From Escherichia phage AAPEc6, in sequence record NC_047769.1: DNA of 44,559 bases, one strand, 5' to 3'. The notes under the pieces were generated by a model. That model did no database searches, had not been told where the DNA came from, and was given only the letters and a program-made list of their open reading frames with translations. Below, piece after piece: positions 1 through 44,559 of this stretch. Every line of letters begins with the position of its first letter. Positions within the stretch are counted from its first letter, which is position 1. The position numbers were made by a program, and so were the translations under genes.

Positions 1-54
1 TCTGTTCGTTTCGTTCACTCCGCTTGCGCTACGTTCACTCGCTCACGTGTACCT

Positions 55-500
55 TAGGTTATTCCTTGATGGATGGCTTAGGTTAGCCTTAGTGGACTAC
101 CTTAGTTAAAGCCTTAGTGCTTCACTTAGTATCAGCTTAGTAGTGTACCTTAGTAAGTCTTAGTGTCTTCTCTTAGTGATTGCACATGCAAGCATGTGAG
201 ATGCCATTAGGTCGCGGTCGGTAGACCGCTAAAGAAGGGGAATAGTAATAAGATGCAGTAGGAGGAACACCAGAAACCTAGCCAACCTAGCCTATCCTAG
301 CTCTGTATCTATTGCTTTTCCTTAGTCTCACATGTTAGACAACCTATCTTATTCTTAGTGATGATAACTTAGTGTTGACAAGGTAATCTTAGTGTAATAC
401 TATGCATCACGTAGGCGGTGCTGAGGCACCTAGTAGCCAGCTAGTAAGGCATACGAAGAGACTAGCGCTTACATTGCTCTTTAACAATTTGCTTAGTGTA
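55..500 (+). repeat. Left-terminal array of short CTTAGT(G/A) repeats (about 14 copies), plus CGTTCACTC x2 at 12-40
   Basis: Repeated ccttagt/cttagtg motifs read directly in the first 500 bp; analogous short-repeat arrays flank T7-group genome ends. Confidence 0.6.
375..403 (+). promoter_or_regulatory. Candidate host sigma70 early promoter (TTGACA, 17-bp spacer, TACTAT)
   Basis: Perfect -35 hexamer with a 4/6 -10 hexamer at correct spacing, upstream of the first early ORFs. Confidence 0.3.
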
Positions 501-546
501 ACCTATGTATGCCGTGGTCAATTACTTATTGAATGAGGAATTAACT

Positions 547-726
547 ATGACATTAAACAACCGTGAACTGTCCGTTCTCTTCACTCTGTTGTGCTACATG
601 ATTCGTAACAACGAATTACTTACAGACGATGAGTTAGCCTTGTATCACCGCTTTCTTAACGAAGGTTGGATCGATACAGTTAATCAATACCGTAACATGA
701 TAGATGAGTTGAGGGAGGGTAAATAA
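547..726 (+). CDS. Hypothetical early protein (59 aa; ORF could start at 505)
   Basis: ORF track 505..726; internal ATG at 547 preceded by GAGGA at 535-539. Confidence 0.4.
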   Translation: MTLNNRELSVLFTLLCYMIRNNELLTDDELALYHRFLNEGWIDTVNQYRNMIDELREGK

Positions 727-950
727 TGTATCAACATGAGGTATTCTTTGAATCAGCTAGCGAAGCTATTCGCTTCCGTGATGATATGATGCAAGCTGGT
801 GTAGGCGTTGATGTGTATCACTATTTGATAGATTACGACACTGAATATCACCGAGTTACCTTAGTATCTGAGTATGACAACCAAGTCATTACTGAGTACC
901 TAGGCAGTGAAGATTACGATTACGATGAAGTAATCACGACAAATCTCTAA
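726..950 (+). CDS. Small acidic early protein (74 aa, D/E/Y-rich C-terminal half)
   Basis: ORF track; TAATG stop-start overlap with the upstream ORF suggests translational coupling. Confidence 0.45.
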   Translation: MYQHEVFFESASEAIRFRDDMMQAGVGVDVYHYLIDYDTEYHRVTLVSEYDNQVITEYLGSEDYDYDEVITTNL

Positions 951-958
951 ATTAACTG

Positions 959-987
959 TTGACAGCCACGGCATACAAGGTTACATT
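959..987 (+). promoter_or_regulatory. Candidate host sigma70 early promoter (TTGACA, 17-bp spacer, TACATT)
   Basis: Perfect -35 hexamer and plausible -10 hexamer in the early region. Confidence 0.3.
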
Positions 988-1079
988 AAGCATCAAGACG
1001 GCGACGTCTTTAAACATCCCGCTCTTTAACAATACGGTTTGTGTCTTGATAGGCTAACTAACTAACTAAGGTAATTATC

Positions 1080-1190
1080 ATGAAAGGTTTAATTTGTGTA
1101 GAACGTATGGTCAATGGTAAACTTGAAATATTACCACTGGAAAACCAATCTAGCTTCAAAGAGTGGTATGGCTGTTTCTCACTGATTTAA
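1080..1190 (+). CDS. Small ORF (36 aa)
   Basis: ATG at 1080 after the CTAACTAACTAA/AAGG element; below the ORF-track size cutoff. Confidence 0.25.
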   Translation: MKGLICVERMVNGKLEILPLENQSSFKEWYGCFSLI

Positions 1191-1340
1191 GGTAAAGGCT
1201 GGCACTAGTCAGCCTATCAAGGCGCAAACCAAGCTCTTTAACAATTTGGATAAAGCTTCTTAGTCTGGATAGGTTAAACCTAGGAGATTCTCTTGAGTCT
1301 CCTATAATGTAACCTAACTAACTAAATGAGGATTAATAAC

Positions 1341-1694
1341 ATGGCTATGTCTAATATGACTTACTCTCAGGTTTACAACACCGCTCATGCTGCATTAGTT
1401 GAACGCGTATGGGATGATGCCATTGATTGTATCGATAACGCACATGATGCAATCCATGAGGTGGCGGATAGTGCTGTACCAATCTATTATGCTGACATCT
1501 TCTCGGTGATGGCCAGTGAAGGAATCGACCACTTCTTCGAGGATTCTGGCTTAATGCCAGACACTAAGGATGTGACGGTCGTACTACAAGCCCGTATTTA
1601 TGAACAACTCACCATTGATTTATGGGAACGTGTTCAAGATATGATTGATGCGTACATCGATTCCGCTGAGGATTCAGAAGAAGAGGAAGAATAA
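1341..1694 (+). CDS. ocr: Ocr-like anti-restriction DNA mimic (T7 gp0.3 homolog)
   Basis: Translation MAMSNMTY...[19 protein letters not shown]...[12 protein letters not shown]...[15 protein letters not shown] with poly-Glu tail closely matches T7 Ocr as remembered; GAGGA 8 nt upstream of the ATG at 1341 (ORF track starts at 1326). Confidence 0.9.
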
Positions 1695-1696
1695 GG

Positions 1697-1810
1697 ATGG
1701 AAAAGCAATATAACTTTATCTTTTCAGACGGTGTAACCCTGAAGTGTTCCCTACGATTCGCACAAATTCGTGAGGAAGTACTAGGCACTACATACAAACT
1801 ATTTAGCTGA
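1697..1810 (+). CDS. Small ORF (37 aa) directly after ocr
   Basis: ATG at 1697 with an upstream purine-rich stretch; position analogous to the small genes after T7 0.3; weak. Confidence 0.2.
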   Translation: MEKQYNFIFSDGVTLKCSLRFAQIREEVLGTTYKLFS

Positions 1811-1825
1811 CACTATAAGAGAAGG
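1801..1825 (+). promoter_or_regulatory. Variant phage-type promoter (ATTTAGCTGACACTATAAGAGAAGG)
   Basis: Keeps the GACACTATA core but deviates around +1; possibly a weak or early-class promoter. Confidence 0.35.
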
Positions 1826-1886
1826 CTTAACAAGGCGTTGCTACGGTAGCGCCTGATTAAACTTTCACTTACTAGGAGTTAAGATT

Positions 1887-2114
1887 ATGGATTTAGATAG
1901 CATCATTATGGCGTTTGCTCTTATTGGCTTAAGCTGGTGCTCCTATCACCTTTACCGTGAGTTCTTATTTGATAAAGCTAAACGCAAACTAAGAAAGGAA
2001 GGCGGTAATTACCTTTGTGTAAGAGGTGGGCTTGTAGAATACATTGCACCTAACGGCACGGAATGCGCCATTAGCAAAGATGCATTTATAGAGACGTGGC
2101 ATTACATCAAGTAA
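1887..2114 (+). CDS. Small early membrane protein (75 aa, N-terminal hydrophobic helix)
   Basis: ORF track; AGGAG 8 nt upstream of the ATG. Confidence 0.45.
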   Translation: MDLDSIIMAFALIGLSWCSYHLYREFLFDKAKRKLRKEGGNYLCVRGGLVEYIAPNGTECAISKDAFIETWHYIK

Positions 2115-2147
2115 CTAGCCTATAGCCTGCCTGAGTGGGCTATGTGA

Positions 2148-2170
2148 TATTTACTTACACTATAAGGTGA
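2148..2170 (+). promoter_or_regulatory. Degenerate phage-type promoter (ATTTACTT-ACACTATAAGG)
   Basis: One-base deletion relative to the consensus; upstream of the 307-aa early gene. Confidence 0.25.
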
Positions 2171-2175
2171 TTAAT

Positions 2176-3099
2176 ATGACTGCTGAAAACATCATTCTGT
2201 CTGTTCGTGAAGCTGCAACCACTGAAATCAAGCAACACTTAGACAATATCGGCACTTCTTACATCAAAGTTGGCGCTTGTCTGAATGAATTACGCGGTGA
2301 TTTCGAAGGTCAAAAAGACTTTTTAGCTTATGTAGAATCAGAGTTCGGCATCAAGAAAGCACAATGCTACAAGCTGATGAGTGTAGCCCGTGTCTTTGAA
2401 GGAGATGAACGCTTTAAAGGTGTGGCTATGCGTGTAATGCTGGCGCTCGTTCCTTTCGCTGATGAGAATATAATCATGGAGAAGGCCGCAGAACTCGCCG
2501 CAGATGGCAAGCTGGACACTAATGCCGTAAATGCCCTGATTGATCCTAAGAAAGAGACAAAGGCCGAGACGGTACAATCTAAGGCTGAGGCGGTAAAACC
2601 GCAGGAGAATGCGACTGAGGCCGCAGAAACTATGCAAGGACATGCGACCTTTGAGGATTTCATCTTAGAGAAGGCGAAAGAGGAGTTACAAAGTGTGCCG
2701 CCAGTAAGTGAGTCGGGTAACGACGAATCCGCACCGTGGGAAGATGAAAGCAAGCCGGAAGCGCCTAAGGCCGCGCCACTGGATAACACGGCTAACACCG
2801 AGAATGCCGCTATTGCTGGTCTGCTGGCACAAATTAAAGCACTGACTGAGCAATTACAGGCAGCCAATGACCGCATCGCCTCCTTAAGTAGCGCACGCGA
2901 AAGCAAGAAAGCAGCCGCGCCTATGCTGCCGCAATTCAAATCTTCCTGCTTCTATGCTCGCTTAGGTTTAAGCGCTGAGGAGGCAACGAAGAAAACAGCA
3001 GTTAACAAGGCACGCCGCGAACTGGTTAAGCTGGGATACGGTGAAGGCCATGAGGCATGGCCCTTAATCTCTGAGGCAGTAGAAGAGTTGACTAAGTAA
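2176..3099 (+). CDS. Early protein of unknown function (307 aa; folded N-domain, acidic linker, C-terminal coiled coil)
   Basis: ORF track 2167..3099 (GTG); ATG at 2176 after AAGGTGA; sits where T7 has the 0.7 kinase but shows no kinase motifs. Confidence 0.6.
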   Translation: MTAENIILSVREAATTEIKQHLDNIGTSYIKVGACLNELRGDFEGQKDFLAYVESEFGIKKAQCYKLMSVARVFEGDERFKGVAMRVMLALVPFADENIIMEKAAELAADGKLDTNAVNALIDPKKETKAETVQSKAEAVKPQENATEAAETMQGHATFEDFILEKAKEELQSVPPVSESGNDESAPWEDESKPEAPKAAPLDNTANTENAAIAGLLAQIKALTEQLQAANDRIASLSSARESKKAAAPMLPQFKSSCFYARLGLSAEEATKKTAVNKARRELVKLGYGEGHEAWPLISEAVEELTK

Positions 3100-3162
3100 C
3101 CTTATCGGTGGCATCTTCTTAGGTGTCACCTATTAAGGTTTCTTTCACTAGGAGTAAACAAG

Positions 3163-5790
3163 ATGCAAGACCTACACGCTATTCAACTTCAACTTGAAGA
3201 AGAAATGTTTAACGGCGGTATCCGTCGCTTTGAAGCGGACCAACAACGCCAGATTGCATCCGGTAATGAATCAGACACGGCATGGAATCGCCGCTTATTG
3301 TCCGAGTTAATCGCGCCAATGGCTGAAGGTATTCAGGCATACAAGGAAGAGTATGAAGGTAAAAGAGGCCGTGCACCGCGTGCATTAGCTTTCATTAACT
3401 GCGTAGAAAACGAAGTGGCAGCATATATCACGATGAAAATCGTTATGGATATGCTGAACACGGATGTAACCTTGCAGGCTATAGCCATGAATGTAGCTGA
3501 CCGCATTGAGGACCAAGTACGTTTTAGCAAGCTGGAAGGTCACGCCGCCAAATACTTTGAAAAAGTTAAGAAGTCACTTAAGGCAAGTAAGACTAAATCA
3601 TATCGCCATGCGCACAATGTAGCGGTAGTGGCTGAAAAGTCTGTCGCTGACCGTGATGCGGACTTCTCCCGCTGGGAGGCATGGCCTAAAGATACCTTGT
3701 TGCAAATAGGCATGACCTTGCTAGAAATCTTGGAGAATAGCGTATTCTTCAACGGGCAACCTGTTTTCCTTCGTACCTTGCGCACTAACGGCGGCAAGCA
3801 TGGCGTTTACTACTTACAGACTAGCGAACACGTGGGTGAATGGATAACTGCATTTAAAGAGCACGTAGCTCAGCTGAGTCCAGCCTATGCACCTTGCGTT
3901 ATTCCTCCGCGTCCGTGGGTTTCTCCGTTTAATGGTGGCTTTCACACCGAGAAGGTGGCAAGTCGCATCCGTCTAGTAAAAGGTAACCGCGAGCACGTCC
4001 GCAAGCTGACTAAAAAGCAAATGCCAGCGGTTTATAAGGCTGTTAATGCATTGCAAGCCACTAAATGGCAGGTTAACAAGGAAGTGTTGCAGGTAGTAGA
4101 AGATGTTATTCGTCTAGACCTCGGTTATGGTGTACCTTCCTTTAAGCCGCTCATTGACCGCGAGAACAAACCAGCTAACCCTGTTCCTCTTGAGTTCCAA
4201 CACCTGCGAGGCCGTGAACTGAAAGAGATGCTTACGCCAGAACAGTGGCAAGCTTTTATAAACTGGAAAGGAGAATGTACCAAGCTGTATACCGCTGAAA
4301 CTAAGCGCGGAAGCAAGTCGGCGGCAACCGTTCGCATGGTTGGACAGGCCCGTAAATACAGCCAGTTTGACGCAATTTATTTTGTGTATGCACTGGACAG
4401 CCGCAGCCGTGTATACGCGCAATCTAGCACGCTCTCGCCGCAATCAAATGACTTAGGCAAGGCATTGCTCCGTTTTACCGAAGGGCAGCGTCTTGATAGC
4501 GCTGAGGCGCTTAAGTGGTTTTTGGTGAACGGGGCGAATAACTGGGGTTGGGATAAGAAAACTTTTGACGTGCGCACCGCTAACGTGCTGGACGGCGAGT
4601 TTCAAGACATGTGCCGCGACATTGCAGCCGACCCGCTGACCTTCACTCAATGGGTAAATGCCGACTCCCCTTACGGCTTCCTTGCATGGTGCTTTGAATA
4701 TGCGCGTTATCTTGATGCACTGGATGAAGGCACGCAAGACCAATTCATGACGCACCTCCCAGTCCATCAAGATGGTAGTTGTTCTGGTATACAGCACTAC
4801 AGTGCTATGCTACGCGATGCAGTAGGTGCGAAAGCAGTAAACCTTAAGCCCTCTGACTCTCCTCAAGATATTTATGGTGCCGTTGCGCAGGTAGTAATTC
4901 AGAAGAATTATGCATACATGAATGCAGAGGCTGCGGAAACCTTCACTTCTGGCAGCGTGACTTTAACAGGTGCGGAACTGCGTAGTATGGCTAGTGCGTG
5001 GGATATGATAGGAATCACTCGCGGCCTAACCAAAAAGCCCGTAATGACACTACCTTATGGCAGCACACGTCTAACCTGCCGTGAGTCAGTGATTGATTAT
5101 ATCGTTGATTTAGAAGAAAAAGAGGCCCAACGGGCTATTGCGGAAGGGCGTACCGCCAATCCTGTACACCCTTTTGATAATGACCGTAAAGACAGCCTTA
5201 CACCTAGCGCAGCTTATAACTATATGACAGCTTTAATCTGGCCTTCTATTTCGGAAGTGGTTAAAGCTCCTATAGTGGCAATGAAAATGATTCGTCAGCT
5301 TGCCCGTTTCGCAGCTAAAAGGAATGAAGGCCTAGAGTATACCCTGCCTACTGGCTTCATCTTGCAACAAAAGATTATGGCTACTGATATGCTCCGCGTA
5401 TCTACTTGCTTGATGGGAGAAATCAAGATGAGTCTACAGATTGAAACAGACGTAGTGGATGAAACGGCAATGATGGGCGCTGCTGCTCCTAACTTTGTGC
5501 ATGGTCATGATGCCAGCCACCTTATCTTAACAGTCTGCGACCTTGTTGATAAAGGGATTACATCTATCGCAGTTATTCATGACTCTTTTGGCACTCATGC
5601 AGGCCGTACAGCCGACCTTCGTGATAGCTTAAGGGCAGAAATGGTGAAGATGTATCAAGGCCGTAATGCGCTGCAAAGCCTGCTAGATGAGCACGAAGAA
5701 CGCTGGTTAGTTGATACCGGAATACAAGTACCAGAGCAAGGGGAGTTTGACCTTAACGAAATCTTAGTTTCAGACTATTGCTTCGCATAA
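3163..5790 (+). CDS. Single-subunit DNA-directed RNA polymerase (T7 gene 1 family)
   Basis: 875 aa; motifs [29 protein letters not shown] and C-terminal ...DYCFA match T7/SP6-type RNAPs; AGGAG RBS. Confidence 0.97.
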
Positions 5791-5863
5791 TATTAATAGG
5801 CCATTCCTTCGGGAGTGGCCTTTCTTTTACCTACTACCTGTAACATTTCATTAACATAAAAGT

Positions 5864-5879
5864 GTCTCACATGTGAGAC
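5864..5879 (+). repeat. 16-bp perfect palindrome GTCTCACATGTGAGAC (copy 1), just upstream of a promoter
   Basis: Read directly; identical to the copies at 6045, 8256 and 30670. Confidence 0.9.
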
Positions 5880-5881
5880 TT

Positions 5882-5903
5882 ATTTACCGGACACTATAGG
5901 ATA
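5882..5903 (+). promoter_or_regulatory. Phage RNAP promoter (ATTTACCGGACACTATAGGATA)
   Basis: Matches the window consensus ATTTACTGGACACTATAGAAG at most positions. Confidence 0.6.
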
Positions 5904-5940
5904 ACCGTCGGAGACGGGAAAGAAAGGGAAGATAAAGGAT

Positions 5941-6000
5941 ATAAAGGAAGTAATAGGTATTAAAGGTTATATAGGTTATCTAGGAATACCTATTACCTTC
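5941..6000 (+). other. AT-rich block with phased TAGGT(A/T)A repeats and an 11-bp inverted repeat (GTAATAGGTAT ... ATACCTATTAC); candidate replication origin or RNase III site
   Basis: Inverted repeat read directly (5950-5960 pairs with 5986-5996); position between RNAP and gene 1.1 with two flanking promoters mirrors the T7 primary origin. Confidence 0.45.
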
Positions 6001-6044
6001 TTCCTTCCTCTTATTACCACTCAGAGGAAGGGCAGACCTAGGTT

Positions 6045-6060
6045 GTCTCACATGTGAGAC
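6045..6060 (+). repeat. 16-bp palindrome GTCTCACATGTGAGAC (copy 2)
   Basis: Read directly. Confidence 0.9.
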
Positions 6061-6065
6061 TTCGT

Positions 6066-6088
6066 ATTTACCGGACAGTATAGATAAG
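6066..6088 (+). promoter_or_regulatory. Variant phage promoter (ATTTACCGGACAGTATAGATAAG)
   Basis: Consensus-like with CAGTATAGA replacing CACTATAGA. Confidence 0.45.
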
Positions 6089-6113
6089 ATTAACTCACTT
6101 TGGAGATTTAACC

Positions 6114-6242
6114 ATGCGCAACTTTGAGAAGATGGCCCGTAAAGCTAACCGTTTTGACATGGAAGAGGGGCAGAAGAAAGGCAAGAAGCTGAATAAGCCT
6201 GTCCGTGACCGTGCATCTAAACGCGCTGCGTGGGAGTTCTAA
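6114..6242 (+). CDS. Gene 1.1-like small basic protein (42 aa)
   Basis: Translation MRNFEKMARKANRFDMEEGQKKGKKLNKPVRDRASKRAAWEF resembles T7 gp1.1 (MRNFEKM...KLNK..RDR..KR..WE) as remembered; GGAG RBS; below the ORF-track cutoff. Confidence 0.7.
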   Translation: MRNFEKMARKANRFDMEEGQKKGKKLNKPVRDRASKRAAWEF

Positions 6243-6245
6243 GTT

Positions 6246-8234
6246 ATGGCTATTATTCAGAATGTACCGTGTCCTGCCTGTCAAAAGAATGGACATGATA
6301 TTACTGGCAACCATCTCATGATATTTGATGATGGTGCTGGCTACTGTAATCGTGGACACTTTCATGATAATGGTAGACCTTACTATCACAAGCCGGAAGG
6401 TGGCATCGAGATAACCGAGTTACCTATTACTGGCAATATCAAATATACACCTTCTCAATTCAAAGAAATGGAGAAGGAAGGGAAGATAAGCGACCCTAAA
6501 TTACGTGCCATCGCACTAGGTGGTATGCGTATGAAAGACCGTTGGGAGGTCATGAATGAGCAAGAAAGGGCAGACCAAGAAGCAGAGTGGAAACTTGATG
6601 TTGAATGGTTCCTTACGCTTAAGCGTAAGAACCTTGTTTCCCGACACATTCGCGGCGACATTTGCGCATTGTATGATGTACGTGTCGGACACGATGAAGA
6701 GGGTAGAGTCTCGAGGCATTACTATCCACGCTTCGAGAAAGGTGAGCTAGTAGGCGCTAAGTGTCGCACATTACCTAAAGACTTTAAGTTTGGTCATTTA
6801 GGTAAACTCTTTGGTATGCAAGATCTTTTCGGGATGAATACTTTGTCTCACGTGTTAGACAAGGGAAGACGAAAGGATTGCTTGCTTATTGTGGGTGGGG
6901 AACTGGATGCGCTAGCAGCGCAGCAGATGCTCCTTGATTCTGCCAAGGGTACTAAGTGGGAAGGCCAACCTTACCATGTATGGTCTGTTAACAAAGGGGA
7001 GTCTTGCCTTGAAGAGATTGTGCAGAACCGTGAACACATCGCCCAATTCAAGAAGATTATTTGGGGCTTCGATGGGGATGAGGTAGGGCAGAAGCAGAAC
7101 CAGCAAGCGGCTCGCCTGTTTCCTGGCAAATCCTATATCCTTGAGTACCCTTCTGGCTGCAAAGATGCCAACAAGGCATTGATGGCTGGCAAGGCTAAAG
7201 AGTTTGTTGATGCATGGTTTAATGCCAAGCCATCTGATGAAGTCTTTGGTAGCCAGATTAAATCTATCGCATCTCAAAGGGATAAGCTCAAGGCTGCACG
7301 TCCAGAGCAAGGACTATCATGGCCTTGGCCTAAGCTGAACAAGGTAACGCTAGGTATTCGTAAGAACCAGCTTATCATTGTAGGTGCAGGGTCTGGTGTA
7401 GGTAAGACTGAGTTCCTTCGTGAAGTAGTTAAGCACCTCATTGAAGAACACGGTGAATCTGTGGGCATCATTTCTACAGAAGACCCGATGGTCAAGGTGT
7501 CCCGTGCTTTTATCGGCAAGTGGATTGATAAGCGTATTGAGTTACCTCCAACCAACGACCCGAAAGAAGACGGATACCGTGAGGTGTTCGACTATACCGA
7601 GGAAGAAGCTAACGCCGCCATTGATTATGTAGCTGATACAGGTAAGCTGTTTGTAGCTGACCTAGAGGGTGACTATTCGATGGAAAAGGTAGAGCAAACT
7701 TGCCTAGAGTTTGAGGCTATGGGTATTTCTAATATCATCATTGATAACTTAACGGGGATTAAATTAGATGAGCGTGCTTTTGGTGGGAAGGTTGGTGCAC
7801 TTGATGAATGCGTCAAGCGGATTGGTACTATCAAAGACCGACACCCGGTTACTATATTCCTTGTATCACACCTTACACGTCCTCCGGCAAACCGTACCCA
7901 ACACGAAGAAGGTGGCGAAGTTATCCTTTCTGACTTCCGAGGCTCAGGCGCTATCGGATTCTGGGCATCTTACGCCTTGGGGATTGAGCGTAATACAAGA
8001 GCTGAAACGCTTGACGAAAGGACTACCACGTACATCTCATGTGTCAAAGACCGCGACCAAGGTATCTACACTGGAACCAAGGTCATGCTTAAGGGTGACA
8101 TTCAAACCGGACGTTTAATGGAACCACAAGCCCGTACTAAGTCATTTGATACAGGTGAAGCAAGGCAACAAGAAGTACCAGATTTACCGGACACTATAGA
8201 AGAGACTAACTTCGATGAAGAAAGTGAGTTCTGA
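6246..8234 (+). CDS. DNA primase/helicase (T7 gp4-like)
   Basis: 662 aa; N-terminal zinc ribbon (CPAC...C..GHFH), Walker A GAGSGVGKT, acidic C-terminus ending ...FDEESEF. Confidence 0.95.
   Translation: MAIIQNVPCPACQKNGHDITGNHLMIFDDGAGYCNRGHFHDNGRPYYHKPEGGIEITELPITGNIKYTPSQFKEMEKEGKISDPKLRAIALGGMRMKDRWEVMNEQERADQEAEWKLDVEWFLTLKRKNLVSRHIRGDICALYDVRVGHDEEGRVSRHYYPRFEKGELVGAKCRTLPKDFKFGHLGKLFGMQDLFGMNTLSHVLDKGRRKDCLLIVGGELDALAAQQMLLDSAKGTKWEGQPYHVWSVNKGESCLEEIVQNREHIAQFKKIIWGFDGDEVGQKQNQQAARLFPGKSYILEYPSGCKDANKALMAGKAKEFVDAWFNAKPSDEVFGSQIKSIASQRDKLKAARPEQGLSWPWPKLNKVTLGIRKNQLIIVGAGSGVGKTEFLREVVKHLIEEHGESVGIISTEDPMVKVSRAFIGKWIDKRIELPPTNDPKEDGYREVFDYTEEEANAAIDYVADTGKLFVADLEGDYSMEKVEQTCLEFEAMGISNIIIDNLTGIKLDERAFGGKVGALDECVKRIGTIKDRHPVTIFLVSHLTRPPANRTQHEEGGEVILSDFRGSGAIGFWASYALGIERNTRAETLDERTTTYISCVKDRDQGIYTGTKVMLKGDIQTGRLMEPQARTKSFDTGEARQQEVPDLPDTIEETNFDEESEF
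6845..6860 (+). repeat. Palindrome variant GTCTCACGTGTTAGAC inside the primase-helicase CDS
   Basis: Read directly; one mismatch from the perfect palindrome. Confidence 0.6.
8182..8204 (+). promoter_or_regulatory. Phage promoter (ATTTACCGGACACTATAGAAGAG) embedded in the helicase C-terminal codons
   Basis: Near-consensus; encodes ...DLPDTIEET... Confidence 0.6.
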
Positions 8235-8255
8235 TTAGTGTATTTATCAGGGCTT

Positions 8256-8271
8256 GTCTCACATGTGAGAC
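8256..8271 (+). repeat. 16-bp palindrome (copy 3) with conserved flanks ggcttGTCTCACATGTGAGACagg, downstream of the helicase
   Basis: Read directly; followed by a T-rich stretch, hairpin/terminator-like. Confidence 0.9.
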
Positions 8272-8310
8272 AGGCTCTTATTAAGTACATTAAATAACTG
8301 GAGATTGATT

Positions 8311-8994
8311 ATGTATAACTTAGTGTTGAATGTAGGTGACTTTGTACGCAACATCAAGAAAGATTCAAGTCGCTATCTTTGCCGTGGTGTTGTAACCTTT
8401 GTAGGTGAGAACCTGTATTATGTAGAATATCGCAGTGGTGTTAAGCAATATTACCACAAGAAGACAGCACATAAATATCTTGAAAAGATTGTAGAGATAA
8501 ACAATCAATGTAAGTGCATACATGATGAGGTTTGCGATAAATGTGCTCGCCAGATGCTTAAGAATTTCCTAGCTCCTCTTTATTATGGTGCTGGCCCTCA
8601 AACACTAGCAGAGTACATGGCAGAAAAGAAAACCACACTCAAGAAAGAGCGTCGCAATGTAATCACTGGTAAGACTCAAAGTGAGATGATTAAGCAATGT
8701 GGCACTGCATTAGGTGTTACGCAGTTTAATACTCGTTCATTGGGTAAATCCACAGGGCAAGCTATGGTAAAGATTGGCGAAGCCATGATGCATCCAAATG
8801 TACCTGTACGAATCATGGATGTTGACCATGCAATCACAGAACACGGTACGCAACGACGTGTAATTAATAAGCATTTTGCCGACACTATAGAAGGTATTAT
8901 TCGTAAGCAAGAGTTGAAGGGTCTTCACATCTTAAATGGTGAAGAATTACTGTACCTACCTATCGTTACTGAAGAAACATACGTGAATATCTAA
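8311..8994 (+). CDS. Hypothetical protein with Cys cluster (CKCIHDEVCDKC), 228 aa
   Basis: ORF track 8305..8994 (TTG); ATG at 8311. Confidence 0.6.
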   Translation: MYNLVLNVGDFVRNIKKDSSRYLCRGVVTFVGENLYYVEYRSGVKQYYHKKTAHKYLEKIVEINNQCKCIHDEVCDKCARQMLKNFLAPLYYGAGPQTLAEYMAEKKTTLKKERRNVITGKTQSEMIKQCGTALGVTQFNTRSLGKSTGQAMVKIGEAMMHPNVPVRIMDVDHAITEHGTQRRVINKHFADTIEGIIRKQELKGLHILNGEELLYLPIVTEETYVNI

Positions 8995-9004
8995 GGAGTT
9001 AATC

Positions 9005-9163
9005 ATGACTAAGGTATTAATTTATATGCGTGGACCTCATAAATGCTATGCAGTTGTAGCACCAAATGGTGTTAAGCCTTATCGTACTTCAAAAAGATTG
9101 GCATTAATAGGTGCTAGTAGTAGTGCAAGTTTCCAAATGGAACTTTTTTGGTCATTGGACTGA
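9005..9163 (+). CDS. Small ORF (52 aa)
   Basis: AAGGAG 6 nt upstream of the ATG; below the ORF-track cutoff. Confidence 0.35.
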   Translation: MTKVLIYMRGPHKCYAVVAPNGVKPYRTSKRLALIGASSSASFQMELFWSLD

Positions 9164-9213
9164 AAGGCAATTCCGTGAGGATTTTAAAGTCATTGGCAGC
9201 TTCATGGTGAAAT

Positions 9214-9390
9214 ATGCAGAATAAACATAGTCTTAAAATGTTCGATGGTCATGAAGACCTGCAAGCCAAGATTACTAACCAAGCCTTCCTGTTCGCTCAG
9301 GTAACTATGGCTGAGGCCAAGAAGAATAGTCTCACTCGTGAACAGGTTATCAAGGAAAGTGAAGTGAAACGTAAGATTCGCAGTCGATAA
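9214..9390 (+). CDS. Small ORF (58 aa, basic C-terminus)
   Basis: ATG at 9214; ends just before the palindrome at 9401. Confidence 0.3.
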   Translation: MQNKHSLKMFDGHEDLQAKITNQAFLFAQVTMAEAKKNSLTREQVIKESEVKRKIRSR

Positions 9391-9400
9391 GTCAAGGGTT

Positions 9401-9416
9401 GTCTCACGTGTGAGAC
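9401..9416 (+). repeat. 16-bp palindrome GTCTCACGTGTGAGAC (copy 4, CACGTG core)
   Basis: Read directly; flanks gggtt...cagcc extend the inverted repeat. Confidence 0.9.
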
Positions 9417-9541
9417 AGCCTTTCATCATATTGATTGGAGGTGCATTATGCCACGTGATTATGATTCTGATTGGGACTATTATGACTCAATGAATCCAAA
9501 ACCCGAACGTTCAGATGATTACTACGAAACAGAGGCAATGT

Positions 9542-12088
9542 ATGAAGACTATTGATTGGAAGAAGGAGGCAGAAGGTCGTATCCTCGTGATGGATGCGGA
9601 AGCTAAAGGACTCCTTGACGCCATCCGATATGGACACCGTGAAGATGTGCATATCATTTGCTGCATGGACTTGCTTACTACCGAGGAGTTTCTCTTCTTT
9701 GACCCGTATGAGATGCGTGACCCTGAAGCAAGAGAACTCCTGAAGGAATGGGAAGGTCATCAAGATGGAACCTTGGTTGACGGTGTTAACTTCCTGAAGC
9801 ACTGTGAGGCTATTGTGTCGCAGAACTTCCTAGGATATGACGGTCTTCTCTTTGAGAAAGCATTCCCTGATATTTGGAAAGGCTTTAACTATACCGAGAA
9901 GCGCGGCAAGGGCAGACTCCGTGCTGACCTGTGTCCGGTGCGAGTCATGGATACGCTGGTGATGAGTCGCCTGTTAAACCCCGATAGACGCCTTCCTCCG
10001 CAAGCATATGCCAAAGGTATGGGTAACGTCGCCCCTCACTCAATTGAGGCGCACGGCATCCGTATAGGCCGCTATAAACCGGAGAACGAGGACTGGTCTA
10101 AACTAACTGACCACATGGTTCACCGTGTACGTGAGGACGTGGCGATTGGTCGTGACTTGTTCCTCTGGCTCTTTAACGGGGAATGGATGGAGCACAAACG
10201 CCGTGGCGTGAATAAACGCACTGGCCTAGGTATTGAGACAGCTTTCCACATGGAGTCCATTGTGGCGCTGGAGATGAGCCGTCAGGCCGAGCGTGGATTC
10301 CGTCTGGATATAGATAAAGCATTAGCACGATGCGAGGAATTGGACGCTAAGATTGATGAGACAGTCGCAGCGTTCCGTCCGCACATGCCTATGCGTATCA
10401 AGTCTAAACCTTTTAAACCGGAAGAAAAGAATGAAGTATGCCAACGCGCAAATGAGTATGGAGCTAGCAACAATATACCTACTGTCCTTGACCCCTCACA
10501 CTTTCTTCATGTCGAGAGACGAGGAGATCGCAAGACAGTATGGAGTGTCACTACTAAGTCTGGTGATTGGTCGGCTAGCGTCAAGAAAGACTTTCCTCAC
10601 CTTAGAGGAAACCGTAATGACACGCCAAGTATCAAGTGGATTGGCGCTTACTCGCCTGTTACTTTCGAAGAGATTCCCTTGGGTAACAGGGATACAGTTA
10701 AGCAAGTGCTCTATGATTATGGATGGAAGGGTGTTGAATTTAATGATACCGAGCAAGCGCATCTCGATGAGTACGGAGTATTACCCAAGCCTTGGAGTGG
10801 GAAGATAAATGAAAAGTCCCTTACTTTATGGCAAGAAAGAGCCGCACGTGAAGGTAAAACAGTCCCTGATTGGTGCTTGGGTATCGCTGCATGGTACATA
10901 CTCGTATCCCGTCGTGGTCAGATCCTCAACCGTGGTGACGTTGAAGCCTTCGACCAGAAGGGGGTGTGGCCTTCGCAAGCTGGTATACGAAAGTGTCGCG
11001 GCCTTGTACCTGTAGCATTTAACAAGGAGTTAGGAATCAATGCGCAGCAATACTACGAAAGGTACGGATGCTGGCCTACGTCAGACAAGGATGACGGAGA
11101 ATGGCGTGTGCCAGCTATTGCTATTAGTATTGGAACTTCTACGTTCCGTATGCGTCATCGTAACGTGGTTAATATTCCTGCCCGTGGTTTGTATCCTTTA
11201 CGTGATTTATTCATAGCCGGTAAAGGTAAGCTAATCCTTGGTTGTGATGGTGCTGGTCTTGAACTACGTGTACTGTCTCACTTCATGAATGACCCTGAAT
11301 ACCAAGATATTGTACTGCATGGTGACATTCACACCCATAATCAAATGAAGGCTGGTCTTCCTAAGCGTGACATGGCGAAGACATTTATATATGCCTTCCT
11401 ATATGGGTCTGGTATAGCTAACCTTGCAGCAGTATGTGGTGTTACTGAGGAAGAAATGGAGGAAGTTGTGGCAAGATTTGAGGTTGAACTACCATCTCTT
11501 GCACGTCTTCGTGAGAATGTTATCGCACAAGGTAACAAGTTTGGCTACCTACAAGCACCTGATGGTCATTGGGGTCGCATCCGTATGTCTGGTGGTGAAC
11601 TTAAAGAACACACTATGCTTAACGTACTACTCCAGATGACTGGTTCTCTGTGTATGAAATACGCATTGGTCAGAGCGTTTGCAGTGATGCGCAAGGAAGG
11701 TGTGGCCTTAGATAGCATGGGAAACCCTTGCGGTATAGCTAACGTGCACGATGAAATCCAGATGGAAGTCCCTGAAGATGAGGTCTTGTATCTCAACTAC
11801 GACTTGCCTTTCACCTTAGAAGGGTTCGAAACAGAGAAGGCTGCTGTGAAAGCAGTGTTCGATGCAGAGGAGAAACGTGTTCATGTGGATTCTGAAGGAC
11901 GTATGTGGTCTGCTGCAAATCTCGTTAGTGTTGATGCTGATGCTGGTGTACTTCATTGCCAGCGTCGTTATCACCGTGCAGGGCATATCATTGCCGACGC
12001 AATGACCTGGGCGGGTCAGTACCTGAAGATGCGTTGTCCGATGGCAGGTGAGTATAAGATTGGTGCAAGTTGGAAGGAAACACACTGA
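9542..12088 (+). CDS. DNA polymerase (family A, T7 gp5-like)
   Basis: N-terminal exonuclease motif ILVMDAEA, motif A GCDGAGLELRVL, motif C NVHDEIQ; ORF track begins at 9515. Confidence 0.95.
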   Translation: MKTIDWKKEAEGRILVMDAEAKGLLDAIRYGHREDVHIICCMDLLTTEEFLFFDPYEMRDPEARELLKEWEGHQDGTLVDGVNFLKHCEAIVSQNFLGYDGLLFEKAFPDIWKGFNYTEKRGKGRLRADLCPVRVMDTLVMSRLLNPDRRLPPQAYAKGMGNVAPHSIEAHGIRIGRYKPENEDWSKLTDHMVHRVREDVAIGRDLFLWLFNGEWMEHKRRGVNKRTGLGIETAFHMESIVALEMSRQAERGFRLDIDKALARCEELDAKIDETVAAFRPHMPMRIKSKPFKPEEKNEVCQRANEYGASNNIPTVLDPSHFLHVERRGDRKTVWSVTTKSGDWSASVKKDFPHLRGNRNDTPSIKWIGAYSPVTFEEIPLGNRDTVKQVLYDYGWKGVEFNDTEQAHLDEYGVLPKPWSGKINEKSLTLWQERAAREGKTVPDWCLGIAAWYILVSRRGQILNRGDVEAFDQKGVWPSQAGIRKCRGLVPVAFNKELGINAQQYYERYGCWPTSDKDDGEWRVPAIAISIGTSTFRMRHRNVVNIPARGLYPLRDLFIAGKGKLILGCDGAGLELRVLSHFMNDPEYQDIVLHGDIHTHNQMKAGLPKRDMAKTFIYAFLYGSGIANLAAVCGVTEEEMEEVVARFEVELPSLARLRENVIAQGNKFGYLQAPDGHWGRIRMSGGELKEHTMLNVLLQMTGSLCMKYALVRAFAVMRKEGVALDSMGNPCGIANVHDEIQMEVPEDEVLYLNYDLPFTLEGFETEKAAVKAVFDAEEKRVHVDSEGRMWSAANLVSVDADAGVLHCQRRYHRAGHIIADAMTWAGQYLKMRCPMAGEYKIGASWKETH

Positions 12089-12204
12089 TGGACAGGTTTG
12101 ATATTGTTTGCCTATTCTCTACCTTCTTTCTTATATTCCTTATGCTTGCTTGCTATGGAAGTATACGATTAGATATACCTGATGAAGAGGAGGGTTACGA
12201 TTGA
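12088..12204 (+). CDS. Membrane miniprotein (38 aa, one TM segment, acidic C-terminus)
   Basis: TGATG stop-start overlap with the DNAP stop; hydrophobic core VCLFSTFFLIFLMLACY. Confidence 0.35.
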   Translation: MDRFDIVCLFSTFFLIFLMLACYGSIRLDIPDEEEGYD

Positions 12205-12302
12205 TGCAGGCATCTTTTATTATTCTTGGAGTCATATTATTTATGGTAGTATTCTGGGCTTTCTCTGGCATTGACCCAGATTGTGATGGTAACTACGACT
12301 GA
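12204..12302 (+). CDS. Membrane miniprotein (32 aa), apparent paralog of the preceding ORF
   Basis: TGATG overlap with the upstream miniprotein; hydrophobic core FIILGVILFMVVFWAF; similar acidic C-terminus. Confidence 0.35.
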   Translation: MQASFIILGVILFMVVFWAFSGIDPDCDGNYD

Positions 12303-12370
12303 GTTATACTCAAGGTCACTTACGAGTGGCCTTTATGAATAACTTATTCCTACTTATTTTGTCTAACATG

Positions 12371-12393
12371 ATTTACTGGACACTATAGAAGGA
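12371..12393 (+). promoter_or_regulatory. Phage promoter (ATTTACTGGACACTATAGAAGGA)
   Basis: Exact consensus; preceded by GTCTAACATG, a palindrome half-site relic. Confidence 0.8.
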
Positions 12394-12450
12394 AAGCATA
12401 GGTAATCTAGGTTTATAAGGTAGTATAGGTAATTAAGTAAATATAGGAGA
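12394..12450 (+). other. AT-rich leader with phased ATAGGTAAT-type repeats
   Basis: ATAGGTAAT appears twice plus CTAGGTTTA and AAGGTAGTA at about 10-bp spacing. Confidence 0.4.
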
Positions 12451-12457
12451 TATAAAT

Positions 12458-12835
12458 ATGTCTATGGTAACTACTCTGGTATTCGTGGCTCAATACTTTC
12501 GTGGTCTTGCTAATAAGTTCAAGTCCAAGGCTATCAAAGCTATTGAGGCTCGCATCGAAGCAGTACAGGCAGAGCAAGTTAAAGTTGAAGAACATCGTAG
12601 TTCTCAAATGATTGACTGTCATAACCGCTACTATGCATCTCGTGATGAACTAAATGCACGTCAAGTCAAAGAGGTAGAAGATATGCTGGCACGTCACCAG
12701 CAAGAGCGTGACAGCCTGAAAGCTGAATTTGAAGAGAACAAGGCATCAATTGCTCTTGTACATCAAGCTGCATCTGACAGTCTGAAGAAAGAGATTGTTA
12801 TGCTGGAAATCGAACTGGATAACCTGACCAAATAA
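12458..12835 (+). CDS. Hypothetical protein (125 aa; N-terminal hydrophobic segment then coiled coil)
   Basis: ORF track; AGGAGA RBS. Confidence 0.55.
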   Translation: MSMVTTLVFVAQYFRGLANKFKSKAIKAIEARIEAVQAEQVKVEEHRSSQMIDCHNRYYASRDELNARQVKEVEDMLARHQQERDSLKAEFEENKASIALVHQAASDSLKKEIVMLEIELDNLTK

Positions 12836-12841
12836 GGGTTT

Positions 12842-13141
12842 ATGATGGAAGAAGTAATTCAAGCTAAACATGTAGGTATTATCTTTCGCGATCTAGAGCA
12901 GCGTAAAGTTGCAGGTCATACTCGTCTGGCTAAAGAGGAAGACACCGCAATCACTACTGTAGAACAAGCAGATGCCTATCGTGGACCAGAGTTCACTCAA
13001 GGTGAAACTTGTCACCAATTGAGCCTTTCACTTTGTGACACTATGGCTAGTGTAAATGTACAAGAGGTTGAAGACGGTGAATGTGTTAGTTATGTCTACC
13101 CTCTCGATACTATTGCACGTATTAAGGTAGTTCATAAGTAA
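12842..13141 (+). CDS. Hypothetical protein (99 aa)
   Basis: ORF track. Confidence 0.5.
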   Translation: MMEEVIQAKHVGIIFRDLEQRKVAGHTRLAKEEDTAITTVEQADAYRGPEFTQGETCHQLSLSLCDTMASVNVQEVEDGECVSYVYPLDTIARIKVVHK

Positions 13142-13163
13142 TTACTGGACACTATAGAACAAT
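13140..13163 (+). promoter_or_regulatory. Phage promoter (AATTACTGGACACTATAGAACAA)
   Basis: One mismatch upstream and AAC at +1 to +3. Confidence 0.65.
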
Positions 13164-13218
13164 AGGTCGGCTTAGTTCGGCCTATGATTGTGTAGTGTAA
13201 CAATAGGAGACTAAATAA

Positions 13219-14025
13219 ATGGCACGTGGTGATTTTGATTTTGGTGCTCAGGTTACTAAAGCTGAAGGTAAAGTATTTAAGAACCCTGAAGTTGGTGATC
13301 ATGAAGCAGTAATCTCTGGCATCATTCATGTTGGTTCCTTCCAAGATATCTTTAAGAAAGGTAATACCACTGAAGTTAAGAAGCCAGCAAACTTTGTTCT
13401 TGTTAAAATTATCCTGATGGGCGACGATGACAAGAATGAAGATGATTCTCGCATGGAACAGTGGATGGCTGTGCCATTGAAGTCTGGTGACAAGGCAACT
13501 CTTACTAAGTTCCTGAATGCAGTTGACCCTAAAGAATTGCTGGGTGGCTTCGATGATTTCATCGGTGAATGTCTGACTGCAACTATGGTTGGCTCTGGTG
13601 ATAAGAATGACGATGGCTCATTCAAGTATGTTAACTGGAAAGGATTTGGTGGTATGCCTGACAAGCTGAAGAAACTGGTCATTGCTCAGGTTGAAGAGGA
13701 AGGTCTGTCTATGACAGGTCACATTACCTTTGACAAGCTGACAAAAGAAATCCTTGATGACATCCCAGCTAACTTGGTGCGTCAATACTTCCTGAACGAG
13801 ACACCTCGTGGTAAGAACCTGTCTGTTGCTGGTTCTCATGTAGAAGCAATAATTAAAGCTGCTCGTGAAGAAGACCCAGAATGGAAGAAGGCTAAGAAGA
13901 AAGACGAGGAAGATGCTACCCCAGCTAATCGTAAACCTCTGGATACTGGTGAGTCTGTTCCGCAGGAAGTACCTGAAGCAGAAGATACGCCTGCACCGGA
14001 GATGGATGAGGACGCGGAATATTAA
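13219..14025 (+). CDS. Candidate ssDNA-binding protein (gp2.5-like; acidic C-terminus ...EMDEDAEY)
   Basis: 268 aa, beta-rich N-terminal region, long acidic tail ending in an aromatic residue; AGGAGA RBS; assignment by position and composition only. Confidence 0.5.
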   Translation: MARGDFDFGAQVTKAEGKVFKNPEVGDHEAVISGIIHVGSFQDIFKKGNTTEVKKPANFVLVKIILMGDDDKNEDDSRMEQWMAVPLKSGDKATLTKFLNAVDPKELLGGFDDFIGECLTATMVGSGDKNDDGSFKYVNWKGFGGMPDKLKKLVIAQVEEEGLSMTGHITFDKLTKEILDDIPANLVRQYFLNETPRGKNLSVAGSHVEAIIKAAREEDPEWKKAKKKDEEDATPANRKPLDTGESVPQEVPEAEDTPAPEMDEDAEY

Positions 14026-14034
14026 GGAGAACGG

Positions 14035-14253
14035 ATGAAAGTACAAATCGTAACTCTGCATTGCAAGAAAGGAATCACCACACTTGGCGGCAATACTTTT
14101 CACTCCTTCTCTGAAGGGGAGACATACGCCGACCTTCACTATATCTGGCGTGACGGGCAGCACGTGGTGAACTACAGCGACCCTGCGACTGGTAAACGCC
14201 ACGGCGTGTCGCTTCCGGCGCACGACATTGCTCAGGTGAACACAGTTTTATAA
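14035..14253 (+). CDS. Hypothetical protein (72 aa)
   Basis: ORF track; AAGGAGA RBS. Confidence 0.5.
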   Translation: MKVQIVTLHCKKGITTLGGNTFHSFSEGETYADLHYIWRDGQHVVNYSDPATGKRHGVSLPAHDIAQVNTVL

Positions 14254-14254
14254 A

Positions 14255-14270
14255 GTCTCACGTGTGAGAC
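14255..14270 (+). repeat. 16-bp palindrome GTCTCACGTGTGAGAC (copy 5), upstream of a promoter
   Basis: Read directly. Confidence 0.9.
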
Positions 14271-14285
14271 AAATCGGTGTCCGGT

Positions 14286-14308
14286 ATTTACTGGACACTA
14301 TAGAAGAG
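14286..14308 (+). promoter_or_regulatory. Phage promoter (ATTTACTGGACACTATAGAAGAG)
   Basis: Exact consensus. Confidence 0.85.
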
Positions 14309-14358
14309 AAGAATTTTAATCGGCGATAATGCCATAACCAACAAAAGGAGAATTTAAT

Positions 14359-14730
14359 ATGTTCAAGATTGAAACTATCGTAAACCGTGTTGTTAAAGGT
14401 GCTGCTCTGGTATCCGTTGAGTCTTTCATTATCGTCGATGAAGCTGATCAACTGGTAGCTGGTACTAAGGCTTACGATACCCGTGAAGAAGCTCAGGCTA
14501 AGATTGACAGCATGGGTAACTTCGCTGCTGGTCTGGAGTTTGCTCGTGCTTGCTTCCCTGAGCAGGCTGACAAAGCCCAGATCGGTAAGGCTAACATCGT
14601 AGCTGAATATCTAGATTGGATTGCTGCTGGTAAACCAGTGAAAGAAGTTAAGGCTGCTGAAGAAGCTGAATCTACGGCAGTAGAAGTGTCTGCACCGGAA
14701 GCTCCGGTTAGCGAAGAGGAAGAGTTTTGA
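14359..14730 (+). CDS. Small acidic protein with SSB-like C-terminal tail (...SEEEEF), 123 aa
   Basis: Consensus promoter upstream, AAAAGGAGA RBS, terminator downstream; helix-prone composition; tail resembles SSB or gp2.5 C-terminal tails. Confidence 0.6.
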   Translation: MFKIETIVNRVVKGAALVSVESFIIVDEADQLVAGTKAYDTREEAQAKIDSMGNFAAGLEFARACFPEQADKAQIGKANIVAEYLDWIAAGKPVKEVKAAEEAESTAVEVSAPEAPVSEEEEF

Positions 14731-14788
14731 TAATAGCAGGTGTAGCCTCTGTTAGTCCTAGTTGACTATCACGCTCACCTCATCTAAT

Positions 14789-14825
14789 GCCCTGTCTGCC
14801 TTAGTGTAGGCAGGGTCTTTTTGCG
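14789..14825 (+). terminator. Hairpin plus T-run terminator (CCCTGTCT ... AGGCAGGG then TCTTTTTG)
   Basis: 8-bp stem with one G-U, then a U-run; near-duplicate of the terminator at 23771. Confidence 0.65.
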
Positions 14826-14848
14826 TAATAGTTATTGGAGAATGAATT

Positions 14849-15121
14849 ATGCCGACTATTGAATCTCGAATTGAACTGGACATTAGCTACAATGCAATCA
14901 CCAGACAGTATATTGGGGTTGCCTATGATTACAAAACTGGTGAGAAGCTAGTGGAGGTGAGACAATGGGATGACTATTGGTTAAGACAGAACCTCCATGA
15001 TGCGGTGTCCTCCTTCCTGAAGGAGTGGCCTACATGCGACCAAACTTCGACTTCGGAGCTACAGTATCGGAAGACAATAACCTGTTGCTGTGGCCAACTG
15101 AAGGTAATCGAATCGCTTTAA
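14849..15121 (+). CDS. Hypothetical protein (90 aa), 3' end overlaps the exonuclease gene
   Basis: ORF track; GGAGA RBS. Confidence 0.4.
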   Translation: MPTIESRIELDISYNAITRQYIGVAYDYKTGEKLVEVRQWDDYWLRQNLHDAVSSFLKEWPTCDQTSTSELQYRKTITCCCGQLKVIESL

Positions 15122-16062
15122 TAGATGCTGATATGTTACCTTACATCGTAGGGTATACAATCAGTGATATGACTTATGTACGAGCCACAACTCGTGTTAA
15201 GTCAGGACAAGTCCCATCAATTAAAGACACACCTGAGTGTAAGCAAGCGTGTGACCGTGTGAACTCCTTGCTTAACTCTTGGGTGTACGCAGCAGAATGT
15301 GATGCAGCTAAGTTATTCATGACGAAATCAGAAGCTAACTTCCGTGTCCGCCTAGCATTCACCAAACCTTATAAGGGTCAACGTAAGACCGAGAAGCCTC
15401 CGTTCTTCTATGAATTGCGAGAGCATCTCTTAGAGGTTCATGGTGCAATCTTGGCAGATGGAGAAGAGGCTGATGACCTCATGAGCATCGCACAATGGGA
15501 CAGCCACCGCCGCTTCCAGCAAGATACAGGTAACGAGTTCCCTATCGGTAGTCCAGAGCATAAAGCATTCTCTGATACTTGCATCGTTTCCTTGGATAAG
15601 GATTTGATGATTGTTCCCGGTTGGCACCTTCAGCCGGGACAAGAGAAGAAATGGGTAGAGCCTATGGGTTGGCTTGAGTTACGCCGTAAGGCTAATGGTC
15701 AGGTTAAAGACCTTAAAGGTGCTGGCCTCATGTTTCATTATGCACAGATGATTATCGGTGATGATATTGATAACTATGCTGGCATACCTGGACGTGGTGC
15801 TAAATACGCCTATGATCTTCTCAAAGATTGTAAGACAGAGAAAGAGTTGTACATGGCAGTACTTGGTGCTTACAAGGCTAAGTTCGGACATGGACAAGTT
15901 AAGATTAAGAATTACCGAGGTGGTTATCGTATCGGCAAGGCTTTTGACCTGATGCTCGAATGTGGTCGCCTAGCTCACATGGCAAGATTCAAAGGTGATA
16001 TATGGCGAGCCGATAAGAACCCAATCTTGTGGGGAGATGATGCGGAATGGTTAGCAAATTAA
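15034..16062 (+). CDS. 5'-3' exonuclease (FEN family, T7 gp6-like)
   Basis: Motifs IALIDADMLPY, GEEADDLMS, SLDKDLMIVPGWH, IIGDDIDNYAGIPG; ATG at 15034 after AAGGAG (ORF track GTG at 15025). Confidence 0.85.
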   Translation: MRPNFDFGATVSEDNNLLLWPTEGNRIALIDADMLPYIVGYTISDMTYVRATTRVKSGQVPSIKDTPECKQACDRVNSLLNSWVYAAECDAAKLFMTKSEANFRVRLAFTKPYKGQRKTEKPPFFYELREHLLEVHGAILADGEEADDLMSIAQWDSHRRFQQDTGNEFPIGSPEHKAFSDTCIVSLDKDLMIVPGWHLQPGQEKKWVEPMGWLELRRKANGQVKDLKGAGLMFHYAQMIIGDDIDNYAGIPGRGAKYAYDLLKDCKTEKELYMAVLGAYKAKFGHGQVKIKNYRGGYRIGKAFDLMLECGRLAHMARFKGDIWRADKNPILWGDDAEWLAN

Positions 16063-16457
16063 AATCATCGGAGGTAGCAGCTTATAAGAGGGAATTGCTA
16101 GAGAAGCAAGGATGGAAGTGCCCCCTATGTGGCGGCAGTCTCAAGGCTGTTACTCCTATAAACCGTGTACTTGACCATGACCATGAGACAGGATTCTGCC
16201 GTGCTGTTGTATGCCGAGGCTGCAATGGTGCAGAAGGAAAGATTAAGGGTGTTATCTCTGGTTATGGTAAGGCTGGTAACAACCGTTACTTCCAGCTTCA
16301 ATGGTTAGAGCGACTATATGAATACTGGAAGTTACATAGTACGCCTCAGACAGATAAGTTATATCACAAACACCAAACGGAGGCAGAGAAGCGCGAGGCT
16401 AAGAACCGTAAGGCACGCCTTGCTTATGCAAGAAAGAAGGAGGTTAAAGTTGGGTAA
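16047..16457 (+). CDS. Endonuclease VII-type Holliday junction resolvase (His-Me finger)
   Basis: Motif CPLCGG...DHDHETGFCRAVVCRGCNGAEG. Confidence 0.85.
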   Translation: MVSKLKSSEVAAYKRELLEKQGWKCPLCGGSLKAVTPINRVLDHDHETGFCRAVVCRGCNGAEGKIKGVISGYGKAGNNRYFQLQWLERLYEYWKLHSTPQTDKLYHKHQTEAEKREAKNRKARLAYARKKEVKVG

Positions 16458-17457
16458 GCTTCGCAGCTTGTACAAAGACTCCGAGGTACTTGATGCAATC
16501 GAGCAAGCTACCGACGAGAAAGGTAATGTTAATTACAATGAGATGGCACGTGTATTATCGTGTCACCCTGTGGGTAAGAAGATTACCCGCCAGTTGGCTC
16601 GATACTGGCATGGTCAATTCAAGAAGACCAAGAAGAATGGTGATTATTACCAGACCCTTCTGCAAGAAGATAAGCGTATCAAAGAAGAGCGTAAGCTCAG
16701 GACTCCTGACCGCTACGAGGATTTGGCTATTGTGCCATTGCCTGACTCGCCTCATCGAAGTGTACTGGTGATCCCTGATACTCATGCACCTTATGAGCAC
16801 CCAGATACCCTAGAGTTCCTTGCAGCCGTGGCAGCACGTTACCGTCCAGACACAGTGGTACACCTAGGAGATGAGGCAGACAAACATGCCTTGTCATTCC
16901 ACGATTCGGACCCAAATCTGGATAGTGCTGGCATGGAGTTAGAGAAGGCTCGTATCTTCATGCACAAATTGCACAAGATGTTCCCTGTGATGCGCCTGTG
17001 TCACTCCAACCACGGCTCTATGCACTTCCGTAAGGCAAGCGCCAAGGGCATCCCTGTGCAATACCTGCGCACCTACCGTGAAGTTTTCTTCCCGCAGGGA
17101 GGTGGCGACCAGTGGGATTGGCAGCATACGCACGTCCTTGAGTTGCCGAATGGTGAACAAGTGGCATTCAAGCATCAACCTGCTGGCTCTGTCCTAGCAG
17201 ATGCAGCGCATGAGCGTATGAACCTAGTTTGTGGTCACTTGCACGGTAAGATGTCTGTGGAGTACGCACGTAATACACATGAACAGTATTGGGCTGTGCA
17301 AGGTGGCTGCTTAATTGATGAGTCATCCCGTGCATTTGCCTATGGTCGTGAGTCTAAATACAAGCCAGCATTAGGTTGTGTGGTCATTCTGGAGGGTGTG
17401 CCTCACATTGTCCCGATGCAAACCAATAGCGACAACCGTTGGATTGGCAAGATTTAG
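16450..17457 (+). CDS. Calcineurin-like metallophosphoesterase
   Basis: Motifs IPDTHAP, HLGDEAD, CHSNHG (DxH / GDxxD / GNH pattern); proposed TTG start at 16450 after AAGGAGG (ORF track frame 16318..17457). Confidence 0.7.
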   Translation: MGKLRSLYKDSEVLDAIEQATDEKGNVNYNEMARVLSCHPVGKKITRQLARYWHGQFKKTKKNGDYYQTLLQEDKRIKEERKLRTPDRYEDLAIVPLPDSPHRSVLVIPDTHAPYEHPDTLEFLAAVAARYRPDTVVHLGDEADKHALSFHDSDPNLDSAGMELEKARIFMHKLHKMFPVMRLCHSNHGSMHFRKASAKGIPVQYLRTYREVFFPQGGGDQWDWQHTHVLELPNGEQVAFKHQPAGSVLADAAHERMNLVCGHLHGKMSVEYARNTHEQYWAVQGGCLIDESSRAFAYGRESKYKPALGCVVILEGVPHIVPMQTNSDNRWIGKI

Positions 17458-17476
17458 TTGACACTATAGAACAAAG
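17452..17476 (+). promoter_or_regulatory. Phage promoter (ATTTAGTTGACACTATAGAACAAAG)
   Basis: Closest of all copies to the canonical SP6 promoter ATTTAGGTGACACTATAGAAG; overlaps the phosphoesterase stop codon. Confidence 0.7.
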
Positions 17477-17557
17477 GGCTAGGTAAGACTTTATCGGCTG
17501 GCGTATCCAAATGATATTGCACTAGCCCTTGATTGTATAGTGAATGGAGGATTCAAT

Positions 17558-17821
17558 ATGTCACACTATGAATGTAAGAAGTGTCATAAGCGTTATGATT
17601 ACTGTACTTGTGGTCAAGAGAAAACATCTTTTAAAGTTGGAGACAAGGTATTTCGTAATGAAAAAGATTCGATTCCTTGGAATCAATACTGCAAAGAAGC
17701 TGGTATTGACCCTGATAGCCCTGTAACCATAGATGATATTGATGGCATTAACTTGTGCTTTCGTGAGGTGAGGGGTGCAGGTTGGGATTCCAAAAATTCA
17801 AACTTGCATCTGATAAGTTAG
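17558..17821 (+). CDS. Small Cys-rich protein (HYECKKCHKRYDYCTCG), probable zinc binding
   Basis: ORF track 17540 (GTG); ATG at 17558 after GGAGGA. Confidence 0.5.
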   Translation: MSHYECKKCHKRYDYCTCGQEKTSFKVGDKVFRNEKDSIPWNQYCKEAGIDPDSPVTIDDIDGINLCFREVRGAGWDSKNSNLHLIS

Positions 17822-18060
17822 ACAACAATATGGTAACTAAGCCTAAGCACTACGAGTTCTTTGATGGCGTAGAGGCAATCACTATCATTGCCCGCAGTAT
17901 GACCGAGAAGCAATTCGCTGGCTATTGCATGGGTAATGCTTTGAAGTACCGTTTACGTGCAGGTAAGAAGTTCAACACTGAAGAAGACCTGAAGAAAGCA
18001 GATTACTACAAAGAGTTATTCCAGAAGCATCGTCACGAATGTATTGATGAGGATATTTGA
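17782..18060 (+). CDS. Conserved phage protein, DUF3310-like (start uncertain)
   Basis: Pattern KPKHY...GNALKYRLRAGKK...EDLKKADYY recalled as typical of DUF3310; not verified. Confidence 0.45.
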   Translation: MGFQKFKLASDKLDNNMVTKPKHYEFFDGVEAITIIARSMTEKQFAGYCMGNALKYRLRAGKKFNTEEDLKKADYYKELFQKHRHECIDEDI

Positions 18061-18061
18061 T

Positions 18062-19009
18062 ATGAATATCTTTGAGTTCCTAGGTCTTCCAGAAGACCAC
18101 CGCAATCATCCATTCATGCTGGTGAAGCATCGCGGTGAAGTTCCTGAGAAGAAATTAACTTTTCCATGTTATGCACAGGTGAAACGAGATGGTATCTTTT
18201 CTGCTGTTGTTGTTCGCACTGATGGTGTCGTTGGCATTTTTGGTCGCACTGGTAAGAAATTGGCAAACACTGAAGGACTCGAACAAGCATTTGCTACCTT
18301 TCCGGTTGGCATTTATCTTGGTGAGCTTCAGTCTATGGCCGTTGATATCTACCTTGAGGCGCTCTCTGGGGTTGTGAACCCCAATCGCACTGAGCCACTT
18401 GATTTCATAGGCCAGCAGATTAAAGACAACCTGTATATCGACTTCTTCGATATGTTAACTATTAAGGCATTCCATGATGGATTCACTGCTGTTTCTTATC
18501 TCAAACGTTACGATGCTTTACATCGTCGTATCGGCGCTCATCTTAGCGGGTGCAACGCTATCCTTCCTATCACTCCTTGCCATAATGAGCGAGAAGTTGA
18601 AGCGTTTGCGCAAGAACAAATAGATGCAGGCCGGGAAGGTGCTGTGTTTAAACTGGACTGTGACTATGAAGCAGGCCATAAAGGTTATCGTCAGACTAAA
18701 GAAGTACGTAAGGTAACTTATGACCTTACTTGTATTGGCTTTGAAGAAGGTAAAGGCAAGTACAAAGGTAAGGTAGCTAACCTCATTTTCAAATGGAAAG
18801 GAGGCAAGACAATCAAAGCTATGTTAGGCAAAGGGTGGACTCATGCAGATGCAGAACAGATGTTCCACGATATTAAACATGGCGGACGATTGAATGTCAT
18901 TGGTAAAATCTTTGAAGTCAAAGGTCTTCAGGATTCAAGCAAGGGCAACATTCGTCTGCCCAAAGCGGGAGAATTAAGACATGACAAAGATGAACCAGAT
19001 TTCTTTTGA
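18062..19009 (+). CDS. ATP-dependent DNA ligase (T7 gp1.3-like)
   Basis: Adenylation motif I KRDG (AQVKRDGIF); ORF track 18044 (TTG); ATG at 18062 after GAGGA. Confidence 0.85.
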   Translation: MNIFEFLGLPEDHRNHPFMLVKHRGEVPEKKLTFPCYAQVKRDGIFSAVVVRTDGVVGIFGRTGKKLANTEGLEQAFATFPVGIYLGELQSMAVDIYLEALSGVVNPNRTEPLDFIGQQIKDNLYIDFFDMLTIKAFHDGFTAVSYLKRYDALHRRIGAHLSGCNAILPITPCHNEREVEAFAQEQIDAGREGAVFKLDCDYEAGHKGYRQTKEVRKVTYDLTCIGFEEGKGKYKGKVANLIFKWKGGKTIKAMLGKGWTHADAEQMFHDIKHGGRLNVIGKIFEVKGLQDSSKGNIRLPKAGELRHDKDEPDFF

Positions 19010-19196
19010 TAGCATGAAGGCAACTCGTGCCGTTGAGGTAGCAGAAGCTATCTTCGAAACTTTATCCTGTGGCATGGAAGTGCCATATACTTTACTTGCT
19101 GATGCAGAAGAACTTGGTCTTTCTGTAGAAGCTATCCAAGAGAAGGTTGACGAATTATATGGTACAGACGAAGAAGAAACCGACGATTTCATTTGA
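18981..19196 (+). CDS. Small acidic protein (71 aa, C-terminus ...DEEETDDFI)
   Basis: ORF track; GGGAGA RBS. Confidence 0.45.
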   Translation: MTKMNQISFDSMKATRAVEVAEAIFETLSCGMEVPYTLLADAEELGLSVEAIQEKVDELYGTDEEETDDFI

Positions 19197-19325
19197 AGGA
19201 ATGGAGATGCTTGAGATGATTCTCAAGCCTTCTTCTCCGAAGGTGACTAAGACTCATGAAGAGTTAATCGTTGATGAAGTGAAGCGTTACATCATGGATT
19301 GTGTCAGAGCACAACTGGTGGTCCA

Positions 19326-19787
19326 ATGATACGTCCAGCTTCCTTCCTAGATATTCCTGAGATTATAAACCTTGGGAATAAATATGTGGAAGAGGAAGTC
19401 AAGGTAGTGGCCCATCACTCAGCCTCATGGAATGCAGAACAAAGCGCACATAACCTTTGCGCATCTCTTAGTAGAGAAGATTTATTCCTATGGGTTGCTG
19501 TAGATGAAGGGCAGATTGTAGGGTTCCTGTGGGCTGGCTATCACGAGTTGGCCCCTTGGACACCTGTAAGGGTTGCCTCTGACATTCTCTTTTATATTAT
19601 ACCAGAGAAGCGAGGAACCCTACTTGGTATGCGTCTCATCAAAGCCCTAAAGCAATGGGCTAGTGATAATGAATGCTCTGAGGTTCGCCTGTCTATCGCC
19701 TCTGGTATTAATGAAGAACGTGTCGGACGTATGTATAAGCGACTTGGCTTTGAACCGTTTGGCACTGTGTACAACCTGAAGTTCTAA
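19326..19787 (+). CDS. GNAT-family N-acetyltransferase
   Basis: Acetyl-CoA-binding-like segment (QIVGFLWA...RGTLLGMRLIKAL) and overall GNAT pattern; ORF track starts at 19299. Confidence 0.7.
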   Translation: MIRPASFLDIPEIINLGNKYVEEEVKVVAHHSASWNAEQSAHNLCASLSREDLFLWVAVDEGQIVGFLWAGYHELAPWTPVRVASDILFYIIPEKRGTLLGMRLIKALKQWASDNECSEVRLSIASGINEERVGRMYKRLGFEPFGTVYNLKF

Positions 19788-19796
19788 GGAGATAAC

Positions 19797-20006
19797 ATGG
19801 GTGTTGTAAAGAAAGCATTTAAGGCTATCGGTCTTGCTCAAGATGCACCACGTATTGAAGCGAAAGTGCCAGCACAGCAGCTTGAGCGTAAGCCCGAGAC
19901 TGAAGCTGAAGATATTCAGATTGGTGCAGGGGGTGATGATGCTACTGCATCTGCAAAAGGCAAGCGTGGCCTTGTCCGTCCGGTAGCTTCTAGCCTGAAG
20001 GTGTGA
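19797..20006 (+). CDS. Small protein just upstream of portal (69 aa), possibly virion-associated
   Basis: ORF track; GGAGA RBS; position analogous to T7 gene 7.3. Confidence 0.45.
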   Translation: MGVVKKAFKAIGLAQDAPRIEAKVPAQQLERKPETEAEDIQIGAGGDDATASAKGKRGLVRPVASSLKV

Positions 20007-20007
20007 T

Positions 20008-21558
20008 ATGAAACAGAGCACAGATTTGGAGTATGGAGGTAAGCGATCTAAGATACCTAAGCTATGGGAGAGATTCTCCACTAAACGTAGCTCTTTCCTT
20101 GATAGGGCGAAGCATTACTCCAAATTAACCTTGCCCTATCTGATGAATGACAAAGGTGATAACGAGACTTCGCAGAATGGATGGCAAGGTGTAGGTGCTC
20201 AGGCAACTAATCATCTAGCCAACAAGCTAGCGCAAGTACTATTCCCTGCACAGCGTTCCTTCTTCCGTGTAGACTTAACTGCACAAGGTGAGAAGGTTCT
20301 TAATCAGCGTGGCCTGAAGAAGACAGAGCTAGCTACCATCTTCGCTCAAGTGGAAACACGGGCAATGAAAGAGTTAGAGCAACGTCAATTCAGGCCTGCT
20401 GTAGTAGAAGCATTTAAGCATCTTATTGTTGCTGGCAGCTGTATGCTATACAAGCCGAGCAAAGGTGCAATCAGTGCTATCCCAATGCATCACTACGTAG
20501 TTAACCGTGATACCAATGGCGACCTGTTAGACATTATCTTGCTACAAGAGAAAGCCTTACGTACCTTTGACCCAGCTACACGTGCTGTAGTGGAGGTTGG
20601 CCTGAAAGGTAAGAAGTGCAAGGAAGATGACAGCGTTAAGCTGTACACACATGCTAAGTATCTTGGTGATGGATTTTGGGAACTCAAGCAATCTGCTGAT
20701 GATATCCCTGTGGGTAAGGTGAGTAAAATCAAATCAGAAAAGCTACCTTTCATCCCATTAACTTGGAAGCGAAGCTATGGTGAGGATTGGGGTCGCCCTC
20801 TTGCAGAGGATTACTCCGGTGATTTATTCGTTATCCAATTCTTATCTGAAGCGGTTGCCCGTGGTGCTGCGCTGATGGCAGATATCAAGTACCTGATTCG
20901 TCCGGGTGCTCAAACTGATGTTGACCACTTTGTTAACTCTGGCACTGGTGAGGTTGTCACTGGTGTAGAAGAAGACATCCATATTGTACAGTTAGGTAAA
21001 TACGCAGACCTCACACCTATTAGCGCGGTTCTAGAGGTATACACTCGCCGTATCGGTGTTGTCTTCATGATGGAGACAATGACACGCCGTGACGCCGAAC
21101 GTGTTACTGCTGTAGAAATCCAGCGAGATGCGTTAGAGATTGAGCAGAACATGGGTGGTGTATACTCCCTCTTTGCTACTACTATGCAATCGCCAGTAGC
21201 GATGTGGGGTCTGCTGGAGGCAGGGGAGTCCTTCACTAGTGACTTAGTGGACCCTGTGATTATCACAGGTATTGAAGCTTTAGGACGCATGGCTGAGTTG
21301 GATAAACTGGCTAACTTTGCTCAGTATATGTCACTGCCATTACAATGGCCTGAGCCTGTCCTAGCTGCTGTGAAATGGCCTGACTATATGGATTGGGTGC
21401 GTGGTCAAATCTCTGCTGAACTGCCGTTCCTTAAATCGGCTGAAGAGATGGCACAAGAACAGGAAGCACAGATGCAAGCACAGCAAGCACAGATGCTTGA
21501 AGAAGGTGTGGCTAAGGCCGTGCCGGGTGTAATTCAACAAGAACTTAAGGAGGCGTAA
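20008..21558 (+). CDS. Portal (head-to-tail connector) protein
   Basis: 516 aa; WQGVGAQATNHLANKLAQVLFP resembles the T7 gp8 segment WQAVGARGLNNLASKLMLALFP as remembered. Confidence 0.92.
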   Translation: MKQSTDLEYGGKRSKIPKLWERFSTKRSSFLDRAKHYSKLTLPYLMNDKGDNETSQNGWQGVGAQATNHLANKLAQVLFPAQRSFFRVDLTAQGEKVLNQRGLKKTELATIFAQVETRAMKELEQRQFRPAVVEAFKHLIVAGSCMLYKPSKGAISAIPMHHYVVNRDTNGDLLDIILLQEKALRTFDPATRAVVEVGLKGKKCKEDDSVKLYTHAKYLGDGFWELKQSADDIPVGKVSKIKSEKLPFIPLTWKRSYGEDWGRPLAEDYSGDLFVIQFLSEAVARGAALMADIKYLIRPGAQTDVDHFVNSGTGEVVTGVEEDIHIVQLGKYADLTPISAVLEVYTRRIGVVFMMETMTRRDAERVTAVEIQRDALEIEQNMGGVYSLFATTMQSPVAMWGLLEAGESFTSDLVDPVIITGIEALGRMAELDKLANFAQYMSLPLQWPEPVLAAVKWPDYMDWVRGQISAELPFLKSAEEMAQEQEAQMQAQQAQMLEEGVAKAVPGVIQQELKEA

Positions 21559-22478
21559 TGTCTTTCTCATTTACTGAACCGTCAACCACTCACCCTACTG
21601 CTGAAGAGGGTCCGGTAGAAACCAAGGAGGTAACAACTGATGCTGCTACTACTGATGCTCCTGCTGACGCTGGCACTGCTGTACAAGATGACAATGCTGG
21701 TGCACAACCTACTGAAGACACCGGAGGAGAAGCTTCTGGACAACCTTCAGAAGAAGGAGACAATGGCGGAGAGAATGGTGAACCTAAGCCAGATGATACC
21801 GCGACCGACACTGAGGAAGTGCAATACTTCTTCGGAGAATATGAAGTAACAGTAGATATACCACAGGATGTTACTGATAGCCTTAAAGAGAAAGGTATTG
21901 ATGCTAAGCAGGTTGCCAAGGAACTCTATGCCAAAGATGGCAAGTTTGAATTGTCCGATGCAACCAAGCAGAAGCTGTATGATGCCTTTGGTAAGTTTGC
22001 AGTAGACGCCTACTTGTCTGGCCTGAAAGCGCAGAATGAAGCCTTCTTCCTGAAGGAAGCCAATGCTGCAAAGGAACTTGAAGCAGCTAACACTCAGCGC
22101 TTCTCTGATGTTTCTAAGGAAGTTGGTGGCGAAGAAGGTTGGTCCCGTCTTGAGGCGTGGGCGCTGGAAGCGCTGTCCGATGACGAACTCACGGCATTCA
22201 ATGCGGTGATGGAGTCTGGCAACCAATACCTCCAGCAATATGCTGTGCGTGAACTAGAAAGCCGCCGTAAAGCTGCACAGGGTGATGACAAGCCAAACTT
22301 GATTGAGCCATCTGCACCTGCTGCCGCATCTGAGGATAATGGACCCCTGTCTCGCGAGCAGTATCTCCGTGAGATGATGACGCTGGGTTCCCGCTTCGGT
22401 ACAGACAAGAAAGCTGCTGCTGAGTATCAGGCTAAGCTGGATGCTCGCCGCCGTGCGGGTATGGCTCGCGGACTTTAA
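21558..22478 (+). CDS. Capsid assembly scaffolding protein
   Basis: 306 aa, highly acidic and helical, between portal and capsid; AAGGAGG RBS. Confidence 0.8.
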   Translation: MSFSFTEPSTTHPTAEEGPVETKEVTTDAATTDAPADAGTAVQDDNAGAQPTEDTGGEASGQPSEEGDNGGENGEPKPDDTATDTEEVQYFFGEYEVTVDIPQDVTDSLKEKGIDAKQVAKELYAKDGKFELSDATKQKLYDAFGKFAVDAYLSGLKAQNEAFFLKEANAAKELEAANTQRFSDVSKEVGGEEGWSRLEAWALEALSDDELTAFNAVMESGNQYLQQYAVRELESRRKAAQGDDKPNLIEPSAPAAASEDNGPLSREQYLREMMTLGSRFGTDKKAAAEYQAKLDARRRAGMARGL

Positions 22479-22483
22479 TCAGT

Positions 22484-22508
22484 ATTTACTGGACACTATA
22501 GAAGGGAG
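22484..22508 (+). promoter_or_regulatory. Phage promoter (ATTTACTGGACACTATAGAAGGGAG) driving the capsid gene
   Basis: Exact consensus; transcript 5' end predicted to form a GGGAGA/TCTCCC stem-loop (22504-22519). Confidence 0.85.
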
Positions 22509-22554
22509 AAATGTCTCCCTAAATTATCAATTTGATTTATAAGGAGGTTTATTA

Positions 22555-23763
22555 ATGTCTACGCCGAATAACCTGACCAACGTTGCAGTTTCCGCTTCCG
22601 GTGAGGTAGACAGCCTTCTCATTGAGAAATTCAATGGTAAGGTAAATGAGCAGTACCTGAAAGGTGAGAATATCATGTCTTACTTCGATGTTCAGACTGT
22701 AACTGGTACTAACACTGTAAGCAACAAGTACTTGGGTGAAACCGAGTTGCAGGTTCTAGCACCGGGCCAGTCTCCGGCTGCAACCTCTACTCAGGCCGAT
22801 AAAAACCAGCTGGTGATTGATGCCACTGTTATCGCGCGTAACACCGTTGCTCACCTGCACGACGTACAGGGTGACATTGATAGCCTGAAGCCGAAGCTGG
22901 CTACTAACCAAGCTAAGCAGCTGAAGAAGATGGAAGATGAAATGCTTATTCAGCAGATACTGCTGGGCGGTATTGCCAACACTAAGGCCAAGCGCACAAA
23001 TCCTCGTGTGAAAGGTCATGGCTTCTCTGTAAACGTAGAGGTCAATGAAGGAGAAGCACTGGTTAACCCACAGTATGTAATGGCAGCTGTAGAGTTTGCT
23101 CTGGAGCAGCAGCTTGAGCAGGAAGTTGATATCTCTGATGTAGCTATTCTGATGCCATGGCGTTACTTCAACGTACTGCGTGACGCAGACCGTATTGTTG
23201 ATAAGAGCTACACCATCAGCCAGTCTGGTGCTACTATTCAAGGGTTCGTATTGTCTTCCTACAACTGCCCGGTCATCCCGTCTAACCGCTTCCCGAAATA
23301 CTCTCAGGGCCAGAAGCATCACCTGTTGTCTAATGAAGATAACGGTTATCGCTATGACCCGATTGCAGAAATGAATGGTGCTATTGCTGTACTGTTCACC
23401 TCCGACGCACTGCTGGTCGGTCGCTCTATCGATGTAACTGGTGATATCTTCTATGAGAAGAAAGAGAAGACCTACTACATTGATACCTTTATGTCTGAAG
23501 GTGCAATCCCTGACCGCTGGGAGGCTGTGTCTGTAGTCACTACCAAGCGTGAAACTGATGGTACGCCTACCTCTACTGCAACTCAGGCTGCACAGCACAC
23601 TCAGGTTCTGAACCGTGCACAGCGCAAAGCTGTCTACGTTAAGAATGCTGCCCCTGCAGGTGCTTTCGCTGCTGCTAGCTTGCCTGCTGAAGACTTGGTT
23701 GCTGCTGTACGTGCAGTGATGGCTAATGACATTAAGCCGACTGCAATGAAACCTACTGAGTAA
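22555..23763 (+). CDS. Major capsid protein
   Basis: 402 aa; strong promoter and AAGGAGG RBS upstream, terminator downstream; position between scaffold and tail tubular genes. Confidence 0.9.
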   Translation: MSTPNNLTNVAVSASGEVDSLLIEKFNGKVNEQYLKGENIMSYFDVQTVTGTNTVSNKYLGETELQVLAPGQSPAATSTQADKNQLVIDATVIARNTVAHLHDVQGDIDSLKPKLATNQAKQLKKMEDEMLIQQILLGGIANTKAKRTNPRVKGHGFSVNVEVNEGEALVNPQYVMAAVEFALEQQLEQEVDISDVAILMPWRYFNVLRDADRIVDKSYTISQSGATIQGFVLSSYNCPVIPSNRFPKYSQGQKHHLLSNEDNGYRYDPIAEMNGAIAVLFTSDALLVGRSIDVTGDIFYEKKEKTYYIDTFMSEGAIPDRWEAVSVVTTKRETDGTPTSTATQAAQHTQVLNRAQRKAVYVKNAAPAGAFAAASLPAEDLVAAVRAVMANDIKPTAMKPTE

Positions 23764-23770
23764 TACCTAT

Positions 23771-23806
23771 GCCCTATCTACCTTGCGTAGGTAGGGTTCT
23801 TTTTTG
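23771..23806 (+). terminator. Hairpin plus T-run terminator after the capsid gene (T7 T-phi analog)
   Basis: CCCTATCTA ... TAGGTAGGG stem followed by TTCTTTTTTG. Confidence 0.7.
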
Positions 23807-23818
23807 TTAGGAGGATTC

Positions 23819-24556
23819 ATGCCTGTAATTAGACAAACCAGTAAAGTAGGACATATGATGGAAGATGTGGCCTTCCAGATTATTGATAGTAAGCTGGAAG
23901 CGGTAAACTTGTGTATGCGAGCTATTGGTCGTGAGGGTGTGGATTCTCTCGACTCAGGGGACTTGGACGCAGAAGATGCAAGCAAGATGATCGACATCGT
24001 ATCCCAGCGGTTCCAGTACAACAAAGGAGGTGGCTGGTGGTTCAATCGTGAACCAAACTGGCAGATTGCACCTGATACCAATGGTGAAGTCAATTTACCT
24101 AACAACTGCCTAGCAGTATTGCAGTGTTATGCTTTAGGTGAAAAGAAAGTACCTATGACTATGCGAGCAGGTAAGCTCTACTCTACTTGGAGTCACACCT
24201 TTGATATGCGTAAGCATGTTAATGCTAATGGTATGATTCGTCTTACCTTACTCACCTTACTACCCTACGAGCATTTACCTACAAGTGTAATGCAGGCTAT
24301 TGCCTATCAAGCTGCTGTAGAGTTTATTGTGTCTAAGGATGCAGATCAGACTAAGCTAGCCACTGCGCAGCAGATAGCCACTCAGCTTCTTATGGATGTA
24401 CAATCTGAGCAAATGTCACAGAAGCGATTAAACATGCTGGTACATAACCCCACTCAGCGTCAGTTTGGTATCATGGCAGGTGGTTCTCAGAATGTACCTG
24501 CTTACTCTCATTCACCATATGACAGTTGGGCACTTCGTCCGTGGGAGGATCGTTAA
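23819..24556 (+). CDS. Tail tubular protein A (gp11-like)
   Basis: ATG at 23819 after GGAGGA (ORF track TTG at 23804); position. Confidence 0.8.
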   Translation: MPVIRQTSKVGHMMEDVAFQIIDSKLEAVNLCMRAIGREGVDSLDSGDLDAEDASKMIDIVSQRFQYNKGGGWWFNREPNWQIAPDTNGEVNLPNNCLAVLQCYALGEKKVPMTMRAGKLYSTWSHTFDMRKHVNANGMIRLTLLTLLPYEHLPTSVMQAIAYQAAVEFIVSKDADQTKLATAQQIATQLLMDVQSEQMSQKRLNMLVHNPTQRQFGIMAGGSQNVPAYSHSPYDSWALRPWEDR

Positions 24557-26958
24557 TGGAAGTACAAGGTTCATTAGGGAGGCAAATCCAAGGGATTAGC
24601 CAGCAACCTCCAGCGGTACGTCTTGATGGTCAATGTACGACTATGGTGAACATGGTCCCTGATGTAGTGAATGGAACTCAATCCCGCATGGGTACAACTC
24701 ATATTGCAAAGATACTTGATGCGGGGACTGATGACATGGCTACTCATCATTATCGCAGAGGTGATGGTGATGAAGAGTATTTCTTCACGTTGAAGAAAGG
24801 ACAAGTTCCTGAGATATTCGATAAGTATGGGCGCAAATGTAATGTGACTTCACAAGATGCACCTATGGCTTACTTGGCTGAGGTGATAAACCCAAGAGAA
24901 GATGTGCAATTTATGACGATAGCTGATGTTACTTTCATGCTTAACCGCAGGAAGGTAGTTAAAGCCAGTAACAGAAAGTCACCCAAAGTTGGAAACAAAG
25001 CCATTGTGTTTTGTGCATATGGTCAATACGGTACATCTTATTCCATTGTAATTAATGGGGCCAACGCTGCTAGTTTTAAAACACCGGATGGTGGAAGTGC
25101 AGACCATGTTGAACAAATTCGAACTGAACGTATCACTTCTGAATTGTTCTCTAAGTTGCAGCAATGGAGCGGTGTGAGTGACTATGAAATACAAAGAGAC
25201 GGTACTAGTATATTTATCGAGAGACGGGATGGTGCTAGCTTTACAATAACAACCACCGATGGTGCAAAAGGTAAGGATCTGGTGGCTATCAAGAATAGGG
25301 TCAGTTCTACTGACCTTCTTCCTTCTCGTGCCCCTGAAGGGTATAAAGTACAAGTGTGGCCTACTGGAAGTAAACCAGAGTCCCGTTATTGGTTACAAGC
25401 GGAACCTAAAGAGGGAAACCTTGTATCTTGGCAAGAAACAGTAGCTGCTGATGTATTACTTGGATTTGATAAAGGTACAATGCCTTACATCATTGAACGT
25501 ACAGGCATCATTGACGGCATAGCTCAATTTAAGATTAGGCAAGGCGATTGGGAAGACCGCAAGGTAGGGGATGACTTGACTAACCCCATGCCATCCTTTA
25601 TTGATGAAGAAGTTCCTCAGACAATTGGTGGAATGTTCATGGTGCAGAACCGTTTATGCTTTACAGCAGGTGAAGCTGTCATTGCATCACGCACTTCCTA
25701 CTTCTTTGATTTCTTCCGTTACACTGTTATCTCAGCTTTGGCTACCGACCCATTCGATATCTTCTCAGATGCGAGTGAAGTTTACCAGTTGAAACATGCA
25801 GTGACTTTAGATGGTGCTACTGTACTGTTCTCTGATAAATCTCAATTTATCTTACCGGGAGATAAGCCGCTGGAGAAGGCTAATGCCCTACTTAAGCCTG
25901 TAACCACTTTTGAAGTGAACAACAAAGTTAAGCCAGTTGCCACTGGCGAGTCTGTGATGTTCGCTACAAACGATGGTGCATATTCTGGTGTACGAGAGTT
26001 TTATACAGATTCTTATAGTGACACTAAAAAGGCTCAGGCAATCACGAGCCATGTGAATAAGCTAATCGAAGGTAATATTATAGGCATGGAAGCTAGCACC
26101 AATGTTAACCGCTTGCTTGTCACTACAGATAAGTACCGCAACATAATCTACTGCTATGATTGGTTATGGCAAGGAACAGACCGTGTACAATCTGCATGGC
26201 ATGTATGGGAGTGGCCTTTGGACACAAAGGTACGAGGTATGTTTTATTCTGGCGAATTACTTTACCTGCTCCTTGAGAGAGGCAATGGTGTCTATCTGGA
26301 GAAGATGGATATGGGTGATGCATTAACCTATGGTTTAAATGATCGCATCCGAATGGACAGACAGGCAGAGTTAATCTTCCAGCATTTCAAAGCAGAAGAT
26401 GAATGGGTATCTGAACCGCTCCCTTGGGTTCCTACTAACCCAGAACTTTTAGATTGCATCTTAATCGAGGGTTGGGATTCATACATTGGCGGCTCTTTCT
26501 TATTCAAGTACAACCCTAGTGACAATACTTTGTCTACAACCTTTGATATGTATGATGACAGCCATGTAAAAGCGAAGGTAATTGTTGGTCAGATTTACCA
26601 TCAAGAGTTTGAACCTACGCCTGTGGTTATCAGAGATAATCAAGACCGCGTATCATATATTGATGTACCAGTTGTTGGTTTGGTTCATCTTAACCTTGAT
26701 ATGTACCCTGATTTCTCCGTAGAAGTTAAGAATGTGAAGAGCGGTAAGGTGCGTAGAGTGTTAGCGTCAAACCGTATAGGTGGTGCTCTCAACAATACAG
26801 TAGGTTATGTTGAACCGAGAGAAGGTGTCTTCAGATTTCCACTGAGAGCTAAGAGCACGGATGTTGTTTATCGTATCATTGTAGAGTCACCTCACACATT
26901 CCAGCTTCGTGATATTGAGTGGGAAGGTAGCTACAATCCAACAAGAAGGAGGGTCTAA
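24556..26958 (+). CDS. Tail tubular protein B (gp12-like)
   Basis: 800 aa; TAATG overlap with the upstream gene; position and size. Confidence 0.85.
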   Translation: MEVQGSLGRQIQGISQQPPAVRLDGQCTTMVNMVPDVVNGTQSRMGTTHIAKILDAGTDDMATHHYRRGDGDEEYFFTLKKGQVPEIFDKYGRKCNVTSQDAPMAYLAEVINPREDVQFMTIADVTFMLNRRKVVKASNRKSPKVGNKAIVFCAYGQYGTSYSIVINGANAASFKTPDGGSADHVEQIRTERITSELFSKLQQWSGVSDYEIQRDGTSIFIERRDGASFTITTTDGAKGKDLVAIKNRVSSTDLLPSRAPEGYKVQVWPTGSKPESRYWLQAEPKEGNLVSWQETVAADVLLGFDKGTMPYIIERTGIIDGIAQFKIRQGDWEDRKVGDDLTNPMPSFIDEEVPQTIGGMFMVQNRLCFTAGEAVIASRTSYFFDFFRYTVISALATDPFDIFSDASEVYQLKHAVTLDGATVLFSDKSQFILPGDKPLEKANALLKPVTTFEVNNKVKPVATGESVMFATNDGAYSGVREFYTDSYSDTKKAQAITSHVNKLIEGNIIGMEASTNVNRLLVTTDKYRNIIYCYDWLWQGTDRVQSAWHVWEWPLDTKVRGMFYSGELLYLLLERGNGVYLEKMDMGDALTYGLNDRIRMDRQAELIFQHFKAEDEWVSEPLPWVPTNPELLDCILIEGWDSYIGGSFLFKYNPSDNTLSTTFDMYDDSHVKAKVIVGQIYHQEFEPTPVVIRDNQDRVSYIDVPVVGLVHLNLDMYPDFSVEVKNVKSGKVRRVLASNRIGGALNNTVGYVEPREGVFRFPLRAKSTDVVYRIIVESPHTFQLRDIEWEGSYNPTRRRV

Positions 26959-27704
26959 TGGCTATAGGTTCAGCTGTTATGGCTGGTATGTCTTCTATTG
27001 GTAGTATGTTTGCAGGCAGCGGTGCAGCAGCCGCTGCTGGTGGTACTGCCGCAGCAGCAGGAGGGACAGCCGCCGCAGGTGGCGGAGGTTTGCTTGGCTC
27101 ACTTGGTAGTTTCTTAGGAGGTTCTTCTGCTGGCTTCTCTAATGCAGGACTGCTTAGTGCAGGTATGCAAGGTCTTGGTCTTCTAGGCAATCTTTTTGGT
27201 GGAAGTGATGAAGCCAAAGCTATGAAGAAAGCTCAAGAGGAGCAATGGCGGCAGCAGTTAATTGCTACACAAGAAGCATACAAAACAGTAGCAGATGCAG
27301 AACGCTCTGCTGCTAAACAGTATCATGCAGATGCAATCAGTAATCAGGCTTCACTGCTACAGCAAAGAGCACAGGTTGCATTACTTGCTGGTGCTACTGG
27401 TACTGGTGGTAACTCTGTGTCTTCTATGCTGAATGACTTAGCAGCAGAAGGCGGAAGGAACCAGAGTACAATTATCGATAACTATGAGAATCAGAAGATT
27501 AATTTCACCAACCAGCTTAAGTCCATCCAACGGGGTGGTCAGATGCAGATGCGTGAGTTTAAGAAACCTTCTGCCGTGAGCACCTTGGTGCAAGGTATCC
27601 CGAGTCTGGCATCTGCCTATGTAACAGGTAGTAAGTCCGGCATGGCTTTAGGTAAAGCTTTAACTGATTCTCGTACATATTCATCTGGAACAAGAGGTAT
27701 TTAA
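26958..27704 (+). CDS. Internal virion protein (Gly/Ala-rich N-terminus)
   Basis: ORF track; AAGGAGG RBS; position after the tail tubular genes. Confidence 0.65.
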   Translation: MAIGSAVMAGMSSIGSMFAGSGAAAAAGGTAAAAGGTAAAGGGGLLGSLGSFLGGSSAGFSNAGLLSAGMQGLGLLGNLFGGSDEAKAMKKAQEEQWRQQLIATQEAYKTVADAERSAAKQYHADAISNQASLLQQRAQVALLAGATGTGGNSVSSMLNDLAAEGGRNQSTIIDNYENQKINFTNQLKSIQRGGQMQMREFKKPSAVSTLVQGIPSLASAYVTGSKSGMALGKALTDSRTYSSGTRGI

Positions 27705-30652
27705 TGGCAATTGAGCGACAAGCAGTACAAGGTCTGCCACAAGTGCAGGCCACTTCTCCTAATGTCATGACCTTTGCACCTCAGCGAGTTGGAGGTGTGG
27801 AGGCTGGCGTAGCTTCTACCTCCGGTAGTCGATTTATCGAAGACCTTATTCGAGCAGCCAGTAGTGTAGCTGATGTAACCACTGGTATCCTTAATCAAAA
27901 GATTGAGGAAGATAAGGTTGTTCAAATGGAACGGGCATATAACGGATTAATGCCTTCTGAGGATGCAACTCGTGGTGGCGCTCGTGCTAACATGCTTGTC
28001 AAAGCTCAACTGCTAGCTAATGATGAAGCAGCACGAATGAAAGACATGGCTACTCGTTTCCAAGGAACGGATGACGAGTGGACACAACTTATGGTTGACT
28101 CTCGTAATGAGATGCAGAATAAGCTGTTCCAGCAATACCCTGAGTTGCAAGGTGACAAAGATACTATGCGTATGGTCACTAATGTCTTCCAAGAACAGCA
28201 GCCTCAGATTTGGGCTACACGAACCCAGCATAAACTTGACCGTGAACAAGCAGACCGTGAGGATACCTTTGACGGGCGAGTGGCTTCTACTTGGGATTCT
28301 AATATTGACCCTGAAGCCTCTGGCTATGCTTTACAGGAACGAATCCGCGAAGGTCTTACTCAAGGATTACTACCTGAACAGATGCACAAGAAGTTAGTCC
28401 AGCGAGCAATTTCACTTGCACAAGGAGGTGATGTTAGCATGGCTGAAGCCCTGAAGTATGTGAAGGACGATAAGGGTGTTTCTGTTTATGCTAAGAATCC
28501 ACAGCTTATCACAGCCATCACTAGTGGTAACGCAGTTTGGGCTAGGAATAATGTAGCTGATGTAACTCGTATGTCTTTCGAAGTTAAAGAATCCTACCTT
28601 GCAGGTGATTTAACTGATGAAGAATTGTTGGAACGAGCACAGCACATTAATAATCTGACAGGTAACTCTGTCTTCTCTAATCCAGAACTAGAGGCACTGA
28701 TGCGCCAACGGGCTAAGCAGAATGCAGAGCTAGGTGCAATGCAGGATATGCGACGTGAGCTTTACTCCGATCGCCTGACTGGCTTCCAAGGTAAGACTGA
28801 CAAAGAGAAGAAGGCTTACATTGATGTTATCAAACAGGATAGCCAACTTTATGCAGACCAGCAAATCAAACAACGTGGCTTGGACCCTTACAGTCAAGAG
28901 GCTGAAGCTATTCGTGGTGCAGTGGAAGTGCAGCGCCTGCAATTCATGAACTCCAAAGGCTTAGTGGATGATACCTTTGAGTCTCGTATCAAAGCCATGG
29001 AATCTATGCTATCGCCTGAGCACTTTGCCAAGGGCGAACCACAGGAGTTGATGACTATTCGCCAGTTGTGGGAACAGTTACCAGAAGAGAGCCGAGGTGT
29101 CTTTGGTGACACGGTGAATGGCTATATGGATAACTACAACACTGCACTACAAATGGGAGAGACACCTTTGCAGGCTGCAAGGTTTGCGCGTGAAGCACAG
29201 CAGAAATTCTCTCGTACTGAGAAGGAAACCAAGAAGTTCAACTCAGCTATTGGAGATGCACTGGATGAGGTATCTGGTGCTGGCTGGTTTGATGGTAAAA
29301 CCGAAGTGTCAGACTTAGGTAAAGCTATTGCGGAAGAAGAGTTACGAGCTAAGGCCAATATGTTGTGGTCTAGTGGTATGCGTAACATGGATTCCATCAA
29401 GAAGGCTTTAATTACTTGGGGCAATAAACGCTACACTCAATCAGAGGATGCAAAGACTTCCGGTGGCTATTTCATTAAAGGTGATTACACTTCTGCATCT
29501 GATATGCTTATGTCAGTTGGGAAAGGCGTAAACCCTACCGATGTACCTCTGGCGCTTGGTAGGTATGTAGAAACACAGATGCCAGAATTGAAGAAGGAGC
29601 TTCAAGAGTGGGAAACTAAAGATGATATATACATTGATTACAATGAACAGAAAGGAACTTTTGTGATTCGTGCTGGTGCAGCAGGTCGCCCTCTTTCTGG
29701 AGTAATCCCTGTAACCTCTTTAGATACTACTTCACTACTAGATTCTGCCTATCAGAAGAAAGTAGAGAAACGAGATAAAGGCGAGTATGTTCACCCGTAC
29801 CGTACAGATATTGGTGCACAAGAGCCTATGCCAGCTAAACCAACTGCCAAAGATATTGGTAAATTTGGACTAGCTAACTTCCTCATGTCTTCTGCTTTTG
29901 CTTCTGGTGAGAATCTGCCTTCTAACTTCGAGATTAACTATCGAGGTAATATGCAACAATTCTATGACAAGCTAGCTATGGATGAGAATAAAGATAAAGT
30001 TGGCTTTAATAGGGCAACTGGAACCTTTACTCCATATAAAGACGCTCGCGGTGAGTCTATCGGTTACGGTCATTTCTTAACGGAAGAAGAGAAGCGAAAC
30101 GGGTATATTAAGATTGGTGATGAACTAGTTCCCTATCGAGGGTCTATGTCTCAGCTTACAGAGAGCAAGGCTCGCGCTCTTATGGAGCAAGATGCTAAGA
30201 AGCATGTGCCTCCTACTCGTGACTGGAAGATTCCGTTTGACCAGATGCATCCTGCACAGCAACGTGGCTTGATGGATTTAACCTACAATTTAGGTAAAGG
30301 TGGAATCCAGAACTCACCGCGTGCTCTTGCTGCATTCAAAGCTGGTAAGCTTACGGAAGGCTTTATCGAAATGCTGGGCACTGCATCAAGTGAAGGTAAG
30401 CGTATTCCTGGCCTACTGAAGCGACGCGCTGAGGCATACAATATGGCATCTGCTGGTGGTGTGCCTAAGATTACCGAAGTGGAGACTCGTGAAGATGGCT
30501 CCATGTGGGTTAGGTTTGGTGGACCTATGCCAGCAGGTTCTGTCTCGGCATGGACTCATAAACGTATTGGCGCGGATGGTTGGTATCAGGTTTATGAGGC
30601 TGCACCTACCAAGTTAGCTAAAGGTTCTAAGGTAGGTAAAGTTAAGTTGTAG
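27704..30652 (+). CDS. Internal virion protein with T4-lysozyme-like (GH24) domain near the C-terminus
   Basis: Segment PYKDARGESIGYGHFL parallels T4 lysozyme IYKDTEGYYTIGIGHLL. Confidence 0.8.
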   Translation: MAIERQAVQGLPQVQATSPNVMTFAPQRVGGVEAGVASTSGSRFIEDLIRAASSVADVTTGILNQKIEEDKVVQMERAYNGLMPSEDATRGGARANMLVKAQLLANDEAARMKDMATRFQGTDDEWTQLMVDSRNEMQNKLFQQYPELQGDKDTMRMVTNVFQEQQPQIWATRTQHKLDREQADREDTFDGRVASTWDSNIDPEASGYALQERIREGLTQGLLPEQMHKKLVQRAISLAQGGDVSMAEALKYVKDDKGVSVYAKNPQLITAITSGNAVWARNNVADVTRMSFEVKESYLAGDLTDEELLERAQHINNLTGNSVFSNPELEALMRQRAKQNAELGAMQDMRRELYSDRLTGFQGKTDKEKKAYIDVIKQDSQLYADQQIKQRGLDPYSQEAEAIRGAVEVQRLQFMNSKGLVDDTFESRIKAMESMLSPEHFAKGEPQELMTIRQLWEQLPEESRGVFGDTVNGYMDNYNTALQMGETPLQAARFAREAQQKFSRTEKETKKFNSAIGDALDEVSGAGWFDGKTEVSDLGKAIAEEELRAKANMLWSSGMRNMDSIKKALITWGNKRYTQSEDAKTSGGYFIKGDYTSASDMLMSVGKGVNPTDVPLALGRYVETQMPELKKELQEWETKDDIYIDYNEQKGTFVIRAGAAGRPLSGVIPVTSLDTTSLLDSAYQKKVEKRDKGEYVHPYRTDIGAQEPMPAKPTAKDIGKFGLANFLMSSAFASGENLPSNFEINYRGNMQQFYDKLAMDENKDKVGFNRATGTFTPYKDARGESIGYGHFLTEEEKRNGYIKIGDELVPYRGSMSQLTESKARALMEQDAKKHVPPTRDWKIPFDQMHPAQQRGLMDLTYNLGKGGIQNSPRALAAFKAGKLTEGFIEMLGTASSEGKRIPGLLKRRAEAYNMASAGGVPKITEVETREDGSMWVRFGGPMPAGSVSAWTHKRIGADGWYQVYEAAPTKLAKGSKVGKVKL

Positions 30653-30669
30653 TACCTAACTCAAGGCTT

Positions 30670-30685
30670 GTCTCACATGTGAGAC
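30670..30685 (+). repeat. 16-bp palindrome (copy 6) with the same 24-bp context as copy 3 (ggcttGTCTCACATGTGAGACagg)
   Basis: Read directly; lies between two internal virion protein genes. Confidence 0.9.
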
Positions 30686-30716
30686 AGGTCTTTATGATAG
30701 GCACTATGGAGGAATT

Positions 30717-33700
30717 ATGGAACAAGACATTAAGACTAATTGGGCTGGATATGTCCAGTCTACTCCTGAGCCGTTTTCTATTGAGGCGGCTCCGGTATCG
30801 GCTCCTACGATACGCCAGCGTAATGAGTTACAAGAGCAAGTTCTTGAAGCTAAAGCTGACGCTGACATTTTAGGTGCTGTAGGTGCTGCCTTCCAGAATG
30901 AGTGGTTGGCATTCGGAGGCAAGCGGTGGTATGACCGTGCCACTGCTGATTTCACACCTCAACCAGACTTTGAGATACAACCTGAGCAACGTGAAGCACT
31001 ACGTTTCAAATATGGCACGGATATGATGCAGACAATCACTGAGGGTGTTCGTTCTGAGGATGAATTGAACTTCCGTATTCAGAATGCTGATGAAGACCTT
31101 GAGCGCAATAAGCGCATTGCTCAGGCTGGCTGGGTTGGCTCTGTGGCGACGATTGGCGCTGCTGTGCTTGACCCTGTGGGATGGGTTGCCTCTATTCCAA
31201 CCGGTGGTGCCGCTAAAGTTGGACTCGTAGGCCGTGCTGTGCGTGGCGCTATCGCCGCTGGCGTGAGTAATGCCGCTATTGAATCCGTATTGGTCCAAGG
31301 TGACATGACTCGTGATTTAGATGACATTATGGTAGCACTAGGTTCCGGTATGGCTATGGGTGGCATTATTGGCGCTGTAGCGCGTGGTAGGGCCACTAAG
31401 CTCAGTGAGCAAGGGGATGACAGGGCTGCGAGCATTGTGCGCAGTGCAGACGCAGGGGACCGCTATGTGCGTGCTGTTGCTGATGATAGTATCGGTGCGA
31501 TGCGTGTTAAGGGTGAAGAGGTACTCACTGAGGGTGCATTTGATATCTCTAGCAAAGGTGAAGATTTGCTGAAAACCCTACAGCGGGAAGGTAATGCAAT
31601 TGATATGACCCCTCGCCGCTGGGCCGGAACTCTGTCTGCCCTTGGTACTGTCGTACATTCCTCTCAGGATGCAAGTGTACGCGGCCTTGGTGCTCGCCTG
31701 TTTGAGTCCCCCCAAGGCTTAGGTATGCAGAAGGCATCTGCTAGTCTCATGCAGAATACTAACTTGAACCGTCTGAAATCTGCTGATATGAATCGTTTCA
31801 ACGATGGGTTCGATTTATGGCTCAAAGAGAATAATATCAACCCGGTTGCAGGTCATACTAACTCTCACTATGTGCAGCAATATAATGAGAAGGTATGGGA
31901 AGCTGTACGCATCGGTATGGATGAGTCTACGCCTAAGTCTATCCGTATGGCAGCAGAGGGGCAGCAAGCTATGTATCGTGAAGCATTAGCATTACGTCAA
32001 CGCTCTGGTGAAGCTGGGTTTGAAAAGGTTAAAGCAGATGATAAGTACATGCCTGATATTTTTGACAGTATGAAGGCTCGTCGTCAGTTCAGTATGCACG
32101 ATAAAGAGGACATCATTGAGTTATTCTCTCGTGCATACCAGAATGGTTCTCGTAAGGTTCCAAAGGAAGTGGCTGATGATATTGCACGAGCACAAGTAAA
32201 CCGCGTTGCTGATGCCACCTTGACCGGACAGCTTAGCTTTGAAAAGGCTATGTCTGGTCAAACCAAAGCAGAATATGAAGCACTCATGCGCAAAGCAGGC
32301 TTTAGTGATGAAGAGATTGAAAAGATGGTAGAAGCTCTGGATAATAAAGAAACCAGAGATAATATCTCTAACCGAGCTAAGATGAGTTTAGGCTTAGATG
32401 TTACTCAAGAGTACAATGGCATTCGTATGCGTGACTTTATGAACACTAACGTGGAAGAGTTAACAGATAACTACATGAAGGAAGCGGCAGGTGGTGCTGC
32501 CTTGGCTCGTCAAGGTTTCTCTACCTATCAGGCTGCACTTAATGCAATTGATCTTGTAGAGCGAAATGCACGAAATGCAGCTAAAGATACAAAAGCACAC
32601 GCACAATTTGAAGCGGAGTCGGCTAAGATCCGTCAATCAGAGCCTGATTACAAGAAGGCACAAGAGAAGATTGAAGAGTTAAAGAAGCGACTTAAATTGA
32701 AAGAGAAAGATGAAGCAGCAGGTCTGGCTATTGATGAAGAAATCCGTCAGATGCGAGAGGGGCTTCGCTTGATTATGGGTAAATCTATCGATTCAAACCC
32801 ACAAGATTTGTCTACTAAAATGCTGCGTCGTGGGCGTGACATTACAGGCGTACTTCGCTTAGGTCAGATGGGCTTCGCACAGCTAGGTGAACTTGCTAAC
32901 TTCATGGGTGAGTTTGGTATTGCTGCCACCACTATGGCTTTAGGTAAGCAATTCCGCTTCACCTCTAAGGCGTTGCGTAATGGCGATGGCTTCTTTCGAG
33001 ATAAGAATTTAGCTGAGGTTGAGCGAATGGTAGGTTACATTGGTGAAGACAACTGGCTAACAACTAAGGGTGCGCGTCCAGATGAGTTTGGTGATGTAAC
33101 CACAGTGCGAGGTATGATGGCCCATTTTGACCAGTCCATGAACTCTATACGACGTGCTCAGACAAACCTATCCCTCTTCCGCATGGCACAGGGTTCTCTG
33201 GAGCGAATGACCAATAGGCAAATAGCTTTGTCTTTCATTGACCACCTTGAAGGCAAGAAGATTATTCCTCAGAAGAAACTGGAGGAACTTGGTCTTACTC
33301 AGGAGTTCATGACTAATCTACAGAAGCACTATGATGCTAACTCTAAAGGTTCTGGCTTGCTTGGCTTTGATACAATGCCTTATGCCATGGGTGAAACTTT
33401 AGCTAATGCTATTCGTCGTAAGTCAGGTCTAATTATCCAACGTAACTTCATTGGTGATGAAGGTATCTGGATGAACAAAGCACTAGGTAAGACATTTGCA
33501 CAGCTTAAGTCATTCTCTCTTGTATCTGGTGAGAAGCAATTTGGTCGAGGGATTCGCCACGATAAGATTGGTCTAGCTAAGAAGACAGCCTTTGGCTTTG
33601 CTTTGGGTTCGATGGTGTATGCAGCGAAAGCCTATGTGAACTCTATTGGACGAGAAGACCAAGATGAATATCTGGAAGAGAAGTTATCGCCTAAAGGGTT

Positions 33701-34025
33701 GGCCTTTGGTGCAATGGGTATGATGAGTACAACTGCTGTATTTAGTCTAGGTGGAGATTTCTTAGGTGGCCTAGGTGTTCTACCTTCTGAGTTAGTACAA
33801 TCCCGTTATGAGGCTGGCTTTCAGACTAAGGGTTTGATAGACCAAATACCACTAGTAGGTGTTGGTCAAGATGCATATCGTTTAGCAGATTCTATAACTA
33901 AATACGCAGAGGGTGATACAGAAGGTGTAGATGTGGCACGTAGGGCTTTACGCTTAGTGCCTCTAGCTAATGTAATAGGAATCCAGAACGCATTGCGTTA
34001 TGGCTTAGATGAACTGGAGGATTAA
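30717..34025 (+). CDS. Large internal virion / ejection protein (gp16-like)
   Basis: 1102 aa; position and size. Confidence 0.75.
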   Translation: MEQDIKTNWAGYVQSTPEPFSIEAAPVSAPTIRQRNELQEQVLEAKADADILGAVGAAFQNEWLAFGGKRWYDRATADFTPQPDFEIQPEQREALRFKYGTDMMQTITEGVRSEDELNFRIQNADEDLERNKRIAQAGWVGSVATIGAAVLDPVGWVASIPTGGAAKVGLVGRAVRGAIAAGVSNAAIESVLVQGDMTRDLDDIMVALGSGMAMGGIIGAVARGRATKLSEQGDDRAASIVRSADAGDRYVRAVADDSIGAMRVKGEEVLTEGAFDISSKGEDLLKTLQREGNAIDMTPRRWAGTLSALGTVVHSSQDASVRGLGARLFESPQGLGMQKASASLMQNTNLNRLKSADMNRFNDGFDLWLKENNINPVAGHTNSHYVQQYNEKVWEAVRIGMDESTPKSIRMAAEGQQAMYREALALRQRSGEAGFEKVKADDKYMPDIFDSMKARRQFSMHDKEDIIELFSRAYQNGSRKVPKEVADDIARAQVNRVADATLTGQLSFEKAMSGQTKAEYEALMRKAGFSDEEIEKMVEALDNKETRDNISNRAKMSLGLDVTQEYNGIRMRDFMNTNVEELTDNYMKEAAGGAALARQGFSTYQAALNAIDLVERNARNAAKDTKAHAQFEAESAKIRQSEPDYKKAQEKIEELKKRLKLKEKDEAAGLAIDEEIRQMREGLRLIMGKSIDSNPQDLSTKMLRRGRDITGVLRLGQMGFAQLGELANFMGEFGIAATTMALGKQFRFTSKALRNGDGFFRDKNLAEVERMVGYIGEDNWLTTKGARPDEFGDVTTVRGMMAHFDQSMNSIRRAQTNLSLFRMAQGSLERMTNRQIALSFIDHLEGKKIIPQKKLEELGLTQEFMTNLQKHYDANSKGSGLLGFDTMPYAMGETLANAIRRKSGLIIQRNFIGDEGIWMNKALGKTFAQLKSFSLVSGEKQFGRGIRHDKIGLAKKTAFGFALGSMVYAAKAYVNSIGREDQDEYLEEKLSPKGLAFGAMGMMSTTAVFSLGGDFLGGLGVLPSELVQSRYEAGFQTKGLIDQIPLVGVGQDAYRLADSITKYAEGDTEGVDVARRALRLVPLANVIGIQNALRYGLDELED

Positions 34026-34987
34026 TGAGTTATACTTTCACAGAACATATAGCCAACGGTACGCAAGTAACCTATCCCTTTAGCTTTGCTGGTAGGGATA
34101 AAGGTTATCTTCGTGCCTCAGATGTGATAGTGGAGTCTCTTCAAGGTAACACTTGGATTGAGGTTACATCTGGCTGGCAACTAACTGGCACGCACCAGAT
34201 TACTTTTGATGTAGCACCAGTTGCAGGTTTGAAGTTCCGTATTCGAAGGGAAGTACAAAAGGAGTATCCATACGCTGAGTTTGACCGTGGTGTTACCTTG
34301 GATATGAAGTCTTTAAATGGTTCTTTCATTCATATACTGGAGATTACACAGGAGTTACTTGACGGGTTTTATCCAGAAGGATACTTCATTAAACAGAATG
34401 TAAGCTGGGGCGGCAATAAGATTACTGATTTGGCTGATGGCACAAATCCTGGAGATGCAGTAAATAAAGGGCAGCTTGATGCCATCGACAAGAAGCATAC
34501 AGATTGGAACGCCAAACAGGACATTGAGATTGCTGGCCTTAAGGCTGGTATGACTTCTGGTATTGCGCACAGAACTGTTCCTTGGTACACGATAGCCCAA
34601 GGTGGTGAGATTTCCGTAAAACCACCTTATGAATTTCAAGATGCACTAGTTTTCCTTAATGGGGTATTGCAGCACCAAATTGTAGGCGCATACTCTATAA
34701 GCAACAACACTATCACTTTCGCAGAGCCGCTTGTGGCGGGTACAGAGGTGTATGTGCTGATTGGTAGTCGTGTGGCTACATCTGAACCTAATATTCAGTT
34801 GGAGTTGAACTTTGACTTAGTAGAAGGCCAACAAGTAGTACAGATTGGCTCTGCATTTAAGTACATTGAGGTCTACCTTGATGGATTATTACAACCTAAA
34901 CTTGCTTATCAGGTAGACGGTGACATTGTTACTTTCTCAGAAAGAGTACCAGAATGCCGGATGACTGCTAAGATTATCACAGCATAA
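34025..34987 (+). CDS. Tail fiber adaptor (T7 gp17 N-terminal domain-like)
   Basis: N-terminus YTFTEHIANGTQVTYPFSFAGRDKGYLRASDVIV resembles the T7 tail fiber N-terminal anchoring domain; only 320 aa. Confidence 0.7.
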   Translation: MSYTFTEHIANGTQVTYPFSFAGRDKGYLRASDVIVESLQGNTWIEVTSGWQLTGTHQITFDVAPVAGLKFRIRREVQKEYPYAEFDRGVTLDMKSLNGSFIHILEITQELLDGFYPEGYFIKQNVSWGGNKITDLADGTNPGDAVNKGQLDAIDKKHTDWNAKQDIEIAGLKAGMTSGIAHRTVPWYTIAQGGEISVKPPYEFQDALVFLNGVLQHQIVGAYSISNNTITFAEPLVAGTEVYVLIGSRVATSEPNIQLELNFDLVEGQQVVQIGSAFKYIEVYLDGLLQPKLAYQVDGDIVTFSERVPECRMTAKIITA

Positions 34988-34996
34988 GGAGGTGGG

Positions 34997-35191
34997 ATGA
35001 TTAACTCCGAACTGGTAGATAGTGGTGTGAAGCTTGCGCCACCTGCACTCGTATCAGGTGGGTACTTCCTCGGTATCAGTTGGGATAATTGGGTGTTAAT
35101 AGCAACATTCATTTATACCGTGTTGCAAATTGGGGACTGGTTTTATAATAAGTTCAAGATTTGGAGGGAGAAGCGTGAGCGTACACAATAA
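34997..35191 (+). CDS. Class II holin (T7 gp17.5-like)
   Basis: ISWDNWVLIATFIYTVLQIG resembles T7 holin LSLNEWFYVAAIAYTVVQIG; AAGGAGG RBS. Confidence 0.75.
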   Translation: MINSELVDSGVKLAPPALVSGGYFLGISWDNWVLIATFIYTVLQIGDWFYNKFKIWREKRERTQ

Positions 35192-35474
35192 ACATGCAGC
35201 TACAGAGGACGAGGTTGGCATTCTGCATGGTGCTATTACCAAAATCTTCAATAAGAAAGCACAGGCAATACTGGACACTATAGAAGAAGACCCTGATGCA
35301 GCATTACATTTAGTGTCTGGTAAGGATATTGGTGCGATGTGTAAGTGGGTTCTTGATAACGGCATTACCGCCACACCTGCTGCACAGCAGGAAGAGTCCA
35401 AGTTATCTAAGCGCCTCAAGGCTATCCGAGAGGCATCCAGTGGTAAAATAATTCAATTTACAAAAGAGGAGTAA
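35175..35474 (+). CDS. Candidate terminase small subunit (GTG start)
   Basis: No in-frame ATG near the 5' end; GTG at 35175 after GGAGGGAG; position between holin and large terminase. Confidence 0.45.
   Translation: MSVHNKHAATEDEVGILHGAITKIFNKKAQAILDTIEEDPDAALHLVSGKDIGAMCKWVLDNGITATPAAQQEESKLSKRLKAIREASSGKIIQFTKEE
35268..35288 (+). promoter_or_regulatory. Promoter-like sequence (ATACTGGACACTATAGAAGAA) inside the small-terminase ORF
   Basis: Core matches the consensus; the upstream ATTT is degenerate. Confidence 0.4.
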
Positions 35475-35475
35475 T

Positions 35476-35919
35476 ATGCATAGATGGTGTGAATCTCAAG
35501 GTTATACCATCTTACCTTCTGGTGTCATCCTTTCAAAGGGTGGCACCCCTCTCAAGCCTTTCAAGGTGGGTAGGGGTTATTTAGCAGTTAAAATTAAAAA
35601 TAAAGAAGGTAAATGGCGTAATGTCTATGTTCATCACTTAGTGGCTTATAAGTATTTACCTAAAACCGATAATGAAGTAAACCACAAAGACGGCAATAAG
35701 CACAACAATGATGTTAGCAACTTGGAGTGGGTGACAAGAAGCGAGAATAACTACTTAAAATGCAATGGAAATGATAGGAGTGCCTTAAATAATTACTTAG
35801 CAAGATTAAAAGATTGCTTCTTGCAGGGTAAGGGTGTAGCAGAAACCGCTAGGCTTACTGGTAAAAGTGAACCAAGGGTTTCTTCTCTCTTTAAGGAGTG
35901 GCGAAATGGCAAAGGCTAG
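35476..35919 (+). CDS. HNH homing endonuclease
   Basis: Motif VNHKDGNKHNNDVSNLEWVTRSENN; A-rich codon usage; GAGGAG RBS. Confidence 0.85.
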   Translation: MHRWCESQGYTILPSGVILSKGGTPLKPFKVGRGYLAVKIKNKEGKWRNVYVHHLVAYKYLPKTDNEVNHKDGNKHNNDVSNLEWVTRSENNYLKCNGNDRSALNNYLARLKDCFLQGKGVAETARLTGKSEPRVSSLFKEWRNGKG

Positions 35920-37804
35920 AGAATCACAGGCAGAGGCATTAAAGCGGTGGGAAAACCTTAAAGAACTACAAGACACTTTTAAGTATACAGCGGAAGGTTT
36001 GCTTCTCTTTGCAGATACAGTTATTCATAACTTAATTGCAGGCAACCCTCATCTGATTCGTATGCAGGCGGATATCTTGAAGTTCCTATTTTACGGACAC
36101 AAGTACCGCCTCATCGAAGCGCCTCGTGGTATCGCTAAGACAACACTATCAGCAATCTATACGGTATTCCGTATTATTCATGAACCGCATAAGCGTATCA
36201 TGGTTGTGTCCCAAAACGCCAAGCGAGCAGAGGAAATCGCAGGTTGGGTAGTTAAAATCTTCCGTGGCTTAGACTTTCTTGAGTTTATGCTGCCGGATAT
36301 CTACGCTGGGGACCGTGCATCCGTTAAGGCGTTTGAGATTCATTACACCCTACGTGGTAGTGATAAGTCTCCTTCTGTATCCTGTTACTCAATCGAAGCA
36401 GGTATGCAGGGCGCTCGTGCTGATATTATTCTAGCGGATGACGTAGAGTCGATGCAGAATGCTCGTACGGCAGCGGGCCGTGCCTTGCTTGAGGAGCTGA
36501 CTAAGGAGTTTGAATCTATCAACCAGTTTGGGGATATCATTTACCTTGGTACACCTCAGAACGTAAACTCTATCTACAACAACCTACCTGCTCGTGGTTA
36601 CTCTGTTCGTATCTGGACTGCGCGTTACCCTTCAGTAGAGCAAGAGCAATGTTATGGCGACTTCCTTGCACCTATGATTGTTCAAGATATGAAGGACAAC
36701 CCAGCACTTCGCTCAGGGTACGGGTTGGATGGTAATAGTGGTGCACCTTGTGCCCCTGAAATGTATGATGATGAAGTCCTGATTGAGAAGGAAATCTCTC
36801 AGGGTGCTGCTAAGTTCCAGCTTCAGTTCATGCTTAACACTCGCATGATGGATGCTGACAGATACCCATTACGCCTGAACAATCTAATCTTCACCTCGTT
36901 TGGTACAGAGGAAGTCCCTGTGATGCCTACGTGGAGTAATGATTCCATAAACATCATTGGTGATGCACCTAAGTATGGTAACAAGCCTACGGATTTCATG
37001 TACAGACCTGTAGCTCGCCCATATGAATGGGGTGCTGTCTCCCGCAAGATTATGTATATTGACCCTGCGGGTGGTGGTAAGAATGGAGATGAGACGGGTG
37101 TAGCCATCGTATTCCTGCACGGCACATTCATTTATGTGTATCAGTGCTTTGGTGTACCTGGCGGATACCGAGAGTCGTCCCTGAATCGCATTGTGCAGGC
37201 CGCAAAGCAGGCGGGTGTTAAAGAGGTATTCATTGAGAAGAACTTTGGTCATGGCGCGTTTGAGGCGGTAATTAAGCCGTACTTTGAACGAGAGTGGCCT
37301 GTAACTCTGGAAGAGGATTACGCCACCGGACAGAAAGAGTTGCGTATCATTGAGACGCTGGAGCCGCTCATGGCAGCCCATAGGCTTATCTTCAATGCAG
37401 AGATGGTGAAGTCAGACTTTGAGTCGGTACAGCACTATCCGCTTGAACTACGCATGTCCTACAGTCTTTTCAATCAAATGTCGAACATAACGATTGAGAA
37501 GAACAGCCTCCGGCATGATGACCGCCTAGACGCCCTGTATGGCGCTATACGGCAATTAACTTCTCAGATAGACTATGACGAGGTTACACGGATTAATCGC
37601 CTCAGAGCGCAGGAGATGCGCGATTACATCCATGCTATGAACACACCTCATCTACGCAGGGCAATGCTATATGGAGATTACGGTACTGAGCGAAGAGTGA
37701 CCAACACTTCCGTAGCGATGCAGCAGCGAGTTTACGGGCAGAACTACCGAAATAAATCGGCAAGCAGAAATACACTTTCTGCAAGGATTTCAAGGACTTA
37801 TTAA
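35906..37804 (+). CDS. Terminase large subunit (gp19-like)
   Basis: ATPase and nuclease segments (APRGIAKTT, ADIILADDVE, IYLGTPQN); ATG at 35906 after AAGGAG (ORF track 35867). Confidence 0.93.
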   Translation: MAKARESQAEALKRWENLKELQDTFKYTAEGLLLFADTVIHNLIAGNPHLIRMQADILKFLFYGHKYRLIEAPRGIAKTTLSAIYTVFRIIHEPHKRIMVVSQNAKRAEEIAGWVVKIFRGLDFLEFMLPDIYAGDRASVKAFEIHYTLRGSDKSPSVSCYSIEAGMQGARADIILADDVESMQNARTAAGRALLEELTKEFESINQFGDIIYLGTPQNVNSIYNNLPARGYSVRIWTARYPSVEQEQCYGDFLAPMIVQDMKDNPALRSGYGLDGNSGAPCAPEMYDDEVLIEKEISQGAAKFQLQFMLNTRMMDADRYPLRLNNLIFTSFGTEEVPVMPTWSNDSINIIGDAPKYGNKPTDFMYRPVARPYEWGAVSRKIMYIDPAGGGKNGDETGVAIVFLHGTFIYVYQCFGVPGGYRESSLNRIVQAAKQAGVKEVFIEKNFGHGAFEAVIKPYFEREWPVTLEEDYATGQKELRIIETLEPLMAAHRLIFNAEMVKSDFESVQHYPLELRMSYSLFNQMSNITIEKNSLRHDDRLDALYGAIRQLTSQIDYDEVTRINRLRAQEMRDYIHAMNTPHLRRAMLYGDYGTERRVTNTSVAMQQRVYGQNYRNKSASRNTLSARISRTY

Positions 37805-37826
37805 TTACTGGACACTATAGAAGGAA
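37803..37826 (+). promoter_or_regulatory. Phage promoter (AATTACTGGACACTATAGAAGGAA)
   Basis: Near-consensus; overlaps the terminase stop codon. Confidence 0.75.
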
Positions 37827-37839
37827 GGCCCAGATAATA

Positions 37840-37885
37840 AGAGAAATAATAGGTAATATAGGTTAACCTAGGTTATATAGGTATG
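37840..37885 (+). other. AT-rich block of four phased TAGGT(A/T)A repeats; candidate secondary origin or regulatory site
   Basis: ATAGGTAAT, ATAGGTTAA, CTAGGTTAT, ATAGGTATG at about 9-10 bp spacing; followed by hairpin GGGTGTAC-TCCT-GTACACCC (37895-37914). Confidence 0.4.
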
Positions 37886-37960
37886 CCTTAGTATGGGTGT
37901 ACTCCTGTACACCCTATTCCTTACTACCTTACTATATTTACATAATAGGAGAGAGAGACA

Positions 37961-38239
37961 ATGGCTAATGATTATAGTAGTCAACCATTAACAGGTAAGT
38001 CTAAGCGAAAGCAGGTACAACCTGTAAGTGAAGCACTAATGCTTCCGGTAATCTCAAAAGAGGAAGCTAGTAAGAAAATCAATGTTATTAATGATGCCAC
38101 CAAATCAGGTAAACAGAAAGGGGCCATGGTGTGCCTTGAAGTGGAAGATGGTGTATTGAAGATTGCTATCGCGGTTGATGGCAAAGAAGATTCAGAGTGG
38201 AAGTTAGTGACAGTGGAACCCACTGTTACCCCAGCTTAA
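37961..38239 (+). CDS. Small protein, paralog A (92 aa)
   Basis: Shares the core SGKQKGAMV-LE...L-IA-A...W...VTPA with the next ORF. Confidence 0.6.
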   Translation: MANDYSSQPLTGKSKRKQVQPVSEALMLPVISKEEASKKINVINDATKSGKQKGAMVCLEVEDGVLKIAIAVDGKEDSEWKLVTVEPTVTPA

Positions 38240-38256
38240 GAGAAGGAGGAGGTTAC

Positions 38257-38550
38257 ATGGCTAAATATGGTACTACAGGTTCTGTTACTGGTCAGGCTTT
38301 TCGAGTAAAAGCAGTACAAACTATTGCAACGGCAATCCCGATGCCTGTTGTTAAAGAAGCAGACCTTAAGAGTAAAGATCACCCTATCAACATCAAACAC
38401 CTGTCAGGTAAGCAGAAAGGTGCAATGGTTGCTCTTGAGAAAGATGACACAACCTTACATATTGCTGTTGCACGTGGTAGTGAACCCACAGACTCTTGGG
38501 ATGTAACTGGTATGGAATCGCTCGCTGTCACTCCAGCAGGTGGAGAATAA
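38257..38550 (+). CDS. Small protein, paralog B (97 aa)
   Basis: AAGGAGGAGG RBS; paralogous to 37961..38239. Confidence 0.6.
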   Translation: MAKYGTTGSVTGQAFRVKAVQTIATAIPMPVVKEADLKSKDHPINIKHLSGKQKGAMVALEKDDTTLHIAVARGSEPTDSWDVTGMESLAVTPAGGE

Positions 38551-38894
38551 TGCTTAACAAATACTTCAAGCGTAAAGAGTTCGCTTGCCGTTGTGGGTGC
38601 GGTACATCCACTGTTGATGCTGAATTACTACAGGTAGTCACAGATGTGCGTGAGCACTTTGGTTCTCCTGTAGTTATCACTTCGGGGCATCGCTGTGCTA
38701 AGCACAATGCCAATGTAGGTGGCGCTAAGAACTCCATGCATCTTACTGGTAAGGCTGCTGACATTAAAGTGTCTGGCATATTACCTTCTGAAGTGCATAA
38801 GTATCTTACTAGCAAATACCAAGGCAAGTATGGTATCGGTAAGTATAACTCCTTCACTCACATCGATGTACGGGATGGTTGTGCGCGATGGTAA
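38550..38894 (+). CDS. Endolysin, peptidase M15-type zinc peptidoglycan hydrolase
   Basis: Motifs SGHRCAKHN, NSMHLTGKAADI, HID (H-x-D / H zinc-ligand pattern); TAATG overlap with the upstream ORF. Confidence 0.75.
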   Translation: MLNKYFKRKEFACRCGCGTSTVDAELLQVVTDVREHFGSPVVITSGHRCAKHNANVGGAKNSMHLTGKAADIKVSGILPSEVHKYLTSKYQGKYGIGKYNSFTHIDVRDGCARW

Positions 38895-39002
38895 GATGTG
38901 TTGAATGGTGTGAGCGTATGGTTGCCCAAGCTGCCGAGGATGGCAACTATGATGACTGGAAGAACTACTCTGACTTGTTAGCTCAATGGAAAGGGAGATG
39001 CA

Positions 39003-39152
39003 ATGAAAAAGCTGTTTAAGTCTAAGAAGGTTGTAGGTGCACTGGTTGCACTTGTTATTGCTCTTGTTTCTGTAGGTCTTGGTGTAGACCTTGGCTCTGG
39101 CACGGAATCCTCTGTGACAGATGTGGTCTGCCAAGTGATTACCTGTGAATAA
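39003..39152 (+). CDS. Small membrane protein (49 aa, basic N-terminus plus TM segment)
   Basis: GGGAGA RBS; MKKLFKSKKVVGALVALVIALVSVGLG. Confidence 0.4.
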   Translation: MKKLFKSKKVVGALVALVIALVSVGLGVDLGSGTESSVTDVVCQVITCE

Positions 39153-39366
39153 GTTTCTAGAAGTGCTGGCAGGTCTTATTGGCCTGCTTGTCTCTGCTAA
39201 GAAGAAACAAGAAGAGAAGGAGGCACAAAGTGAAGCGAATCATGTTAGTGACAATCCTGCTGATTGGTTCGCTGACCACTTCCGGGTGTCAGCAGGCGTT
39301 ACCAGAGAAAGCAATGGTGAAACCTCTGAGGCCGACGCTGACGGAAGTTTACGAGGTAGACGATAA
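39145..39366 (+). CDS. Candidate i-spanin (N-terminal TM then charged periplasmic domain); GTG start
   Basis: ORF track; TM segment FLEVLAGLIGLLVSA; overlaps the o-spanin candidate in another frame. Confidence 0.4.
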   Translation: MNKFLEVLAGLIGLLVSAKKKQEEKEAQSEANHVSDNPADWFADHFRVSAGVTRESNGETSEADADGSLRGRR

Positions 39367-39439
39367 GGTCTGCTTTAGTAAGCCTGACGCTACAAAATTA
39401 GGTTTGTATATTCTTTCGCTAGAACGCGGATATAATTAA
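39242..39439 (+). CDS. Candidate o-spanin lipoprotein (Rz1-like)
   Basis: MLVTILLIGSLTTSGC: signal peptide with lipobox-like TSGC; overlapping architecture. Confidence 0.45.
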   Translation: MLVTILLIGSLTTSGCQQALPEKAMVKPLRPTLTEVYEVDDKVCFSKPDATKLGLYILSLERGYN

Positions 39440-39468
39440 TACATAGCTTTATGTATCAGTGTCTTACG

Positions 39469-39492
39469 ATTTACTGGACACTATAGAAGAGG
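39469..39492 (+). promoter_or_regulatory. Phage promoter (ATTTACTGGACACTATAGAAGAGG) driving the tailspike genes
   Basis: Exact consensus; preceded by GTCTTACGAT half-site relic. Confidence 0.85.
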
Positions 39493-39570
39493 TAAGATAG
39501 CGCCGTTCTTTTGAGCGGCCTATTACTAGCCAATCTTCATAGGGAGGGTTGGAAAGTAATAGGAGATAGC

Positions 39571-41469
39571 ATGGCTAAATTAACCAAACCTAATACTGAA
39601 GGAATCTTGCATAAAGGACAATCTTTGTATGAGTACCTTGATGAGAGAGTTTTAACATCAAAGCCGTTTGGTGCTGCAGGTGACGCCACTACTGATGATA
39701 CGGAGGTTATAGCTGCTTCATTAAACTCTCAGAAAGCTGTCACAGTCTCAGATGGTGTATTCTCTAGCTCTGGTATTAATAGTAATTACTGTAACTTAGA
39801 CGGTAGGGGTAGTGGCGTGCTAAGTCACCGTTCCAGTACAGGTAACTACTTAGTATTTAACAATCTACGTGCAGGTCGTTTAAGTAATATTACGGTAGAA
39901 AGTAATAAGGCGACTGATACAACTCAGGGACAGCAGGTGTCTCTTGCTGGTGGAAGTGATGTTACTGTAAGTGACGTTAACTTCTCAAACGTTAAAGGTA
40001 CTGGTTTCAGTTTAATCGCATACCCTAATGATGCGCCACCTGATGGACTTATGATTAAAGGCATTCGAGGTAGCTATTCAGGCTATGCTACTAATAAGGC
40101 AGCAGGATGCGTACTTGCTGACTCCTCAGTTAACTCCCTCATAGATAACGTCATTGCTAAGAACTACCCTCAGTTCGGAGCAGTAGAGTTGAAAGGTACA
40201 GCCAGTTACAACATAGTCAGTAATGTTATAGGGGCAGATTGCCAGCATGTAACTTACAACGGCACTGAAGGGCCAATAGCTCCTTCTAATAACCTTATCA
40301 AGGGGATGATGGCTAATAACCCTAAGTATGCAGCGGTTGTTGCAGGCAAAGGAAGTACGAACTTAATCTCAGACGTGCTCGTAGATTACTCAACTTCTGA
40401 TGCTAGGCAGGCTCATGGTGTTACAGTAGAGGGTTCTGATAACGTCATAAATAATGTACTTATGTCAGGATGTGATGGTACTAACTCTTTAGGGCAAGGG
40501 CAGACTGCTACAATTGCACGCTTTATAGGTACAGCTAATAACAACTATGCGTCTGTATTTCCTAGCTACAGTGCTACAGGTGTTATTACTTTCGAATCCG
40601 GCTCTACCCGTAACTTCGTAGAGGTAAAGCACCCTGGCAGGAGAAACGACCTTCTCAGTTCTGCTAGTACTATTGACGGTGCAGCTACTATTGACGGCAC
40701 TAGTAATAGTAACGTAGTGCACGCACCTGCCTTAGGGCAGTACATAGGTAGTATGTCAGGTAGGTTCGAATGGCGGATTAAGTCCATGTCACTCCCTTCA
40801 GGCGTTCTTACTTCTGCTGATAAGTACAGAATGCTTGGAGATGGTGCTGTGTCATTAGCTGTAGGTGGGGGCACTTCTTCTCAAGTTCGCCTATTTACTT
40901 CTGATGGTACTTCTCGGGCAGTGTCCCTCACCAACGGTAACGTGCGTCTTTCTACCAGTAGCACAGGCTTTTTGCAGTTAGGTGCTGATGCAATGACCCC
41001 AGACAGTACTGGTACATACGCATTAGGTTCCGCCAGCCGAGCATGGTCTGGCGGTTTTACTCAAGCAGCATTCACTGTTACCTCAGATGCTCGGTGTAAA
41101 ACAGAACCTCTTACTATCTCAGATGCCTTACTGGATGCTTGGTCTGAAGTTGACTTTGTGCAGTTTCAGTATTTGGATCGTGTTGAGGAGAAGGGTGCAG
41201 ACTCAGCTAGATGGCACTTCGGTATCATCGCTCAGCGAGCTAAGGAGGCTTTCGAACGTCACGGTATAGATGCACATCGCTATGGCTTCTTGTGCTTCGA
41301 CAGTTGGGATGATGTATACGAGGAAGATGCCAATGGCTCTCGTAAACTGATTACACCAGCAGGTTCCCGCTACGGTATTCGTTACGAGGAAGTACTGATA
41401 TTAGAGGCTGCGTTGATGCGGCGGACTATTAAGCGTATGCAGGAAGCACTAGCTTCCCTGCCTAAGTAA
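39571..41469 (+). CDS. Tailspike capsule depolymerase, beta-helix lyase-like, with C-terminal intramolecular chaperone domain
   Basis: 632 aa from the ATG at 39571 (AGGAGA RBS); repetitive N/V/G/S beta-helix-like coils; C-terminal TSDARCK...HFGIIAQ shared with the next tailspike. Confidence 0.8.
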   Translation: MAKLTKPNTEGILHKGQSLYEYLDERVLTSKPFGAAGDATTDDTEVIAASLNSQKAVTVSDGVFSSSGINSNYCNLDGRGSGVLSHRSSTGNYLVFNNLRAGRLSNITVESNKATDTTQGQQVSLAGGSDVTVSDVNFSNVKGTGFSLIAYPNDAPPDGLMIKGIRGSYSGYATNKAAGCVLADSSVNSLIDNVIAKNYPQFGAVELKGTASYNIVSNVIGADCQHVTYNGTEGPIAPSNNLIKGMMANNPKYAAVVAGKGSTNLISDVLVDYSTSDARQAHGVTVEGSDNVINNVLMSGCDGTNSLGQGQTATIARFIGTANNNYASVFPSYSATGVITFESGSTRNFVEVKHPGRRNDLLSSASTIDGAATIDGTSNSNVVHAPALGQYIGSMSGRFEWRIKSMSLPSGVLTSADKYRMLGDGAVSLAVGGGTSSQVRLFTSDGTSRAVSLTNGNVRLSTSSTGFLQLGADAMTPDSTGTYALGSASRAWSGGFTQAAFTVTSDARCKTEPLTISDALLDAWSEVDFVQFQYLDRVEEKGADSARWHFGIIAQRAKEAFERHGIDAHRYGFLCFDSWDDVYEEDANGSRKLITPAGSRYGIRYEEVLILEAALMRRTIKRMQEALASLPK

Positions 41470-41554
41470 GCAACAGGCAGTGCGTAAGCACTGCTTTTAG
41501 CGCAACTTTTCTTAAAGGTTATCATGATGGTAGCCTTTCAGAAAAGGAGGTTAC

Positions 41555-43990
41555 ATGATTCAAAGACTAGGTTCTTCATTAGTTAAATTCAAGAGTAAAA
41601 TAGCAGGTGCAATCTGGCGTAACTTGGATGACAAGCTCACCGAGGTTGTATCGCTTAAAGATTTTGGAGCCAAAGGTGATGGTAAGACAAACGACCAAGA
41701 TGCAGTAAATGCAGCGATGGCTTCAGGTAAGAGAATTGACGGTGCTGGTGCTACTTACAAAGTATCATCTTTACCTGACATGGAGCGATTCTATAACACC
41801 CGCTTCGTATGGGAACGTTTAGCAGGTCAACCTCTTTACTATGTGAGTAAAGGTTTTATCAATGGTGAACTATATAAAATCACGGATAACCCTTATTACA
41901 ATGCTTGGCCTCAAGACAAAGCGTTTGTATATGAGAACGTGATATATGCACCTTACATGGGTAGTGACCGTCATGGTGTTAGTCGTCTGCATGTATCATG
42001 GGTTAAGTCTGGTGACGATGGTCAAACATGGTCTACTCCAGAGTGGTTAACTGATCTGCATCCAGATTACCCTACAGTGAACTATCATTGTATGAGTATG
42101 GGTGTATGTCGCAACCGCCTGTTTGCCATGATTGAAACACGTACTTTAGCCAAGAACGCACTAACCAATTGTGCATTGTGGGATCGCCCTATGTCTCGTA
42201 GTCTGCATCTTACTGGTGGTATCACTAAGGCTGCAAATCAGAGATATGCAACAATCCATGTACCTGATCACGGACTCTTCGTGGGCGATTTTGTTAACTT
42301 CTCTAATTCTGCGGTAACAGGTGTATCAGGTGATATGACTGTTGCAACGGTAATAGATAAGGACAACTTCACGGTTCTTACACCTAACCAGCAGACTTCA
42401 GATTTGAATAACGATGGAAAGAGTTGGCACATGGGTACTTCTTTCCATAAGTCTCCATGGCGTAAGACAGATCTTGGTCTAATCCCTCGTGTCACAGAGG
42501 TGCATAGCTTTGCTACTATTGATAACAATGGCTTTGTTATGGGCTATCATCAAGGTGATGTAGCTCCACGAGAAGTTGGTCTTTTCTACTTCCCTGATGC
42601 TTTCAATAGCCCATCTAATTATGTTCGTCGTCAGATACCATCTGAGTATGAACCAGATGCGGCAGAGCCATGCATCAAGTACTATGACGGTGTATTATAC
42701 CTTATCACTCGTGGCACTCGTGGTGACAGACTTGGAAGCTCTTTGCATCGTAGCAGAGATATAGGTCAGACTTGGGAGTCACTGAGATTTCCACATAATG
42801 TTCATCATACTACCTTACCTTTTGCTAAAGTAGGAGATGACCTTATTATGTTTGGTTCAGAACGTGCAGAAAATGAATGGGAAGCAGGTGCACCAGATGA
42901 TCGTTACAAGGCATCTTATCCTCGTACCTTCTATGCACGATTGAATGTAAACAATTGGAATGCAGATGATATTGAATGGGTTAACATCACAGACCAAATC
43001 TATCAAGGTGACATTGTGAACTCTAGTGTAGGTGTAGGTTCTGTTGTAGTTAAAGACAGCTACATTTACTATATCTTTGGTGGAGAAAACCATTTCAACC
43101 CAATGACTTATGGTGACAACAAAGATAGAGACCCATTTAAAGGTCATGGACACCCTACTGATATATACTGCTATAAGATGCAGATTGCAAATGACAATCG
43201 TGTATCTCGTAAGTTTACATATGGTGCAACTCCGGGTCAAGCTATACCTACTTTCATGGGTACTGATGGAATACGAAATATCCCTGCACCTTTGTATTTC
43301 TCAGATAACATTGTTACAGAGGATACTAAAGTTGGACACTTAACACTTAAAGCAAGCACAAGTTCCAATATACGATCTGAAGTGCAGATGGAAGGTGAAT
43401 ATGGCTTTATTGGCAAGTCTGTTCCAAAGGACAACCCAACTGGTCAACGTTTGATTATTTGTGGTGGAGAAGAGACTTCGTCCTCTTCAGGTGCACAGAT
43501 AACTTTGCACGGCTCTAATTCAAGTAATGCTAAGCGTATCACTTATAACGGAAATGAGCACCTATTCCAAGGTGCACCAATCATGCCTGCTGTAGATAAC
43601 CAGTTTGCTGCTGGTGGACCCAGTAACCGATTCACGACCATCTACCTAGGTAGTGACCCTGTTACAACTTCAGATGCTGACCACAAGTACGGTATCTCTA
43701 GTATTAATACCAAGGTGTTAAAGGCTTGGAGCAGGGTTGGTTTTAAACAGTATGGTTTGAATAGTGAAGCAGAGAGGAACCTTGATAGCATACACTTCGG
43801 TGTCTTGGCTCAGGATATTGTAGCTGCTTTTGAAGCTGAAGGGTTAGATGCCATTAAGTATGGAATTGTGTCCTTCGAAGAAGGTAGGTACGGTGTGAGG
43901 TATAGTGAAGTTCTAACCCTAGAGGCTGCTTATACTCGTTATCGTTTAGACAAGTTAGAGGAGATGTATGCCACTAATAGAATCAGTTAA
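41555..43990 (+). CDS. Tailspike endosialidase (endo-N-acetylneuraminidase) with C-terminal intramolecular chaperone domain
   Basis: 811 aa; two Asp-box motifs (SGDDGQTW, SRDIGQTW); C-terminal TSDADHK...HFGVLAQ; AAGGAGG RBS. Confidence 0.88.
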   Translation: MIQRLGSSLVKFKSKIAGAIWRNLDDKLTEVVSLKDFGAKGDGKTNDQDAVNAAMASGKRIDGAGATYKVSSLPDMERFYNTRFVWERLAGQPLYYVSKGFINGELYKITDNPYYNAWPQDKAFVYENVIYAPYMGSDRHGVSRLHVSWVKSGDDGQTWSTPEWLTDLHPDYPTVNYHCMSMGVCRNRLFAMIETRTLAKNALTNCALWDRPMSRSLHLTGGITKAANQRYATIHVPDHGLFVGDFVNFSNSAVTGVSGDMTVATVIDKDNFTVLTPNQQTSDLNNDGKSWHMGTSFHKSPWRKTDLGLIPRVTEVHSFATIDNNGFVMGYHQGDVAPREVGLFYFPDAFNSPSNYVRRQIPSEYEPDAAEPCIKYYDGVLYLITRGTRGDRLGSSLHRSRDIGQTWESLRFPHNVHHTTLPFAKVGDDLIMFGSERAENEWEAGAPDDRYKASYPRTFYARLNVNNWNADDIEWVNITDQIYQGDIVNSSVGVGSVVVKDSYIYYIFGGENHFNPMTYGDNKDRDPFKGHGHPTDIYCYKMQIANDNRVSRKFTYGATPGQAIPTFMGTDGIRNIPAPLYFSDNIVTEDTKVGHLTLKASTSSNIRSEVQMEGEYGFIGKSVPKDNPTGQRLIICGGEETSSSSGAQITLHGSNSSNAKRITYNGNEHLFQGAPIMPAVDNQFAAGGPSNRFTTIYLGSDPVTTSDADHKYGISSINTKVLKAWSRVGFKQYGLNSEAERNLDSIHFGVLAQDIVAAFEAEGLDAIKYGIVSFEEGRYGVRYSEVLTLEAAYTRYRLDKLEEMYATNRIS

Positions 43991-44117
43991 GCAATCTGCT
44001 GTACGCCAGAACACAGAAGAACTCATTCAATCAGGACGTGACCATAAGCAGGCATATGCCATTGCAAAGGATGTACAACGTCGTACCATGAAGAAACCTT
44101 CTGCATCTTCTGCGTAA
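43968..44117 (+). CDS. Small basic ORF (49 aa) overlapping the endosialidase 3' end
   Basis: GAGGAG 4 nt upstream of the ATG; below the ORF-track cutoff. Confidence 0.3.
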   Translation: MPLIESVKQSAVRQNTEELIQSGRDHKQAYAIAKDVQRRTMKKPSASSA

Positions 44118-44119
44118 GC

Positions 44120-44559
44120 AGGTTAATATCTTAGTGTACACAAGGGCAGACCTAGGTTTGCTCTTAGTGTATTTACAATGGAGGTCTTATGTATATACCT
44201 ATGGAAGCAATAGTAGGTGGCCTATGCTTGTTGATAGGTTTCGTTATAGGCTTAATAGCAAATCCTTAGTCCTGTACAAGGATTAACCAAAGTCAAAATT
44301 TTGATATAGGCGTGTGTCAGCTCTCTCGCCCTCGCCCTCGCCGGGTTGTCCCCATAGGGTGGCCTGAGGGAATCCGTCTTCGACGGGCAGGGCTGAGGTA
44401 CTCATTGGCTAGTACAAGGGAGGCGGAGGGAACGCCTAGGGAGGCCTAGGAATGGCTTAGTGGTGGACAAGGTGATTACCTTAGTGAAGCCTCTTAGTGC
44501 ATTCCTGAGGCCATTCAGGGCGTTTATGAGGGATTGACAGGGTGGGCGTGGGTGGGCTA
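44120..44559 (+). repeat. Right-terminal region: CTTAGTG repeats (about 6 copies) flanking a GC-rich block (44310-44450)
   Basis: Same heptamer family as at the left end; local GC-rich stretch with CCCTCG repeats is atypical for this genome. Confidence 0.55.
44189..44269 (+). CDS. Hydrophobic miniprotein (26 aa, single predicted TM)
   Basis: GGAGG 4 nt upstream of the ATG; MYIPMEAIVGGLCLLIGFVIGLIANP. Confidence 0.25.
   Translation: MYIPMEAIVGGLCLLIGFVIGLIANP

What the first reader, a model, noticed from the sequence alone, without database searches (positions are those of the whole stretch)
1..44559. Terminal architecture: CTTAGTG repeat arrays at both ends, GC-rich block at right end, no direct terminal repeat in the window
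Both ends carry arrays of the heptamer CTTAGT(G/A) (about 14 copies at left, about 6 at right), and the right end has a distinctive GC-rich segment (44310-44450) with CCCTCG repeats. The first and last 150 bp are not identical, so either the direct terminal repeat expected for T7-like genomes was collapsed in assembly or the window is offset. The repeats are candidates for concatemer processing or packaging signals.
Basis: partly seen in the sequence, partly recalled or inferred. Interest (0 to 1): 0.5.

Follow-up and report, generated by a model that had tools for sequence, protein, structure and literature searches.

The report
K1-5-like phage genome-end junction
The window is one unit-length genome of a K1-5/SP6-like E. 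coli phage with only one copy of its terminal repeat kept (at the right end), so its two "ends" are the two halves of the well-known T7-type concatemer junction, which is ordinary, although what reads the conserved CTTAGTG words there is still unknown.

Summary
CTTAGT occurs 19 times in the 980 bp around the end-to-start join, always on the + strand (0.34 expected). The GC-rich block is the highest-GC stretch of the genome. The two ends share no repeat.

The window is a Vectrevirus (K1-5-like; SP6 group). Its last 234 bp match the exact 234-bp direct terminal repeat (DTR) of K1-5 at 227/234, without gaps and ending at the same base. Base 1 is the first base after the left DTR. So one DTR copy was dropped, and the GC-rich block is the left half of the DTR.

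Joined end to start, the window gives a T7-type concatemer junction:
- flanking words;
- a conserved cut-site region;
- a G-rich DTR;
- TATCTGTT, the T7 RNA polymerase class II pause signal, across the join;
- a 10-word array with a 12-bp period.

The words are under selection: 0 of 60 core columns vary against 27 of 75 spacer columns in 8 relatives. The word differs by lineage: CTTAGTG, CATAGTG, CATGATG, and CCTAAAG in T7/T3. A copy also abuts the first early promoter.

The architecture is already known. A packaging role for the words is plausible but unproven, and their binder is unidentified.

The parts
44129..44171 (+). Right-flank pair of identical words TCTTAGTGTA (44129-44138, 44162-44171) bracketing a hairpin (44142-44165)
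   Evidence: The same arrangement, with a changed stem, occurs in SP6 and PM93.
44265..44271 (+). Third right-flank word CTTAGTC
44293..44304 (.). AT-rich palindrome TCAAAATTTTGA, about 18 bp before the left DTR border
   Evidence: Conserved in K1-5, SP6, PM93 and phD2B, imperfect in Kp7.
44305..44325 (+). Conserved approach to the left cut site, TATAGGCGTGTGTCAGC followed by TCTC. The physical left terminus lies between 44322 and 44326.
   Evidence: This stretch plus the first ~45 bp of the DTR is the only part of the junction that BLAST still finds in Proteus, Klebsiella and Lelliottia phages.
44326..44559 (+). The single retained copy of the direct terminal repeat (234 bp by K1-5 homology; 238 bp if it starts at TCTCTCG as in SP6). 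It is G-rich on the + strand (G 37.6%, C 21.8%).
44350..44359 (.). CCCCATAGGG near-palindrome about 25-29 nt inside the DTR. T7 has CCCCCATAGGGGG at 26-38.
44456..44499 (+). Three CTTAGTG words inside the DTR (44456, 44480, 44493)
   Evidence: They sit at the same offsets (-105, -81, -68) in most Vectrevirus relatives.
44534..44556 (+). TTGACA followed by GGGTGGGCGTGGGTGGG, the G-run block that closes the DTR
44558..44559 (+). First two bases (TA) of TATCTGTT, the class II pause/termination signal that spans the DTR right border
   Evidence: literature
1..6 (+). Last six bases (TCTGTT) of TATCTGTT, the first bases of the unique region
7..50 (+). Pyrimidine-rich leader with two CGTTCACTC copies. 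GC skew flips from +0.40 (44451-44559) to -0.26 (1-50).
   Evidence: Its length varies in relatives.
53..178 (+). Left array of ten CTTAG(T/G) words, all on the + strand, spaced 24, 11, 13, 12, 12, 11, 13, 10 and 13 bp
   Evidence: In 8 relatives 0 of 60 core columns vary against 27 of 75 spacer columns, p = 1.8e-8.
183..228 (.). Two hairpins (183-199 and 211-228) whose stems change but stay complementary across genera
321..403 (+). Four more words (321, 354, 368, 388) embedded in and around the first early sigma-70-type promoter (TTGACA 375-380, 17-nt spacer, TACTAT 398-403)
492..498 (+). Isolated word CTTAGTG just after the RNase III-like GCTCTTTAACAA (476-487)
35175..35471 (+). Terminase small subunit (T7 gp18 family, PF11123)
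35867..37804 (+). Terminase large subunit
3163..5787 (+). Single-subunit phage RNA polymerase (85% identical to SP6 RNAP)
39469..39489 (+). Last phage-type promoter (ATTTACTGGACACTATAGAAG) before the right end. It is the source of rightward transcription into the junction in concatemers.

Best explanation
The window is one unit-length genome of a K1-5-like phage (Vectrevirus, SP6 group of the T7 supergroup). It is written from the first base after the left direct terminal repeat (DTR) to the last base of the right DTR. The DTR is therefore present once, at 44326-44559 (possibly starting at 44322), and the GC-rich block is its left half.

Joined end to start, the sequence reconstitutes the concatemer junction that exists in replicating DNA, in this order:
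1. Three flanking CTTAGTG words.
2. An AT palindrome and a strongly conserved cut-site region.
3. A G-rich DTR holding three more words.
4. TATCTGTT exactly across the DTR right border.
5. A pyrimidine-rich leader.
6. Ten words at a 12-bp period.
7. Two hairpins.
8. The first early host-type promoter with four more words.

Shown here: the homology, the borders, the selection on the words and their lineage specificity.

Inferred from T7:
- Phage RNA polymerase reading rightward (nearest promoter at 39469) pauses at TATCTGTT.
- Prohead-terminase (TerS 35175-35471, TerL 35867-37804) engages there and cuts at the two DTR borders.
- The DTR is duplicated by repair synthesis, so that each virion DNA carries it at both ends.

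The heptamer words are most likely arrayed binding sites for a phage-specified, sequence-specific DNA-binding factor that organises this junction and also touches the first early promoter. The factor is not identified.
For: Identity of the phage. 95-98% nucleotide identity to Vectrevirus records over both ends.

The DTR.
- The K1-5 record carries an exact 234-bp repeat at both ends.
- The window's last 234 bp align to it gap-free at 227/234 and end on the same base. The window starts with TCTGTT, the bases that follow the left DTR in K1-5.
- Circular assemblies run straight from window 44559 to window 1.

Conserved borders. SP6 (174 bp), K1-5 (234), Kp7 (238) and phD2B (262) all start (TCT)CTCGSCCTCGSCC...CCCCATAGG and end ...GGG(C/G)(G)TA followed by TCTGT. 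T7 and T3 end ...CCCT followed by ATCTGTT and carry CCCCCATAGGGGG at 26-38.

The pause signal.
- The polymerase-lysozyme complex paused there is reported to interact with gp18/gp19 to start packaging (PMC3276506).
- PacB/PacC and the roles of gp18/gp19 are described in PMC9860248.
- ATCTGTT occurs once on the + strand of the circularised window, at the join.

The words.
- 19 on the + strand and 0 on the - strand in 980 bp, against 0.34 expected.
- 12-bp modal spacing.
- 0/60 variable core columns against 27/75 spacer columns.
- In each of four genomes the genome's own word is concentrated at the junction on the + strand, while counts in the genome body equal Markov expectation.
- T7 and T3 have the same layout with CCTAAAG.

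Trans-acting parts. TerS matches PF11123. RNAP and terminase homologues are present.
Against: - The duplication of the DTR cannot be seen in the window itself. It rests on homology.
- I found no accessible evidence that SP6/K1-5-type RNA polymerase pauses at ATCTGTT. VSW-3 RNAP, another autographivirus enzyme, ignores it.
- + strand depletion of ATCTGT is seen in the window (2 observed, 7.3 expected) but not in SP6 or Kp7.
- Unlike T7, no phage promoter lies near the junction. The nearest upstream one is 5.1 kb away and a terminator-like hairpin (44142-44165) lies in between.
- Nothing links the words to terminase. TerS and TerL identities do not follow the word type.
- The packaging elements named in the T7/T3 literature I could read (PacB, PacC, the pause site) are not the heptamer arrays.
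- Copies at the early promoter suggest a role outside packaging.
Confidence: 0.8

Rival explanations
1. The words have little to do with packaging. They are operators for a factor that controls the first early promoter, or handling of the leading genome end on entry, and their presence around the DTR is secondary.
For: The lineage's own word abuts or overlaps the -35 of the first early sigma-70 promoter in the window, K1-5, SP6, PM93, phD2B and T7 A1 (TTGACTTAAAG), and in Kp7 by eye (ATAGTGCTTGACA). Most copies lie on the left, which is the end injected first in T7-type phages (established knowledge).
Against: Words also lie to the left of and inside the DTR, at the far right of the genome, in every lineage examined. 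The ten-word array is 200 bp upstream of the promoter. No candidate regulator was found.
Confidence: 0.25
2. The words are recognition sites of the small terminase subunit. Its ring would wrap the junction DNA, as small terminases of pac phages do with repeated boxes.
For: - Same-strand arrays at a regular 12-bp period on both sides of the cut sites.
- TerS of the T7 gp18 family is present.
- gp18 is said to recognise PacB in the concatemer (PMC9860248).
Against: SP6 TerS is 78% identical to the window's TerS (same word) and 75% identical to phD2B's (different word). TerL is closer between SP6 and phD2B (94%) than between SP6 and the window (79%). So nothing tracks the word. This does not explain the promoter-proximal copies.
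Confidence: 0.3
3. The words are partial or decoy promoters that hold the phage RNA polymerase near the junction.
For: - The Kp7 word CATAGTG shares ATAGTG with the upstream part of its own promoter TAATAGTGGCGAGTATAG.
- The T3 promoter core CACTAAAGG contains the T7/T3 word CTAAAG.
Against: The window and SP6 share the word but differ in the promoter specificity region (TACTGGACAC against TTAGGTGACAC). The phD2B word CATGATG has no counterpart in its promoter TTAGGGGCTACTATAG.
Confidence: 0.05
4. The repeats are neutral products of replication slippage, and the window ends are arbitrary cuts of a circularly permuted genome.
For: Short tandem-like repeats can arise by slippage. Many database records of relatives are written with arbitrary start points.
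Against: - Cores are invariant while the spacers between them vary (0/60 against 27/75). Slippage would copy the spacers too.
- Strict single-strand orientation.
- Exact DTRs of fixed sequence in K1-5, SP6 and Kp7, and annotated terminal repeats in phD2B.
- The window ends fall exactly on the K1-5 DTR border.
Confidence: 0.03

Closest known systems
Genome ends of phage K1-5 (AY370674; Vectrevirus)
   Same: - DTR sequence 227/234 identical and ending at the same base.
- The same word positions after the DTR (53 to 492) and inside it (-105, -81, -68).
- The same early promoter.
- The same K1 endosialidase as the last large gene.
   Different: - The window keeps only the right DTR copy.
- Seven substitutions in the DTR, four of them in the closing G-run block, give the window a (G3N1-3)4 motif that K1-5 has only in a looser form.
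- The right-flank words sit at different offsets because the small-ORF region differs.
Genome ends of Salmonella phage SP6 (Zindervirus)
   Same: - The same word CTTAGTG.
- The same DTR borders (TCTCTCGG... and ...GTGGGCTA followed by TCTGTTCG).
- The same palindrome TCAAAATTTTGA and the same TTGACA 18 nt before TATCTG.
   Different: - The DTR is 174 bp with one internal word, and its centre is unrelated (142 matches over 241 aligned columns).
- No G4-type motif.
- A different promoter specificity region.
Concatemer junction of T7 and T3 (Studiervirinae): 160- or 231-bp DTR, heptamer arrays beside it (named SRL and SRR, from memory of Dunn and Studier 1983), and the CJ class II pause site
   Same: - The same order of elements: flanking words, TCTC terminus, CCCCATAGGG-type palindrome about 26 nt in, a G/T-rich DTR with internal words, ATCTGTT at the right border, then an array at a 12-13 bp period on the same strand, then early promoters with a word at the first -35.
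- The same terminase family.
   Different: - The word is CCTAAAG.
- The DTR border lies two bases earlier relative to ATCTGTT.
- T7 has phage promoters next to the junction (phiOR 708 bp before the right end, phiOL 245 bp after the DTR). The window has none within 5.1 kb upstream or 1.8 kb downstream.
- No detectable nucleotide homology beyond these short motifs.
pac region of Bacillus phage SPP1, where repeated boxes on both sides of the cut are bound by the small terminase (from memory, not tested)
   Same: Short repeated boxes flanking a terminase cut site. This suggests a wrapped nucleoprotein complex.
   Different: SPP1 packages by the headful mechanism with permuted ends. No sequence or protein homology was tested here. 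This is a works-like analogy only.

Membership tests
T7-supergroup (Autographiviridae) genome with a short exact direct terminal repeat | Identical repeat of roughly 150-300 bp at both physical ends of virion DNA | not testable with these tools
   The window holds one copy only. By homology, its last 234 bp correspond to the K1-5 DTR, which is exact at both ends of that record. Physical duplication needs reads or virion DNA.
T7-supergroup (Autographiviridae) genome with a short exact direct terminal repeat | Class II pause signal (C/T)ATCTGT(T/A) at the right border of the repeat, in the direction of transcription | tested here: met
   CTA|TCTGTT is formed by joining 44559 to 1. It is the only + strand ATCTGTT. 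The same holds in K1-5, SP6, PM93, phD2B, T7 and T3; Kp7 has TATCTGTC.
T7-supergroup (Autographiviridae) genome with a short exact direct terminal repeat | Same-strand arrays of a short repeated word beside and inside the repeat | tested here: met
T7-supergroup (Autographiviridae) genome with a short exact direct terminal repeat | Single-subunit RNA polymerase with its own promoters, all genes on one strand, and gp18/gp19-type terminase | tested here: met
   - RNAP at 3163-5787 is 85% identical to SP6 RNAP. TerS and TerL are present.
- TerS matches PF11123.
- Eleven exact + strand copies of the promoter core GACACTATAG.
Genus Vectrevirus (K1-5/K1E-like) | High nucleotide identity and collinearity with K1-5/K1E-type genomes | tested here: met
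   Only the ends were compared. Positions 1-1400 are 93-98% identical to more than 30 Vectrevirus records. Positions 44000-44559 are up to 95.7% identical. The last gene is a K1 endosialidase, as in K1-5.
Class II (sequence-specific) terminator/pause site of T7 RNAP | Invariant ATCTGTT preceded by A, C or T, acting in the non-template strand | tested here: met
   T-ATCTGTT on the + strand.
Class II (sequence-specific) terminator/pause site of T7 RNAP | Recognition by the cognate polymerase (pause or termination 6-9 nt downstream). A downstream U-run is needed for release. | not testable with these tools
   The sequence downstream is CGTTTCGTT, only partly U-rich, so a pause is more likely than release. 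The response of K1-5/SP6-type RNAP was not found in accessible papers. VSW-3 RNAP is insensitive.
Headful (pac) packaging with circular permutation | No fixed termini; terminal redundancy of variable sequence | tested here: not met
   Relatives carry exact repeats with conserved borders. Bal31 digestion is described as the method for testing for a DTR in UAB_Phi78, which is reported with a 179-bp DTR.

The most novel reading that the evidence does not exclude
The heptamer words are operators of one still unidentified, phage-encoded, sequence-specific DNA-binding protein. Its specificity would have switched several times: CTTAGTG in Vectre-, Zinder- and Acadevirus; CATAGTG in Kp7-like phages; CATGATG in Tuodvirus; CCTAAAG in T7/T3. 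In every lineage it would mark three places at once: the right flank of the DTR, the array after the DTR, and the -35 of the first early promoter. That would couple shut-off or timing of early host-polymerase transcription to recognition of the concatemer junction. It would give a function to the T7 heptamer arrays, whose function, to my knowledge, is still unassigned.
Probability: 0.3. Interest if true: 0.55.

Novelty: already known. Interest (0 to 1): 0.27.

Why it matters
For annotation: the record should be read as unique region plus one DTR. The true virion DNA is about 234-238 bp longer, and by convention it starts at about 44322-44326.

For biology: the junction layout itself is textbook T7-group biology. 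Three comparative results are not obvious and make the old question of what the heptamer arrays do experimentally tractable:
- the cores are invariant while the spacers vary;
- the word has been replaced wholesale in sister genera while its positions stayed;
- a copy of the lineage's own word always sits at the first early promoter.

Possible experiments are word swaps between K1-5-like and phD2B-like phages, and pull-downs with multi-word probes. The result is useful for engineering SP6/K1-5-type phages and transducing particles, where the minimal packaging signal must be known.

Tried and rejected
1. Word as a piece of the phage promoter. I derived promoter cores for four genomes. There is no general match. 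The window and SP6 share the word but not the promoter specificity region, and the phD2B word has no match.

2. Word type tracking terminase. TerS and TerL identities do not follow the word.

3. The small basic protein gp48 (43968-44117) as the binder.
- It has no Pfam hit and belongs to a PHROG of unknown function.
- Its homologues travel with tailspike genes into unrelated phages, including the 72-kb St11Ph5 and Vibrio and Pseudomonas phages.
- No such ORF lies at the right end of PM93, which has the word.

4. Selection against ATCTGT on the transcribed strand as proof that the polymerase reads the signal. The window shows 2 observed against 7.3 expected, but SP6 (6 against 9.2) and Kp7 (10 against 9.4) do not. 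Many hexamers are more asymmetric because of codon usage. Inconclusive.

5. Rfam scan of the whole window: no family at gathering score.

6. Scan of the viral contig collection with the 15-mer GTGGGCTATCTGTTC. Most of the 120 stretches were chance hits, and 13 true relatives were kept.

7. Literature.
- The SP6 genome paper (Dobbins 2004) is not held.
- Full-text searches for the words returned only primer lists.
- Searches for the T7 array names gave nothing.
- So statements about Dunn and Studier 1983, Chung and Hinkle 1990, Scholl et al. 2004 and Zhang and Studier 2004 are from memory, except where a held paper repeats them.

8. A sigma-70 promoter formed by TTGACA (44534), an 18-nt spacer and TATCTG. 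The -10 is poor (3/6, no final T). It was not pursued.

Full report
**What is in the sequence**

Both ends were read directly.
- The pattern CTTAGTR occurs 37 times against 15.3 +/- 4.1 in shuffles.
- The excess is wholly local. In the 980 bp made of 44100-44559 plus 1-520, CTTAGT occurs 19 times on the + strand and never on the - strand. The rate in the rest of the genome predicts 0.34.
- The GC-rich block is real. The 141-bp window starting at 44309 has 65% GC, the maximum of the genome (mean 45%, sd 4.8), and it contains (TCGCCC)3.
- The two ends share no repeat. The longest common word is 11 nt.

**What the window is**

Both ends are 93-98% identical to many Vectrevirus records (K1-5, K1E, EEc4, EC120 and others), members of the SP6 group of Autographiviridae.
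- The K1-5 record carries an exact 234-bp repeat at its two ends, TCGCCCTCGCCC...GGGCGTGGGCTA. At the left end this is followed by TCTGTTCC.
- The window begins TCTGTTCG and ends ...GTGGGTGGGCTA. Its last 234 bp align to the K1-5 repeat without a gap, at 227/234, and end on the same base.
- In records assembled as circles, the window's last base is directly followed by its first base (OZ035788 8314|8315, OL362272 8306|8307). A query spanning the join matches those records as a single piece.
- EEc4 is written the other way round, with the repeat at the left only.

So the window is the unique region plus one DTR copy. The DTR is 44326-44559, or starts at 44322 if the terminus is TCTCTCG as deposited for SP6. 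The 'GC-rich block' is the left half of that repeat.

**Anatomy of the junction**

Joining end to start gives the elements below (coordinates):

| Element | Coordinates |
|---|---|
| Words TCTTAGTGTA | 44129-44138 and 44162-44171, bracketing a hairpin; third word at 44265 |
| Palindrome TCAAAATTTTGA | 44293-44304 |
| Conserved TATAGGCGTGTGTCAGC, then TCTC | 44305-44325 |
| DTR (G 37.6%, C 21.8% on the + strand), containing the next four elements | 44326-44559 |
| CCCCATAGGG (in DTR) | 44350-44359 |
| Small hairpin CCGTCTTCGACGG (in DTR) | 44374-44386 |
| Three words (in DTR) | 44456, 44480, 44493 |
| TTGACA plus GGGTGGGCGTGGGTGGG (closes the DTR) | 44534-44556 |
| TATCTGTT | 44558-44559 joined to 1-6 |
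| Pyrimidine-rich leader (GC skew flips from +0.40 to -0.26) | 7-50 |
| Ten words, all on the + strand | 53-178 |
| Two hairpins | 183-228 |
| Four more words, in and around a sigma-70-type promoter | 321-394 |

The spacing of the ten words is 24, 11, 13, 12, 12, 11, 13, 10 and 13 bp. The mode is 12 bp over all relatives. The promoter is TTGACA 375-380, a 17-nt spacer, and TACTAT 398-403.

**Comparison with relatives**

I took junctions from K1-5, EEc4, SP6, Raoultella phage P3a, Proteus phage PM93, Lelliottia phage phD2B, Klebsiella phage Kp7 and 13 IMG/VR contigs, together with T7 and T3.

The DTR length varies: 174 bp in SP6, 234 in K1-5, 238 in Kp7, 262 in phD2B and an annotated 283 in P3a. 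The two borders are conserved.
- Left border: ...GTGTCAG(C/G)TCTCTCGSCCTCGSCC...TGTCCCCATAGG.
- Right border...GGG(C/G)(G)TA followed by TCTGT(T/C).
- In distant genera BLAST finds only the 60-76 nt around the left border.
- T7 and T3 have the same plan: TCTC terminus, CCCCCATAGGGGG at 26-38, and ...CCCT followed by ATCTGTT.

[quoted passage not shown] The polymerase-lysozyme complex paused there is reported to interact with gp18 and gp19 to start maturation and packaging (PMC3276506). PacB and PacC, with the roles of gp18 and gp19, are described in PMC9860248. The window encodes the matching proteins: an RNAP 85% identical to SP6 RNAP, a TerS of family PF11123, and TerL.

**Are the words functional?**

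The evidence says yes.
- In a gapless alignment of the ten-word array from eight Vectrevirus genomes, none of the 60 core columns varies, while 27 of the 75 spacer columns do (Fisher p = 1.8e-8).
- CTTAGT is the most frequent hexamer of the junction in every K1-5/SP6-type relative, down to 55% overall junction identity.
- The word is lineage specific. It is CTTAGTG in Vectre-, Zinder- and Acadevirus. Kp7 has CATAGTG(CA) in the flanks plus CTGTGGATAA inside the DTR. phD2B has CATGATG, and T7 and T3 have CCTAAAG.
- In four complete genomes the genome's own word is concentrated at the junction on the + strand only. Foreign words are nearly absent there (0-2 copies). Counts in the genome body equal Markov expectation.
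- Invariant cores with free spacers, a single orientation and wholesale replacement of the word across genera argue for recognition by a trans-acting factor that co-evolves with the word. They argue against slippage debris.

**A further regularity**

The lineage's own word abuts or overlaps the -35 of the first early host-type promoter in the window, K1-5, SP6, PM93, phD2B and T7 A1 (TTGACTTAAAG). Kp7 shows the same by eye (ATAGTGCTTGACA). A role confined to packaging therefore does not cover all copies.

**Who reads the words?**

This was not resolved.
- The words are not pieces of the phage promoters in any general way.
- Terminase identities do not follow the word.
- The small basic protein gp48, next to the right-flank words, travels with tailspike genes into unrelated phages, and no such ORF lies at the right end of PM93.

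**Mechanism proposed, and its status**

*Shown:*
- the single DTR copy and its borders;
- the TATCTGTT at the border;
- the conservation of the cut-site region;
- the selection on the words and their lineage specificity.

*Inferred from T7:*
- rightward transcription from the nearest phage promoter at 39469-39489 pauses at TATCTGTT;
- prohead-terminase engages and cuts at the DTR borders, and the DTR is duplicated by synthesis;
- the words assemble a nucleoprotein complex around the junction.

*Weak points:*
- Unlike T7, which has phiOR and phiOL, the window has no phage promoter close to the junction.
- A terminator-like hairpin lies at 44142-44165.
- I found no evidence in what I could read that SP6-type polymerase responds to ATCTGTT, and VSW-3 polymerase does not.
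- Depletion of ATCTGT on the transcribed strand is seen here but not in SP6 or Kp7.

**Novelty and verdict**

The DTR of K1-5 and SP6 and the T7-type junction are established. From memory, the sources are Scholl et al. 2004, Dobbins et al. 2004, Dunn and Studier 1983, Chung and Hinkle 1990, and Zhang and Studier 2004. The first four of these could not be read here. The Zhang and Studier model is repeated in PMC3276506.

The finding is therefore a correct observation of a known architecture, plus a correct guess that one DTR copy is missing. The comparative results on the words are modest additions that make an old open point testable.

Interest is 0.27. Confidence is about 0.95 for the identification of the DTR and junction, about 0.8 for the explanation as a whole, and about 0.5 that the words act in concatemer processing or packaging rather than only elsewhere.

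Noticed in passing
window 183-199 and 211-228 (followed by conserved TAAGATGCAGTAGGAGGAACACC at 246-268): Two hairpins lie between the word array and the first early promoter. Their stems differ completely between genera but stay complementary. The second hairpin reads GCGGTC/GACCGC in the window and SP6, GCTTGCT/AGCAAGC in PM93, GCTCAC/GTGAGC in phD2B and TCTCACC/GGTGAGA in Kp7. The first hairpin behaves likewise. This is strong covariation for a structured element of unknown function.
   Followed up: partly
window 44540-44556: GGGTGGGCGTGGGTGGG is the only (G3N1-7)4 quadruplex-type motif in the whole window on either strand. It lies 3 nt before the DTR right border and pause signal. It is present in about half of the Vectrevirus relatives and absent from SP6-type junctions.
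   Followed up: partly
window 44534-44539: TTGACA lies 18 nt upstream of TATCTG and is conserved in the window, K1-5, SP6, PM93 and several contigs. It looks like a -35 box, but the matching -10 is poor. A 2026 preprint reports that the T7 junction acts as an E. coli promoter in some contexts.
   Followed up: no
window 35476-35919: A 147-aa HNH homing-endonuclease-like ORF is inserted between the small and large terminase genes, which are adjacent in SP6. The window's TerL is less similar to SP6 TerL (79%) than the TerL of phD2B (94%) or Kp7 (87%), which suggests module exchange.
   Followed up: no
window 476-487, 1021-1032, 1233-1244: Three copies of GCTCTTTAACAA lie in the early region. From memory, this word sits in the T7 R0.3 RNase III site, so these are probably RNase III processing sites. 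Two of the three are followed by a CTTAGT word.
   Followed up: no
window 44142-44165: A hairpin lies between two identical TCTTAGTGTA words and was flagged as terminator-like. The same arrangement, with a changed stem, occurs in SP6 and PM93. Its loop carries a word-like CCTAGG or CTTAGG.
   Followed up: partly
window 43968-44117: A 49-aa basic ORF (K1-5 gp48 / SP6 gp51; PHROG 2423, function unknown) overlaps the end of the tailspike gene. Homologues follow tail-fibre or tailspike genes in unrelated phages (72-kb St11Ph5, and Vibrio and Pseudomonas phages), so it appears to move with the tailspike module.
   Followed up: partly
L137 (T3) about 366-388, compared with the T3/T7 junction words: The T3 promoter core CACTAAAGG contains the T7/T3 junction word CTAAAG. 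The T7 promoter (CACTATAGG) differs from the word by one base. No such relation holds in the SP6 group, so this may be coincidence.
   Followed up: partly
window 41555-43990: The last large gene is an 811-aa K1 endosialidase tailspike with a C-terminal chaperone-like region, as in K1-5 gp47. This implies a K1-capsule host.
   Followed up: no

Follow-up and report, generated by a model that had tools for sequence, protein, structure and literature searches.

What is the function of a 13-nucleotide sequence that stands three times in the early leader of Escherichia phage AAPEc6, a K1-5/K1E-like (SP6-group) phage? We analyzed the complete stretch of 44,559 nucleotides (NC_047769.1, the window). 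The first-pass annotation had placed the 13-mer at 476, 1021 and 1233, each time upstream of an early gene start. It had compared the repeat to the RNase III processing sites that separate T7 early cistrons, and had named a translation-initiation or regulatory module as the alternative.

Occurrence and identity of the 13-mer

Exact matching confirmed the three occurrences. GCTCTTTAACAAT is found three times on the plus strand (Table 1), 5' of ATG 547, ATG 1080 and ATG 1341, and no further exact copy is present on either strand of the 44.5 kb. The sole near match has 2 mismatches and is located on the minus strand at 43310. By simple arithmetic, the expectation for even one copy per 44.5 kb is about 1e-3, and three were observed within 770 bp. 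A shuffle control gave 4 matches versus 1.37 expected and was equalled in 6 of 100 shuffles, but is little informative because it was run at up to 2 mismatches.

All three copies are identical over 13 nt to the boxA of the E. coli rrnB leader (L003, 2505-2517), which sits between P2/boxB and the 16S gene. The boxA of the rrnB spacer differs from the 13-mer by one base. As an RNA element, boxA recruits the host factors NusB/NusE, together with NusA, NusG and SuhB, to E. coli RNA polymerase and renders the enzyme resistant to termination. The copies also conform to the published gamma-proteobacterial consensus GYTCTTTAANA (PMC5725501). We conclude that the 13-mer is an rrn-type boxA, a NusB/NusE antitermination signal by sequence and hence a putative site of Nus binding. 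In AAPEc6, it is confined to the transcribed strand and to the early leader, with three copies in the approximately 1.3-kb leader of a host-transcribed operon.

In local and global folds, boxA2 is unpaired, and boxA1 and boxA3 are partly engaged in weak, non-conserved helices of the global minimum free energy (MFE) structure. A hairpin sequestering boxA3 in the global fold was dropped, as it is absent as a conserved feature in K1-5. The assignment of the 13-mer itself as an RNase III site was wrong, because the 13-mer is not a hairpin and is identical to the host boxA; "regulatory module" came nearer the truth. An Rfam scan of positions 1-6500 at permissive E-values returned only chance matches to miRNAs and snoRNAs, and the GenBank records of K1-5, SP6 and T7 carry neither boxA nor RNase III features.

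Operon map and RNA helices around the boxA copies

The predicted promoter P1 should start transcription near position 410, about 65 nt 5' of boxA1. Predicted promoters P1 and P2 precede boxA copies 1 and 2, respectively, and copy 3 is reached by read-through; the promoter check over 46 units from AAPEc6 and its relatives (see below) found no good promoter for boxA3 in AAPEc6. The first cistron past the last boxA is ocr, with its true start at ATG 1341 (MAMSNM, compare T7 gene 0.3). The phage RNA polymerase gene is the distal target of early transcription by the host polymerase, and the hairpin behind it likely marks the end of the early operon. A small hairpin in boxB position upstream of boxA2 was considered as a constant part of the unit and rejected, since it is not conserved among relatives.

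Table 1. Features of the AAPEc6 early region (window coordinates).
Feature	Position	Strand	Basis
Predicted sigma-70-type early promoter P1 (TTGACA-17-TACTAT)	375..403	+	Consensus scan, 10/12 matches
BoxA copy 1 (GCTCTTTAACAAT), putative NusB/NusE loading site	476..488	+	Exact match; identical to rrnB leader boxA
Stalk 1, 5' strand (TGCTTAGTGTAACCT-A-TGTATGCCGTGG)	490..517	+	Inverted repeats I6 and I10; global MFE and centroid
Two early cistrons (547-726, 726-950) inside stalk 1	547..950	+	ORF list; K1-5 genes 1 and 2
Predicted sigma-70-type promoter P2 (TTGACA-17-TACATT)	959..987	+	Consensus scan
Stalk 1, 3' strand	966..992	+	Inverted repeats I6 and I10; duplex energy; covariation
Small hairpin AAGACG-gcga-CGTCTT in boxB position, 10 nt upstream of boxA2	995..1010	+	Read from sequence; variable among relatives
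BoxA copy 2	1021..1033	+	Exact match
Stalk 2, 5' strand (GGTTTGTGTCTTGATAGGCTAACTA), GATAGG inside at 1048-1053	1036..1060	+	Inverted repeat I2; global fold
CTAACTAACTAACTAA, TAA stops in all three frames, just 5' of Shine-Dalgarno (AAGG) and ATG 1080	1054..1069	+	Read from sequence
36-aa early ORF inside stalk 2	1080..1190	+	ORF list; unannotated in K1-5
Stalk 2, 3' strand (TAGTCAGCCTATCAAGGCGCAAACC), ends 2 nt before boxA3	1206..1230	+	Inverted repeat I2; global fold
BoxA copy 3	1233..1245	+	Exact match; with next 12 nt, 22/25 positions match the rrnB spacer boxA region
Local bipartite hairpin, candidate RNase III site corresponding to T7 R0.3	1261..1324	+	Folding, dG -27.1, z -4.0
ocr, T7 gene 0.3-like anti-restriction gene	1341..1694	+	ORF list
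Intercistronic bipartite hairpin, candidate RNase III site	1808..1885	+	dG -30.6, z -5.0
Hairpin just 5' of phage RNA polymerase gene, T7 R1 position	3094..3145	+	z -3.1
Phage single-subunit RNA polymerase gene	3163..5790	+	ORF list; 99% identical to Vectrevirus RNAPs
Intrinsic-terminator-like hairpin, then T run	5798..5821	+	Sequence scan, folding

Behind copy 1 and behind copy 2, the 5' strand of a long-range helix begins after 1-3 nt. The two stalks are 25-28 bp long; their 3' strands lie 145-450 nt downstream of the 5' strands, and end 2-28 nt short of the next boxA. Each stalk encloses one or two cistrons. In stalk 1, 27 of 28 positions pair, and the duplex dG is -48 compared to a mean of -27 for shuffled arms. 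Its 3' strand coincides with the spacer and -10 element of P2 and about 5 nt more. The strands of stalk 2 (25 nt) are 88% complementary, with G.U pairs in addition (dG -40.7), and the 3' strand overlaps an alternative local hairpin at 1196-1215. Both stalks and the boxA3 hairpin are present in the global fold of positions 410-1345 (z -6.0).

Partners were searched with a single duplexfold per arm, using shuffled arms as control; as a positive control, the identical procedure was applied to rrnB, where it recovered the established RNase III stalk around 16S. The AAPEc6 helices are leader-trailer-like stalks, in that a duplex of at least 20 bp brackets a functional RNA and its 5' strand adjoins boxA. 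They are analogues and not members of the rRNA stalks, because the enclosed cistrons are protein-coding and not rRNA. A divergent promoter in the 5' arm was also considered, and rejected for a poor -35 element or wrong spacing.

After copy 3, the structure is local. In the hairpin at 1261-1324, an internal loop separates an upper stem of 10 bp from a lower stem (...GGATAGGTT / AACCTAACTAACTA) whose strands are GATAGG and CTAACTAACTAA; the latter also provides stops in all three frames just 5' of the Shine-Dalgarno sequence. BoxA lies upstream of and outside the hairpin, as it does in T7, and the order boxA, hairpin, ocr is identical in AAPEc6 unit 3 and T7. T7-type sites have a coaxial stem of about 20 bp with an internal loop and are intercistronic. 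This description applies to the hairpins at 1261-1324, 1808-1885 and 3094-3145, but not to the sequences after copies 1 and 2, where local folds are insignificant (z 0.0 and -0.5). Folding of each copy, as proposed in the first-pass annotation, thus gave a local structure for copy 3 only. The suggestion of RNase III sites fares better for the surroundings of the 13-mer than for the 13-mer, given the R0.3-like hairpin after copy 3 and the covarying 25-28 bp duplexes after copies 1 and 2. The similarity seen earlier downstream of the last two copies (GTCTTGATAGGCTAACTAACTAACTAAGG at 1044-1072, TCTGGATAGGTTAA...CTAACTAACTAA at 1264-1325) is real, and is accounted for by the presence of GATAGG in the 5' strand of stalk 2 and in that of the local hairpin, respectively.

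Conservation and covariation in related phages

K1-5 has three boxA copies, and SP6 has two plus a degenerate one. In 28 ocr-anchored loci from viral contigs, boxA was found upstream of ocr in 25, with one copy in T7-like and two to three in SP6-like phages, always on the plus strand except for one stray match. Across 46 units drawn from 28 loci, the boxA core is near-invariant and the flanks are divergent. The early region is mosaic, in that different phages carry different genes behind the same boxA-plus-arm leaders.

In 16 SP6-group loci, every non-terminal arm but one has a best partner whose end lies 1-29 nt short of the next boxA, and duplex dG values range from -34 to -53 versus a shuffled mean of about -26. 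Of 22 more divergent loci, 20 also show the stalk pattern, at RNA polymerase identities from 86% down to 42% and with unrelated arm sequences. A few units deviate: L186_1594 and L175_671 are no better than shuffles, L190_798 equals the best shuffle, and the partner ends 106 nt (L046_1784) or 338 nt (L179_762) before the next boxA. In 32 of 46 units, a sigma-70 promoter is embedded in the 3' arm, the canonical promoter lying 17-34 nt 5' of the next boxA; the other 14 arms are promoterless.

In the alignment for stalk 1 (A2), 92.8% of cells are paired versus 23-43% when the arms are slid, and in that for stalk 2 (A4) 86.6% versus at most 42%, although these fractions are inflated relative to the slid controls because the alignment structures were derived from the AAPEc6 sequence. 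Compensatory changes affect 11 of 27 pairs in A2 and 10 of 20 in A4, and none of 500 shuffles did as well in either case. Cognate arms have a median dG of -45.9, non-cognate arms of -22.9. In 36 of 46 units, stability is greater for the sense than for the antisense duplex (p = 1.4e-6, for units that are phylogenetically non-independent, as in all covariation and duplex statistics here), and the arm duplexes contain 139 G.U pairs against 15 A.C mismatches. Covariation in these alignments strongly supports the stalk helices, and the sense strand is favoured.

For the hairpin after the last boxA, RNAalifold reported no structure, as swapped upper stems could not be aligned by MAFFT. Per-lineage folding was used in its place; in 19 loci, T7 among them, it identified a bipartite hairpin behind the last boxA. 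Among close relatives, its upper stem shows compensatory changes.

Proposed reading, alternatives and known systems

By analogy, the early operon is laid out like a bacterial rRNA operon, with a boxA, a leader-trailer stalk of RNase III type, and then a boxA again; we liken the first genes to an rrn operon because a boxA stands at the head of each unit and the flanks of the unit pair to form a long stem. We propose that the region consists of boxA-headed early units that combine candidate RNase III stalks with rrn-type antitermination, a reading to which we assign a probability of roughly two in three, with cleavage, Nus binding, antitermination and the tether effect inferred from sequence. 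Host polymerase starting at each early promoter would transcribe a boxA within about 30-70 nt and would then form an rrn-type antitermination complex, Rho-resistant and faster in elongation. Such a complex could secure transcription, and probably genome entry as well, across the approximately 5 kb to the phage RNA polymerase gene. A polymerase-held boxA would keep the neighbouring 5' arm at the RNA exit, allowing it to pair with the emerging 3' arm, as in the tether/loop model proposed for the 16S leader-trailer helix (PMC10250234, PMC4807359). Cleavage by RNase III, both in the local hairpins and in the stalks of 25-28 bp, would then set discrete early mRNAs free. Near-perfect duplexes of 25-30 bp are canonical RNase III substrates. 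The new boxA right after each stalk would serve polymerases starting at the embedded promoter, and also read-through polymerases whose upstream boxA RNA had been cut off. Such reloading is not strictly required, because a single boxA suffices for T7, which has several RNase III sites. It also counts against the proposed reading that Rho-dependent termination is considered the main target of rrn-type complexes.

A simpler cause of the repetition, in which every dispersed promoter has a boxA of its own, accounts for most copies but not for boxA3 of AAPEc6. The rival built on it, which survives best and which we nevertheless consider unlikely, treats boxA as a promoter-proximal antiterminator only and the duplexes as real RNA structures with a role other than RNase III cleavage, such as exonuclease protection of mRNA ends, hiding of untranslated RNA from Rho/RNase E, or tuning of translation of the enclosed cistrons. 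The rrn leader-trailer helix is indeed important independently of RNase III (PMC10250234). Furthermore, covariation demonstrates a helix and not cleavage, and the canonical promoters ahead of boxA in 32 of 46 units would explain most of the repetition. However, the duplexes are of the canonical RNase III substrate type, the same procedure finds the RNase III-cut rrn stalk, and the AAPEc6 boxA3 and 13 other units have no promoter. RNase III processing also appears to be part of this operon type already, because the last unit of every lineage has an R0.3-type hairpin.

A more far-reaching version of the proposed reading is tentative, and we would not expect it to hold in full. The early operons of the SP6 group and some other phages would be tandem rRNA-operon mimics, in which the RNA-chaperone (tethering) activity of the boxA complex joins the 5' arm to a 3' arm hundreds of nucleotides away. 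Translated cistrons would thus come to lie inside an RNase III stalk, and the 3' arm would also be the next promoter. Because the 3' arm is the next promoter, processed and primary transcripts would have near-identical boxA-proximal 5' ends. If this is true, the Nus/SuhB "loop" function would have in these units its first natural substrate outside the ribosomal RNAs.

Two further rivals are very improbable. The first places the function in the DNA, with leaders, promoters and inverted repeats serving as module boundaries for cassette recombination, or as inverse duplicated promoters, and without any RNA role. The mosaic early region with the same leaders before different genes fits this idea, as do the promoters overlapped by 3' arms. 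Recombination requires direct and not inverted repeats, however, and unrelated arm pairs stay complementary through compensatory changes. The reverse complements of the 5' arms have no usable -35 element or are misspaced, and 14 of 46 3' arms lack a promoter. An RNA role is indicated instead, because of the G.U pairs and the greater stability of the sense strand. The second rival regards the boxA copies as decoys, by which abundant early transcripts would draw NusB/NusE/SuhB off the rrn operons of the host and so help to shut it off. Perfect rrn-type sites in multiple copies on strongly transcribed early RNA would suit this purpose, but T7-like phages have a single copy, and the coupling of boxA to a helix arm as well as the spacing of 1-31 nt from the previous 3' arm would be left unexplained. 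Least credible of all is the idea that the 13-mer plus GATAGG...CTAACTAACTAA is itself a repeated T7-type RNase III recognition site, which agrees with the T7-like bipartite hairpin after copy 3 but is contradicted by the sequence, as the 13-mer lies outside that hairpin and both stalks, matches the rrn boxA, has a T7 counterpart (12-mer) upstream of and separate from R0.3, and lacks a significant local fold at copies 1 and 2.

The E. coli rrn operons (boxB-boxA-boxC with RNase III stalks around 16S and 23S) are among the known systems closest to the proposed units. Their boxA is identical to the phage copies, the 5' strand of a long-range helix of 25-45 bp, found by the same search, starts right after boxA, and a second boxA follows the first stalk. 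As with the phage stalks, covariation maintains the rrn helix while its sequence drifts (PMC10250234). In contrast to rrn, the RNA inside the phage stalks is translated mRNA with cistrons of 110-800 nt, there are 2-4 tandem units, and the next boxA follows 1-31 nt past the 3' arm with no tRNA between. The phage 3' arm is also usually a sigma-70 promoter, the boxB-like hairpin is inconsistent, and the boxC sequence is not conserved.

T7 carries an exact boxA 12-mer at 813-824, between promoter A3 and R0.3/gene 0.3. According to PMC3709561, which cites Savalia 2010, mutations in T7 boxA make Gp2 dispensable, which supports genetically a role of this boxA as an antiterminator. As in AAPEc6, host RNA polymerase transcribes the T7 early region up to the phage RNA polymerase gene. 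The single boxA of T7-like phages follows clustered promoters (A1-A3 in T7), whereas SP6-like phages have 2-3 copies. The known T7 processing sites (R0.3 to R1.3) are reportedly local hairpins, as described by Dunn and Studier.

The PeSL cassettes of T4-type phages, repeated modules in which an early promoter and a stem-loop flank small, mosaic, shuffled early genes, resemble the AAPEc6 units. Their stem-loops are local and boxA-less, and have been proposed to aid recombinational shuffling rather than Nus loading or long-range pairing.

In lambda nut, a phage likewise uses boxA RNA and host Nus factors on the host polymerase (PMC10250234), which is the role proposed for AAPEc6. Lambda boxA deviates from the rrn consensus and requires phage N on boxB, whereas the AAPEc6 boxA has the perfect rrn form; the hairpins 5' of the AAPEc6 boxAs are not conserved among relatives, and no conserved boxB of a lambda-type nut site was seen. 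In rrn, a perfect boxA is sufficient without a phage factor. Non-ribosomal Nus recruitment also occurs at the boxA of the suhB 5' UTR (PMC5725501) and at that of CRISPR-array leaders (PMC7665894), where boxA acts on a distant downstream RNA element or shields a long RNA from Rho. Both are single sites, and neither is described with a processing stalk or in tandem units, unlike those in the phage.

The presence of boxA in a T7-type early region was already known for T7 itself. Tandem boxA units with covarying stalks and promoter arms were not described in the searchable full text on boxA with SP6, K1-5, T7-like, Autographiviridae or RNase III, although boxA copies may be mentioned in Dobbins 2004, Scholl and Merril 2005, Scholl 2004 or Savalia 2010. 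If the proposed units are real, a virulent phage imitates not only the antitermination signal of the rrn operon but also its architecture, and offers a small, non-essential and genetically tractable system for asking whether Nus factors mainly serve antitermination or tethering for distant strand pairing. The element is also relevant to the engineering of therapeutic phages of the K1-5 and SP6 types, where an insertion into the early region could disrupt a stalk or move a boxA away from its arm.

A ribosomal boxA repeated in the early region

The first 2.2 kb of the window match K1-5/K1E-like coliphages (Vectrevirus, SP6 group, Autographiviridae), with phage EEc4 as the top match (96.8%), and the repeat-bearing region is the leftmost, host-transcribed early region. 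The 13-mer GCTCTTTAACAAT reported by the first-pass annotation was recovered exactly at 476, 1021 and 1233 (boxA1, boxA2 and boxA3), always on the + strand and with no further exact copy in 44.5 kb, and the downstream strings quoted with it are likewise present. K1-5 contains the same three copies, and SP6 two copies plus a degenerate third, GATCTTTAACAAT.

A short BLAST query of E. coli genomes placed the 13-mer about 130 nt 5' of the rrnB 16S gene, directly after the boxB hairpin. The version in the rrnB leader is identical to GCTCTTTAACAAT, and that in the 16S-23S spacer is GCTCTTTAAAAAT. Judged by its sequence, the 13-mer is boxA, the NusB/NusE-binding element of the rrn antitermination complex, for which the gamma-proteobacterial consensus is GYTCTTTAANA (PMC5725501). 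The consensus was found 5' of ocr, the T7 gene 0.3-like anti-restriction gene (1341-1694 in the window), on the + strand of 28 ocr-anchored loci from viral contigs with three exceptions, and there was a single stray minus-strand match. The copy number is two or three in SP6-like genomes and one in T7-like genomes, where the element lies about 100 nt 5' of ocr.

BoxA3 and the next 12 nt (1233-1257, GCTCTTTAACAATTTGGATAAAGCT) are identical at 22 of 25 positions to the rrnB 16S-23S spacer boxA region (4425-4449 of the rrnB contig L003, GCTCTTTAAAAATCTGGATCAAGCT), and T7 is similar here as well (…AATCTGGTAAATAGCT). The match could stem from a longer recognition element or from acquisition of a host rrn spacer sequence. 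In the global fold, boxA3 can form a small hairpin (1231-1258; AGCTCTTTA/TAAAGCT), which is probably incidental, as K1-5 does not conserve its 3' half.

Predicted features of the early region
Feature	Position	Strand	Remark
Sigma-70-like promoter	375-403	+	predicted; start of early region
Sigma-70-like promoter P2	959-987	+	predicted
Hairpin like 1261-1324	1808-1885	+	z -5.0
Hairpin like 1261-1324	3094-3145	+	z -3.1; just 5' of RNA polymerase gene
Phage RNA polymerase gene	3163-5790	+	
Terminator-like hairpin	5798-5821	+	likely end of early region

Local hairpins and long-range stalks

The repeats had been likened to the RNase III sites that separate T7 early cistrons. RNA folding is in line with this for copy 3, which is followed by a strong T7-like hairpin (1261-1324, dG -27.1, z -4.0), but around the other two copies local structure was not significant (z 0.0 for copy 1, z -0.5 for copy 2). 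In the hairpin an internal loop separates a 10-bp upper stem from a lower stem, and the T7 region between boxA and gene 0.3 folds into the same kind of structure. The elements after copy 3 that had been noted as similar downstream sequence, GATAGG (1268-1273) and CTAACTAACTAA (1314-1325), make up the lower stem, one strand each; CTAACTAACTAA also provides TAA in all three frames immediately 5' of the Shine-Dalgarno sequence. All 19 lineages tested, T7 included, had a hairpin of this bipartite type after the last boxA, and the upper stem of the post-boxA3 hairpin shows compensatory changes among close relatives.

A listing of all boxAs and their surroundings in 16 SP6-group loci revealed complementarity between the stretch immediately 3' of one boxA and that just 5' of the next. 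An inverted-repeat search of the window identified both helices: in stalk 1, 490-504 pairs with 978-992 and 506-517 with 966-977 (27/28 positions paired, one-base bulge), and in stalk 2, 1036-1060 pairs with 1206-1230 (25 nt, 88% plus G.U pairs). The sole cistron inside stalk 2 is a 36-aa ORF (1080-1190) with a good Shine-Dalgarno sequence, unannotated in the K1-5 record, which leaves a gap between genes 2 and 3.

When the 44 nt that follow each boxA were tested for RNA duplexes with the next 2 kb, with shuffled arms as control, the best partner of every non-terminal arm ended 1-29 nt 5' of the next boxA (one exception, 106 nt), at a dG of -34 to -53 compared with a shuffled mean near -26. For the terminal boxA of each genome, the same search of the following 2 kb found no partner above background. 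As a positive control, rrnB 2516-2559, which begins at the end of boxA, paired with 4194-4237, directly after the 16S 3' end (dG -57 vs -31); this duplex is the known RNase III leader-trailer stalk.

Covariation indicates that the pairing is maintained. Alignment A2 of the stalk-1 family (19 distinct units) had 92.8% of cells paired vs 23-43% with the partner slid, and both sides had changed at 11 of 27 pairs (31 cells). The stalk-2 family (14 units, alignment A4) gave 86.6% vs at most 42%, with both-side changes at 10 of 20 pairs, despite some divergent rows being out of register. In neither family did any of 500 shuffles reach the observed values, which are to be read with the units being phylogenetically related and the tested structures derived from the window. 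An alignment-free test gave a median dG of -45.9 for cognate arms vs -22.9 for non-cognate combinations.

The stalk duplexes contain 139 G.U pairs vs 15 single A.C mismatches, G.U is the commonest pair at one stalk-1 position, and the sense duplex is more stable than the antisense in 36/46 units (Wilcoxon p = 1.4e-6). Both the MFE and the centroid fold of the 936-nt transcript 410-1345 (z -6.0) hold the two stalks and the local hairpin. Together, these results point to the stalks as structure of the + sense RNA.

The 3' arm overlies the spacer and -10 of a sigma-70-type promoter in 32/46 units. Most of these promoters have a perfect TTGACA and a 17-bp spacer, and the -10 ends 17-34 nt 5' of the next boxA. 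Promoter spacers ordinarily vary freely; these, by contrast, covary with the distant arm. In the window the overlap holds for stalk 1 (P2) and not for stalk 2, and the predicted P2 start lies near 994, just beyond the 3' arm end at 992.

Conservation in divergent phages

A divergent set (Salmonella BP12B, Proteus PM116, Erwinia VyarbaL, Aeromonas MJG and a further 22 IMG/VR loci), with RNA polymerase identity to the window from 86% down to 42%, showed the same layout in nearly all loci, built from at least 10 unrelated arm-sequence families. The exceptions were units L186_1594 and L175_671, with duplexes no better than shuffles, L190_798, which merely equals the best shuffle, and L179_762, with a partner 338 nt before the next boxA. 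In two of the 22 IMG/VR loci, with RNA polymerase identities of 40% (L195) and 29% (L198), boxA was absent 5' of the polymerase gene.

In five viral contigs found by the boxA motif (L131, L140, L168, L105, L133), too, boxA precedes an arm that pairs strongly with a distal partner (dG -39 to -49). No SP6-like RNA polymerase was found within these loci; among the products of nearby ORFs are Mtd_N/collagen-repeat tail-fibre-like proteins and an HNH endonuclease. BoxAs lie at 4207, 4531 and 5540 in L131, where a GCTGAGAAATCAGC hairpin, like rrn boxB, immediately precedes two of them, and on the - strand at 5804, 6108 and 6587 (reverse-complement coordinates) in L140, where the distal partner takes in a TTGACA promoter.

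A proposed model and its precedents

The early leader consists of tandem units, each in the order optional promoter, boxA, 5' arm, Shine-Dalgarno sequence with cistron(s), and 3' arm (often itself the next promoter), followed by the boxA of the next unit; after the last boxA come a local RNase III-type hairpin and ocr. The boxA identity, this geometry and the RNA helices can be read from the sequences themselves. The rrn operon follows the same logic, with one boxB-boxA-boxC set after rrn P2, another before 23S, and leader-trailer helices cut by RNase III. NusB-bound boxA has been proposed to keep the 5' strand of the rrn helix in place at the RNA exit up to the moment when the trailer appears (PMC10250234; PMC4807359). 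Because of this shared logic, we infer Nus binding, antitermination, tethering and cleavage in the phage early operon.

The phage boxAs would turn the host polymerase into an rrn-type complex, Rho-resistant and faster in elongation. Such a complex would be better able to reach the RNA polymerase gene, about 5 kb distant, and in phages of this kind would also help draw the genome into the cell. A tethered boxA would favour stalk formation, and RNase III would cleave the stalks into discrete early mRNAs. The simplest reason for three copies is that promoters are dispersed and each needs one boxA downstream. A boxA after each stalk may also re-equip read-through polymerases once RNase III severs the upstream boxA RNA; as T7 manages with one boxA, this cannot be essential.

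BoxA in T7 is already known. The exact 12-mer occupies T7 813-824, 3' of promoter A3 (750) and 5' of the hairpin preceding gene 0.3. A passage in PMC3709561, citing Savalia et al. 2010, has Gp2 dispensable after mutations in the T7 'boxA anti-termination element', so that for early regions of the T7 type a functional boxA is established knowledge. For SP6-group phages, no description of multiple boxAs or of long-range stalks tied to boxA came up in a literature search that took in neither the papers first reporting the SP6 and K1-5 genomes nor Savalia 2010.

A terminator-like hairpin (TATAGCCTGCCTGAGTGGGCTATG, then a T-rich tail) lies mid early operon at 2121-2144, 3' of ORF 1887-2114; a boxA-modified polymerase might have to transcribe past it. 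Sequences that we take to resemble SP6-type phage promoters occur at 1801-1824 (ATTTAGCTGACACTATAAGAGAAG) and 2146-2168 (ATTTACTTACACTATAAGGTGA), within the host-transcribed region 5' of the RNA polymerase gene. The early region is mosaic: the boxA3-hairpin leader heads ocr (MAMSNM...) in the window and another gene (MERNANAYY... or MKRDANAYY...) in K1-5, L035 and L040 (compared: window 1246-1345, L001 1480-1580), and the stalk-1 leader heads at least three unrelated first genes across different phages. CTTAGTG occurs 24 times in the window vs 7.5 expected (0/100 shuffles reach 24), with + strand clusters of 8 copies in the first 500 nt (88-498) and 5 in the last 430 nt (44130-44499). The copies appear to be short repeats linked to the genome ends, and one (492-498) falls within the 5' arm of stalk 1.

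Follow-up and report, generated by a model that had tools for sequence, protein, structure and literature searches.

What do the short genes packed around ocr in the early region of Escherichia phage AAPEc6 encode, and do any of them specify further DNA mimics or other anti-defence factors? A sequence-only reading of the phage genome (NC_047769.1; all 44,559 nucleotides are referred to here as the window) raised this question for positions 547-2114. Comparative analysis favours the view, to which we assign a probability of roughly 60%, that in this segment a K1-5-like Vectrevirus carries its early (class I) genes, transcribed by the host, and that core genes for host takeover are combined there with accessory slots serving host–phage conflict. 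All features described below lie on the plus strand.

The segment is the left-end early region of a member of the genus Vectrevirus (K1-5/K1E group) and shows 96.5% DNA identity to phage EEc4. Its gene order, from the left end to the RNA polymerase gene, matches that of K1-5, K1E and EEc4, and its genes are the early genes 1-5 of K1-5, K1E and SP6 (AY370674, NC_007637 and AY370673, respectively), arranged in the same order. The proposal that this is an ocr-containing early region of a T7-supergroup phage, transcribed by the host RNA polymerase, is supported. The products of gene 2, ORF36 and gene 4 (gp2, ORF36 and gp4) are identical to those of K1-5, and gp1 is 98% identical. Gene 5, in contrast, is of the K1E type and not of the K1-5 type, with a product 98.7% identical to that of K1E. 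The ocr allele is T7-like, whereas K1-5 and K1E carry an allele that is approximately 60% identical to it, and genes 1.5, 2.5 and 2.8 of K1E are absent. On the right the small genes are followed by gene 6 (2176..3099; 307 aa; phrog_4571), which is kept in all Molineuxvirinae examined, belongs to no known family and encodes a product 51% identical to that of Proteus phage PM93. The right border of the early region is formed by the gene for an SP6-type single-subunit RNA polymerase (3163..5790).

Every small ORF listed in the sequence-only reading was found in its place. Related phages carry each of them, and most of the differences between the copies are synonymous, so they are more than chance ORFs; a Shine-Dalgarno-like motif lies 6-9 nt upstream of each, and all five are under purifying selection (dN/dS 0.01-0.33). 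These are genuine protein-coding genes. Genes 1, 2, 4 and 5 gave full-length profile matches to phrogs 9275, 6403, 11746 and 21597 (E = 8e-40, 2e-29, 5e-30 and 9e-56, respectively), all of which are labelled "unknown function". Pfam, NCBIfam and PADLOC searches returned no match for the five small proteins, sequence searches of the PDB found nothing, and the EVADES anti-defence catalogue contains no exact peptide match in its supplementary tables. The cluster is an ordinary and already catalogued one: genes 1, 2, 4 and 5 of K1-5 have been known since 2004.

Gene 2 is translationally coupled to gene 1, and gene 4 to ocr; ORF36 and gene 5 each form a single cassette. All SP6-like phages share genes 1 and 4, which, together with gene 6 and the RNA polymerase gene, anchor the region. 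Gene 2, ORF36 and gene 5 occupy exchangeable slots: the variable parts are the gene-2 allele, ORF36 versus 2.5/2.8 of K1E, the ocr allele and the gene-5 allele, and ORF36 is replaced by other cassettes in both K1E and fTuEco01. Such swapping of slot content between close relatives is a pattern typical of accessory genes involved in conflict. The content of the region varies between close relatives, the flanks are kept and a known counter-defence gene is present, which are the features of what Silas et al. call an accessory region; their accessory-gene screen indeed treated the ocr-containing region as one (bioRxiv 10.1101/2023.04.06.535777; Nat Commun 2025, PMC12373910).

The ocr gene itself (1341..1694) occupies the position of K1-5 gene 3 and encodes a 117-aa protein of the T7 type. 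Its recognition as a clear Ocr was correct: the product matches the family profile well above the curated threshold (PF08684, E = 1.2e-41, 141.7 bits versus a 25-bit cut-off), matches phrog_2568 at 8e-49 and is 64% identical to T7 Ocr (the 0.3 product) over 117 aa. An upstream ATG at 1326 lies inside the ribosome-binding site and was rejected as the start codon in favour of 1341 (MAMSN...).

Two putative sigma-70-type early promoters precede the genes. P1 (375..403; TTGACA, 17-nt spacer, TACTAT) has 10 of 12 consensus matches, and both its position and its analogy with the T7 A promoters suggest that it is functional; P2 (959..987; TTGACA, 17-nt spacer, TACATT) is of the same type. The 12-mer GCTCTTTAACAA, which we take to be the rrn boxA, occurs three times without mismatch in the window, against 0.29 copies expected. 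The first (476..487) lies upstream of gene 1, the second (1021..1032) follows a small hairpin (995-1010), and the third (1233..1244), upstream of ocr, follows a hairpin at 1196-1215. T7, Kayfunavirus and every SP6-like locus examined carry this 12-mer in their early leaders as well.

Two long hairpins are further conserved elements. The first (1261..1324), irregular and placed just upstream of the ocr ribosome-binding site, has a predicted stability of -27.1 kcal/mol (z = -5.3; none of 200 shuffled sequences was as stable), is found at the same place in K1-5, K1E, SP6, IME184, CrRp3 and T7, and shows double changes in 7 of 18 pairs. The second (1808..1881; -29.7 kcal/mol, z = -6.2) separates genes 4 and 5, with compensatory double changes in 6 of 15 consensus pairs among Vectrevirus, SP6, IME184 and PM93. 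Both share the structural traits of T7 R0.3 and R0.5, i.e. long irregular hairpins, conserved intergenic positions and compensatory changes, and are their respective positional equivalents; by this analogy, the transcript is probably cut by RNase III at both sites. A match of 1810-1881 to an miRNA family in Rfam, obtained on both strands, was rejected, as it is far below the gathering score and reflects the hairpin only. A site resembling promoters of SP6-type phage RNA polymerases (1801..1821) overlaps the last codons of gene 4, and a second one (ACACTATAAGGT, 2148..2168, with one mismatch to the core) precedes gene 6. The terminator-like hairpin after gene 5 (2121..2144) is not significantly stable (z = -0.9). 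The promoter, boxA and RNase III functions named here are those predicted from consensus.

The core genes are conserved over a wide range of phages. Gene 1 (547..726; phrog_9275) encodes a 59-aa protein present in 100 phage records, including those of SP6 and Klebsiella phages, with dN/dS of 0.11-0.21 among related phages. Its start at 547 is correct; a 73-aa version extended to 505 was discarded, because it lacks a Shine-Dalgarno motif and the extension is not kept in K1E or SP6. A three-helix bundle is predicted for gp1 (helices 5-20, 27-38 and 41-57; pLDDT 78), and a structural-neighbour search with this model gave nothing informative. Gene 4 (1697..1810), the most conserved of the small early genes, encodes a 37-aa protein found in 134 records of Escherichia, Klebsiella, Salmonella and Proteus phages. 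Comparison with K1E, ULINTec7, SP6, IME184 and PM93 revealed 9-19 synonymous and 1-12 nonsynonymous differences (dN/dS 0.01-0.08, with saturated synonymous sites). Between the window and PM93, gp4 is 83% identical and the RNA polymerase N-terminus 75%, so that gp4 is about as conserved as the latter. We infer that the products of genes 1 and 4 bind conserved host machinery and act as host-takeover factors.

The surroundings of gene 4 closely parallel the T7 early region. The stop codon of T7 0.3 overlaps the start of 0.4; likewise, the very small gene 4 lies directly downstream of ocr and is coupled to it, with an ATG 2 nt past the ocr stop codon in the window and overlapping genes in SP6 and IME184. 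As in T7, the pair of ocr and the small gene is flanked by a long hairpin on each side, and a small hydrophobic protein (gp5) is encoded where T7 has the 47-aa hydrophobic 0.5 product. Beyond Ocr, the similarity does not extend to the protein sequences: gp4 and gp5 show no detectable resemblance to gp0.4 and gp0.5. T7 lacks counterparts of genes 1, 2 and ORF36, and the unrelated gene 6 sits in place of the missing 0.7 kinase gene. Homology of gp4 to gp0.4, suggested by position and by a shared FSDxV...SLxxAQxxE pattern, was not supported by hhalign: comparison of 17 gp4 with 13 gp0.4 sequences gave no global match, and the best local alignment spans 9 columns (P = 0.023, probability 2%). The analogy between these proteins is therefore positional only. 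The idea of gp4 as an Ocr-specific partner is also weakened, given that a gp4 homologue follows proteins not recognisable as Ocr in PM93 and Pantoea phage Nufs112; gp4 is nevertheless always coupled to a gene in the anti-restriction slot.

ORF36 (1080..1190) encodes a 36-aa micro-protein (MKGLICVERMVNGK...EWYGCF) that most records, those of K1-5 and EEc4 included, do not annotate. It was found in 36 phage records, with an identical protein in 33 of them. Within Vectrevirus this conservation is uninformative, because the DNA is also nearly identical (99-100% in the six loci checked). The Kayfunavirus-type copies are more telling: they share 70% nucleotide and 75% amino acid identity with ORF36, have an intact start, stop and Shine-Dalgarno motif, and give dN/dS of 0.12-0.17. 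In the comparison with Kayfunavirus EV136_1 the similarity is confined to the ORF, with unalignable flanks and differences mostly at third codon positions. Further copies (54-72% amino acid identity over 35-36 aligned residues) are encoded by unrelated contigs, and relatives are present in IMG/VR contigs and a Methylococcaceae MAG. In two unrelated phage subfamilies the gene is located directly upstream of an anti-restriction gene, which is ocr here and a SAM hydrolase gene in the Kayfunavirus-type phages. A 57-aa relative in L012 has a weakly NinX-like N-terminus (E = 0.02, below threshold), and a tblastn search of plasmids with this protein found nothing.

Gene 5 (1887..2114) encodes a 75-aa protein whose N-terminal segment is hydrophobic and leads into a basic linker. 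The most hydrophobic 17-residue stretch comprises residues 3-19 (Kyte-Doolittle 1.68). The hydrophobic N-terminus of what had been called a membrane protein is thus real, and it is this hydrophobicity that suggests a membrane location. The protein is present in 30 records (dN/dS 0.05-0.18), with relatives only at 82% identity or more, all within Vectrevirus, and in other phages the slot holds at least five unrelated small hydrophobic proteins or is empty. In being small and early, with one hydrophobic segment and a hypervariable slot, gp5 resembles T4 Imm and Sp and T5 Llp, although the likeness is by analogy only and not in sequence. It may be anchored in the inner membrane and serve superinfection exclusion or target the envelope.

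Gene 2 (726..950) starts within the stop codon of gene 1 (TAATG) and encodes a 74-aa protein, the window type of which is present in 63 phage records (dN/dS 0.02-0.33). As had been noticed from the sequence, gp2 is strongly acidic, with 17 D/E versus 3 K/R residues, a pI of 4.05 and a net charge of -14. The AF2 model (pLDDT 88.6) is a compact 74-aa beta-alpha-beta-beta-alpha-beta domain with a ferredoxin-like fold, and its structural neighbours are generic ferredoxin-like proteins only (CutA, PII and ribosomal S10). The EDYDYDE segment, described earlier as a tail, does not appear to be a free one; it is predicted to form a loop and the last beta-strand of the folded domain.

True distant relatives of gp2 are rare, with about four found by profile search among 1.84 billion representative proteins. 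The family alignment joins SP6 gene 2, IME184, PM93 gp03, CrRp3 and VEc3 orf24, and is backed by profile-search relatives P0048, P0051 and P0054 and by CrRp3, which is both a structural neighbour in BFVD and a tblastn match (E = 3e-5). A diverged member, orf24 (AUE22229.1, phage VEc3), likewise follows gene 1 and has in common with the window gp2 the MxKHE(I/V)(F/Y) start and a C-terminal [DE][DE]V motif, but it is only 17% identical to it and far less acidic (net -2). In a direct profile comparison with the gp2 subfamily only the first 19 residues were aligned (probability 9%), and the putative relationship is accepted only through the intermediates (P0054, CrRp3 and SP6 gene 2) and position. 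Designer pentatricopeptide-repeat proteins, found in a profile search of the PDB with E-values down to 1e-21, were rejected as relatives, because no single stretch passes alone and the score sums a 22-residue helix-turn similarity over many repeats. Repeat proteins also surfaced with the gp2 family in the search of 1.84 billion proteins.

Is gp2, then, a second DNA mimic? According to this explanation, small acidic proteins, gp2 above all and perhaps also gp1, would block DNA-binding enzymes of restriction-modification (R-M), BREX or similar defences in the manner of Ocr. Small acidic alpha/beta mimics of DNA do exist, Ugi being an example, and gp2 resembles Ocr/ArdA-type mimics in several respects: 23% of its residues are acidic, a density equal to that of Ocr, its gene lies beside ocr in the accessory region, and it would be expressed from the first early promoter, ahead of ocr. 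It has, however, no similarity to these mimics in sequence or predicted fold, and its predicted compact domain differs from their elongated helical rod with an extended charge array. Net charge in the gene-2 family spans -2 (VEc3 orf24) to -15, and pI 4.05 to 5.84, so the family as a whole is not constrained to be strongly acidic. The invariant residues are for the most part hydrophobic or aromatic ones of the core and strands, together with the C-terminal Y-[DE]-[DE]-V motif. Nor are gp1, with a net charge of just -4, and the roughly neutral gp4 and gp5 notably acidic. The screen of Silas et al. drew on this region for orf24, orf96 and orf4; orf96 (AFH19829.1, phage ACG-C91), whose product is 97% identical to the window gp2, is absent from the genes listed with a phenotype, although the same screen did pick up R-M inhibition by Ocr, ArdA and Ral (bioRxiv 10.1101/2023.04.06.535777). 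This weakens a broad counter-defence role of gp2, at least in the strains and phages screened. In view of the predicted fold, the family charge range and the orf96 result, the suggestion of further mimics is unsupported; gp2 is probably not an Ocr-type DNA mimic, and this explanation as a whole appears unlikely.

Two other explanations concern the cluster more widely. The 36- and 37-codon ORFs might be fortuitous, or encode leader peptides where regulatory DNA or RNA is what is conserved, given that ORF36 and gene 4 are unannotated in several GenBank records, that the phage promoter-like site overlaps the end of gene 4 and that the near-identity of ORF36 DNA within Vectrevirus says nothing about coding. 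The substitution pattern of gene 4, the ORF-confined similarity of ORF36 to its Kayfunavirus copies and the further ORF36 copies in unrelated contigs make this extremely improbable. A more serious contender holds that all five genes encode factors for the takeover of host physiology, with no immunity role, and that slot turnover reflects adaptation to different hosts. T7 gp0.4, 0.6, 0.7 and gp2 are model factors of this kind, acting on division, transcription, cytoskeleton and envelope. The very strong purifying selection on the gp1 and gp4 core across phages of four host genera fits such a role, as do the synteny with T7 0.3-0.4-0.5, which extends to the flanking hairpins, and the orf96 gene with no counter-defence phenotype; T7 gp0.4, moreover, is an FtsZ inhibitor (PMC13423816, PMC9372555). 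On the other hand, unrelated alleles are swapped at the gene-2, ORF36 and gene-5 slots in phages of the same host species, which fits conflict better, and the same is true of the ocr dimorphism next door. The placement of ORF36 upstream of anti-restriction genes in two subfamilies also speaks against takeover alone, as does the finding that orf24 triggers a prophage-encoded cell-death system in ECOR61 (bioRxiv 10.1101/2023.04.06.535777). We therefore consider a purely physiological role of all five genes a possible but clearly less probable explanation.

In the preferred reading, that of a takeover core with conflict slots, E. coli RNA polymerase would start at the two strong sigma-70-type promoters and read through the three boxA elements, and the transcript would be cut at the two conserved hairpins, before ocr and after gene 4. 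Regarding the molecular targets, which we infer throughout, gp1 and gp4 would be the host-takeover factors, with gp4 in place of T7 gp0.4. The products of gene 2, ORF36 and gene 5 would act in host–phage or phage–phage conflict by binding proteins, and gp2, small and ferredoxin-like, would be open to sensing by host immunity. The original suggestion of anti-defence factors survives in part: the swapped slots of gene 2, ORF36 and gene 5 and the sensing of orf24 favour it, the orf96 result does not, and a role of the cluster in host–phage conflict is plausible.

A bolder, combined proposition is that gp4 is a new inhibitor of a conserved host machine, that gene 1-gene 2 form a new two-protein module at the immunity interface and that ORF36 represents a new, scattered micro-protein family; that all of this holds jointly is rather doubtful. 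If true, gp4 could stand in functionally for the FtsZ inhibitor of T7 without being homologous to it, and the ORF36 family would travel with anti-restriction genes of different kinds. The scale of the finding is modest, as an earlier screen of one of the genes showed no effect and no new principle emerges. Early genes of this type nonetheless bear on host range and on the safety of therapeutic phages, because K1-5/K1E-type phages are used against encapsulated pathogenic E. coli. Their small products are the first to be made after DNA entry. The 37-aa gp4 offers a clean target in the search for a new host-inhibitory peptide, and three of the five genes, whose slots beside ocr are swapped fast, can reasonably be considered for new functions in counter-defence or exclusion.

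The small open reading frames (ORFs) around ocr (547-2114; the genes, promoters, boxA copies and hairpins of the early region are on the plus strand) belong to the early region at the left end of a K1-5-like coliphage genome, as indicated by the 96.5% identity of the surrounding ~2-kb stretch to Escherichia phage EEc4, the gene order and the presence of an SP6-type RNA polymerase gene (3163-5790; 875 aa). About 100 records of SP6-like phages match this stretch, mostly Vectrevirus (K1-5/K1E group, Molineuxvirinae), and the order of gene 1, gene 2, ocr (gene 3), gene 4, gene 5, gene 6 and RNA polymerase is that of K1-5, K1E and EEc4. All ORFs listed in the sequence-only reading are present, i.e. 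gene 1 (547-726; 59 aa), gene 2 (726-950; 74 aa), ORF36 (1080-1190; 36 aa), ocr (1341-1694; Pfam PF08684, E=1.2e-41, 64% identity to T7 Ocr), gene 4 (1697-1810; 37 aa) and gene 5 (1887-2114; 75 aa, with a basic linker after its most hydrophobic stretch, residues 3-19). Each is preceded, at the proper distance, by a Shine-Dalgarno-like motif. The start of gene 1 is 547 rather than 505, and that of ocr is 1341, since the ATG at 1326 falls inside its own ribosome-binding site. The start codon of gene 2 overlaps the stop of gene 1 (TAATG), and only 2 nt separate the ocr stop from the gene 4 start. Gene 6 (2176-3099) immediately precedes the RNA polymerase gene, has a phage-promoter-like site in front of it, and encodes an acidic protein of 307 aa that is kept, at 31-98% identity, in all Molineuxvirinae examined; neither Pfam nor NCBIfam has a family for it.

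Judged by substitution patterns, the small ORFs are genuine genes: orthologues were found, and the differences from them are mostly synonymous. Nei-Gojobori counts gave dN/dS values of 0.11-0.21 for gp1, 0.02-0.33 for gp2, 0.01-0.08 for gp4 and 0.05-0.18 for gp5. Gp4 differs from its ULINTec7 counterpart by 13 synonymous and 1 nonsynonymous changes, and its synonymous sites are saturated in comparisons with SP6, IME184 and PM93. ORF36, for which K1-5, EEc4 and most other records carry no annotation, is almost invariant within Vectrevirus at both the protein and DNA levels, which is uninformative by itself. A copy with 75% identity was identified in Enterobacter phage EV136_1, a Kayfunavirus of a different subfamily; the likeness runs from the ATG to near the stop, the flanks are unalignable and third codon positions carry most of the differences (dN/dS 0.12-0.17 against Kayfunavirus-type copies).

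IMG/VR contigs and a phage-like contig from a Methylococcaceae MAG yielded further ORF36 copies (54-72% identity over 35-36 aligned residues), which share the core ICVERxVxG..WLxL..Q..YxEWxGCF. Relatives also occur outside T7-like phages: a 57-aa protein whose N-terminus is weakly NinX-like, encoded near a DUF932 gene (contig L012, 2438-2611), a 38-aa protein in an unrelated viral contig (L011, 2085-2201) and a 46-aa protein in the Methylococcaceae contig (L055, 3980-4120). In EV136_1 and IMG/VR contig L010 a SAM-hydrolase anti-restriction gene lies directly 3′ of ORF36, while in the window ORF36 is upstream of ocr.

The early genes differ in their distribution among 50,697 phage records searched with tblastn. 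Gp1 was found in 100 records, among them SP6 (its gene 1) and phages of Klebsiella, Citrobacter and Raoultella, and gp4 in 134, Proteus and Klebsiella phages included; window-type gp2 was found in 63, ORF36 in 36 and gp5 in 30, every one at ≥90% identity. A search of 5.8 billion proteins added only close relatives, on ~44 kb contigs. In the comparison with Proteus phage PM93, the 37-aa gp4 is the best-conserved early protein (83% identity, against 75% for the RNA polymerase N-terminus, 51% for gp6 and 35-38% for gp1). The slot between genes 4 and 6, compared in the window (1887-2114) and in fetched loci L002, L005, L013-L015 and L019-L037, is occupied by at least five unrelated families of 41-75 aa, and is empty in four loci. 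Nearly all of these proteins have a hydrophobic, transmembrane or signal-like segment, and gp5 itself would be membrane-anchored. Other cassettes (1.5, 2.5, 2.8 and a 75-aa gene) are present in the early region of K1E and fTuEco01.

The ocr gene is dimorphic in Vectrevirus (alleles compared: window 1341-1694, L002 1575-1907 and L004 2346-2672). The T7-like allele of the window, EEc4 and fTuEco01 (mutually 92-98% identical) shows about 56-60% identity to that of K1-5, K1E, ULINTec7 and CrRp3. The adjoining gene 4 holds at least 95% identity across the alleles, which points to recombination confined to ocr. Sequence comparison thus depicts the early region as an accessory region of mosaic make-up, with genes 1, 4 and 6 and the RNA polymerase gene as its anchors.

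Sigma-70-type promoters were predicted at 375-403 and 959-987. Three exact copies of GCTCTTTAACAA (476-487, 1021-1032 and 1233-1244; 0.29 expected), which is the rrn boxA antitermination sequence, each precede a gene or cassette by a short distance; this 12-mer also occurs in the early leader of T7, of a Kayfunavirus and of every SP6-like locus examined. These copies may both recruit host antitermination factors and act as a recombination point for cassette exchange. SP6-type promoter cores ACACTATAAGAG (1810-1821) and ACACTATAAGGT (2157-2168) precede the phage RNA polymerase gene, and therefore genes 5 and 6 could be transcribed by both host and phage polymerases. The first 520 nt also contain a left-end repeat array of CTTAG (mostly CTTAGT; 15 copies against 0.5 expected), with ten copies at intervals of 10-13 nt (53-172) and another four near the first early promoter (321-388).

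A long irregular hairpin (1261-1324; z = -5.3), with compensatory changes in its apical stem in K1E, lies just before the ocr ribosome-binding site. A 74-nt hairpin between genes 4 and 5 (1808-1881; z = -6.2), which has no Rfam family, begins right at a phage promoter and is kept, with six compensatory pairs, in Vectrevirus, SP6, Klebsiella phage IME184 and PM93; it probably serves as an RNase III site or as a leader element. This layout of hairpin, ocr, gene 4, hairpin and gene 5 resembles the T7 order R0.3, 0.3, 0.4, R0.5, 0.5, in which the 0.4 start overlaps the 0.3 stop, 0.5 encodes a 47-aa hydrophobic protein and the RNase III site R0.3 takes the place of the hairpin at 1261-1324. However, homology of gp4 to T7 gp0.4, an FtsZ inhibitor (PMC13423816, PMC9372555), was not detectable: hhalign of 17 against 13 sequences gave only a 9-column local match (P=0.023). 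None of the other small early proteins resembles any T7 early protein. In PM93 and Pantoea phage Nufs112 the gp4 homologue is preceded by a protein not recognisable as Ocr, so gp4 is tied to the slot and not specifically to Ocr.

The acidity of gp2 (17 acidic versus 3 basic residues; pI 4.05) had suggested an additional DNA mimic or anti-defence factor. Its EDYDYDE stretch is probably not a tail, being modelled (AF2) as a loop and the last strand of a beta-alpha-beta-beta-alpha-beta ferredoxin-like domain, a compact and generic fold. Members of the window subfamily (46 clusters, all 74 aa) vary in their N-terminal half but hardly at all in their C-terminal half, RVTLVxEYDNQVITEYLGSEDYDYDEVITTNL; when 1.84 billion representative proteins were searched with a profile, only ~4 true distant relatives were recovered. 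An alignment including intermediates joins gp2 to the protein encoded just after gene 1 in SP6, IME184, PM93, CrRp3 and VEc3, with a common MxKHE(I/V)(F/Y) start and C-terminal (Y/F)[DE][DE]V(I). Net charge in this wider family ranges from -2 to -15, so strong acidity is not a family trait.

Expression against defence systems, proposed in the sequence-only reading, has in part already been performed, with a negative outcome, for a gp2 orthologue. Silas et al. (bioRxiv 10.1101/2023.04.06.535777) tested 200 accessory genes of phages in a screen on wild E. coli, and their gene list includes orf96 of phage ACG-C91 (AFH19829.1; 97% identity to window gp2) and orf24 of phage VEc3 (AUE22229.1), a diverged allele at the position of gp2. 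[quoted passage not shown] Given the generic fold, the acidity not shared by the family and an orthologue silent in a screen that detects restriction-modification inhibitors, DNA mimicry is the weakest option for gp2 and quite improbable. The homologue orf24, described as sharing the accessory region of ocr, does engage host immunity, but by triggering it, through a prophage-encoded growth-arrest system in ECOR61 (bioRxiv 10.1101/2023.04.06.535777).

No match to gp1, gp2, ORF36, gp4 or gp5 was found in Pfam, NCBIfam, PADLOC or PDB, and all PHROG families matched by the small early proteins are of "unknown function". Gp1 is predicted to form a three-helix bundle (pLDDT 78), the structural neighbours of which were not informative. 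The cluster is real but ordinary: its members are hypothetical early genes of K1-5-like phages that were catalogued long ago, and they are nearly identical to entries in databases. Some interest lies in the 37-aa gp4, which is extremely conserved, in the conserved coupling of genes 1 and 2, and in the scattered ORF36 micro-protein family, found upstream of two different anti-restriction genes. We infer that genes 1 and 4, as core genes, act on host machinery that is itself conserved, and that the exchangeable gene 2, ORF36 and gene 5 would take part in conflicts with host defences or with competing phages.

Follow-up and report, generated by a model that had tools for sequence, protein, structure and literature searches.

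T7 provides the background for the early region considered here. Its gp0.7 is a protein kinase that also shuts off host transcription, its gp2 inhibits the host RNA polymerase (RNAP), gp2.5 is an SSB, gp3.5 is both lysozyme and RNAP regulator, and gp2.5 and gp4 bind DNA polymerase through their C-terminal tails, while replication uses a primary origin at phi1.1A/B and a secondary origin at phiOL. SP6 and K1-5 both count as classic phages; the RNAP of the former is in standard laboratory use, and K1-5/K1E-like phages are therapy candidates. For J-domain proteins, mutants of DnaJ at H33 and D35 established that the His-Pro-Asp (HPD) motif is needed for stimulation of Hsp70.

The DNA analysed here (44,559 nucleotides, NC_047769.1, hereafter the window) is the complete genome of Escherichia phage AAPEc6, a K1-5/K1E-like Vectrevirus (Autographiviridae, Molineuxvirinae), and the region of interest is 92-97% identical to many K1-5/K1E-like phages. 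Of ten T7 proteins tested by tblastn, only Ocr and RNAP are shared, and gp0.7, gp2, gp2.5, gp3.5, gp5.5 and gp5.9 have no homologs in the window detectable by this search. The gene of interest, gp6, is bounded by ocr (1326-1694; match to Pfam ocr at E=1.3e-41) and by the gene for the RNAP (3163-5790, 875 aa), with one 75-aa gene intervening in the ocr-gp6-RNAP interval; coordinates and Pfam match agree with a sequence-only reading of this DNA, which had placed the gene at the position of T7 0.7. That reading had also seen no kinase motifs, and in fact gp6 has neither a kinase Pfam match nor similarity to T7 gp0.7, whose best tblastn match in the genome (E=1.5) falls outside gp6. The gene is preceded by the Shine-Dalgarno sequence AAGGTGA and is organised as follows.

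2176..3099, plus strand: gp6 open reading frame, ATG start, 307 aa plus stop
2197..2550, plus strand: N-terminal all-helical domain, residues 8-125, a probable divergent DUF3102-type helix-turn-helix (HTH)
2356..2397, plus strand: predicted recognition helix K61-F74 (KAQCYKLMSVARVF), with putative specificity positions Q63 and K66
2551..2790, plus strand: disordered linker of acidic composition (net charge -11), spanning residues 126-205
2722..2751, plus strand: short linear motif DESAPWEDES, pattern acidic-x-P-[W/F]-[D/E]
2791..2916, plus strand: long leucine-zipper-like helix, residues 206-247 (AF2), presumed dimerisation element
2917..3096, plus strand: C-terminal J-like domain, residues 248-307
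3034..3051, plus strand: GYGEGH loop at the HPD position of the J-domain, HPD absent

Homologs of gp6 include K1-5 gene 6 and K1E gp6 (87-89% identity) and an SP6 protein (63%), and gp6 belongs to PHROG 4571 (E=8e-131), which is labelled as of unknown function. Searched directly with the protein, neither Pfam and NCBIfam nor PDB sequences or PADLOC gave a significant match; for anti-defence or defence-associated families in particular, there was no PADLOC match and no host-takeover PHROG annotation. Papers in the searchable literature that mention gp6 give its function as unknown. Neither functional studies of gp6, of DUF3102 or of the palindromes described below, nor the palindrome sequences themselves, were found in the searchable literature, outside of which lie the 2004 SP6 and K1-5 genome papers. 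We note that homologs in KY295891, KY295892, PP179315 and PP179317, as well as protein cluster P0041, carry the label "endolysin" or "andolysin"; neither sequence nor fold supports a lysin, and the label looks like a propagated mis-annotation.

By tblastn, gp6 is found at full length in 212 phage records, with identities down to approximately 30%, and is therefore a real gene and no chance ORF. The hosts of these phages include E. coli, Salmonella, Klebsiella, Proteus, Erwinia, Pectobacterium and Vibrio, and further Pseudomonas, Marinomonas, Shewanella and Aeromonas, and in every genome or long contig examined gp6 sits one to three genes 5' of the RNAP gene. An exhaustive search of 1.84 billion representatives gave 131 clusters at 50% identity, with both terminal domains retained in 112. 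Judging by this distribution, gp6 belongs to the deeply conserved core of SP6-like phage genomes and does not behave like a fast-evolving accessory anti-defence gene. Its neighbours are more variable: in several metagenomic relatives (L023, L026, L029 and L030) a gene for an S-adenosylmethionine lyase (T3 SAMase type) lies directly 5' of gp6, at the position where AAPEc6 has ocr and then gene 5, i.e., different anti-restriction genes swap in beside a constant gp6-RNAP block. An apparent N-terminal extension of 40-150 residues before the HTH domain, which may reflect either true domains or mis-called start codons, is seen in 82 of 128 family representatives and is missing from the K1-5/SP6 clade.

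The AlphaFold2 model of gp6 (49-sequence alignment, mean pLDDT 81.5) begins straight with the HTH domain. Residues 10-125 are folded with pLDDT ~95, bearing out the folded N-terminal domain of the sequence-only reading, and the net charge of this domain is acidic. Its core, a long helix plus the helix-turn-helix, matches positions 9-77 of the DUF3102 (PF11300) profile. AAPEc6 gp6 itself has no DUF3102 match in Pfam, being too divergent for the model; its homologs P0239 (29 bits), P0240 (25 bits) and P0211 (25 bits) pass the gathering score of 24.4 bits, and 16 of 49 family members match at E<=0.01. By transitive homology through such relatives, gp6 is a probable member of DUF3102. The top-ranked PDB folds are the helix-turn-helix domains of KorB, ParB and VirB, and the N-terminal (CTP-binding) domain of ParB is absent from gp6, with no ParBc match in Pfam or NCBIfam. 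In the predicted recognition helix, K61 is conserved at 95% across the family, while positions 63 and 66 are hypervariable.

The linker that follows (residues 126-205) is disordered and acidic, as had been read from the sequence. Across the family its length ranges from 50 to 124 residues, and it is net negative in 104 of 112 representatives. The motif acidic-x-[A/P/V/I]-P-[W/F]-[D/E] occurs in 35 of the 112, as DESAPWEDES in AAPEc6 and, for example, as EDEDEDDIPFDVD or PPFDTG in others. We take this motif to resemble the acidic aromatic tails of E. coli SSB, T7 gp2.5 and T7 gp4, from which it differs in being internal and not a C-terminal tail.

The C-terminal coiled coil that the sequence-only reading had proposed holds for one part of the region only. 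The helix formed by residues 206-247 has a clean heptad register (a/d positions hydrophobic in 9 of 12 cases), whereas residues 248-307 form a separate globular domain. Structure prediction, which that reading had suggested as a check, recognises in this domain a J-domain fold, i.e., a known fold of the kind it had said would count against its view of the protein. The domain is compact, with pLDDT ~96 in the full model and pLDDT 93.7 and pTM 0.75 when modelled alone, and comprises helices I-III, of which II and III form an antiparallel hairpin. The basic helix II is retained, and a nearly invariant PxLPQF strap lies at residues 249-254. At the level of sequence the likeness is faint: AAPEc6 gp6 has no DnaJ match in Pfam at E<=1, being under the gathering threshold, and the family profile aligns to E. 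coli DnaJ with an hhalign probability of 42%.

Between helices II and III, G-E-G occupies the position of His-Pro-Asp, as part of a conserved GYGxGH; other clades have [FYW][TNS]xx. HPD is missing in all clusters of the family but 2-3 of 131. Among 115 recognised C-domains only P0248 has a canonical HPD, and P0252 and P0244 carry HPD too; P0248 and P0252, rare relatives of like architecture, also carry PF00226. These HPD-bearing relatives are known from contigs no longer than 2.4 kb, and a scan of viral contigs with P0248 returned a single dubious match, to the linker. The ancestral J-domain of the family is taken to have carried HPD. Owing to the loss of HPD, the absence of helix IV and the sub-threshold score, stimulation of Hsp70 ATPase by gp6 is unlikely. 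Conservation of the replacement loop suggests that the domain would have been re-purposed after HPD loss, beyond mere decay.

A scan for terminators brought up a perfect 16-bp palindrome. Allowing up to two mismatches, GTCTCAC(A/G)TGTGAGAC occurs in 8 copies in the window (0.13 expected; none of 100 shuffles reached 8), and the consensus here is GTCTCAC-RT-GTGAGAC. The sites and the transcription signals closest to gp6 are listed below.

325..340, no strand assigned: palindrome site 1, GTCTCACATGTTAGAC, 35 bp upstream of the -35 element of the first sigma70-type early promoter
1801..1817, plus strand: consensus promoter for the phage RNAP, ATTTAGCTGACACTATA, within the early region and ahead of gene 5, gp6 and the RNAP gene
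5798..5821, plus strand: strong intrinsic terminator, ends the early unit with gp6 and the RNAP gene
5864..5879, no strand assigned: palindrome site 2, GTCTCACATGTGAGAC, followed after 2 bp by the phage promoter at 5882
6045..6060, no strand assigned: palindrome site 3, followed after 5 bp by the phage promoter at 6066
6845..6860, no strand assigned: palindrome site 4, within the primase/helicase coding sequence, where it specifies LSHVLD
8256..8271, no strand assigned: palindrome site 5, at the tip of the 13-bp terminator-like hairpin that follows the primase/helicase gene
9401..9416, no strand assigned: palindrome site 6, at the tip of a terminator-like hairpin that precedes the DNA polymerase gene
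14255..14270, no strand assigned: palindrome site 7, followed after 15 bp by the phage promoter at 14286
30670..30685, no strand assigned: palindrome site 8, at the tip of a terminator-like hairpin located between the genes for two internal virion proteins

Seven of the eight sites are intergenic, and three lie 2, 5 and 15 bp upstream of phage-RNAP promoters (chance ~1e-5), whose consensus is ATTTAC(C/T)GGACACTATA. The hairpins at 8256, 9401 and 30670 have 13 bp, G.U pairs, U-rich tails and a dG of -18 to -20 kcal/mol, and these three sites probably act at the RNA level too; the promoter-adjacent palindromes have no extended stem or U-tract. None of the palindromes matches Rfam. The early operon is served by sigma70-type promoters at 375 and 959, and the phage promoter at 1801 makes gp6 transcribable by host and phage RNAP alike, which implies that the phage RNAP feeds back positively on both its own gene and gp6.

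Several other repeats and signals surround these elements. The CTTAGT hexamer forms strand-biased arrays, with 13 plus-strand copies at 88-497 (eight spaced 10-13 bp) and 6 copies at the right end (44130-44498), for a genome total of 54 (30 expected). These are probably end-proximal repeat arrays, similar to those common to the T7 supergroup, such as flank the T7 terminal repeats, and a role in concatemer processing or packaging is possible. Three exact copies of GCTCTTTAACAA (476-487, 1021-1032 and 1233-1244; 0.29 expected) were found, at least the first two of them downstream of the early promoters at 375 and 959. GCTCTTTAACAA is identical to the core of boxA, the antitermination element of E. 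coli rrn operons; this suggests recruitment of host Nus factors by the early operon, with host RNAP reading through to the RNAP gene. As possible targets of gp6, both the CTTAGT arrays and the GCTCTTTAACAA repeats were dropped, neither being palindromic. In the interval between gene 5 and gp6 (2121-2168), a hairpin with a 10-bp stem (TATAGCCTGCCTGAGTGGGCTATG) is followed on its 3' side by ATTTACTTACACTATAAGG, which resembles a phage promoter but has one base less than the consensus spacing. For this reason the promoter-like ATTTACTTACACTATA at 2148, immediately before gp6, was rejected as a promoter. The interval may hold a site of processing together with a promoter that is weak or has decayed. 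Finally, the block at 5822-6110, between the early terminator and the primase-helicase operon, is AT-rich (GC 0.37 vs 0.452 genome-wide) and contains two tandem phage promoters, each preceded by a palindrome, as well as an 11-bp inverted repeat, GTAATAGGTAT...ATACCTATTAC. In position and layout, this block is similar to the T7 primary replication origin.

Comparison across phages links the palindromes to gp6. A recurrent GTC...GAC inverted repeat is present in 12 of 12 complete gp6-positive genomes (the window, K1E, SP6, cp4, K22PH164C1, PM116, Era103, VEN, Alpheus, Tola, KL01 and ECBP5), with 4-9 copies each against ~0.01 expected, and absent from all four gp6-negative, RNAP-encoding podophages (T7, HC15b2, MPK6 and HTVC019P). 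An early count of perfect palindromes had made the 16-mer appear specific to Vectrevirus, a view overturned by degenerate half-sites and 2-3 bp spacers. The positions are syntenic, with one palindrome near the left end and one or two straight after the RNAP gene, and the module of a palindrome, 0-15 bp and a phage promoter recurs across lineages though the promoter sequences differ. While the outer GTC/GAC is constant, the inner bases vary by lineage and track gp6 residues 63 and 66, given here in that order with the half-site found.

Q/K or S/K: GTCTCAC, in seven lineages from four host genera plus metagenomes
Q/R: a single site of the GTCTCAC type, in lineage L024
Q/N, Q/H or S/N: GTC(C/T)AAC, in five lineages
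W/K: GTCTC(C/T)TA, in Tola and KL01
Y/R: GTCTAC(C/A), in two contigs
H/R: GTCTCCT
W/R: GTCTAGT

In an 11-genome test set, residue 66 is the sole clean separator of half-site classes among 250 ungapped gp6 columns, being K in 7 of 7 members of one class and H or N in 4 of 4 members of the other; five further "disjoint" columns are noisy, two lying upstream of the start codon and three at the variable start of the linker. For P0129 and P0130, which have Lys66, GTCTCAC was predicted beforehand, and both carry GTCTCAC. They are the nearest relatives of P0131, which has Asn66 with GTCTAAC sites. Since P0131 is 50% and 41% identical to P0129 and P0130 and 37% identical to SP6, this represents a second, independent switch from K to N. 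We note that gp6-positive phages are one clade, and the covariation consequently comprises few independent events.

Within the primase gene, the palindrome contains the codons TCT CAC (Ser-His) in AAPEc6 and TCT AAC (Ser-Asn) in SP6, so that LSHVLD corresponds to MSNVLD in the SP6 copy, as per the SP6 half-site. On this comparison, the primase protein sequence has given way to a genome-wide change of half-site. Half-site variants also occur within genomes, e.g., GTCTCAC...GTTAGAC, which in an RNA stem would leave a C.U mismatch and therefore favours degeneracy of a DNA half-site over a purely structural RNA.

A second, 18-bp inverted repeat, GTACTA-N6-TAGTAC, was observed in the clade with Trp63 gp6, again close to the left end and directly behind the RNAP gene, at the following positions.

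KL01 (L032): 6478, 6562, 6757 and 15003
ECBP5 (L020): 5995, 6061 and 14590
L027: 7125 and 7187

Among partial contigs, L027 (W/Q at residues 63/66) carries this repeat and L028 (Q/D) carries TAGTAGCTACTA. GTACTA-N6-TAGTAC would be either a second family of binding sites or the target of the W/Q variant.

We infer from where the palindromes lie, from their joint occurrence with gp6 and from the way in which residue 66 covaries with them that gp6 physically binds the palindromes of its own genome as a dimeric, sequence-specific adaptor, a reading we hold to be fairly probable. Made from the early operon, gp6 would read the 16-17 bp GTC...GAC palindrome through its DUF3102-type HTH, with residues 63 and 66 setting the inner bases of the half-site, and the zipper helix would join two chains. 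The dimer would occupy palindromes on incoming and replicating phage DNA, where the P[W/F][D/E] motif of the linker and the J-like domain may recruit or hold a partner (phage RNAP, replisome, or host DnaK/DnaJ). The output could be the early-to-middle switch in transcription, the organisation of replication start, or both. Within the adaptor reading, control of transcription, whereby gp6 would act on phage-RNAP promoters or on the boundaries of transcription units, is a tentative proposal that we place somewhat below even chances.

One version of the adaptor reading, which we regard as rather doubtful, makes gp6 a replication-origin-binding organiser that would mark the promoter regions at the left end and after the RNAP gene and recruit primase-helicase or DNA polymerase via its acidic aromatic motif, by analogy to polyomavirus large T antigen or to initiators remodelled by DnaK/DnaJ. 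The best-conserved sites, at the left end and (one or two) at the tandem promoters after the RNAP gene, match the positions of the T7 origins, and the latter two sites of the window flank an AT-rich stretch in the region 5822-6110 (GC 0.37; genome, 0.452); the motif resembles the C-terminal tails of T7 gp2.5 and gp4, and an ancestral HPD would also fit. However, sites are found at terminator-like hairpins and within genes, far from likely origins, and to our knowledge T7-type replication in vitro requires no initiator protein. Mapping of origins in SP6-like phages was not found in the searchable literature. A broader form of the adaptor reading, which we consider unlikely, posits a new regulatory system of SP6/K1-5-like phages and casts gp6 as a T-antigen-like hub for palindromes beside phage-RNAP promoters and likely origins, whose re-purposed J-domain and SSB-tail-like motif would couple host chaperones or the phage RNAP/replisome to those sites, with the circuitry of T7 gp0.7, gp2 and lysozyme replaced and residues 63 and 66 acting as a re-programmable recognition code.

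Two explanations remain. In one, close to the host-takeover or anti-defence role of the sequence-only reading, gp6 is a host-directed effector with DNA binding secondary or absent, which sequesters or redirects DnaK/DnaJ through its J-like domain or titrates SSB-interacting enzymes by mimicry of the SSB tail (DDDIPF). Early expression beside ocr, the J-domain fold with its basic helix II, the net acidic N-domain and linker motifs such as EDEDEDDIPFDVD, presumably similar to the C-terminal tip of SSB, are all in line with such an effector. Yet the HPD needed for Hsp70 stimulation is absent in nearly all clusters, the SSB motif needs a free C-terminal carboxylate while that of gp6 is internal, and PADLOC gives no match. 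Moreover, gp6 is a syntenic core gene in phages whose hosts range from E. coli through Vibrio to Pseudomonas, which is not typical of accessory anti-defence genes, and the covariation of residue 66 with a phage cis-element is left unexplained. The strongest evidence connects gp6 with an element in the DNA of the phage itself and not with a host target. The J-like domain and the acidic motif still leave room for a host partner (DnaK/DnaJ or SSB-interacting proteins), and a host-takeover component may exist, but we regard a purely host-directed effector as quite improbable. Very improbable, in our view, is that the palindromes are RNA or transcription elements independent of gp6 (phage-RNAP terminators, pause sites or hairpins at transcript ends), linked to it by shared ancestry plus coincidence, with gp6 serving some unrelated function. 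The extended hairpins with G.U pairs and U-rich tails at 8256, 9401 and 30670 look like such elements, the T/C asymmetry between arms that is usual in SP6 would be a G.U wobble in RNA, and the gp6-positive phages form a single clade. Against this, where half-sites differ inside one genome, an RNA stem would contain C.U or A.G mismatches, and promoter-adjacent sites have no stem extension or U-tract. The 7-base arm is conserved over phages of E. coli, Erwinia, Vibrio and Pseudomonas where a structural stem could drift by compensatory substitutions, Rfam has no match, and residue 66 tracks base 5 of the half-site in two independent clades.

If the dimeric adaptor reading holds, a protein listed as "hypothetical" for twenty years has a concrete candidate function plus a cognate DNA element, with eight sites here and homologous site sets in every relative examined. 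DUF3102 would likewise gain its first candidate function, palindrome-specific DNA binding, assigned here rather than inherited. The family also documents a J-domain that appears re-purposed after HPD loss, with HPD-bearing relatives still extant. Should the 63/66 rule be confirmed, it would provide a small set of orthogonal DNA-binding specificities beside the promoters of single-subunit RNAPs, with possible use in the synthetic control of SP6-type transcription. The parts (an HTH palindrome binder, a zipper, a J fold) are known; their combination, the replacement of HPD, the palindrome set and the recognition rule were not found in the searchable literature.

With T7 gp0.7, gp6 shares its place in the early operon, immediately before the RNAP gene, and a similar protein size; in contrast, it shows no sequence similarity (tblastn E>1), has no kinase domain and adopts an unrelated fold. 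Its N-domain probably shares the core of DUF3102 (PF11300), a helical domain that occurs, uncharacterised, in proteins of phages, prophages and plasmids, and is predicted to be an all-helical HTH, perhaps akin to those of KorB, ParB and VirB; the proposed multi-copy, 16-bp perfect palindrome parallels KorB operators or parS sites. For the C-domain, the closest known proteins are J-domain proteins (DnaJ/Hsp40, PF00226) and the HPD-less Tim16/Pam16, from which gp6 differs in having GYGxGH in place of HPD, no helix IV and an added PxLPQF strap on the N-terminal side. As a whole, gp6 recalls polyomavirus large T antigen, an early protein that binds palindromes at its own promoter and origin and has a motif-bearing linker and a J-domain, a likeness that we regard as a functional analogy only.

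Follow-up and report, generated by a model that had tools for sequence, protein, structure and literature searches.

Repeated palindromes and stem-loops that bear some likeness to the elements analysed here are known from several systems. The IncP plasmid RK2 carries 12 operators for KorB. The window, i.e. the whole stretch of DNA that was analysed (44,559 nucleotides, from a K1-5-like Vectrevirus), resembles ParB and KorB replicons in having several palindromic sites in the 13-16-bp range on one replicon. The differences are nevertheless considerable. Compared with ParB and its 16-bp palindrome parS (TGTTNCACGTGAAACA), the half-sites of the window's 16-mer are 2 bp further apart, and its eight sites are dispersed in a 44-kb lytic genome; the candidate binding protein, gp6, has neither a CTPase domain nor a ParA partner nor a segregation context. 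The sliding-clamp mechanism of KorB cannot apply to gp6, in which the N-terminal ParB/Srx (CTPase) domain is missing and a coiled coil and a J-like C-terminus are present in its place. Moreover, the phage that encodes gp6 is lytic and T7-like, with a single-subunit polymerase reading its promoters, the sites in gp6-type phages measure 16-17 bp as opposed to 13 bp for the KorB operator OB, and no partition function is expected. The RNase III sites of T7 share architecture and strand with three of the copies, all of which are intergenic and lie beside ribosome binding sites. In T7, however, the apical stem-loop differs per site, whereas the window has one invariant 16-mer that also stands by itself at five places, where RNase III-type flanks are missing. 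Finally, the promoter-early stem-loop (PeSL) cassettes of T4-type phages are likewise repeated stem-loops near promoters at gene-module boundaries of lytic phages, but their position is variable and tied to gene shuffling, whereas the positions of the 16-mer are orthologous across genera and changes in its sequence go along with changes in a DNA-binding protein. Both gp6 and palindromes of this kind are missing from T7, and no description of the element was found in the searchable literature.

A search of the window recovered exact matches to GTCTCACRTGTGAGAC at 5864, 6045, 8256, 9401, 14255 and 30670 as well as one-mismatch copies at 325 and 6845, eight copies in total, in agreement with the first-pass annotation. 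Among 100 dinucleotide-preserving shuffles no exact match occurred, against the six observed, and with up to three mismatches allowed (<=3) 16 strand-matches were observed against a mean of 0.67 in 100 such shuffles. The six exact copies had been called perfect palindromes, but this description applies only to the four CATG-centred ones, since the two central bases are asymmetric in the CGTG-centred copies (9401, 14255 and 6845). A mobile mini-element of the MITE or REP type was considered and rejected, because the positions are common to Vectrevirus and six other genera and no duplications flanking the copies were seen in the window. The relevant features are:

325 to 340, no strand: left-end copy GTCTCACATGTTAGAC with a single mismatch; the -35 hexamer of the early promoter 375-403 lies 35 bp downstream
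375 to 403: first sigma-70-like early promoter, downstream of the left-end copy
2176 to 3099, plus strand: early gene for gp6 (307 aa), the candidate palindrome-binding protein, immediately upstream of the RNA polymerase gene
5864 to 5879, no strand: core-only copy, exact match, after the early terminator (5798-5821)
6045 to 6060, no strand: core-only copy, ending 5 bp before the phage promoter 6066-6086
6845 to 6860, no strand: copy GTCTCACGTGTTAGAC within the primase/helicase gene (6246-8234), read in frame 2 as S-H-V-L-D
8235 to 8293, plus strand: two-part RNA hairpin, from folding and covariation, with the core copy 8256 to 8271 as apex
9381 to 9437, plus strand: two-part RNA hairpin downstream of gene 11, with the core copy 9401 to 9416 as apex
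12361 to 12370, no strand: half-site relic GTCTAACATG, fused to the promoter at 12371
14255 to 14270, no strand: core-only copy adjoining the gene 17 stop codon, 15 bp upstream of the phage promoter 14286-14306
30647 to 30709, plus strand: two-part RNA hairpin at the gp35/gp36 junction, with the core copy 30670 to 30685 as apex
39461 to 39468, no strand: half-site relic GTCTTACG, fused to the promoter at 39469

The division into two contexts proposed in the first-pass annotation holds: copies 5864, 6045 and 14255 precede phage promoters, while 8256, 9401 and 30670 follow stop codons. The half-site relics were also correctly placed against promoters. Copy 5864 ends 2 bp before the phage promoter 5882-5902 and spans about -35 to -20. 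Since only three of the 12 phage promoters have an operator alongside, copy 30670 has no promoter close by and the nearest one to copy 9401 lies about 0.5 kb upstream, a simple promoter-operator role fails for some copies. A terminator scan flagged 5864 and 6045, which have 6-bp stems with three G-C pairs and the tails TTATTTAC and TTCGTATTTA; the true early terminator is a separate hairpin, apart from copy 5864, and a U tract is absent at 325, 6845 and 14255. The deviating T at 6845 is explained by the reading frame, as a TGA stop would arise from the consensus TGAGAC in frame 2, where TTA is found instead.

Far from being absent from close relatives, the motif recurs at orthologous positions throughout Molineuxvirinae; some lineages have GTCTCAC..GTGAGAC, others GTCCAAC..GTTGGAC. 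Eight positions are common to the Vectrevirus genomes examined, except that K1-5 has no 9401 copy, and orthologous positions exist in six other genera (seven in all). All genera examined have orthologues of 5864 downstream of the RNA polymerase gene; an orthologue of 14255 was not identified in two Eracentumvirus phages and is present in every other genus examined. The whole relative genomes examined contain 6 to 10 copies and partial contigs 2-6; copies at other junctions in distant relatives indicate that sites are gained and lost. In each genome one motif version is used in all copies, including those inside the helicase and ligase genes, where it is retained at the cost of fixed amino acids: the helicase copy encodes SHVLD in Vectrevirus and SNVLD in SP6, Klebsiella and Pectobacterium phages, with sites of the form GTCCAAC..GTTGGAC or, in SP6, GTCTAAC..GTTGGAC, the amino acid thus changing with the motif version. 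The latter form predominates in SP6 and amounts to a plus-strand U.G wobble at pair 4:13 (six copies, versus one in the opposite sense). Across Molineuxvirinae and in uncultured relatives at only 32-55% protein identity, 10 of the 14 arm positions never change, whereas the intergenic DNA around the sites is unalignable. Only the pairs 4:13 and 5:12 vary, and they change jointly in all copies of a genome; the loop positions C7, R8, Y9 and G10 equal the stem in conservation and symmetry. The left-end copy, which has an orthologue in nine other Molineuxvirinae genomes examined, mixes two different valid half-sites (GTCTCAC, GTCTAAC, GTCCAAC) in 7 of 10 genomes. Half-site identity is thus kept there and pairing lost.

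Copies 8256, 9401 and 30670 have complementary flanks and, in the mRNA, form the tip of putative T7-type RNase III processing hairpins, a two-part architecture that recurs in orthologues from 5-6 genera. The hairpin 8235-8293, located between the helicase gene and gene 10, consists of a 12-bp lower stem, a 2/3-nt internal loop, a 13-bp upper stem and a tetraloop; its folding energy is -31.2 kcal/mol on the plus strand versus -17.2 on the minus strand, and covariation was found in five genera. For the hairpin 9381-9437, which also shows covariation and whose 3' arm extends to the next gene's Shine-Dalgarno sequence, the corresponding values are -29.2 and -14.2 kcal/mol. In the hairpin alignment, 13 of 24 pairs show compensatory changes, the covariation score is 0.56 versus 0.19 in shuffles (0 of 500 reach 0.56), and 97.7% of the cells are paired versus 77.9% in shuffles; G.U pairs are numerous and specific to the plus strand. 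The first-pass annotation had set RNase III sites aside because structural hairpins conserve pairing rather than sequence, an argument that does not hold for these three apices.

Around the internal loop, the T7 RNase III consensus reads ACUCAAGG...CCUUUAUGA, also given as ACUCAAGG...CCUUUAU^GAU, and when folded, R0.3, R0.5, R1.1, R4.7 and R18.5 of T7 show the same flanking consensus at their coordinates in the T7 GenBank annotation. Hairpin 30647-30709 has the full consensus, ACUCAAGG-[apex]-CUUUAUGAU, with an exact match of the flanks in six genera, while the flanks at 8256 (AUCAGGG...CUCUUAUUA) and 9401 (GUCAAGG...CCUUUCAUCAU) are variants, which suggests that a DNA-recognition level and an RNase III level coexist. 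Copies 325, 5864, 6045 and 14255 have no complementary flanks, leaving only a 6-7-bp stem; pairing around 6845 is weak and specific to K1-5-like phages, and no copy in distant relatives has flank pairing. The window's fourth RNase III-type hairpin, at 12308-12338, has an apical sequence unrelated to the 16-mer. As the T7 sites also use unrelated apices, an RNase III apex needs no such sequence.

In gp6, named hypothetical protein in all sources, aa 1-122 form an N-terminal helix-turn-helix domain with the DNA-binding fold of ParB, KorB and VirB. Beyond it lie a disordered linker, a coiled coil predicted at 205-246 and a C-terminus that resembles a J domain but has no HPD motif. A helix at 46-57, a turn (G58-I-K) and a helix at 61-74 containing K66 make up the helix-turn-helix. 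No Pfam family matched at E <= 0.01, only weak DUF3102 matches being seen; there was no significant sequence match to any DNA-binding family and none to solved structures. When G58 is set at position 9, L50-S69 agrees with the 20-residue helix-turn-helix pattern, so that residues 62, 63 and 66 fall on positions 13, 14 and 17. In the established motif, positions 13 and 17 are those of LacI Q18 and R22.

Residue 66 follows the palindrome version. Counted over 32 viral-contig loci, all 16 GTCTCAC loci, from Vectrevirus, Eracentumvirus and three deep lineages, have K66, and all 15 with GTCCAAC or GTCTAAC have N66; SP6, with H66, is the exception to a K/N rule that holds in 31 of 32 loci. When de-replicated loci, 10 of them with K and 11 with N, were screened, gp6 had two positions that separate the groups, K66 and one other, as opposed to 0 of 2,394 in the control proteins RNA polymerase, helicase and DNA polymerase. 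The RNA polymerase tree gives K as the ancestral state, with a single origin of N and a return to K (AAG codon) in Vectrevirus, which is nested in the N clade. More distant gp6 homologues with other helix residues have palindromes of their own: W63/R66 goes with GTATACTA.. and H63/R66 with GTCTCCT... Aeromonas phage Aer_P220 (helix KKSWAFRLM) has five copies of GTRTACTRYAGTACAC, four of them with a plus-strand A.C mismatch, not G.U, while the relatives L276 (KKAWAFRLM) and L278 (KKAHVYRLV) have two copies of GTATACTACAGTATAC and six of GTCTCCT-YR-AGGAGAC, respectively. The L270/271/275 lineage and Proteus phages, with S62, carry 17-bp versions; S62 does not always go with this form, as Aer_P220 and L279 combine it with 16-bp sites. 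The K/N correlation comprises two evolutionary events, alongside three deeper divergences that changed several helix residues at once. Lysine-guanine and asparagine-adenine are textbook contacts. The base-specific contacts of KorB reportedly lie outside its helix-turn-helix, so that the position-17 logic may not transfer to gp6.

From these comparisons we consider it probable that the 16-bp palindromes are duplex DNA operators for a dimer of the phage early protein gp6. As in dimeric helix-turn-helix regulators, changes in the recognition helix co-vary with the half-site. Sequence-specific recognition by a dimeric regulator, one of the options named in the first-pass annotation, is thereby strengthened and given a candidate whose helix residues change with the palindrome; its dispersed mini-element and nuclease-site options are left unsupported, because positions are orthologous across genera and not variable.

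The palindromes could instead matter only as plus-strand RNA hairpins, serving as RNase III sites, 3'-end stabilisers or pause/terminator signals for the phage polymerase, with sequence identity due to common descent or to an RNA-binding factor that reads the stem. The covarying hairpins with their strand-specific G.U pairs, the consensus flanks at 30670 and their variants at 9401 and 8256, the terminator-like appearance of 5864 and 6045 in a simple scan, and the U.G wobble in six SP6 copies, as expected from RNA hairpin selection, are all in keeping with this. However, five of eight copies have no complementary flanks, and their 6-7-bp stem is too short for RNase III. Neither the T7 apices nor that of 12308-12338 resemble the 16-mer, and a hairpin does not need a loop as conserved and symmetric as its stem. 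No promoter precedes the left-end copy, which is often unable to pair; together with the A.C mismatches of Aer_P220, the mixed half-sites of this copy indicate that pairing is dispensable where RNA structure cannot matter. As the co-variation with a helix-turn-helix protein is also left unexplained, we regard a purely RNA-based role as unlikely.

Two further explanations dispense with gp6. Recombination linkers, or a small copy-and-paste element homogenised by gene conversion within each genome without a dedicated binding protein, would account for the single version per genome whose copies change together, for the location at module boundaries beside promoters and for copies at other junctions in distant relatives; they would be comparable to the PeSL cassettes of T4-type phages. 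Yet the positions are orthologous across seven genera, with no target duplications and no associated mobility gene, and a conversion tract cannot yield the in-gene GTCTCAC..GTTAGAC, in which only one of two neighbouring right-arm bases has been updated. The apices of T7 RNase III sites are not homogenised, although their flanks are just as similar, and the gp6 residue that follows the motif version stays unexplained, which makes this scenario very improbable. Alternatively, a host protein common to Enterobacterales (ParB-, MatP- or SlmA-like, or a transcription factor) might bind the sites and be exploited or titrated by the phage. Phages of E. coli, Erwinia and Pantoea do have the same motif, and the GTCTCAC half-site resembles the parS half-site GTTTCAC as well as everted SlmA and LacI half-sites. 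Nevertheless, the spacing is off from parS by 2 bp, we know of no host factor with such a site, and the motif version follows the phage protein residue, not the host: E. coli and Erwinia phages have one version, Salmonella, Klebsiella, Proteus and Pectobacterium phages the other. A host factor is thus extremely unlikely.

If the palindromes are gp6 operators, each monomer would read one half-site, GTC-Y-M-AC, and residue 66 (position 17) would read base pair 5:12, with Lys for C:G and Asn or His for A:T. Both gp6 and the phage RNA polymerase are expressed from the early operon, which is transcribed by the host, and gp6 would then occupy about eight fixed sites: before the first early host promoter, before three phage promoters of the DNA-metabolism region, within the primase/helicase gene and at three gene junctions. 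If KorB is taken as a guide, the most likely role of gp6 would be a global tuning of phage transcription that extends to the first middle promoters and to an autoregulated early operon. Once transcribed, the DNA palindrome would fold into a hairpin, and T7-type RNase III hairpins, whose apex is free of sequence requirements, may have taken up the three junction copies there, so that the same bases would act in DNA and in RNA.

It is somewhat likely that SP6-like and wider, largely uncultured phages of the T7 supergroup possess an unrecognised module, in which an early DUF3102/ParB-fold protein is combined with 16-17-bp operators that are dual-coded and re-set in specificity. If so, the gene of the helix-turn-helix protein would always lie upstream of the RNA polymerase gene and be matched by a genome-wide operator set. 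The specificity of the module would have been re-set several times via helix positions 13, 14 and 17 (Lys-G, Asn-A), and its operators would serve both as protein sites in DNA and as the apical hairpins of RNase III signals in RNA.

The genome is that of a complete K1-5-like phage of 44,559 bp (Vectrevirus, Molineuxvirinae, Autographiviridae), which is identical to the IMG/VR contig UViG_2974581596_000001 and shares ~97% identity with K1-5 over a 10-kb test stretch. Its genes lie on the + strand throughout, and 12 phage-type promoters of the form ATTTACYGGACACTATAG are present. A scan of the window recovered GTCTCACRTGTGAGAC exactly at the six positions named in the first-pass annotation, as well as the two single-mismatch copies; none of the copies arise in shuffled sequence.

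Copies of the 16-bp element and the proposed binding protein in the window
325: left-end copy, single mismatch
2176-3099, + strand: gp6, early gene, 307 aa
5864: exact copy
6045: exact copy
6845: single mismatch (G-to-T relative to the consensus), in the primase/helicase gene, frame 2
8256: exact copy
9401: exact copy
14255: exact copy
30670: exact copy

The description of the copies as perfect palindromes holds for those centred on CATG only, and not for the remaining ones. Both of the proposed contexts were found: three copies end 2, 5 and 15 bp upstream of phage promoters, and three are preceded by stop codons and have complementary flanks. The change in the 6845 copy is owed to its location within a gene, because the consensus would read TGA in frame 2. 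In the left-end copy (window 336-365), the right arm plus one base gives TAGACA, a weak -35-like hexamer, which together with GATGAT 18 bp downstream reaches 9 of 12 matches, i.e. chance level. Should these hexamers be genuine, this copy's T variant might have a promoter function.

The other three Vectrevirus genomes have the copies at the same positions, save the 9401 copy, which is absent from K1-5. A de novo palindrome count showed that SP6, two Klebsiella Ulipvirus phages, Proteus Acadevirus, Pectobacterium PP1 and two Eracentumvirus phages have the element at orthologous positions as well. It can be written in general as GTC-NN-AC-(2 or 3 nt)-GT-NN-GAC, and the lineages have their own versions: GTCTCAC..GTGAGAC in Vectrevirus and Eracentumvirus, GTCCAAC..GTTGGAC in the Klebsiella, Proteus and Pectobacterium phages, and GTCTAAC..GTTGGAC as the main version in SP6. 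The two middle bases are always a purine followed by a pyrimidine, with one additional central base in the Proteus phages. In a viral contig scan, uncultured relatives with a protein identity of only 32-55% were found to have several copies of the exact K1-5 version; these are located a few bases 5' of ribosome binding sites, behind terminators or ahead of promoters, and their flanks are unpaired. No comparable palindromes were seen on inspection of the T7 genome.

When the SP6-like phages and the uncultured relatives are considered together, 10 of the 14 arm positions are without any change, and within any one genome the copies change together. This includes the in-gene copies, where the version alters the protein (helicase SNVLD vs SHVLD; ligase loop SNTLD vs SHVLD). 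The constant arm positions and the joint change of all copies call for a factor that reads the sequence, and thus back the sequence-specific recognition suggested in the first-pass annotation.

We looked through 26 core proteins for positions distinguishing the GTCTCAC from the GTCCAAC genomes. The clearest one is located in gp6, a protein named hypothetical in public sources, whose gene directly precedes that of the RNA polymerase. Its residue 66, in the conserved segment EFGIKKAQCY[K/N/H]LMSVARVF, is Lys where the genome has GTCTCAC, Asn where it has GTCCAAC, and His in SP6. This position was tested on 32 loci fetched with a gp6 profile, and no exception was found: K66 is present in 16/16 GTCTCAC loci (Vectrevirus, Eracentumvirus and three deep lineages), and all 15 N66 loci have GTCCAAC or GTCTAAC. 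Among de-replicated loci (10 K and 11 N), the 2,394 residues of RNA polymerase, helicase and DNA polymerase contain no separating position. In the RNA polymerase tree K is ancestral and N arose once, and Vectrevirus represents a reversal (AAC to AAG) nested within the N clade.

A profile search yielded 542 relatives of the gp6 N-domain, with helices variable at positions 62, 63 and 66. In both retrieved contigs for which an RNA polymerase gene was called, this gene is T7-like and has a gp6-type gene upstream.

Helices of gp6 relatives and the palindromes that accompany them
Aeromonas phage Aer_P220 (L242): helix KKSWAFRLM; GTRTACTRYAGTACAC; 5 copies (900, 8116, 8754, 14965, 16209)
Relative L276: helix KKAWAFRLM; GTATACTACAGTATAC; 2 copies
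Relative L278: helix KKAHVYRLV; GTCTCCT-YR-AGGAGAC; 6 copies
L270/271/275 lineage: helix GKSQAYKLM (L275: SKSQAYKLI); GTCTCACA-N-TGTGAGAC, 17 bp; 3-6 copies per contig

Helices with W63/R66 pair with GTATACTA.. palindromes, and H63/R66 with GTCTCCT... The combination of S62 with the 17-bp form is also found in the Proteus phages; a tie between the two is suggestive only, since it is held in two lineages and broken in Aer_P220 and in the relative L279. The Aer_P220 palindromes are situated at the left end, after the polymerase gene and before promoters. Three of them lie directly upstream of promoter-like TAAACACACACAATAGAA sequences, and the gp6 homologue of this phage is annotated as 'late transcription factor VLTF-4'.

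In a full-length model of gp6, the N-domain (aa 1-122) is confidently predicted; it is followed by a disordered linker, a long helix spanning 205-246 and a small C-domain.

Fold matches of gp6, with match values
Spo0J/ParB: 8.6
KorB DNA-binding domain on its operator: 7.7
ParB: 7.7
SopB-DNA: 5.8
P1 ParB: 5.5
VirB-DNA: 5.3

The protein also matches phage DUF3102 proteins, and a ParB CTPase domain was not found in it. L50-S69 fits the classical 20-residue helix-turn-helix pattern with G58 as position 9; residues 62, 63 and 66 would then be positions 13, 14 and 17. In LacI and 434 repressor, bases are read from positions 13 and 17 (Q18 and R22 in the former, Q29 and Q33 in the latter), and the expected chemistry places Lys with a G-containing and Asn with an A-containing pair. 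The C-terminus (aa 252-306, window 2929-3099, FYARLGLSAEEATKKTAVNKARRELVKLGYGEGHEAW) is J-domain-like but has no HPD motif; the fold match to the J-domain protein xRbj is weak, and the DnaJ Pfam match in a homologue is faint. The most plausible reading of the palindromes is that they are operators to which a gp6 dimer would bind. A similar arrangement is known from KorB and the dispersed operators of RK2, but gp6 is devoid of the ParB clamp machinery and belongs to a lytic phage with a single-subunit polymerase.

The 8256, 9401 and 30670 copies are in addition part of + strand hairpins of ~25 bp. The core is contained in their 13-bp upper stem; below a 2/3-nt internal loop, a 10-12-bp lower stem extends to the ribosome binding site of the downstream gene. 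The folding energies are -26 to -31 kcal/mol on the + strand vs -14 to -22 on the - strand. Hairpins of this architecture are found at the three orthologous junctions in five to six genera. An alignment of 15 sequences revealed compensatory changes in 13 of the 24 hairpin pairs, 97.7% paired cells (77.9% in shuffles) and a covariation score of 0.56 (0.19 in shuffles), which was reached by none of 500 shuffles; slid registers gave only ~40% pairing. We also folded T7 at the coordinates of its ten RNase III sites, and R0.3, R0.5, R1.1, R4.7 and R18.5 have this architecture, with the flanks ACUCAAGG...CCUUUAU^GAU. The exact T7 flank consensus is found on the 30670 hairpin in six genera, and variants of it on the 9401 and 8256 hairpins. 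Given the matching architecture and flanks, these three copies are the apical stem-loops of predicted T7-type RNase III processing signals. RNase III sites had been set aside in the first-pass annotation, which fails for these covarying hairpins with T7-type flanks. The remaining five copies are without pairing flanks and cannot be RNase III substrates.

A fourth hairpin of this type (12308-12338, window 12300-12346, ACTCAAGGTCACTTACGAGTGGCCTTTATGA, lower stem GAGTTAT/ATAACTT) lies directly upstream of a half-site relic and promoter 12371, and the same sequence occurs in SP6 at 12232. Its apex differs from the palindrome and resembles that of T7 R1.1; RNase III therefore leaves the apex sequence free. 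Rfam gave no match at any copy, and two sub-threshold matches are located elsewhere. In the Proteus phage Pm5460, the orthologue of the 8256 hairpin (9147-9189) is annotated as a 'rho-independent terminator'; by the present analysis it is an RNase III-type hairpin with a candidate operator at its apex. Between the 14255 copy and promoter 14286, a segment GGTGTCC (window 14271-14303) is complementary to the promoter core GGACAC, so that read-through RNA could fold the promoter into a hairpin, as is likewise the case for T7 sites overlapping promoters. The segment changes with the promoter (Proteus GGTGGTCT/AGACCAC, Pectobacterium CCGCCC/GGGCGG, also in the Klebsiella and SP6 phages).

Four observations favour reading of the core at the DNA level. 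Its symmetry extends across the centre, a feature not required of a hairpin loop; the left-end copy, upstream of all promoters, keeps valid half-sites where pairing is often impossible; four of the five Aer_P220 copies have an A.C mismatch, not G.U, on the + strand; and the partner that co-varies with the core is a helix-turn-helix protein. The main point for the core being read as RNA is the U.G bias in SP6 (6 copies vs 1), which may reflect selection on copies doubling as hairpins together with a coding-strand C-to-T bias. In a compact genome, the apex of an RNase III hairpin would count among the sequence-free non-coding space, and dual DNA/RNA use may have arisen because a DNA palindrome would fit there at no cost.

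Other readers of the motif were also considered. The GTC ends suggested a primase site of T7-type recognition, yet the motif lacks GCA, which SP6 primase is said to recognise in work by Tseng from 2000. The phage RNA polymerase was rejected because K1-5 and the Erwinia phages have a common motif and unrelated promoters, and because no polymerase residue tracks the version. The known sites of the host factors CRP, LacI, SlmA, MatP, FadR and MetJ do not match in half-site arrangement. At such divergence, the presence or absence of the small proteins gp11, gp17 and gp25 cannot be traced, given how short they are. Import of a gene from Erwinia-type phages into Vectrevirus was dismissed since no window protein is nearer to Eracentumvirus than to SP6.

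Two other features of the window may be mentioned. The small and large terminase genes are separated by an HNH_3 homing-endonuclease ORF (35476-35919, 147 aa, Pfam E 4.8e-11), which is not at the equivalent place in the K1-5 reference record; the small-terminase ORF as called (35337-35474) comprises only 45 aa. In gp16 (13219-14025, 268 aa, no Pfam family), the tail is strongly acidic and closes with an aromatic residue (...EMDEDAEY). This is reminiscent of gp2.5, the single-stranded DNA-binding protein of T7, so that gp16 may be the SSB of the phage.

As to the role of gp6, only 3 of the 12 phage promoters have an operator, and the operators are concentrated in the DNA-metabolism region and ahead of the early promoter. 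Because of this concentration, we favour a candidate role in tuning the early-to-middle programme combined with autoregulation. At 5.86-6.09 kb, two operators and two promoters take the place that the primary origin has in T7, which makes a replication-origin role possible; a roadblock role is possible as well.

In the searchable literature we found no match to any version of the 16-mer and no account of the motif or of gp6 function, nor were SP6 or K1-5 linked there with RNase III sites, ParB or DUF3102. The repeats themselves may have been noted earlier; their connection with gp6 and the specificity series are apparently new. The overlap with predicted RNase III signals would be a clear case of one sequence selected at the DNA and the RNA level, and it warns against the 'terminator' label that some annotations, such as that of Pm5460, use for such palindromes. 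If the operator reading is true, it would assign a function to the conserved 'hypothetical' gene family phrog_4571 (DUF3102-like), for which public proteins give >500 cluster representatives at 50% identity. Matched protein/operator pairs would moreover become available as a natural series, either for studying the evolution of DNA-binding specificity or as orthogonal engineering parts. SP6, K1-5 and K1E serve as models and as therapy candidates, and their polymerases are in use as laboratory tools; their transcription programme has been assumed to be T7-like. To our knowledge, T7 has no site-specific DNA-binding regulator besides its polymerase. A KorB-like operator network under an early protein would be a new control layer in the biology of the T7 supergroup.

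Follow-up and report, generated by a model that had tools for sequence, protein, structure and literature searches.

Transcription-primed origins and related systems

The closest described counterparts of the locus considered here are the origins of bacteriophage T7, in which a phage promoter is followed by AT-rich DNA. This arrangement holds for the primary origin and for the secondary origins or 'replication promoters', among which phiOL is a secondary origin and phi13 is counted as a secondary origin or 'replication promoter'. The gap between genes 1 and 1.1 of T7 contains the two promoters phi1.1A and phi1.1B with the RNase III site R1.1 between them, and the AT-rich DNA of the primary origin lies 3' of both promoters, where it forms the leader of gene 1.1. 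The T7 origin is reported at 14.75–15% of the genome (bioRxiv 10.1101/2024.10.01.616023). Phi1.1A/B, phiOR and phi6.5 have been named as primary or secondary origins, and phiOR and phi6.5 are secondary origins that can be used when the primary origins are deleted (PMC8373140). Iteron origins of plasmids and of phages such as lambda have tandem short direct repeats of ~17–22 nt by an AT-rich melting stretch, with a dyad nearby. The SP6-group phages include K1-5 and K1E, which have found use in therapy, and the phages from which the SP6 and K1E RNA polymerases come. According to PMC4837284, an origin for SP6 was suggested at gene 14 by Dobbins et al., and no mapping of replication starts in SP6-group phages was found in the accessible literature.

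Gene context of the interval

The window, which is the whole stretch of 44,559 nucleotides of Escherichia phage AAPEc6 (NC_047769.1), is a K1-5-like Vectrevirus genome and is 99.8% identical to AY370674 at this locus. The interval between the RNA polymerase gene (3163–5790) and the next gene contains the features listed in Table 1. The protein encoded downstream matches phrog_2490 and carries the annotation '8' in K1-5 and 'gp1.1' in SP6. Because this ORF is a true homolog of T7 gp1.1, the position matches that of the T7 primary origin, as the earlier note had stated, and the fraction of the genome is also similar, with P1 at 13.2% of genome length. The interval corresponds, in the SP6/K1-5 group, to the control region that T7 has between gene 1 and gene 1.1. 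As in T7, two phage promoters stand in tandem, and the DNA that separates them contains no credible ORF; a hidden ORF was rejected since the gap holds only ORFs of 21–29 residues without conservation.

Table 1. Features of the interval between the RNA polymerase gene and the gene 1.1 homolog, in window coordinates
Feature	Position	Strand	Sequence or description	Basis or remark
Terminator-like hairpin	5798..5829	+	10-bp stem AGGCCATTCC/GGAGTGGCCT, loop TTCG, then T run	Terminator scan
Conserved spacer	5824..5863	+	CTTTTACCTACTACCTGTAACATTTCATTAACA...	Two reverse-orientation repeat units (TACCT)
Palindrome 1	5864..5879	.	GTCTCACATGTGAGAC	Exact copy; ends 2 nt before P1
Promoter P1	5882..5899	+	ATTTACCGGACACTATAG	Exact match to 18-nt consensus; +1 = G5899
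5' stem-loop	5905..5917	+	CCGUC-GGA-GACGG	Begins at +7 of P1 transcript
AGG array	5925..5984	+	Seven AGG-centred repeats of 9–11 nt	AT-rich; non-template strand nearly C-free
Dyad	5944..6002	.	18-nt arms 5944–5961 / 5985–6002, 23-nt centre	Inverted-repeat scan and folds
CCT-rich arm	5985..6011	+	AATACCTATTACCTTCTTCCTTCCTCT	Reverse-orientation counterpart of array; aligns to CCT arm of P37803 leader
Hairpin 3	6003..6031	+	CCTTCCTCT / AGAGGAAGG, 9 bp	Inverted-repeat scan and folds
Palindrome 2	6045..6060	.	GTCTCACATGTGAGAC	Exact copy; ends 5 nt before P2
Promoter P2	6066..6083	+	ATTTACCGGACAGTATAG	+1 = G6083; 30-nt leader
Shine-Dalgarno of gene 1.1 homolog	6102..6106	+	GGAGA	Read off the sequence
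Gene 1.1 homolog	6114..6242	+	42 aa, basic	54% identity to T7 gp1.1, E 6e-12

All lineages retain the hairpin just 3' of the RNA polymerase stop codon, and its counterpart in the relative MK373773 is annotated as a terminator. The hairpin has a perfect 10-bp, terminator-like stem and agrees with the T7 RNase III-site motif GAGTGGCCTTTATGA at 12 of 15 positions; with the R1.1 region of T7 it has in common the motif GAGTGGCCTTT..ACCT (z 3.5). The conserved spacer that follows is near-invariant in an alignment across K1-5, SP6 and Klebsiella phages, and a scan of it for a sigma-70 promoter gave no match. At the other end of the interval, the sequence TGGAGA that includes the Shine-Dalgarno of the gene 1.1 homolog is kept in most of the aligned relatives and replaced in some, for example in UAB_Phi78. 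The SP6 primase recognizes 5'-GCA-3', and a candidate for such a site, from which leftward synthesis on the displaced strand would start, is the GCA at 6033–6035, which is not conserved in BP12B or in the Klebsiella phages.

Two tandem phage promoters

The two sequences that the earlier note called promoter-like belong to a set of 12 consensus matches, every one of them on the + strand, against 0.06 expected for the window. P2 departs from the consensus at −5, with G in place of C. Comparison of the relatives demonstrates that P1 and P2 change in step within each lineage and that in most lineages P2 differs from the P1 of the same lineage within or just 5' of positions −5 to −1, an exception being L029, in which the two cores are identical. 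P1 and P2 are genuine promoters for the phage RNA polymerase, arranged in tandem and directed rightward. P2, with its short ordinary leader, drives the gene 1.1 homolog and the primase-helicase gene downstream of it. The transcript from P1 crosses 146 nt of non-coding DNA before palindrome 2, which carries in order the 5' stem-loop, the AGG array, the dyad that leads into the CCT-rich arm and hairpin 3, with P2 beyond palindrome 2. As P2 alone could express the downstream genes, we infer that the conserved unit of P1 plus array needs a function of its own.

Conservation and selection

The window and SP6 agree at 245 of 323 intergenic positions, compared with 42% of the four-fold degenerate sites in the RNA polymerase gene and 57% of those in the primase-helicase gene. 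Judged from these alignments, the module is under purifying selection and changes at a much lower rate than synonymous sites do. Its architecture has been retained in 16 lineages; in the C-terminal region of the RNA polymerase these are 70–99% identical to the window. It is thus very improbable that the interval is a functionless spacer, an AT-rich, low-complexity filler whose inverted repeat and repeat units are products of chance. Short inverted repeats are indeed common, as is intergenic DNA rich in AT, and several lineages give modest fold z-scores for the block, but the conservation data contradict such a reading, as do the number and regular spacing of the AGG units and the eight copies of the palindrome described below. 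The region is a real, selected control region.

The GC content from the 5' hairpin to palindrome 2, or to P2 where palindrome 2 is absent, is 30–38% in 15 of the 16 lineages and 44% in L030. Loss of the AT-rich block from close relatives that retain both promoters, which had been named as an observation that would speak against an origin, is hence not the pattern found. The AGG repeat (mostly AGGTA) is kept in all lineages, including L030, where the segment is not AT-rich, so that what is conserved is the specific AGG-centred repeat together with covarying hairpins rather than mere AT-richness. This combination points to recognition by a factor or to a role at the RNA level over a plain unwinding element. 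In PST_H2, which is viable, the distal part of the array is replaced by an HNH gene, as are the CCT arm and hairpin 3. This is weak evidence against an origin, because secondary origins of T7 can initiate when the primary ones are deleted (PMC8373140). A 16-mer scan of viral contigs for additional relatives was set aside, as most of its 97 matching stretches are probably chance matches given that most of the carriers differ in size from a ~44-kb SP6-group genome.

The AT-rich block and the AGG array

The AT-rich segment noted earlier between the promoters extends over 5918–6002 and has 29% GC, the genome as a whole having 45%. The 70-nt stretch of lowest GC within it starts at 5919 with 27% GC (0.1 percentile of the genome), contains 18 G and a single C and is 74% purine. 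In terms of 80-bp windows, the block ranks about eighth from the lowest GC in the genome and is not unique. The array within it has seven AGG in 71 nt, where 1.4 would be expected, at spacings of 11, 9, 10, 9, 9 and 9 nt (TRF period 9), and a GC skew of +1.0. The repeats had previously been described as TAGGT(A/T)A; a repeat array does exist, but that exact sequence occurs only once, at 5972, and the real units are centred on AGG. The perfect 11-bp inverted repeat was confirmed (TAATAGGTATT at 5951–5961 and AATACCTATTA at 5985–5995) and can be extended to 18 nt with 89% complementarity. Every lineage has a dyad where AGGTA gives way to TACCT, in variable register. CsrA-type GGA sites were rejected by inspection, GGA being present in four of the seven units here and in about one of six in SP6.

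The array has relatives elsewhere in the genome. The three windows richest in AGG at 9–10-nt spacing are all located just 3' of the promoters P1, P12371 and P37803, and the three leaders align as paralogs with ATAGGTAAT as the common period-9 unit, in K1-5 as in SP6. A repeated unit of this kind is not seen in the AT-rich regions of T7. In this way AGG arrays are present in the 5' leaders of two other genes, where they adjoin the RBS on its upstream side, and a period-9 array in reverse orientation (ACCTAGCC), together with a copy of the palindrome, precedes the early-promoter region at 275–340. The tandem short repeats beside an AT-rich stretch with a nearby dyad resemble an iteron origin. 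They differ from it in that the units are 9 nt long, no initiator protein is known or predicted, and the arrays are always in sense orientation 3' of a phage promoter and are found in ordinary mRNA leaders as well.

These properties bear on the possibility that a putative factor binds the AGG repeats, and perhaps the palindromes as well, and that replication is not their primary function. The factor could be a protein or the 30S subunit, through anti-Shine-Dalgarno pairing, and would control the timing or strength of the three promoters or of their transcripts. The regularity and strong enrichment of the repeats, their concentration in three paralogous leaders, the retention of the motif in L030 despite the loss of AT-richness and the reverse array with its palindrome before the early-promoter region are consistent with such a role, as are the half-sites of the palindrome that have changed together at orthologous positions (see below). 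On the other side, no candidate factor was found, the genes 3' of the arrays have no known function, and the 9-bp period does not match the helical repeat of DNA. The presence of both palindrome types in the PST_H2 genome speaks against a strict lineage-specific reader, and the conservation of the array at 12371 is in part due to recent genetic exchange. The P12371 leader is 97% identical to that of SP6, but the four-fold sites of the next gene are also 86% identical, and this leader was therefore not used as proof of selection. On balance, binding of a factor as the primary function is considered unlikely.

A genome-wide palindrome family

The 16-bp palindrome that the earlier note placed before both promoters is exact at both sites. 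With up to two mismatches, there are eight copies in the window against 0.00 expected. The palindrome occupies eight orthologous positions common to K1-5 and SP6, and between the exact copies of the two phages both half-sites have changed, from C5/G12 to A5/T12. Palindrome 1 is found in 16 of 16 lineages in the form GTC[CT][AC]AC..GT..GAC, and palindrome 2 is missing in the more distant lineages L027–L032. A search of the literature for the palindrome sequences gave no match. The palindromes are a genome-wide element rather than a part of an origin or a locus-specific feature, and T7 has no 16-bp palindromes flanking its primary origin.

The copies fall into different structural settings. Those at 8256, 9401 and 30670 cap bipartite hairpins (z −5.4 to −7.7) with compensatory changes relative to SP6, and their order of upper stem, internal loop and lower stem resembles that of the T7 RNase III sites (R0.3, R0.5, R1.1 and others). 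In contrast, the two palindromes of the module are only 6-bp hairpins without a lower stem, and their contexts fold no better than shuffled sequences (z −0.4 for palindrome 1 and +0.8 for palindrome 2). Neither the copy at 5864 nor that at 6045 forms a T7-type RNase III site, that is, a bipartite hairpin with GAGTGGCCUUUAUGA. The long AGG/CCT hairpin, too, is built otherwise than the T7 sites. Palindrome 2 with its U-rich tail was flagged as a weak terminator by the terminator scan.

Structure in the P1 transcript

The possibility has to be considered that the module acts only at the RNA level and is not involved in replication. It would then be a structured 5' leader or a discrete RNA of ~160 nt with the 5' stem-loop at one end and palindrome 2 at the other, and would modulate how stable the message for gene 1.1 and the primase-helicase is, how it is processed or how well it is translated, in analogy to the R1.1 RNase III site of T7. 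Covariation is in keeping with this reading: the third base pair of the 5' stem-loop is G:C, A:U, C:G or U:A depending on lineage, and equivalents of hairpin 3 with other sequences, such as CCTTATAT/ATATAAGG and CCTTCTAT/ATAGAAGG, are present in relatives. The AGG arm and the CCT arm can fold into a stem of 12–20 bp in every lineage, with z-scores for the block that range from +0.07 (L019) to −5.9 with a median of about −2 and are negative in 15 of 16 lineages. The arrays that adjoin the RBS in two other leaders, the Shine-Dalgarno-like character of AGGU and AGGA, the RNase III-like hairpins capped by the palindromes at 8256, 9401 and 30670 and the weak terminator at palindrome 2 may be added to the same side.

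Against an exclusive role in RNA, the RNAalifold consensus retains only the 5' stem-loop and drops the long stem, the register of which is not conserved. The palindromes of the module lack extended RNase III-like stems (z ~0). The 12371 and 37803 leaders, which are paralogous, are no more stably folded than shuffled sequences (z +0.7 and −0.25), which implies that the array is not kept for pairing, and a conserved RNA structure for the long hairpin was consequently rejected. No Rfam 15 family reaches its gathering threshold in the region; the best score, 24 bits against a threshold of 73, is to a plant microRNA model on the minus strand. In addition, P2 makes the P1 leader unnecessary for downstream expression. 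A purely RNA-level function is rated as possible, with considerable doubt.

A candidate T7-type origin

The reading tentatively preferred here, which is plausible on circumstantial evidence from the sequence, is that the region may combine two roles, those of a T7-type transcription-primed origin and of an mRNA leader. The unit of P1 plus array would act like a minimal T7 origin, with a phage promoter followed by AT-rich DNA. Transcripts from P1 would open the weak duplex and the phage DNA polymerase could extend them as primers to give rightward synthesis, the displaced purine-rich top strand might become a loading site for the primase-helicase, and the same DNA would serve as an mRNA leader.

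A signature calibrated on T7, the lowest GC within 70 nt 3' of each phage promoter, is in line with this proposal. In T7 itself, phiOL, phi6.5, phi1.1B, phi1.1A and phiOR stand out at the 0.0–0.5 percentile. In the window, P1 ranks second, with the low-GC stretch at 5919 among the most AT-rich of the genome, and P2 has no AT-rich block downstream (40% GC, 23rd percentile). The resemblance to the T7 primary origin covers position, tandem promoters and, at P1 but not at P2, a 3' flank that is among the most AT-rich DNA of the genome, and the description of the interval as an origin-like module is in part supported. The layout, on the other hand, is unlike that of T7: the AT-rich DNA lies between the promoters instead of 3' of both, and a period-9 AGG array, a dyad and two hairpins occupy the place of the interpromoter RNase III site. 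Origin function is demonstrated in T7 and would here be read from sequence.

Two other arguments for an origin failed on T7 controls. The best breakpoint of the cumulative GC skew is at 5900 in the window and at 6700 in SP6, but in T7 the method gave a minimum at 9537 and a breakpoint at 2100 and missed the known origin, so that it is given little weight. The nearest-neighbour energy of the RNA:DNA hybrid relative to the duplex places the P1 region at the 0.2 percentile. The origins of T7 show no preference for the hybrid (75th percentile for phi1.1B), the T7 AT block has no strand asymmetry or hybrid advantage comparable to that of the P1 region, and R-loop energy was rejected as a T7-type signature. 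The T7 controls in this way sort the surviving from the failing sequence arguments. If the region is an origin, P1 and the array could give a compact replicon that is orthogonal to T7 and dependent on an SP6- or K1E-type polymerase; if not, it is still a strongly selected leader.

Other origin-like sites in the window

By the same signature, P12371 (24% GC, 0.0 percentile), P14286 (0.3 percentile) and P37803 (0.7 percentile) also stand out, and at least two of these sites look as origin-like as the interval studied here. P12371 and P37803 carry arrays paralogous to that of P1, and P1 plus array is probably one of several such sites. The search for SP6-group origins is thereby reduced to a handful of promoter-plus-array modules as candidates, each with exact coordinates. 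It is conceivable, though improbable, that the period-9 AGG arrays are a dedicated SP6-group recognition element that marks a defined set of origins, through a putative phage factor or through R-loops on the C-free non-template strand; such a sequence-specific choice of origins would differ from the T7 rule of a promoter plus any AT-rich DNA. Whatever their function, the AGG repeat and the palindrome family are handles toward new regulatory factors.

RNase III-site-like members of the window include, besides the palindrome-capped hairpins at 8256, 9401 and 30670, the segment 12308–12351; the motif GAGTGGCCTTTATGA is exact at 12324 and the surrounding 46 nt align to T7 R1.1 (z 11.3). The modules at P12371, P14286 and P37803 are analogous to the T7 secondary origins, and P37803, like phiOR, is located directly 3' of the gene for the terminase large subunit.

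Organization of the gap

The segment 5700-6300 is 99.8% identical to Escherichia phage K1-5 (AY370674; Autographiviridae, Molineuxvirinae, Vectrevirus), whose GenBank record leaves the gap from the RNA polymerase gene to the next, small open reading frame unannotated. This frame is 54% identical to T7 gp1.1 across its full length (E 6e-12), and its ortholog is labelled 'gp1.1' in the SP6 RefSeq record. With the RNA polymerase gene upstream and a gp1.1 homolog downstream, the gap corresponds in position to the T7 primary origin, as proposed.

Most of the elements described in the earlier note are present as stated. The 16-bp palindrome is exact before each promoter, and the two promoter-like 18-mers (P1 and P2) match exactly a consensus that occurs 12 times in the window, always on the + strand, compared with 0.06 expected. 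The AT-rich segment (5918-6002) has 29% GC against 45% for the genome, and the 11-bp inverted repeat (5951-5961/5985-5995) is perfect and extends to 18 nt. The repetition after P1 is also real, but the proposed unit TAGGT(A/T)A is better replaced by seven AGG-centred units, the array, with spacings of 11, 9, 10, 9, 9 and 9 nt; a single 71-nt stretch holds 7 AGG where 1.4 would be expected, and the period found by TRF is 9. The lowest-GC 70 nt downstream of P1 (start 5919) contain 18 G and one C.

Features of the gap and related elements. Signature, minimum GC over 70-nt windows near the promoter, with its percentile in the window.
Feature	Position	Remarks
RNA polymerase gene	3163-5790	upstream neighbour of the gap
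Terminator-like hairpin and T run	5798-5829	leftmost element of the gap
Conserved spacer with TACCTACTACCT	between terminator-like hairpin and palindrome 1	
Palindrome 1	5864-5879	exact GTCTCACATGTGAGAC
P1 (+)	start 5882, +1 G5899	signature 27% GC, 0.1 percentile
5-bp stem-loop CCGUC-GGA-GACGG	5905-5917	after P1
AGG array	5925-5984	top strand nearly C-free
Dyad, then CCT-rich arm	5944-6002 (dyad), 5985-6011 (arm)	
9-bp hairpin (hairpin 3)	6003-6031	
Palindrome 2	6045-6060	exact GTCTCACATGTGAGAC
P2 (+)	start 6066, +1 G6083	signature 40% GC, 23rd percentile
30-nt leader with Shine-Dalgarno sequence	between P2 and gene 1.1	
Gene 1.1 homolog	6114-6242	42 codons, downstream of the gap
Primase-helicase gene	6246-8234	next after gene 1.1 homolog
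Promoter P12371	start 12371	signature 24% GC, 0.0 percentile
Promoter P14286	start 14286	signature 29% GC, 0.3 percentile
Promoter P37803	start 37803	signature 30% GC, 0.7 percentile
Bipartite hairpins	8236-8296, 9381-9438, 30649-30707	capped by palindrome copies 8256, 9401, 30670
Palindrome copies in SP6 (L009)	493, 6093, 6264, 7071, 8547, 9383, 14255, 17752, 30569	

Conservation and natural variants

Matches to the region, at 69-100% identity, were found in 101 phage records, among them SP6-like Salmonella phages and Klebsiella phages. Sixteen lineages were compared, with RNA polymerase C-terminal regions 70-99% identical to that of the window, and all 16 share the order terminator, palindrome 1, P1, 5' stem-loop, AGG-centred array, dyad, pyrimidine arm and P2, with the dyad placed at the switch from AGGTA to TACCT. 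Palindrome 2 is absent from the four most distant. The window and SP6 agree at 245 of the 323 intergenic positions, which is above their identity at four-fold degenerate sites in the polymerase gene (42%) and the primase-helicase gene (57%), so purifying selection acts across the entire gap; that it is functionless is very improbable.

From lineage to lineage, P1 and P2 switch specificity jointly (e.g. ...GTGTTGCACTATAG, ...AAAGACCACTATAG, ...GTGGCGAGTATAG), as would be expected of real promoters with a co-evolving polymerase. In most of the 16 lineages P2 differs from its own P1 within or just upstream of positions -5 to -1 (ACAGTATAG in the window, CACTATTG in the SP6 group), the exception being L029, where both cores are identical. 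This divergence suggests that P2 is a deliberately different promoter, perhaps weaker or regulated.

The gap is an insertion hot spot in relatives, the inserts being HNH-type or unknown ORFs. HNH endonuclease genes follow P2 in VEc3 (L037, 613-1029) and UAB_Phi78 (L006, 693 onward), and an ORF is inserted upstream of the terminator in ULINTec4 (L036, 288-572), leaving the block from palindrome 1 to P2 undisturbed in all three. Among relatives with insertions in the gap, only Salmonella phage PST_H2 has one inside the array, where an HNH-type ORF (L008, 634-1070) after unit 3 stands in place of the distal array, CCT arm and hairpin 3; its palindromes are mixed, palindrome 1 being of K1-5 type and palindrome 2 of SP6 type. 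PST_H2 was isolated as a viable phage, so the array need not be complete for viability. This is not decisive on the origin, because T7 secondary origins can initiate once the primary ones have been removed (PMC8373140).

In an RNAalifold analysis of 13 sequences, the sole structure retained is the 5' stem-loop, whose third pair varies by lineage (G:C, A:U, C:G, U:A). A hairpin at the position of hairpin 3 recurs in relatives with different sequences. Partial pairing of the AGG and CCT arms is possible in every lineage, but its register shifts and the z-scores of the fold are modest (+0.07 to -5.9, median near -2); no Rfam family comes near threshold for the gap. We regard a purely RNA-level leader or small RNA as rather unlikely.

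Comparison with T7 origins

The T7 promoters phi1.1A (5848) and phi1.1B (5923) lie in the interval from gene 1 to gene 1.1. They are the primary origins, where replication starts; secondary origins such as phiOR and phi6.5 can initiate once the primary ones are deleted, and every T7 origin includes a T7 promoter as an essential component (PMC8373140). T7 RNA polymerase is required, nascent DNA is found with 10-60 nt of RNA from origin promoters, and the origin is placed at 14.75-15% of genome length, as summarised in the preprint 10.1101/2024.10.01.616023; P1 lies at 13.2% of the window length.

A signature calibrated on T7, the minimum GC over 70-nt windows starting at most 60 nt from the promoter +1, picks phiOL (20%), phi6.5 (23%), phi1.1B (24%), phi1.1A and phiOR (both 30%), all in the lowest 0.5% of the T7 genome and all except phiOL named as origins in PMC8373140. 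By their scores, P1 and its array resemble a T7-type origin unit, though not uniquely, and P2 looks like an ordinary expression promoter. Extreme AT-richness follows P1 but not P2; the block lies between the two promoters here, whereas in T7 it follows both. P37803 directly follows the terminase large-subunit gene, which is also where phiOR is found in T7.

The gap is a genuine region under selection, at a position homologous to that of the T7 primary origin, and P1 with its array carries the sole sequence signature validated on T7 here. Our tentative reading, put at slightly under an even chance, is that this region may be a replication origin doubling as a leader. Against a confident call stand three other modules that are equally origin-like, an arrangement unlike that of T7, and conservation of a specific repeat and of RNA hairpins, not of AT-richness per se. 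The K1-5 genome and its promoters were reportedly published in 2004. An analogy with T7 is to be expected and may already have been drawn by Scholl et al. 2004; the period-9 AGG modules and the palindrome family with its dual context are less expected. According to PMC4837284, Dobbins et al. suggested that the SP6 origin lies at gene 14.

Two further properties look supportive but did not pass their T7 controls. The best single GC-skew breakpoint is 5900 for the window and 6700 for SP6, but in the T7 control it falls at 2100, with the minimum at 9537, and misses the known origin; the shift more likely marks the early/middle gene boundary. The P1 transcript region ranks among those in the genome that most favour an RNA:DNA hybrid (0.2 percentile), a property that may be real but is no evidence of T7-likeness, as T7 origins do not share it (phi1.1B, 75th percentile). 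The most AGG-dense and most hybrid-favouring stretch of the window lies near its right end (44379-44450), with a period-10 repeat AGGGAGGCCT.

The AGG array as a recurring module

Period-9 arrays with the consensus ATAGGTAAT are found by TRF in three places only (5932-5984, 12398-12447 and 37849-37883), each directly downstream of a phage promoter (P1, P12371 and P37803). Alignment shows their leaders to be paralogs, with the CCT-rich arm shared by those of P1 and P37803, and three corresponding modules are present in SP6, two of them after SP6 promoters 12542 and 37773. The 37803 leader has a covarying GC hairpin (GGGUGUAC/GUACACCC in the window, GGGAGGUA/UACCUCCC in SP6). Since the 12371 and 37803 leaders do not exceed shuffled sequences in folding, the array is not kept for RNA pairing, and its conservation points to recognition of the motif itself. 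No function was assigned to the genes downstream of the arrays. That the repeats bind a factor for another purpose is considered unlikely.

The 12371 leader is near-identical to that of SP6, partly from recent exchange, since the next gene is 86% identical at four-fold sites. At these sites two genes, 12388-12835 and 14359-14730, are 83-86% identical to SP6, compared with 39-59% in six others (polymerases, primase, terminase, capsid, three small genes). Both are recently exchanged segments, one boundary lying at P12371.

The palindrome family and RNase III-like sites

The palindrome has eight copies in the window (325, 5864, 6045, 6845, 8256, 9401, 14255 and 30670), one of which (6845) lies within the primase-helicase gene. 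The extended consensus reads TTGTC...GACAA. Its SP6 counterpart, GTC[CT]AAC..GTT[GA]GAC, occupies eight orthologous positions and one more. In exact copies both half-sites have changed jointly (K1-5 GTCTCAC, SP6 GTC[CT]AAC), and in copies 325 and 6845 one half-site is still of SP6 type.

Copies 8256, 9401 and 30670 lie 11-22 nt past stop codons and cap bipartite hairpins in which an internal loop separates an upper stem of 13 bp from a lower stem of 9-12 bp (z -5.4 to -7.7), with compensatory changes relative to SP6. These share the build of T7 RNase III sites and are likely RNA processing or 3'-end stabilising sites. Copies 5864, 6045, 14255 and 325 form a 6-bp hairpin only (z about 0); the first three precede phage promoters by varying distances. 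With copies in such differing contexts across the genome, the palindromes cannot be counted as origin-specific parts.

The T7 RNase III site motif GAGTGGCCTTTATGA has seven intergenic matches in T7, which we take to be R0.3, R0.5, R1.1, R1.3, R4.7, R6.5 and R18.5 of Dunn and Studier (1983). It matches the window exactly at 12324, just upstream of P12371, where 46 nt align to T7 R1.1 (z 11.3), and 12308-12351 is predicted to be a canonical T7-type RNase III site. SP6 has no similarity to it at the corresponding spot, so P12371 marks a mosaic boundary.

Within 265-340, a three-unit array of period 9 in reverse orientation (AACCTAGCC) precedes palindrome copy 325, after which comes a strong sigma-70-like early promoter (TTGACA..TAATACT). 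The order of reverse repeats, palindrome and promoter is common to this region and the stretch upstream of P1.
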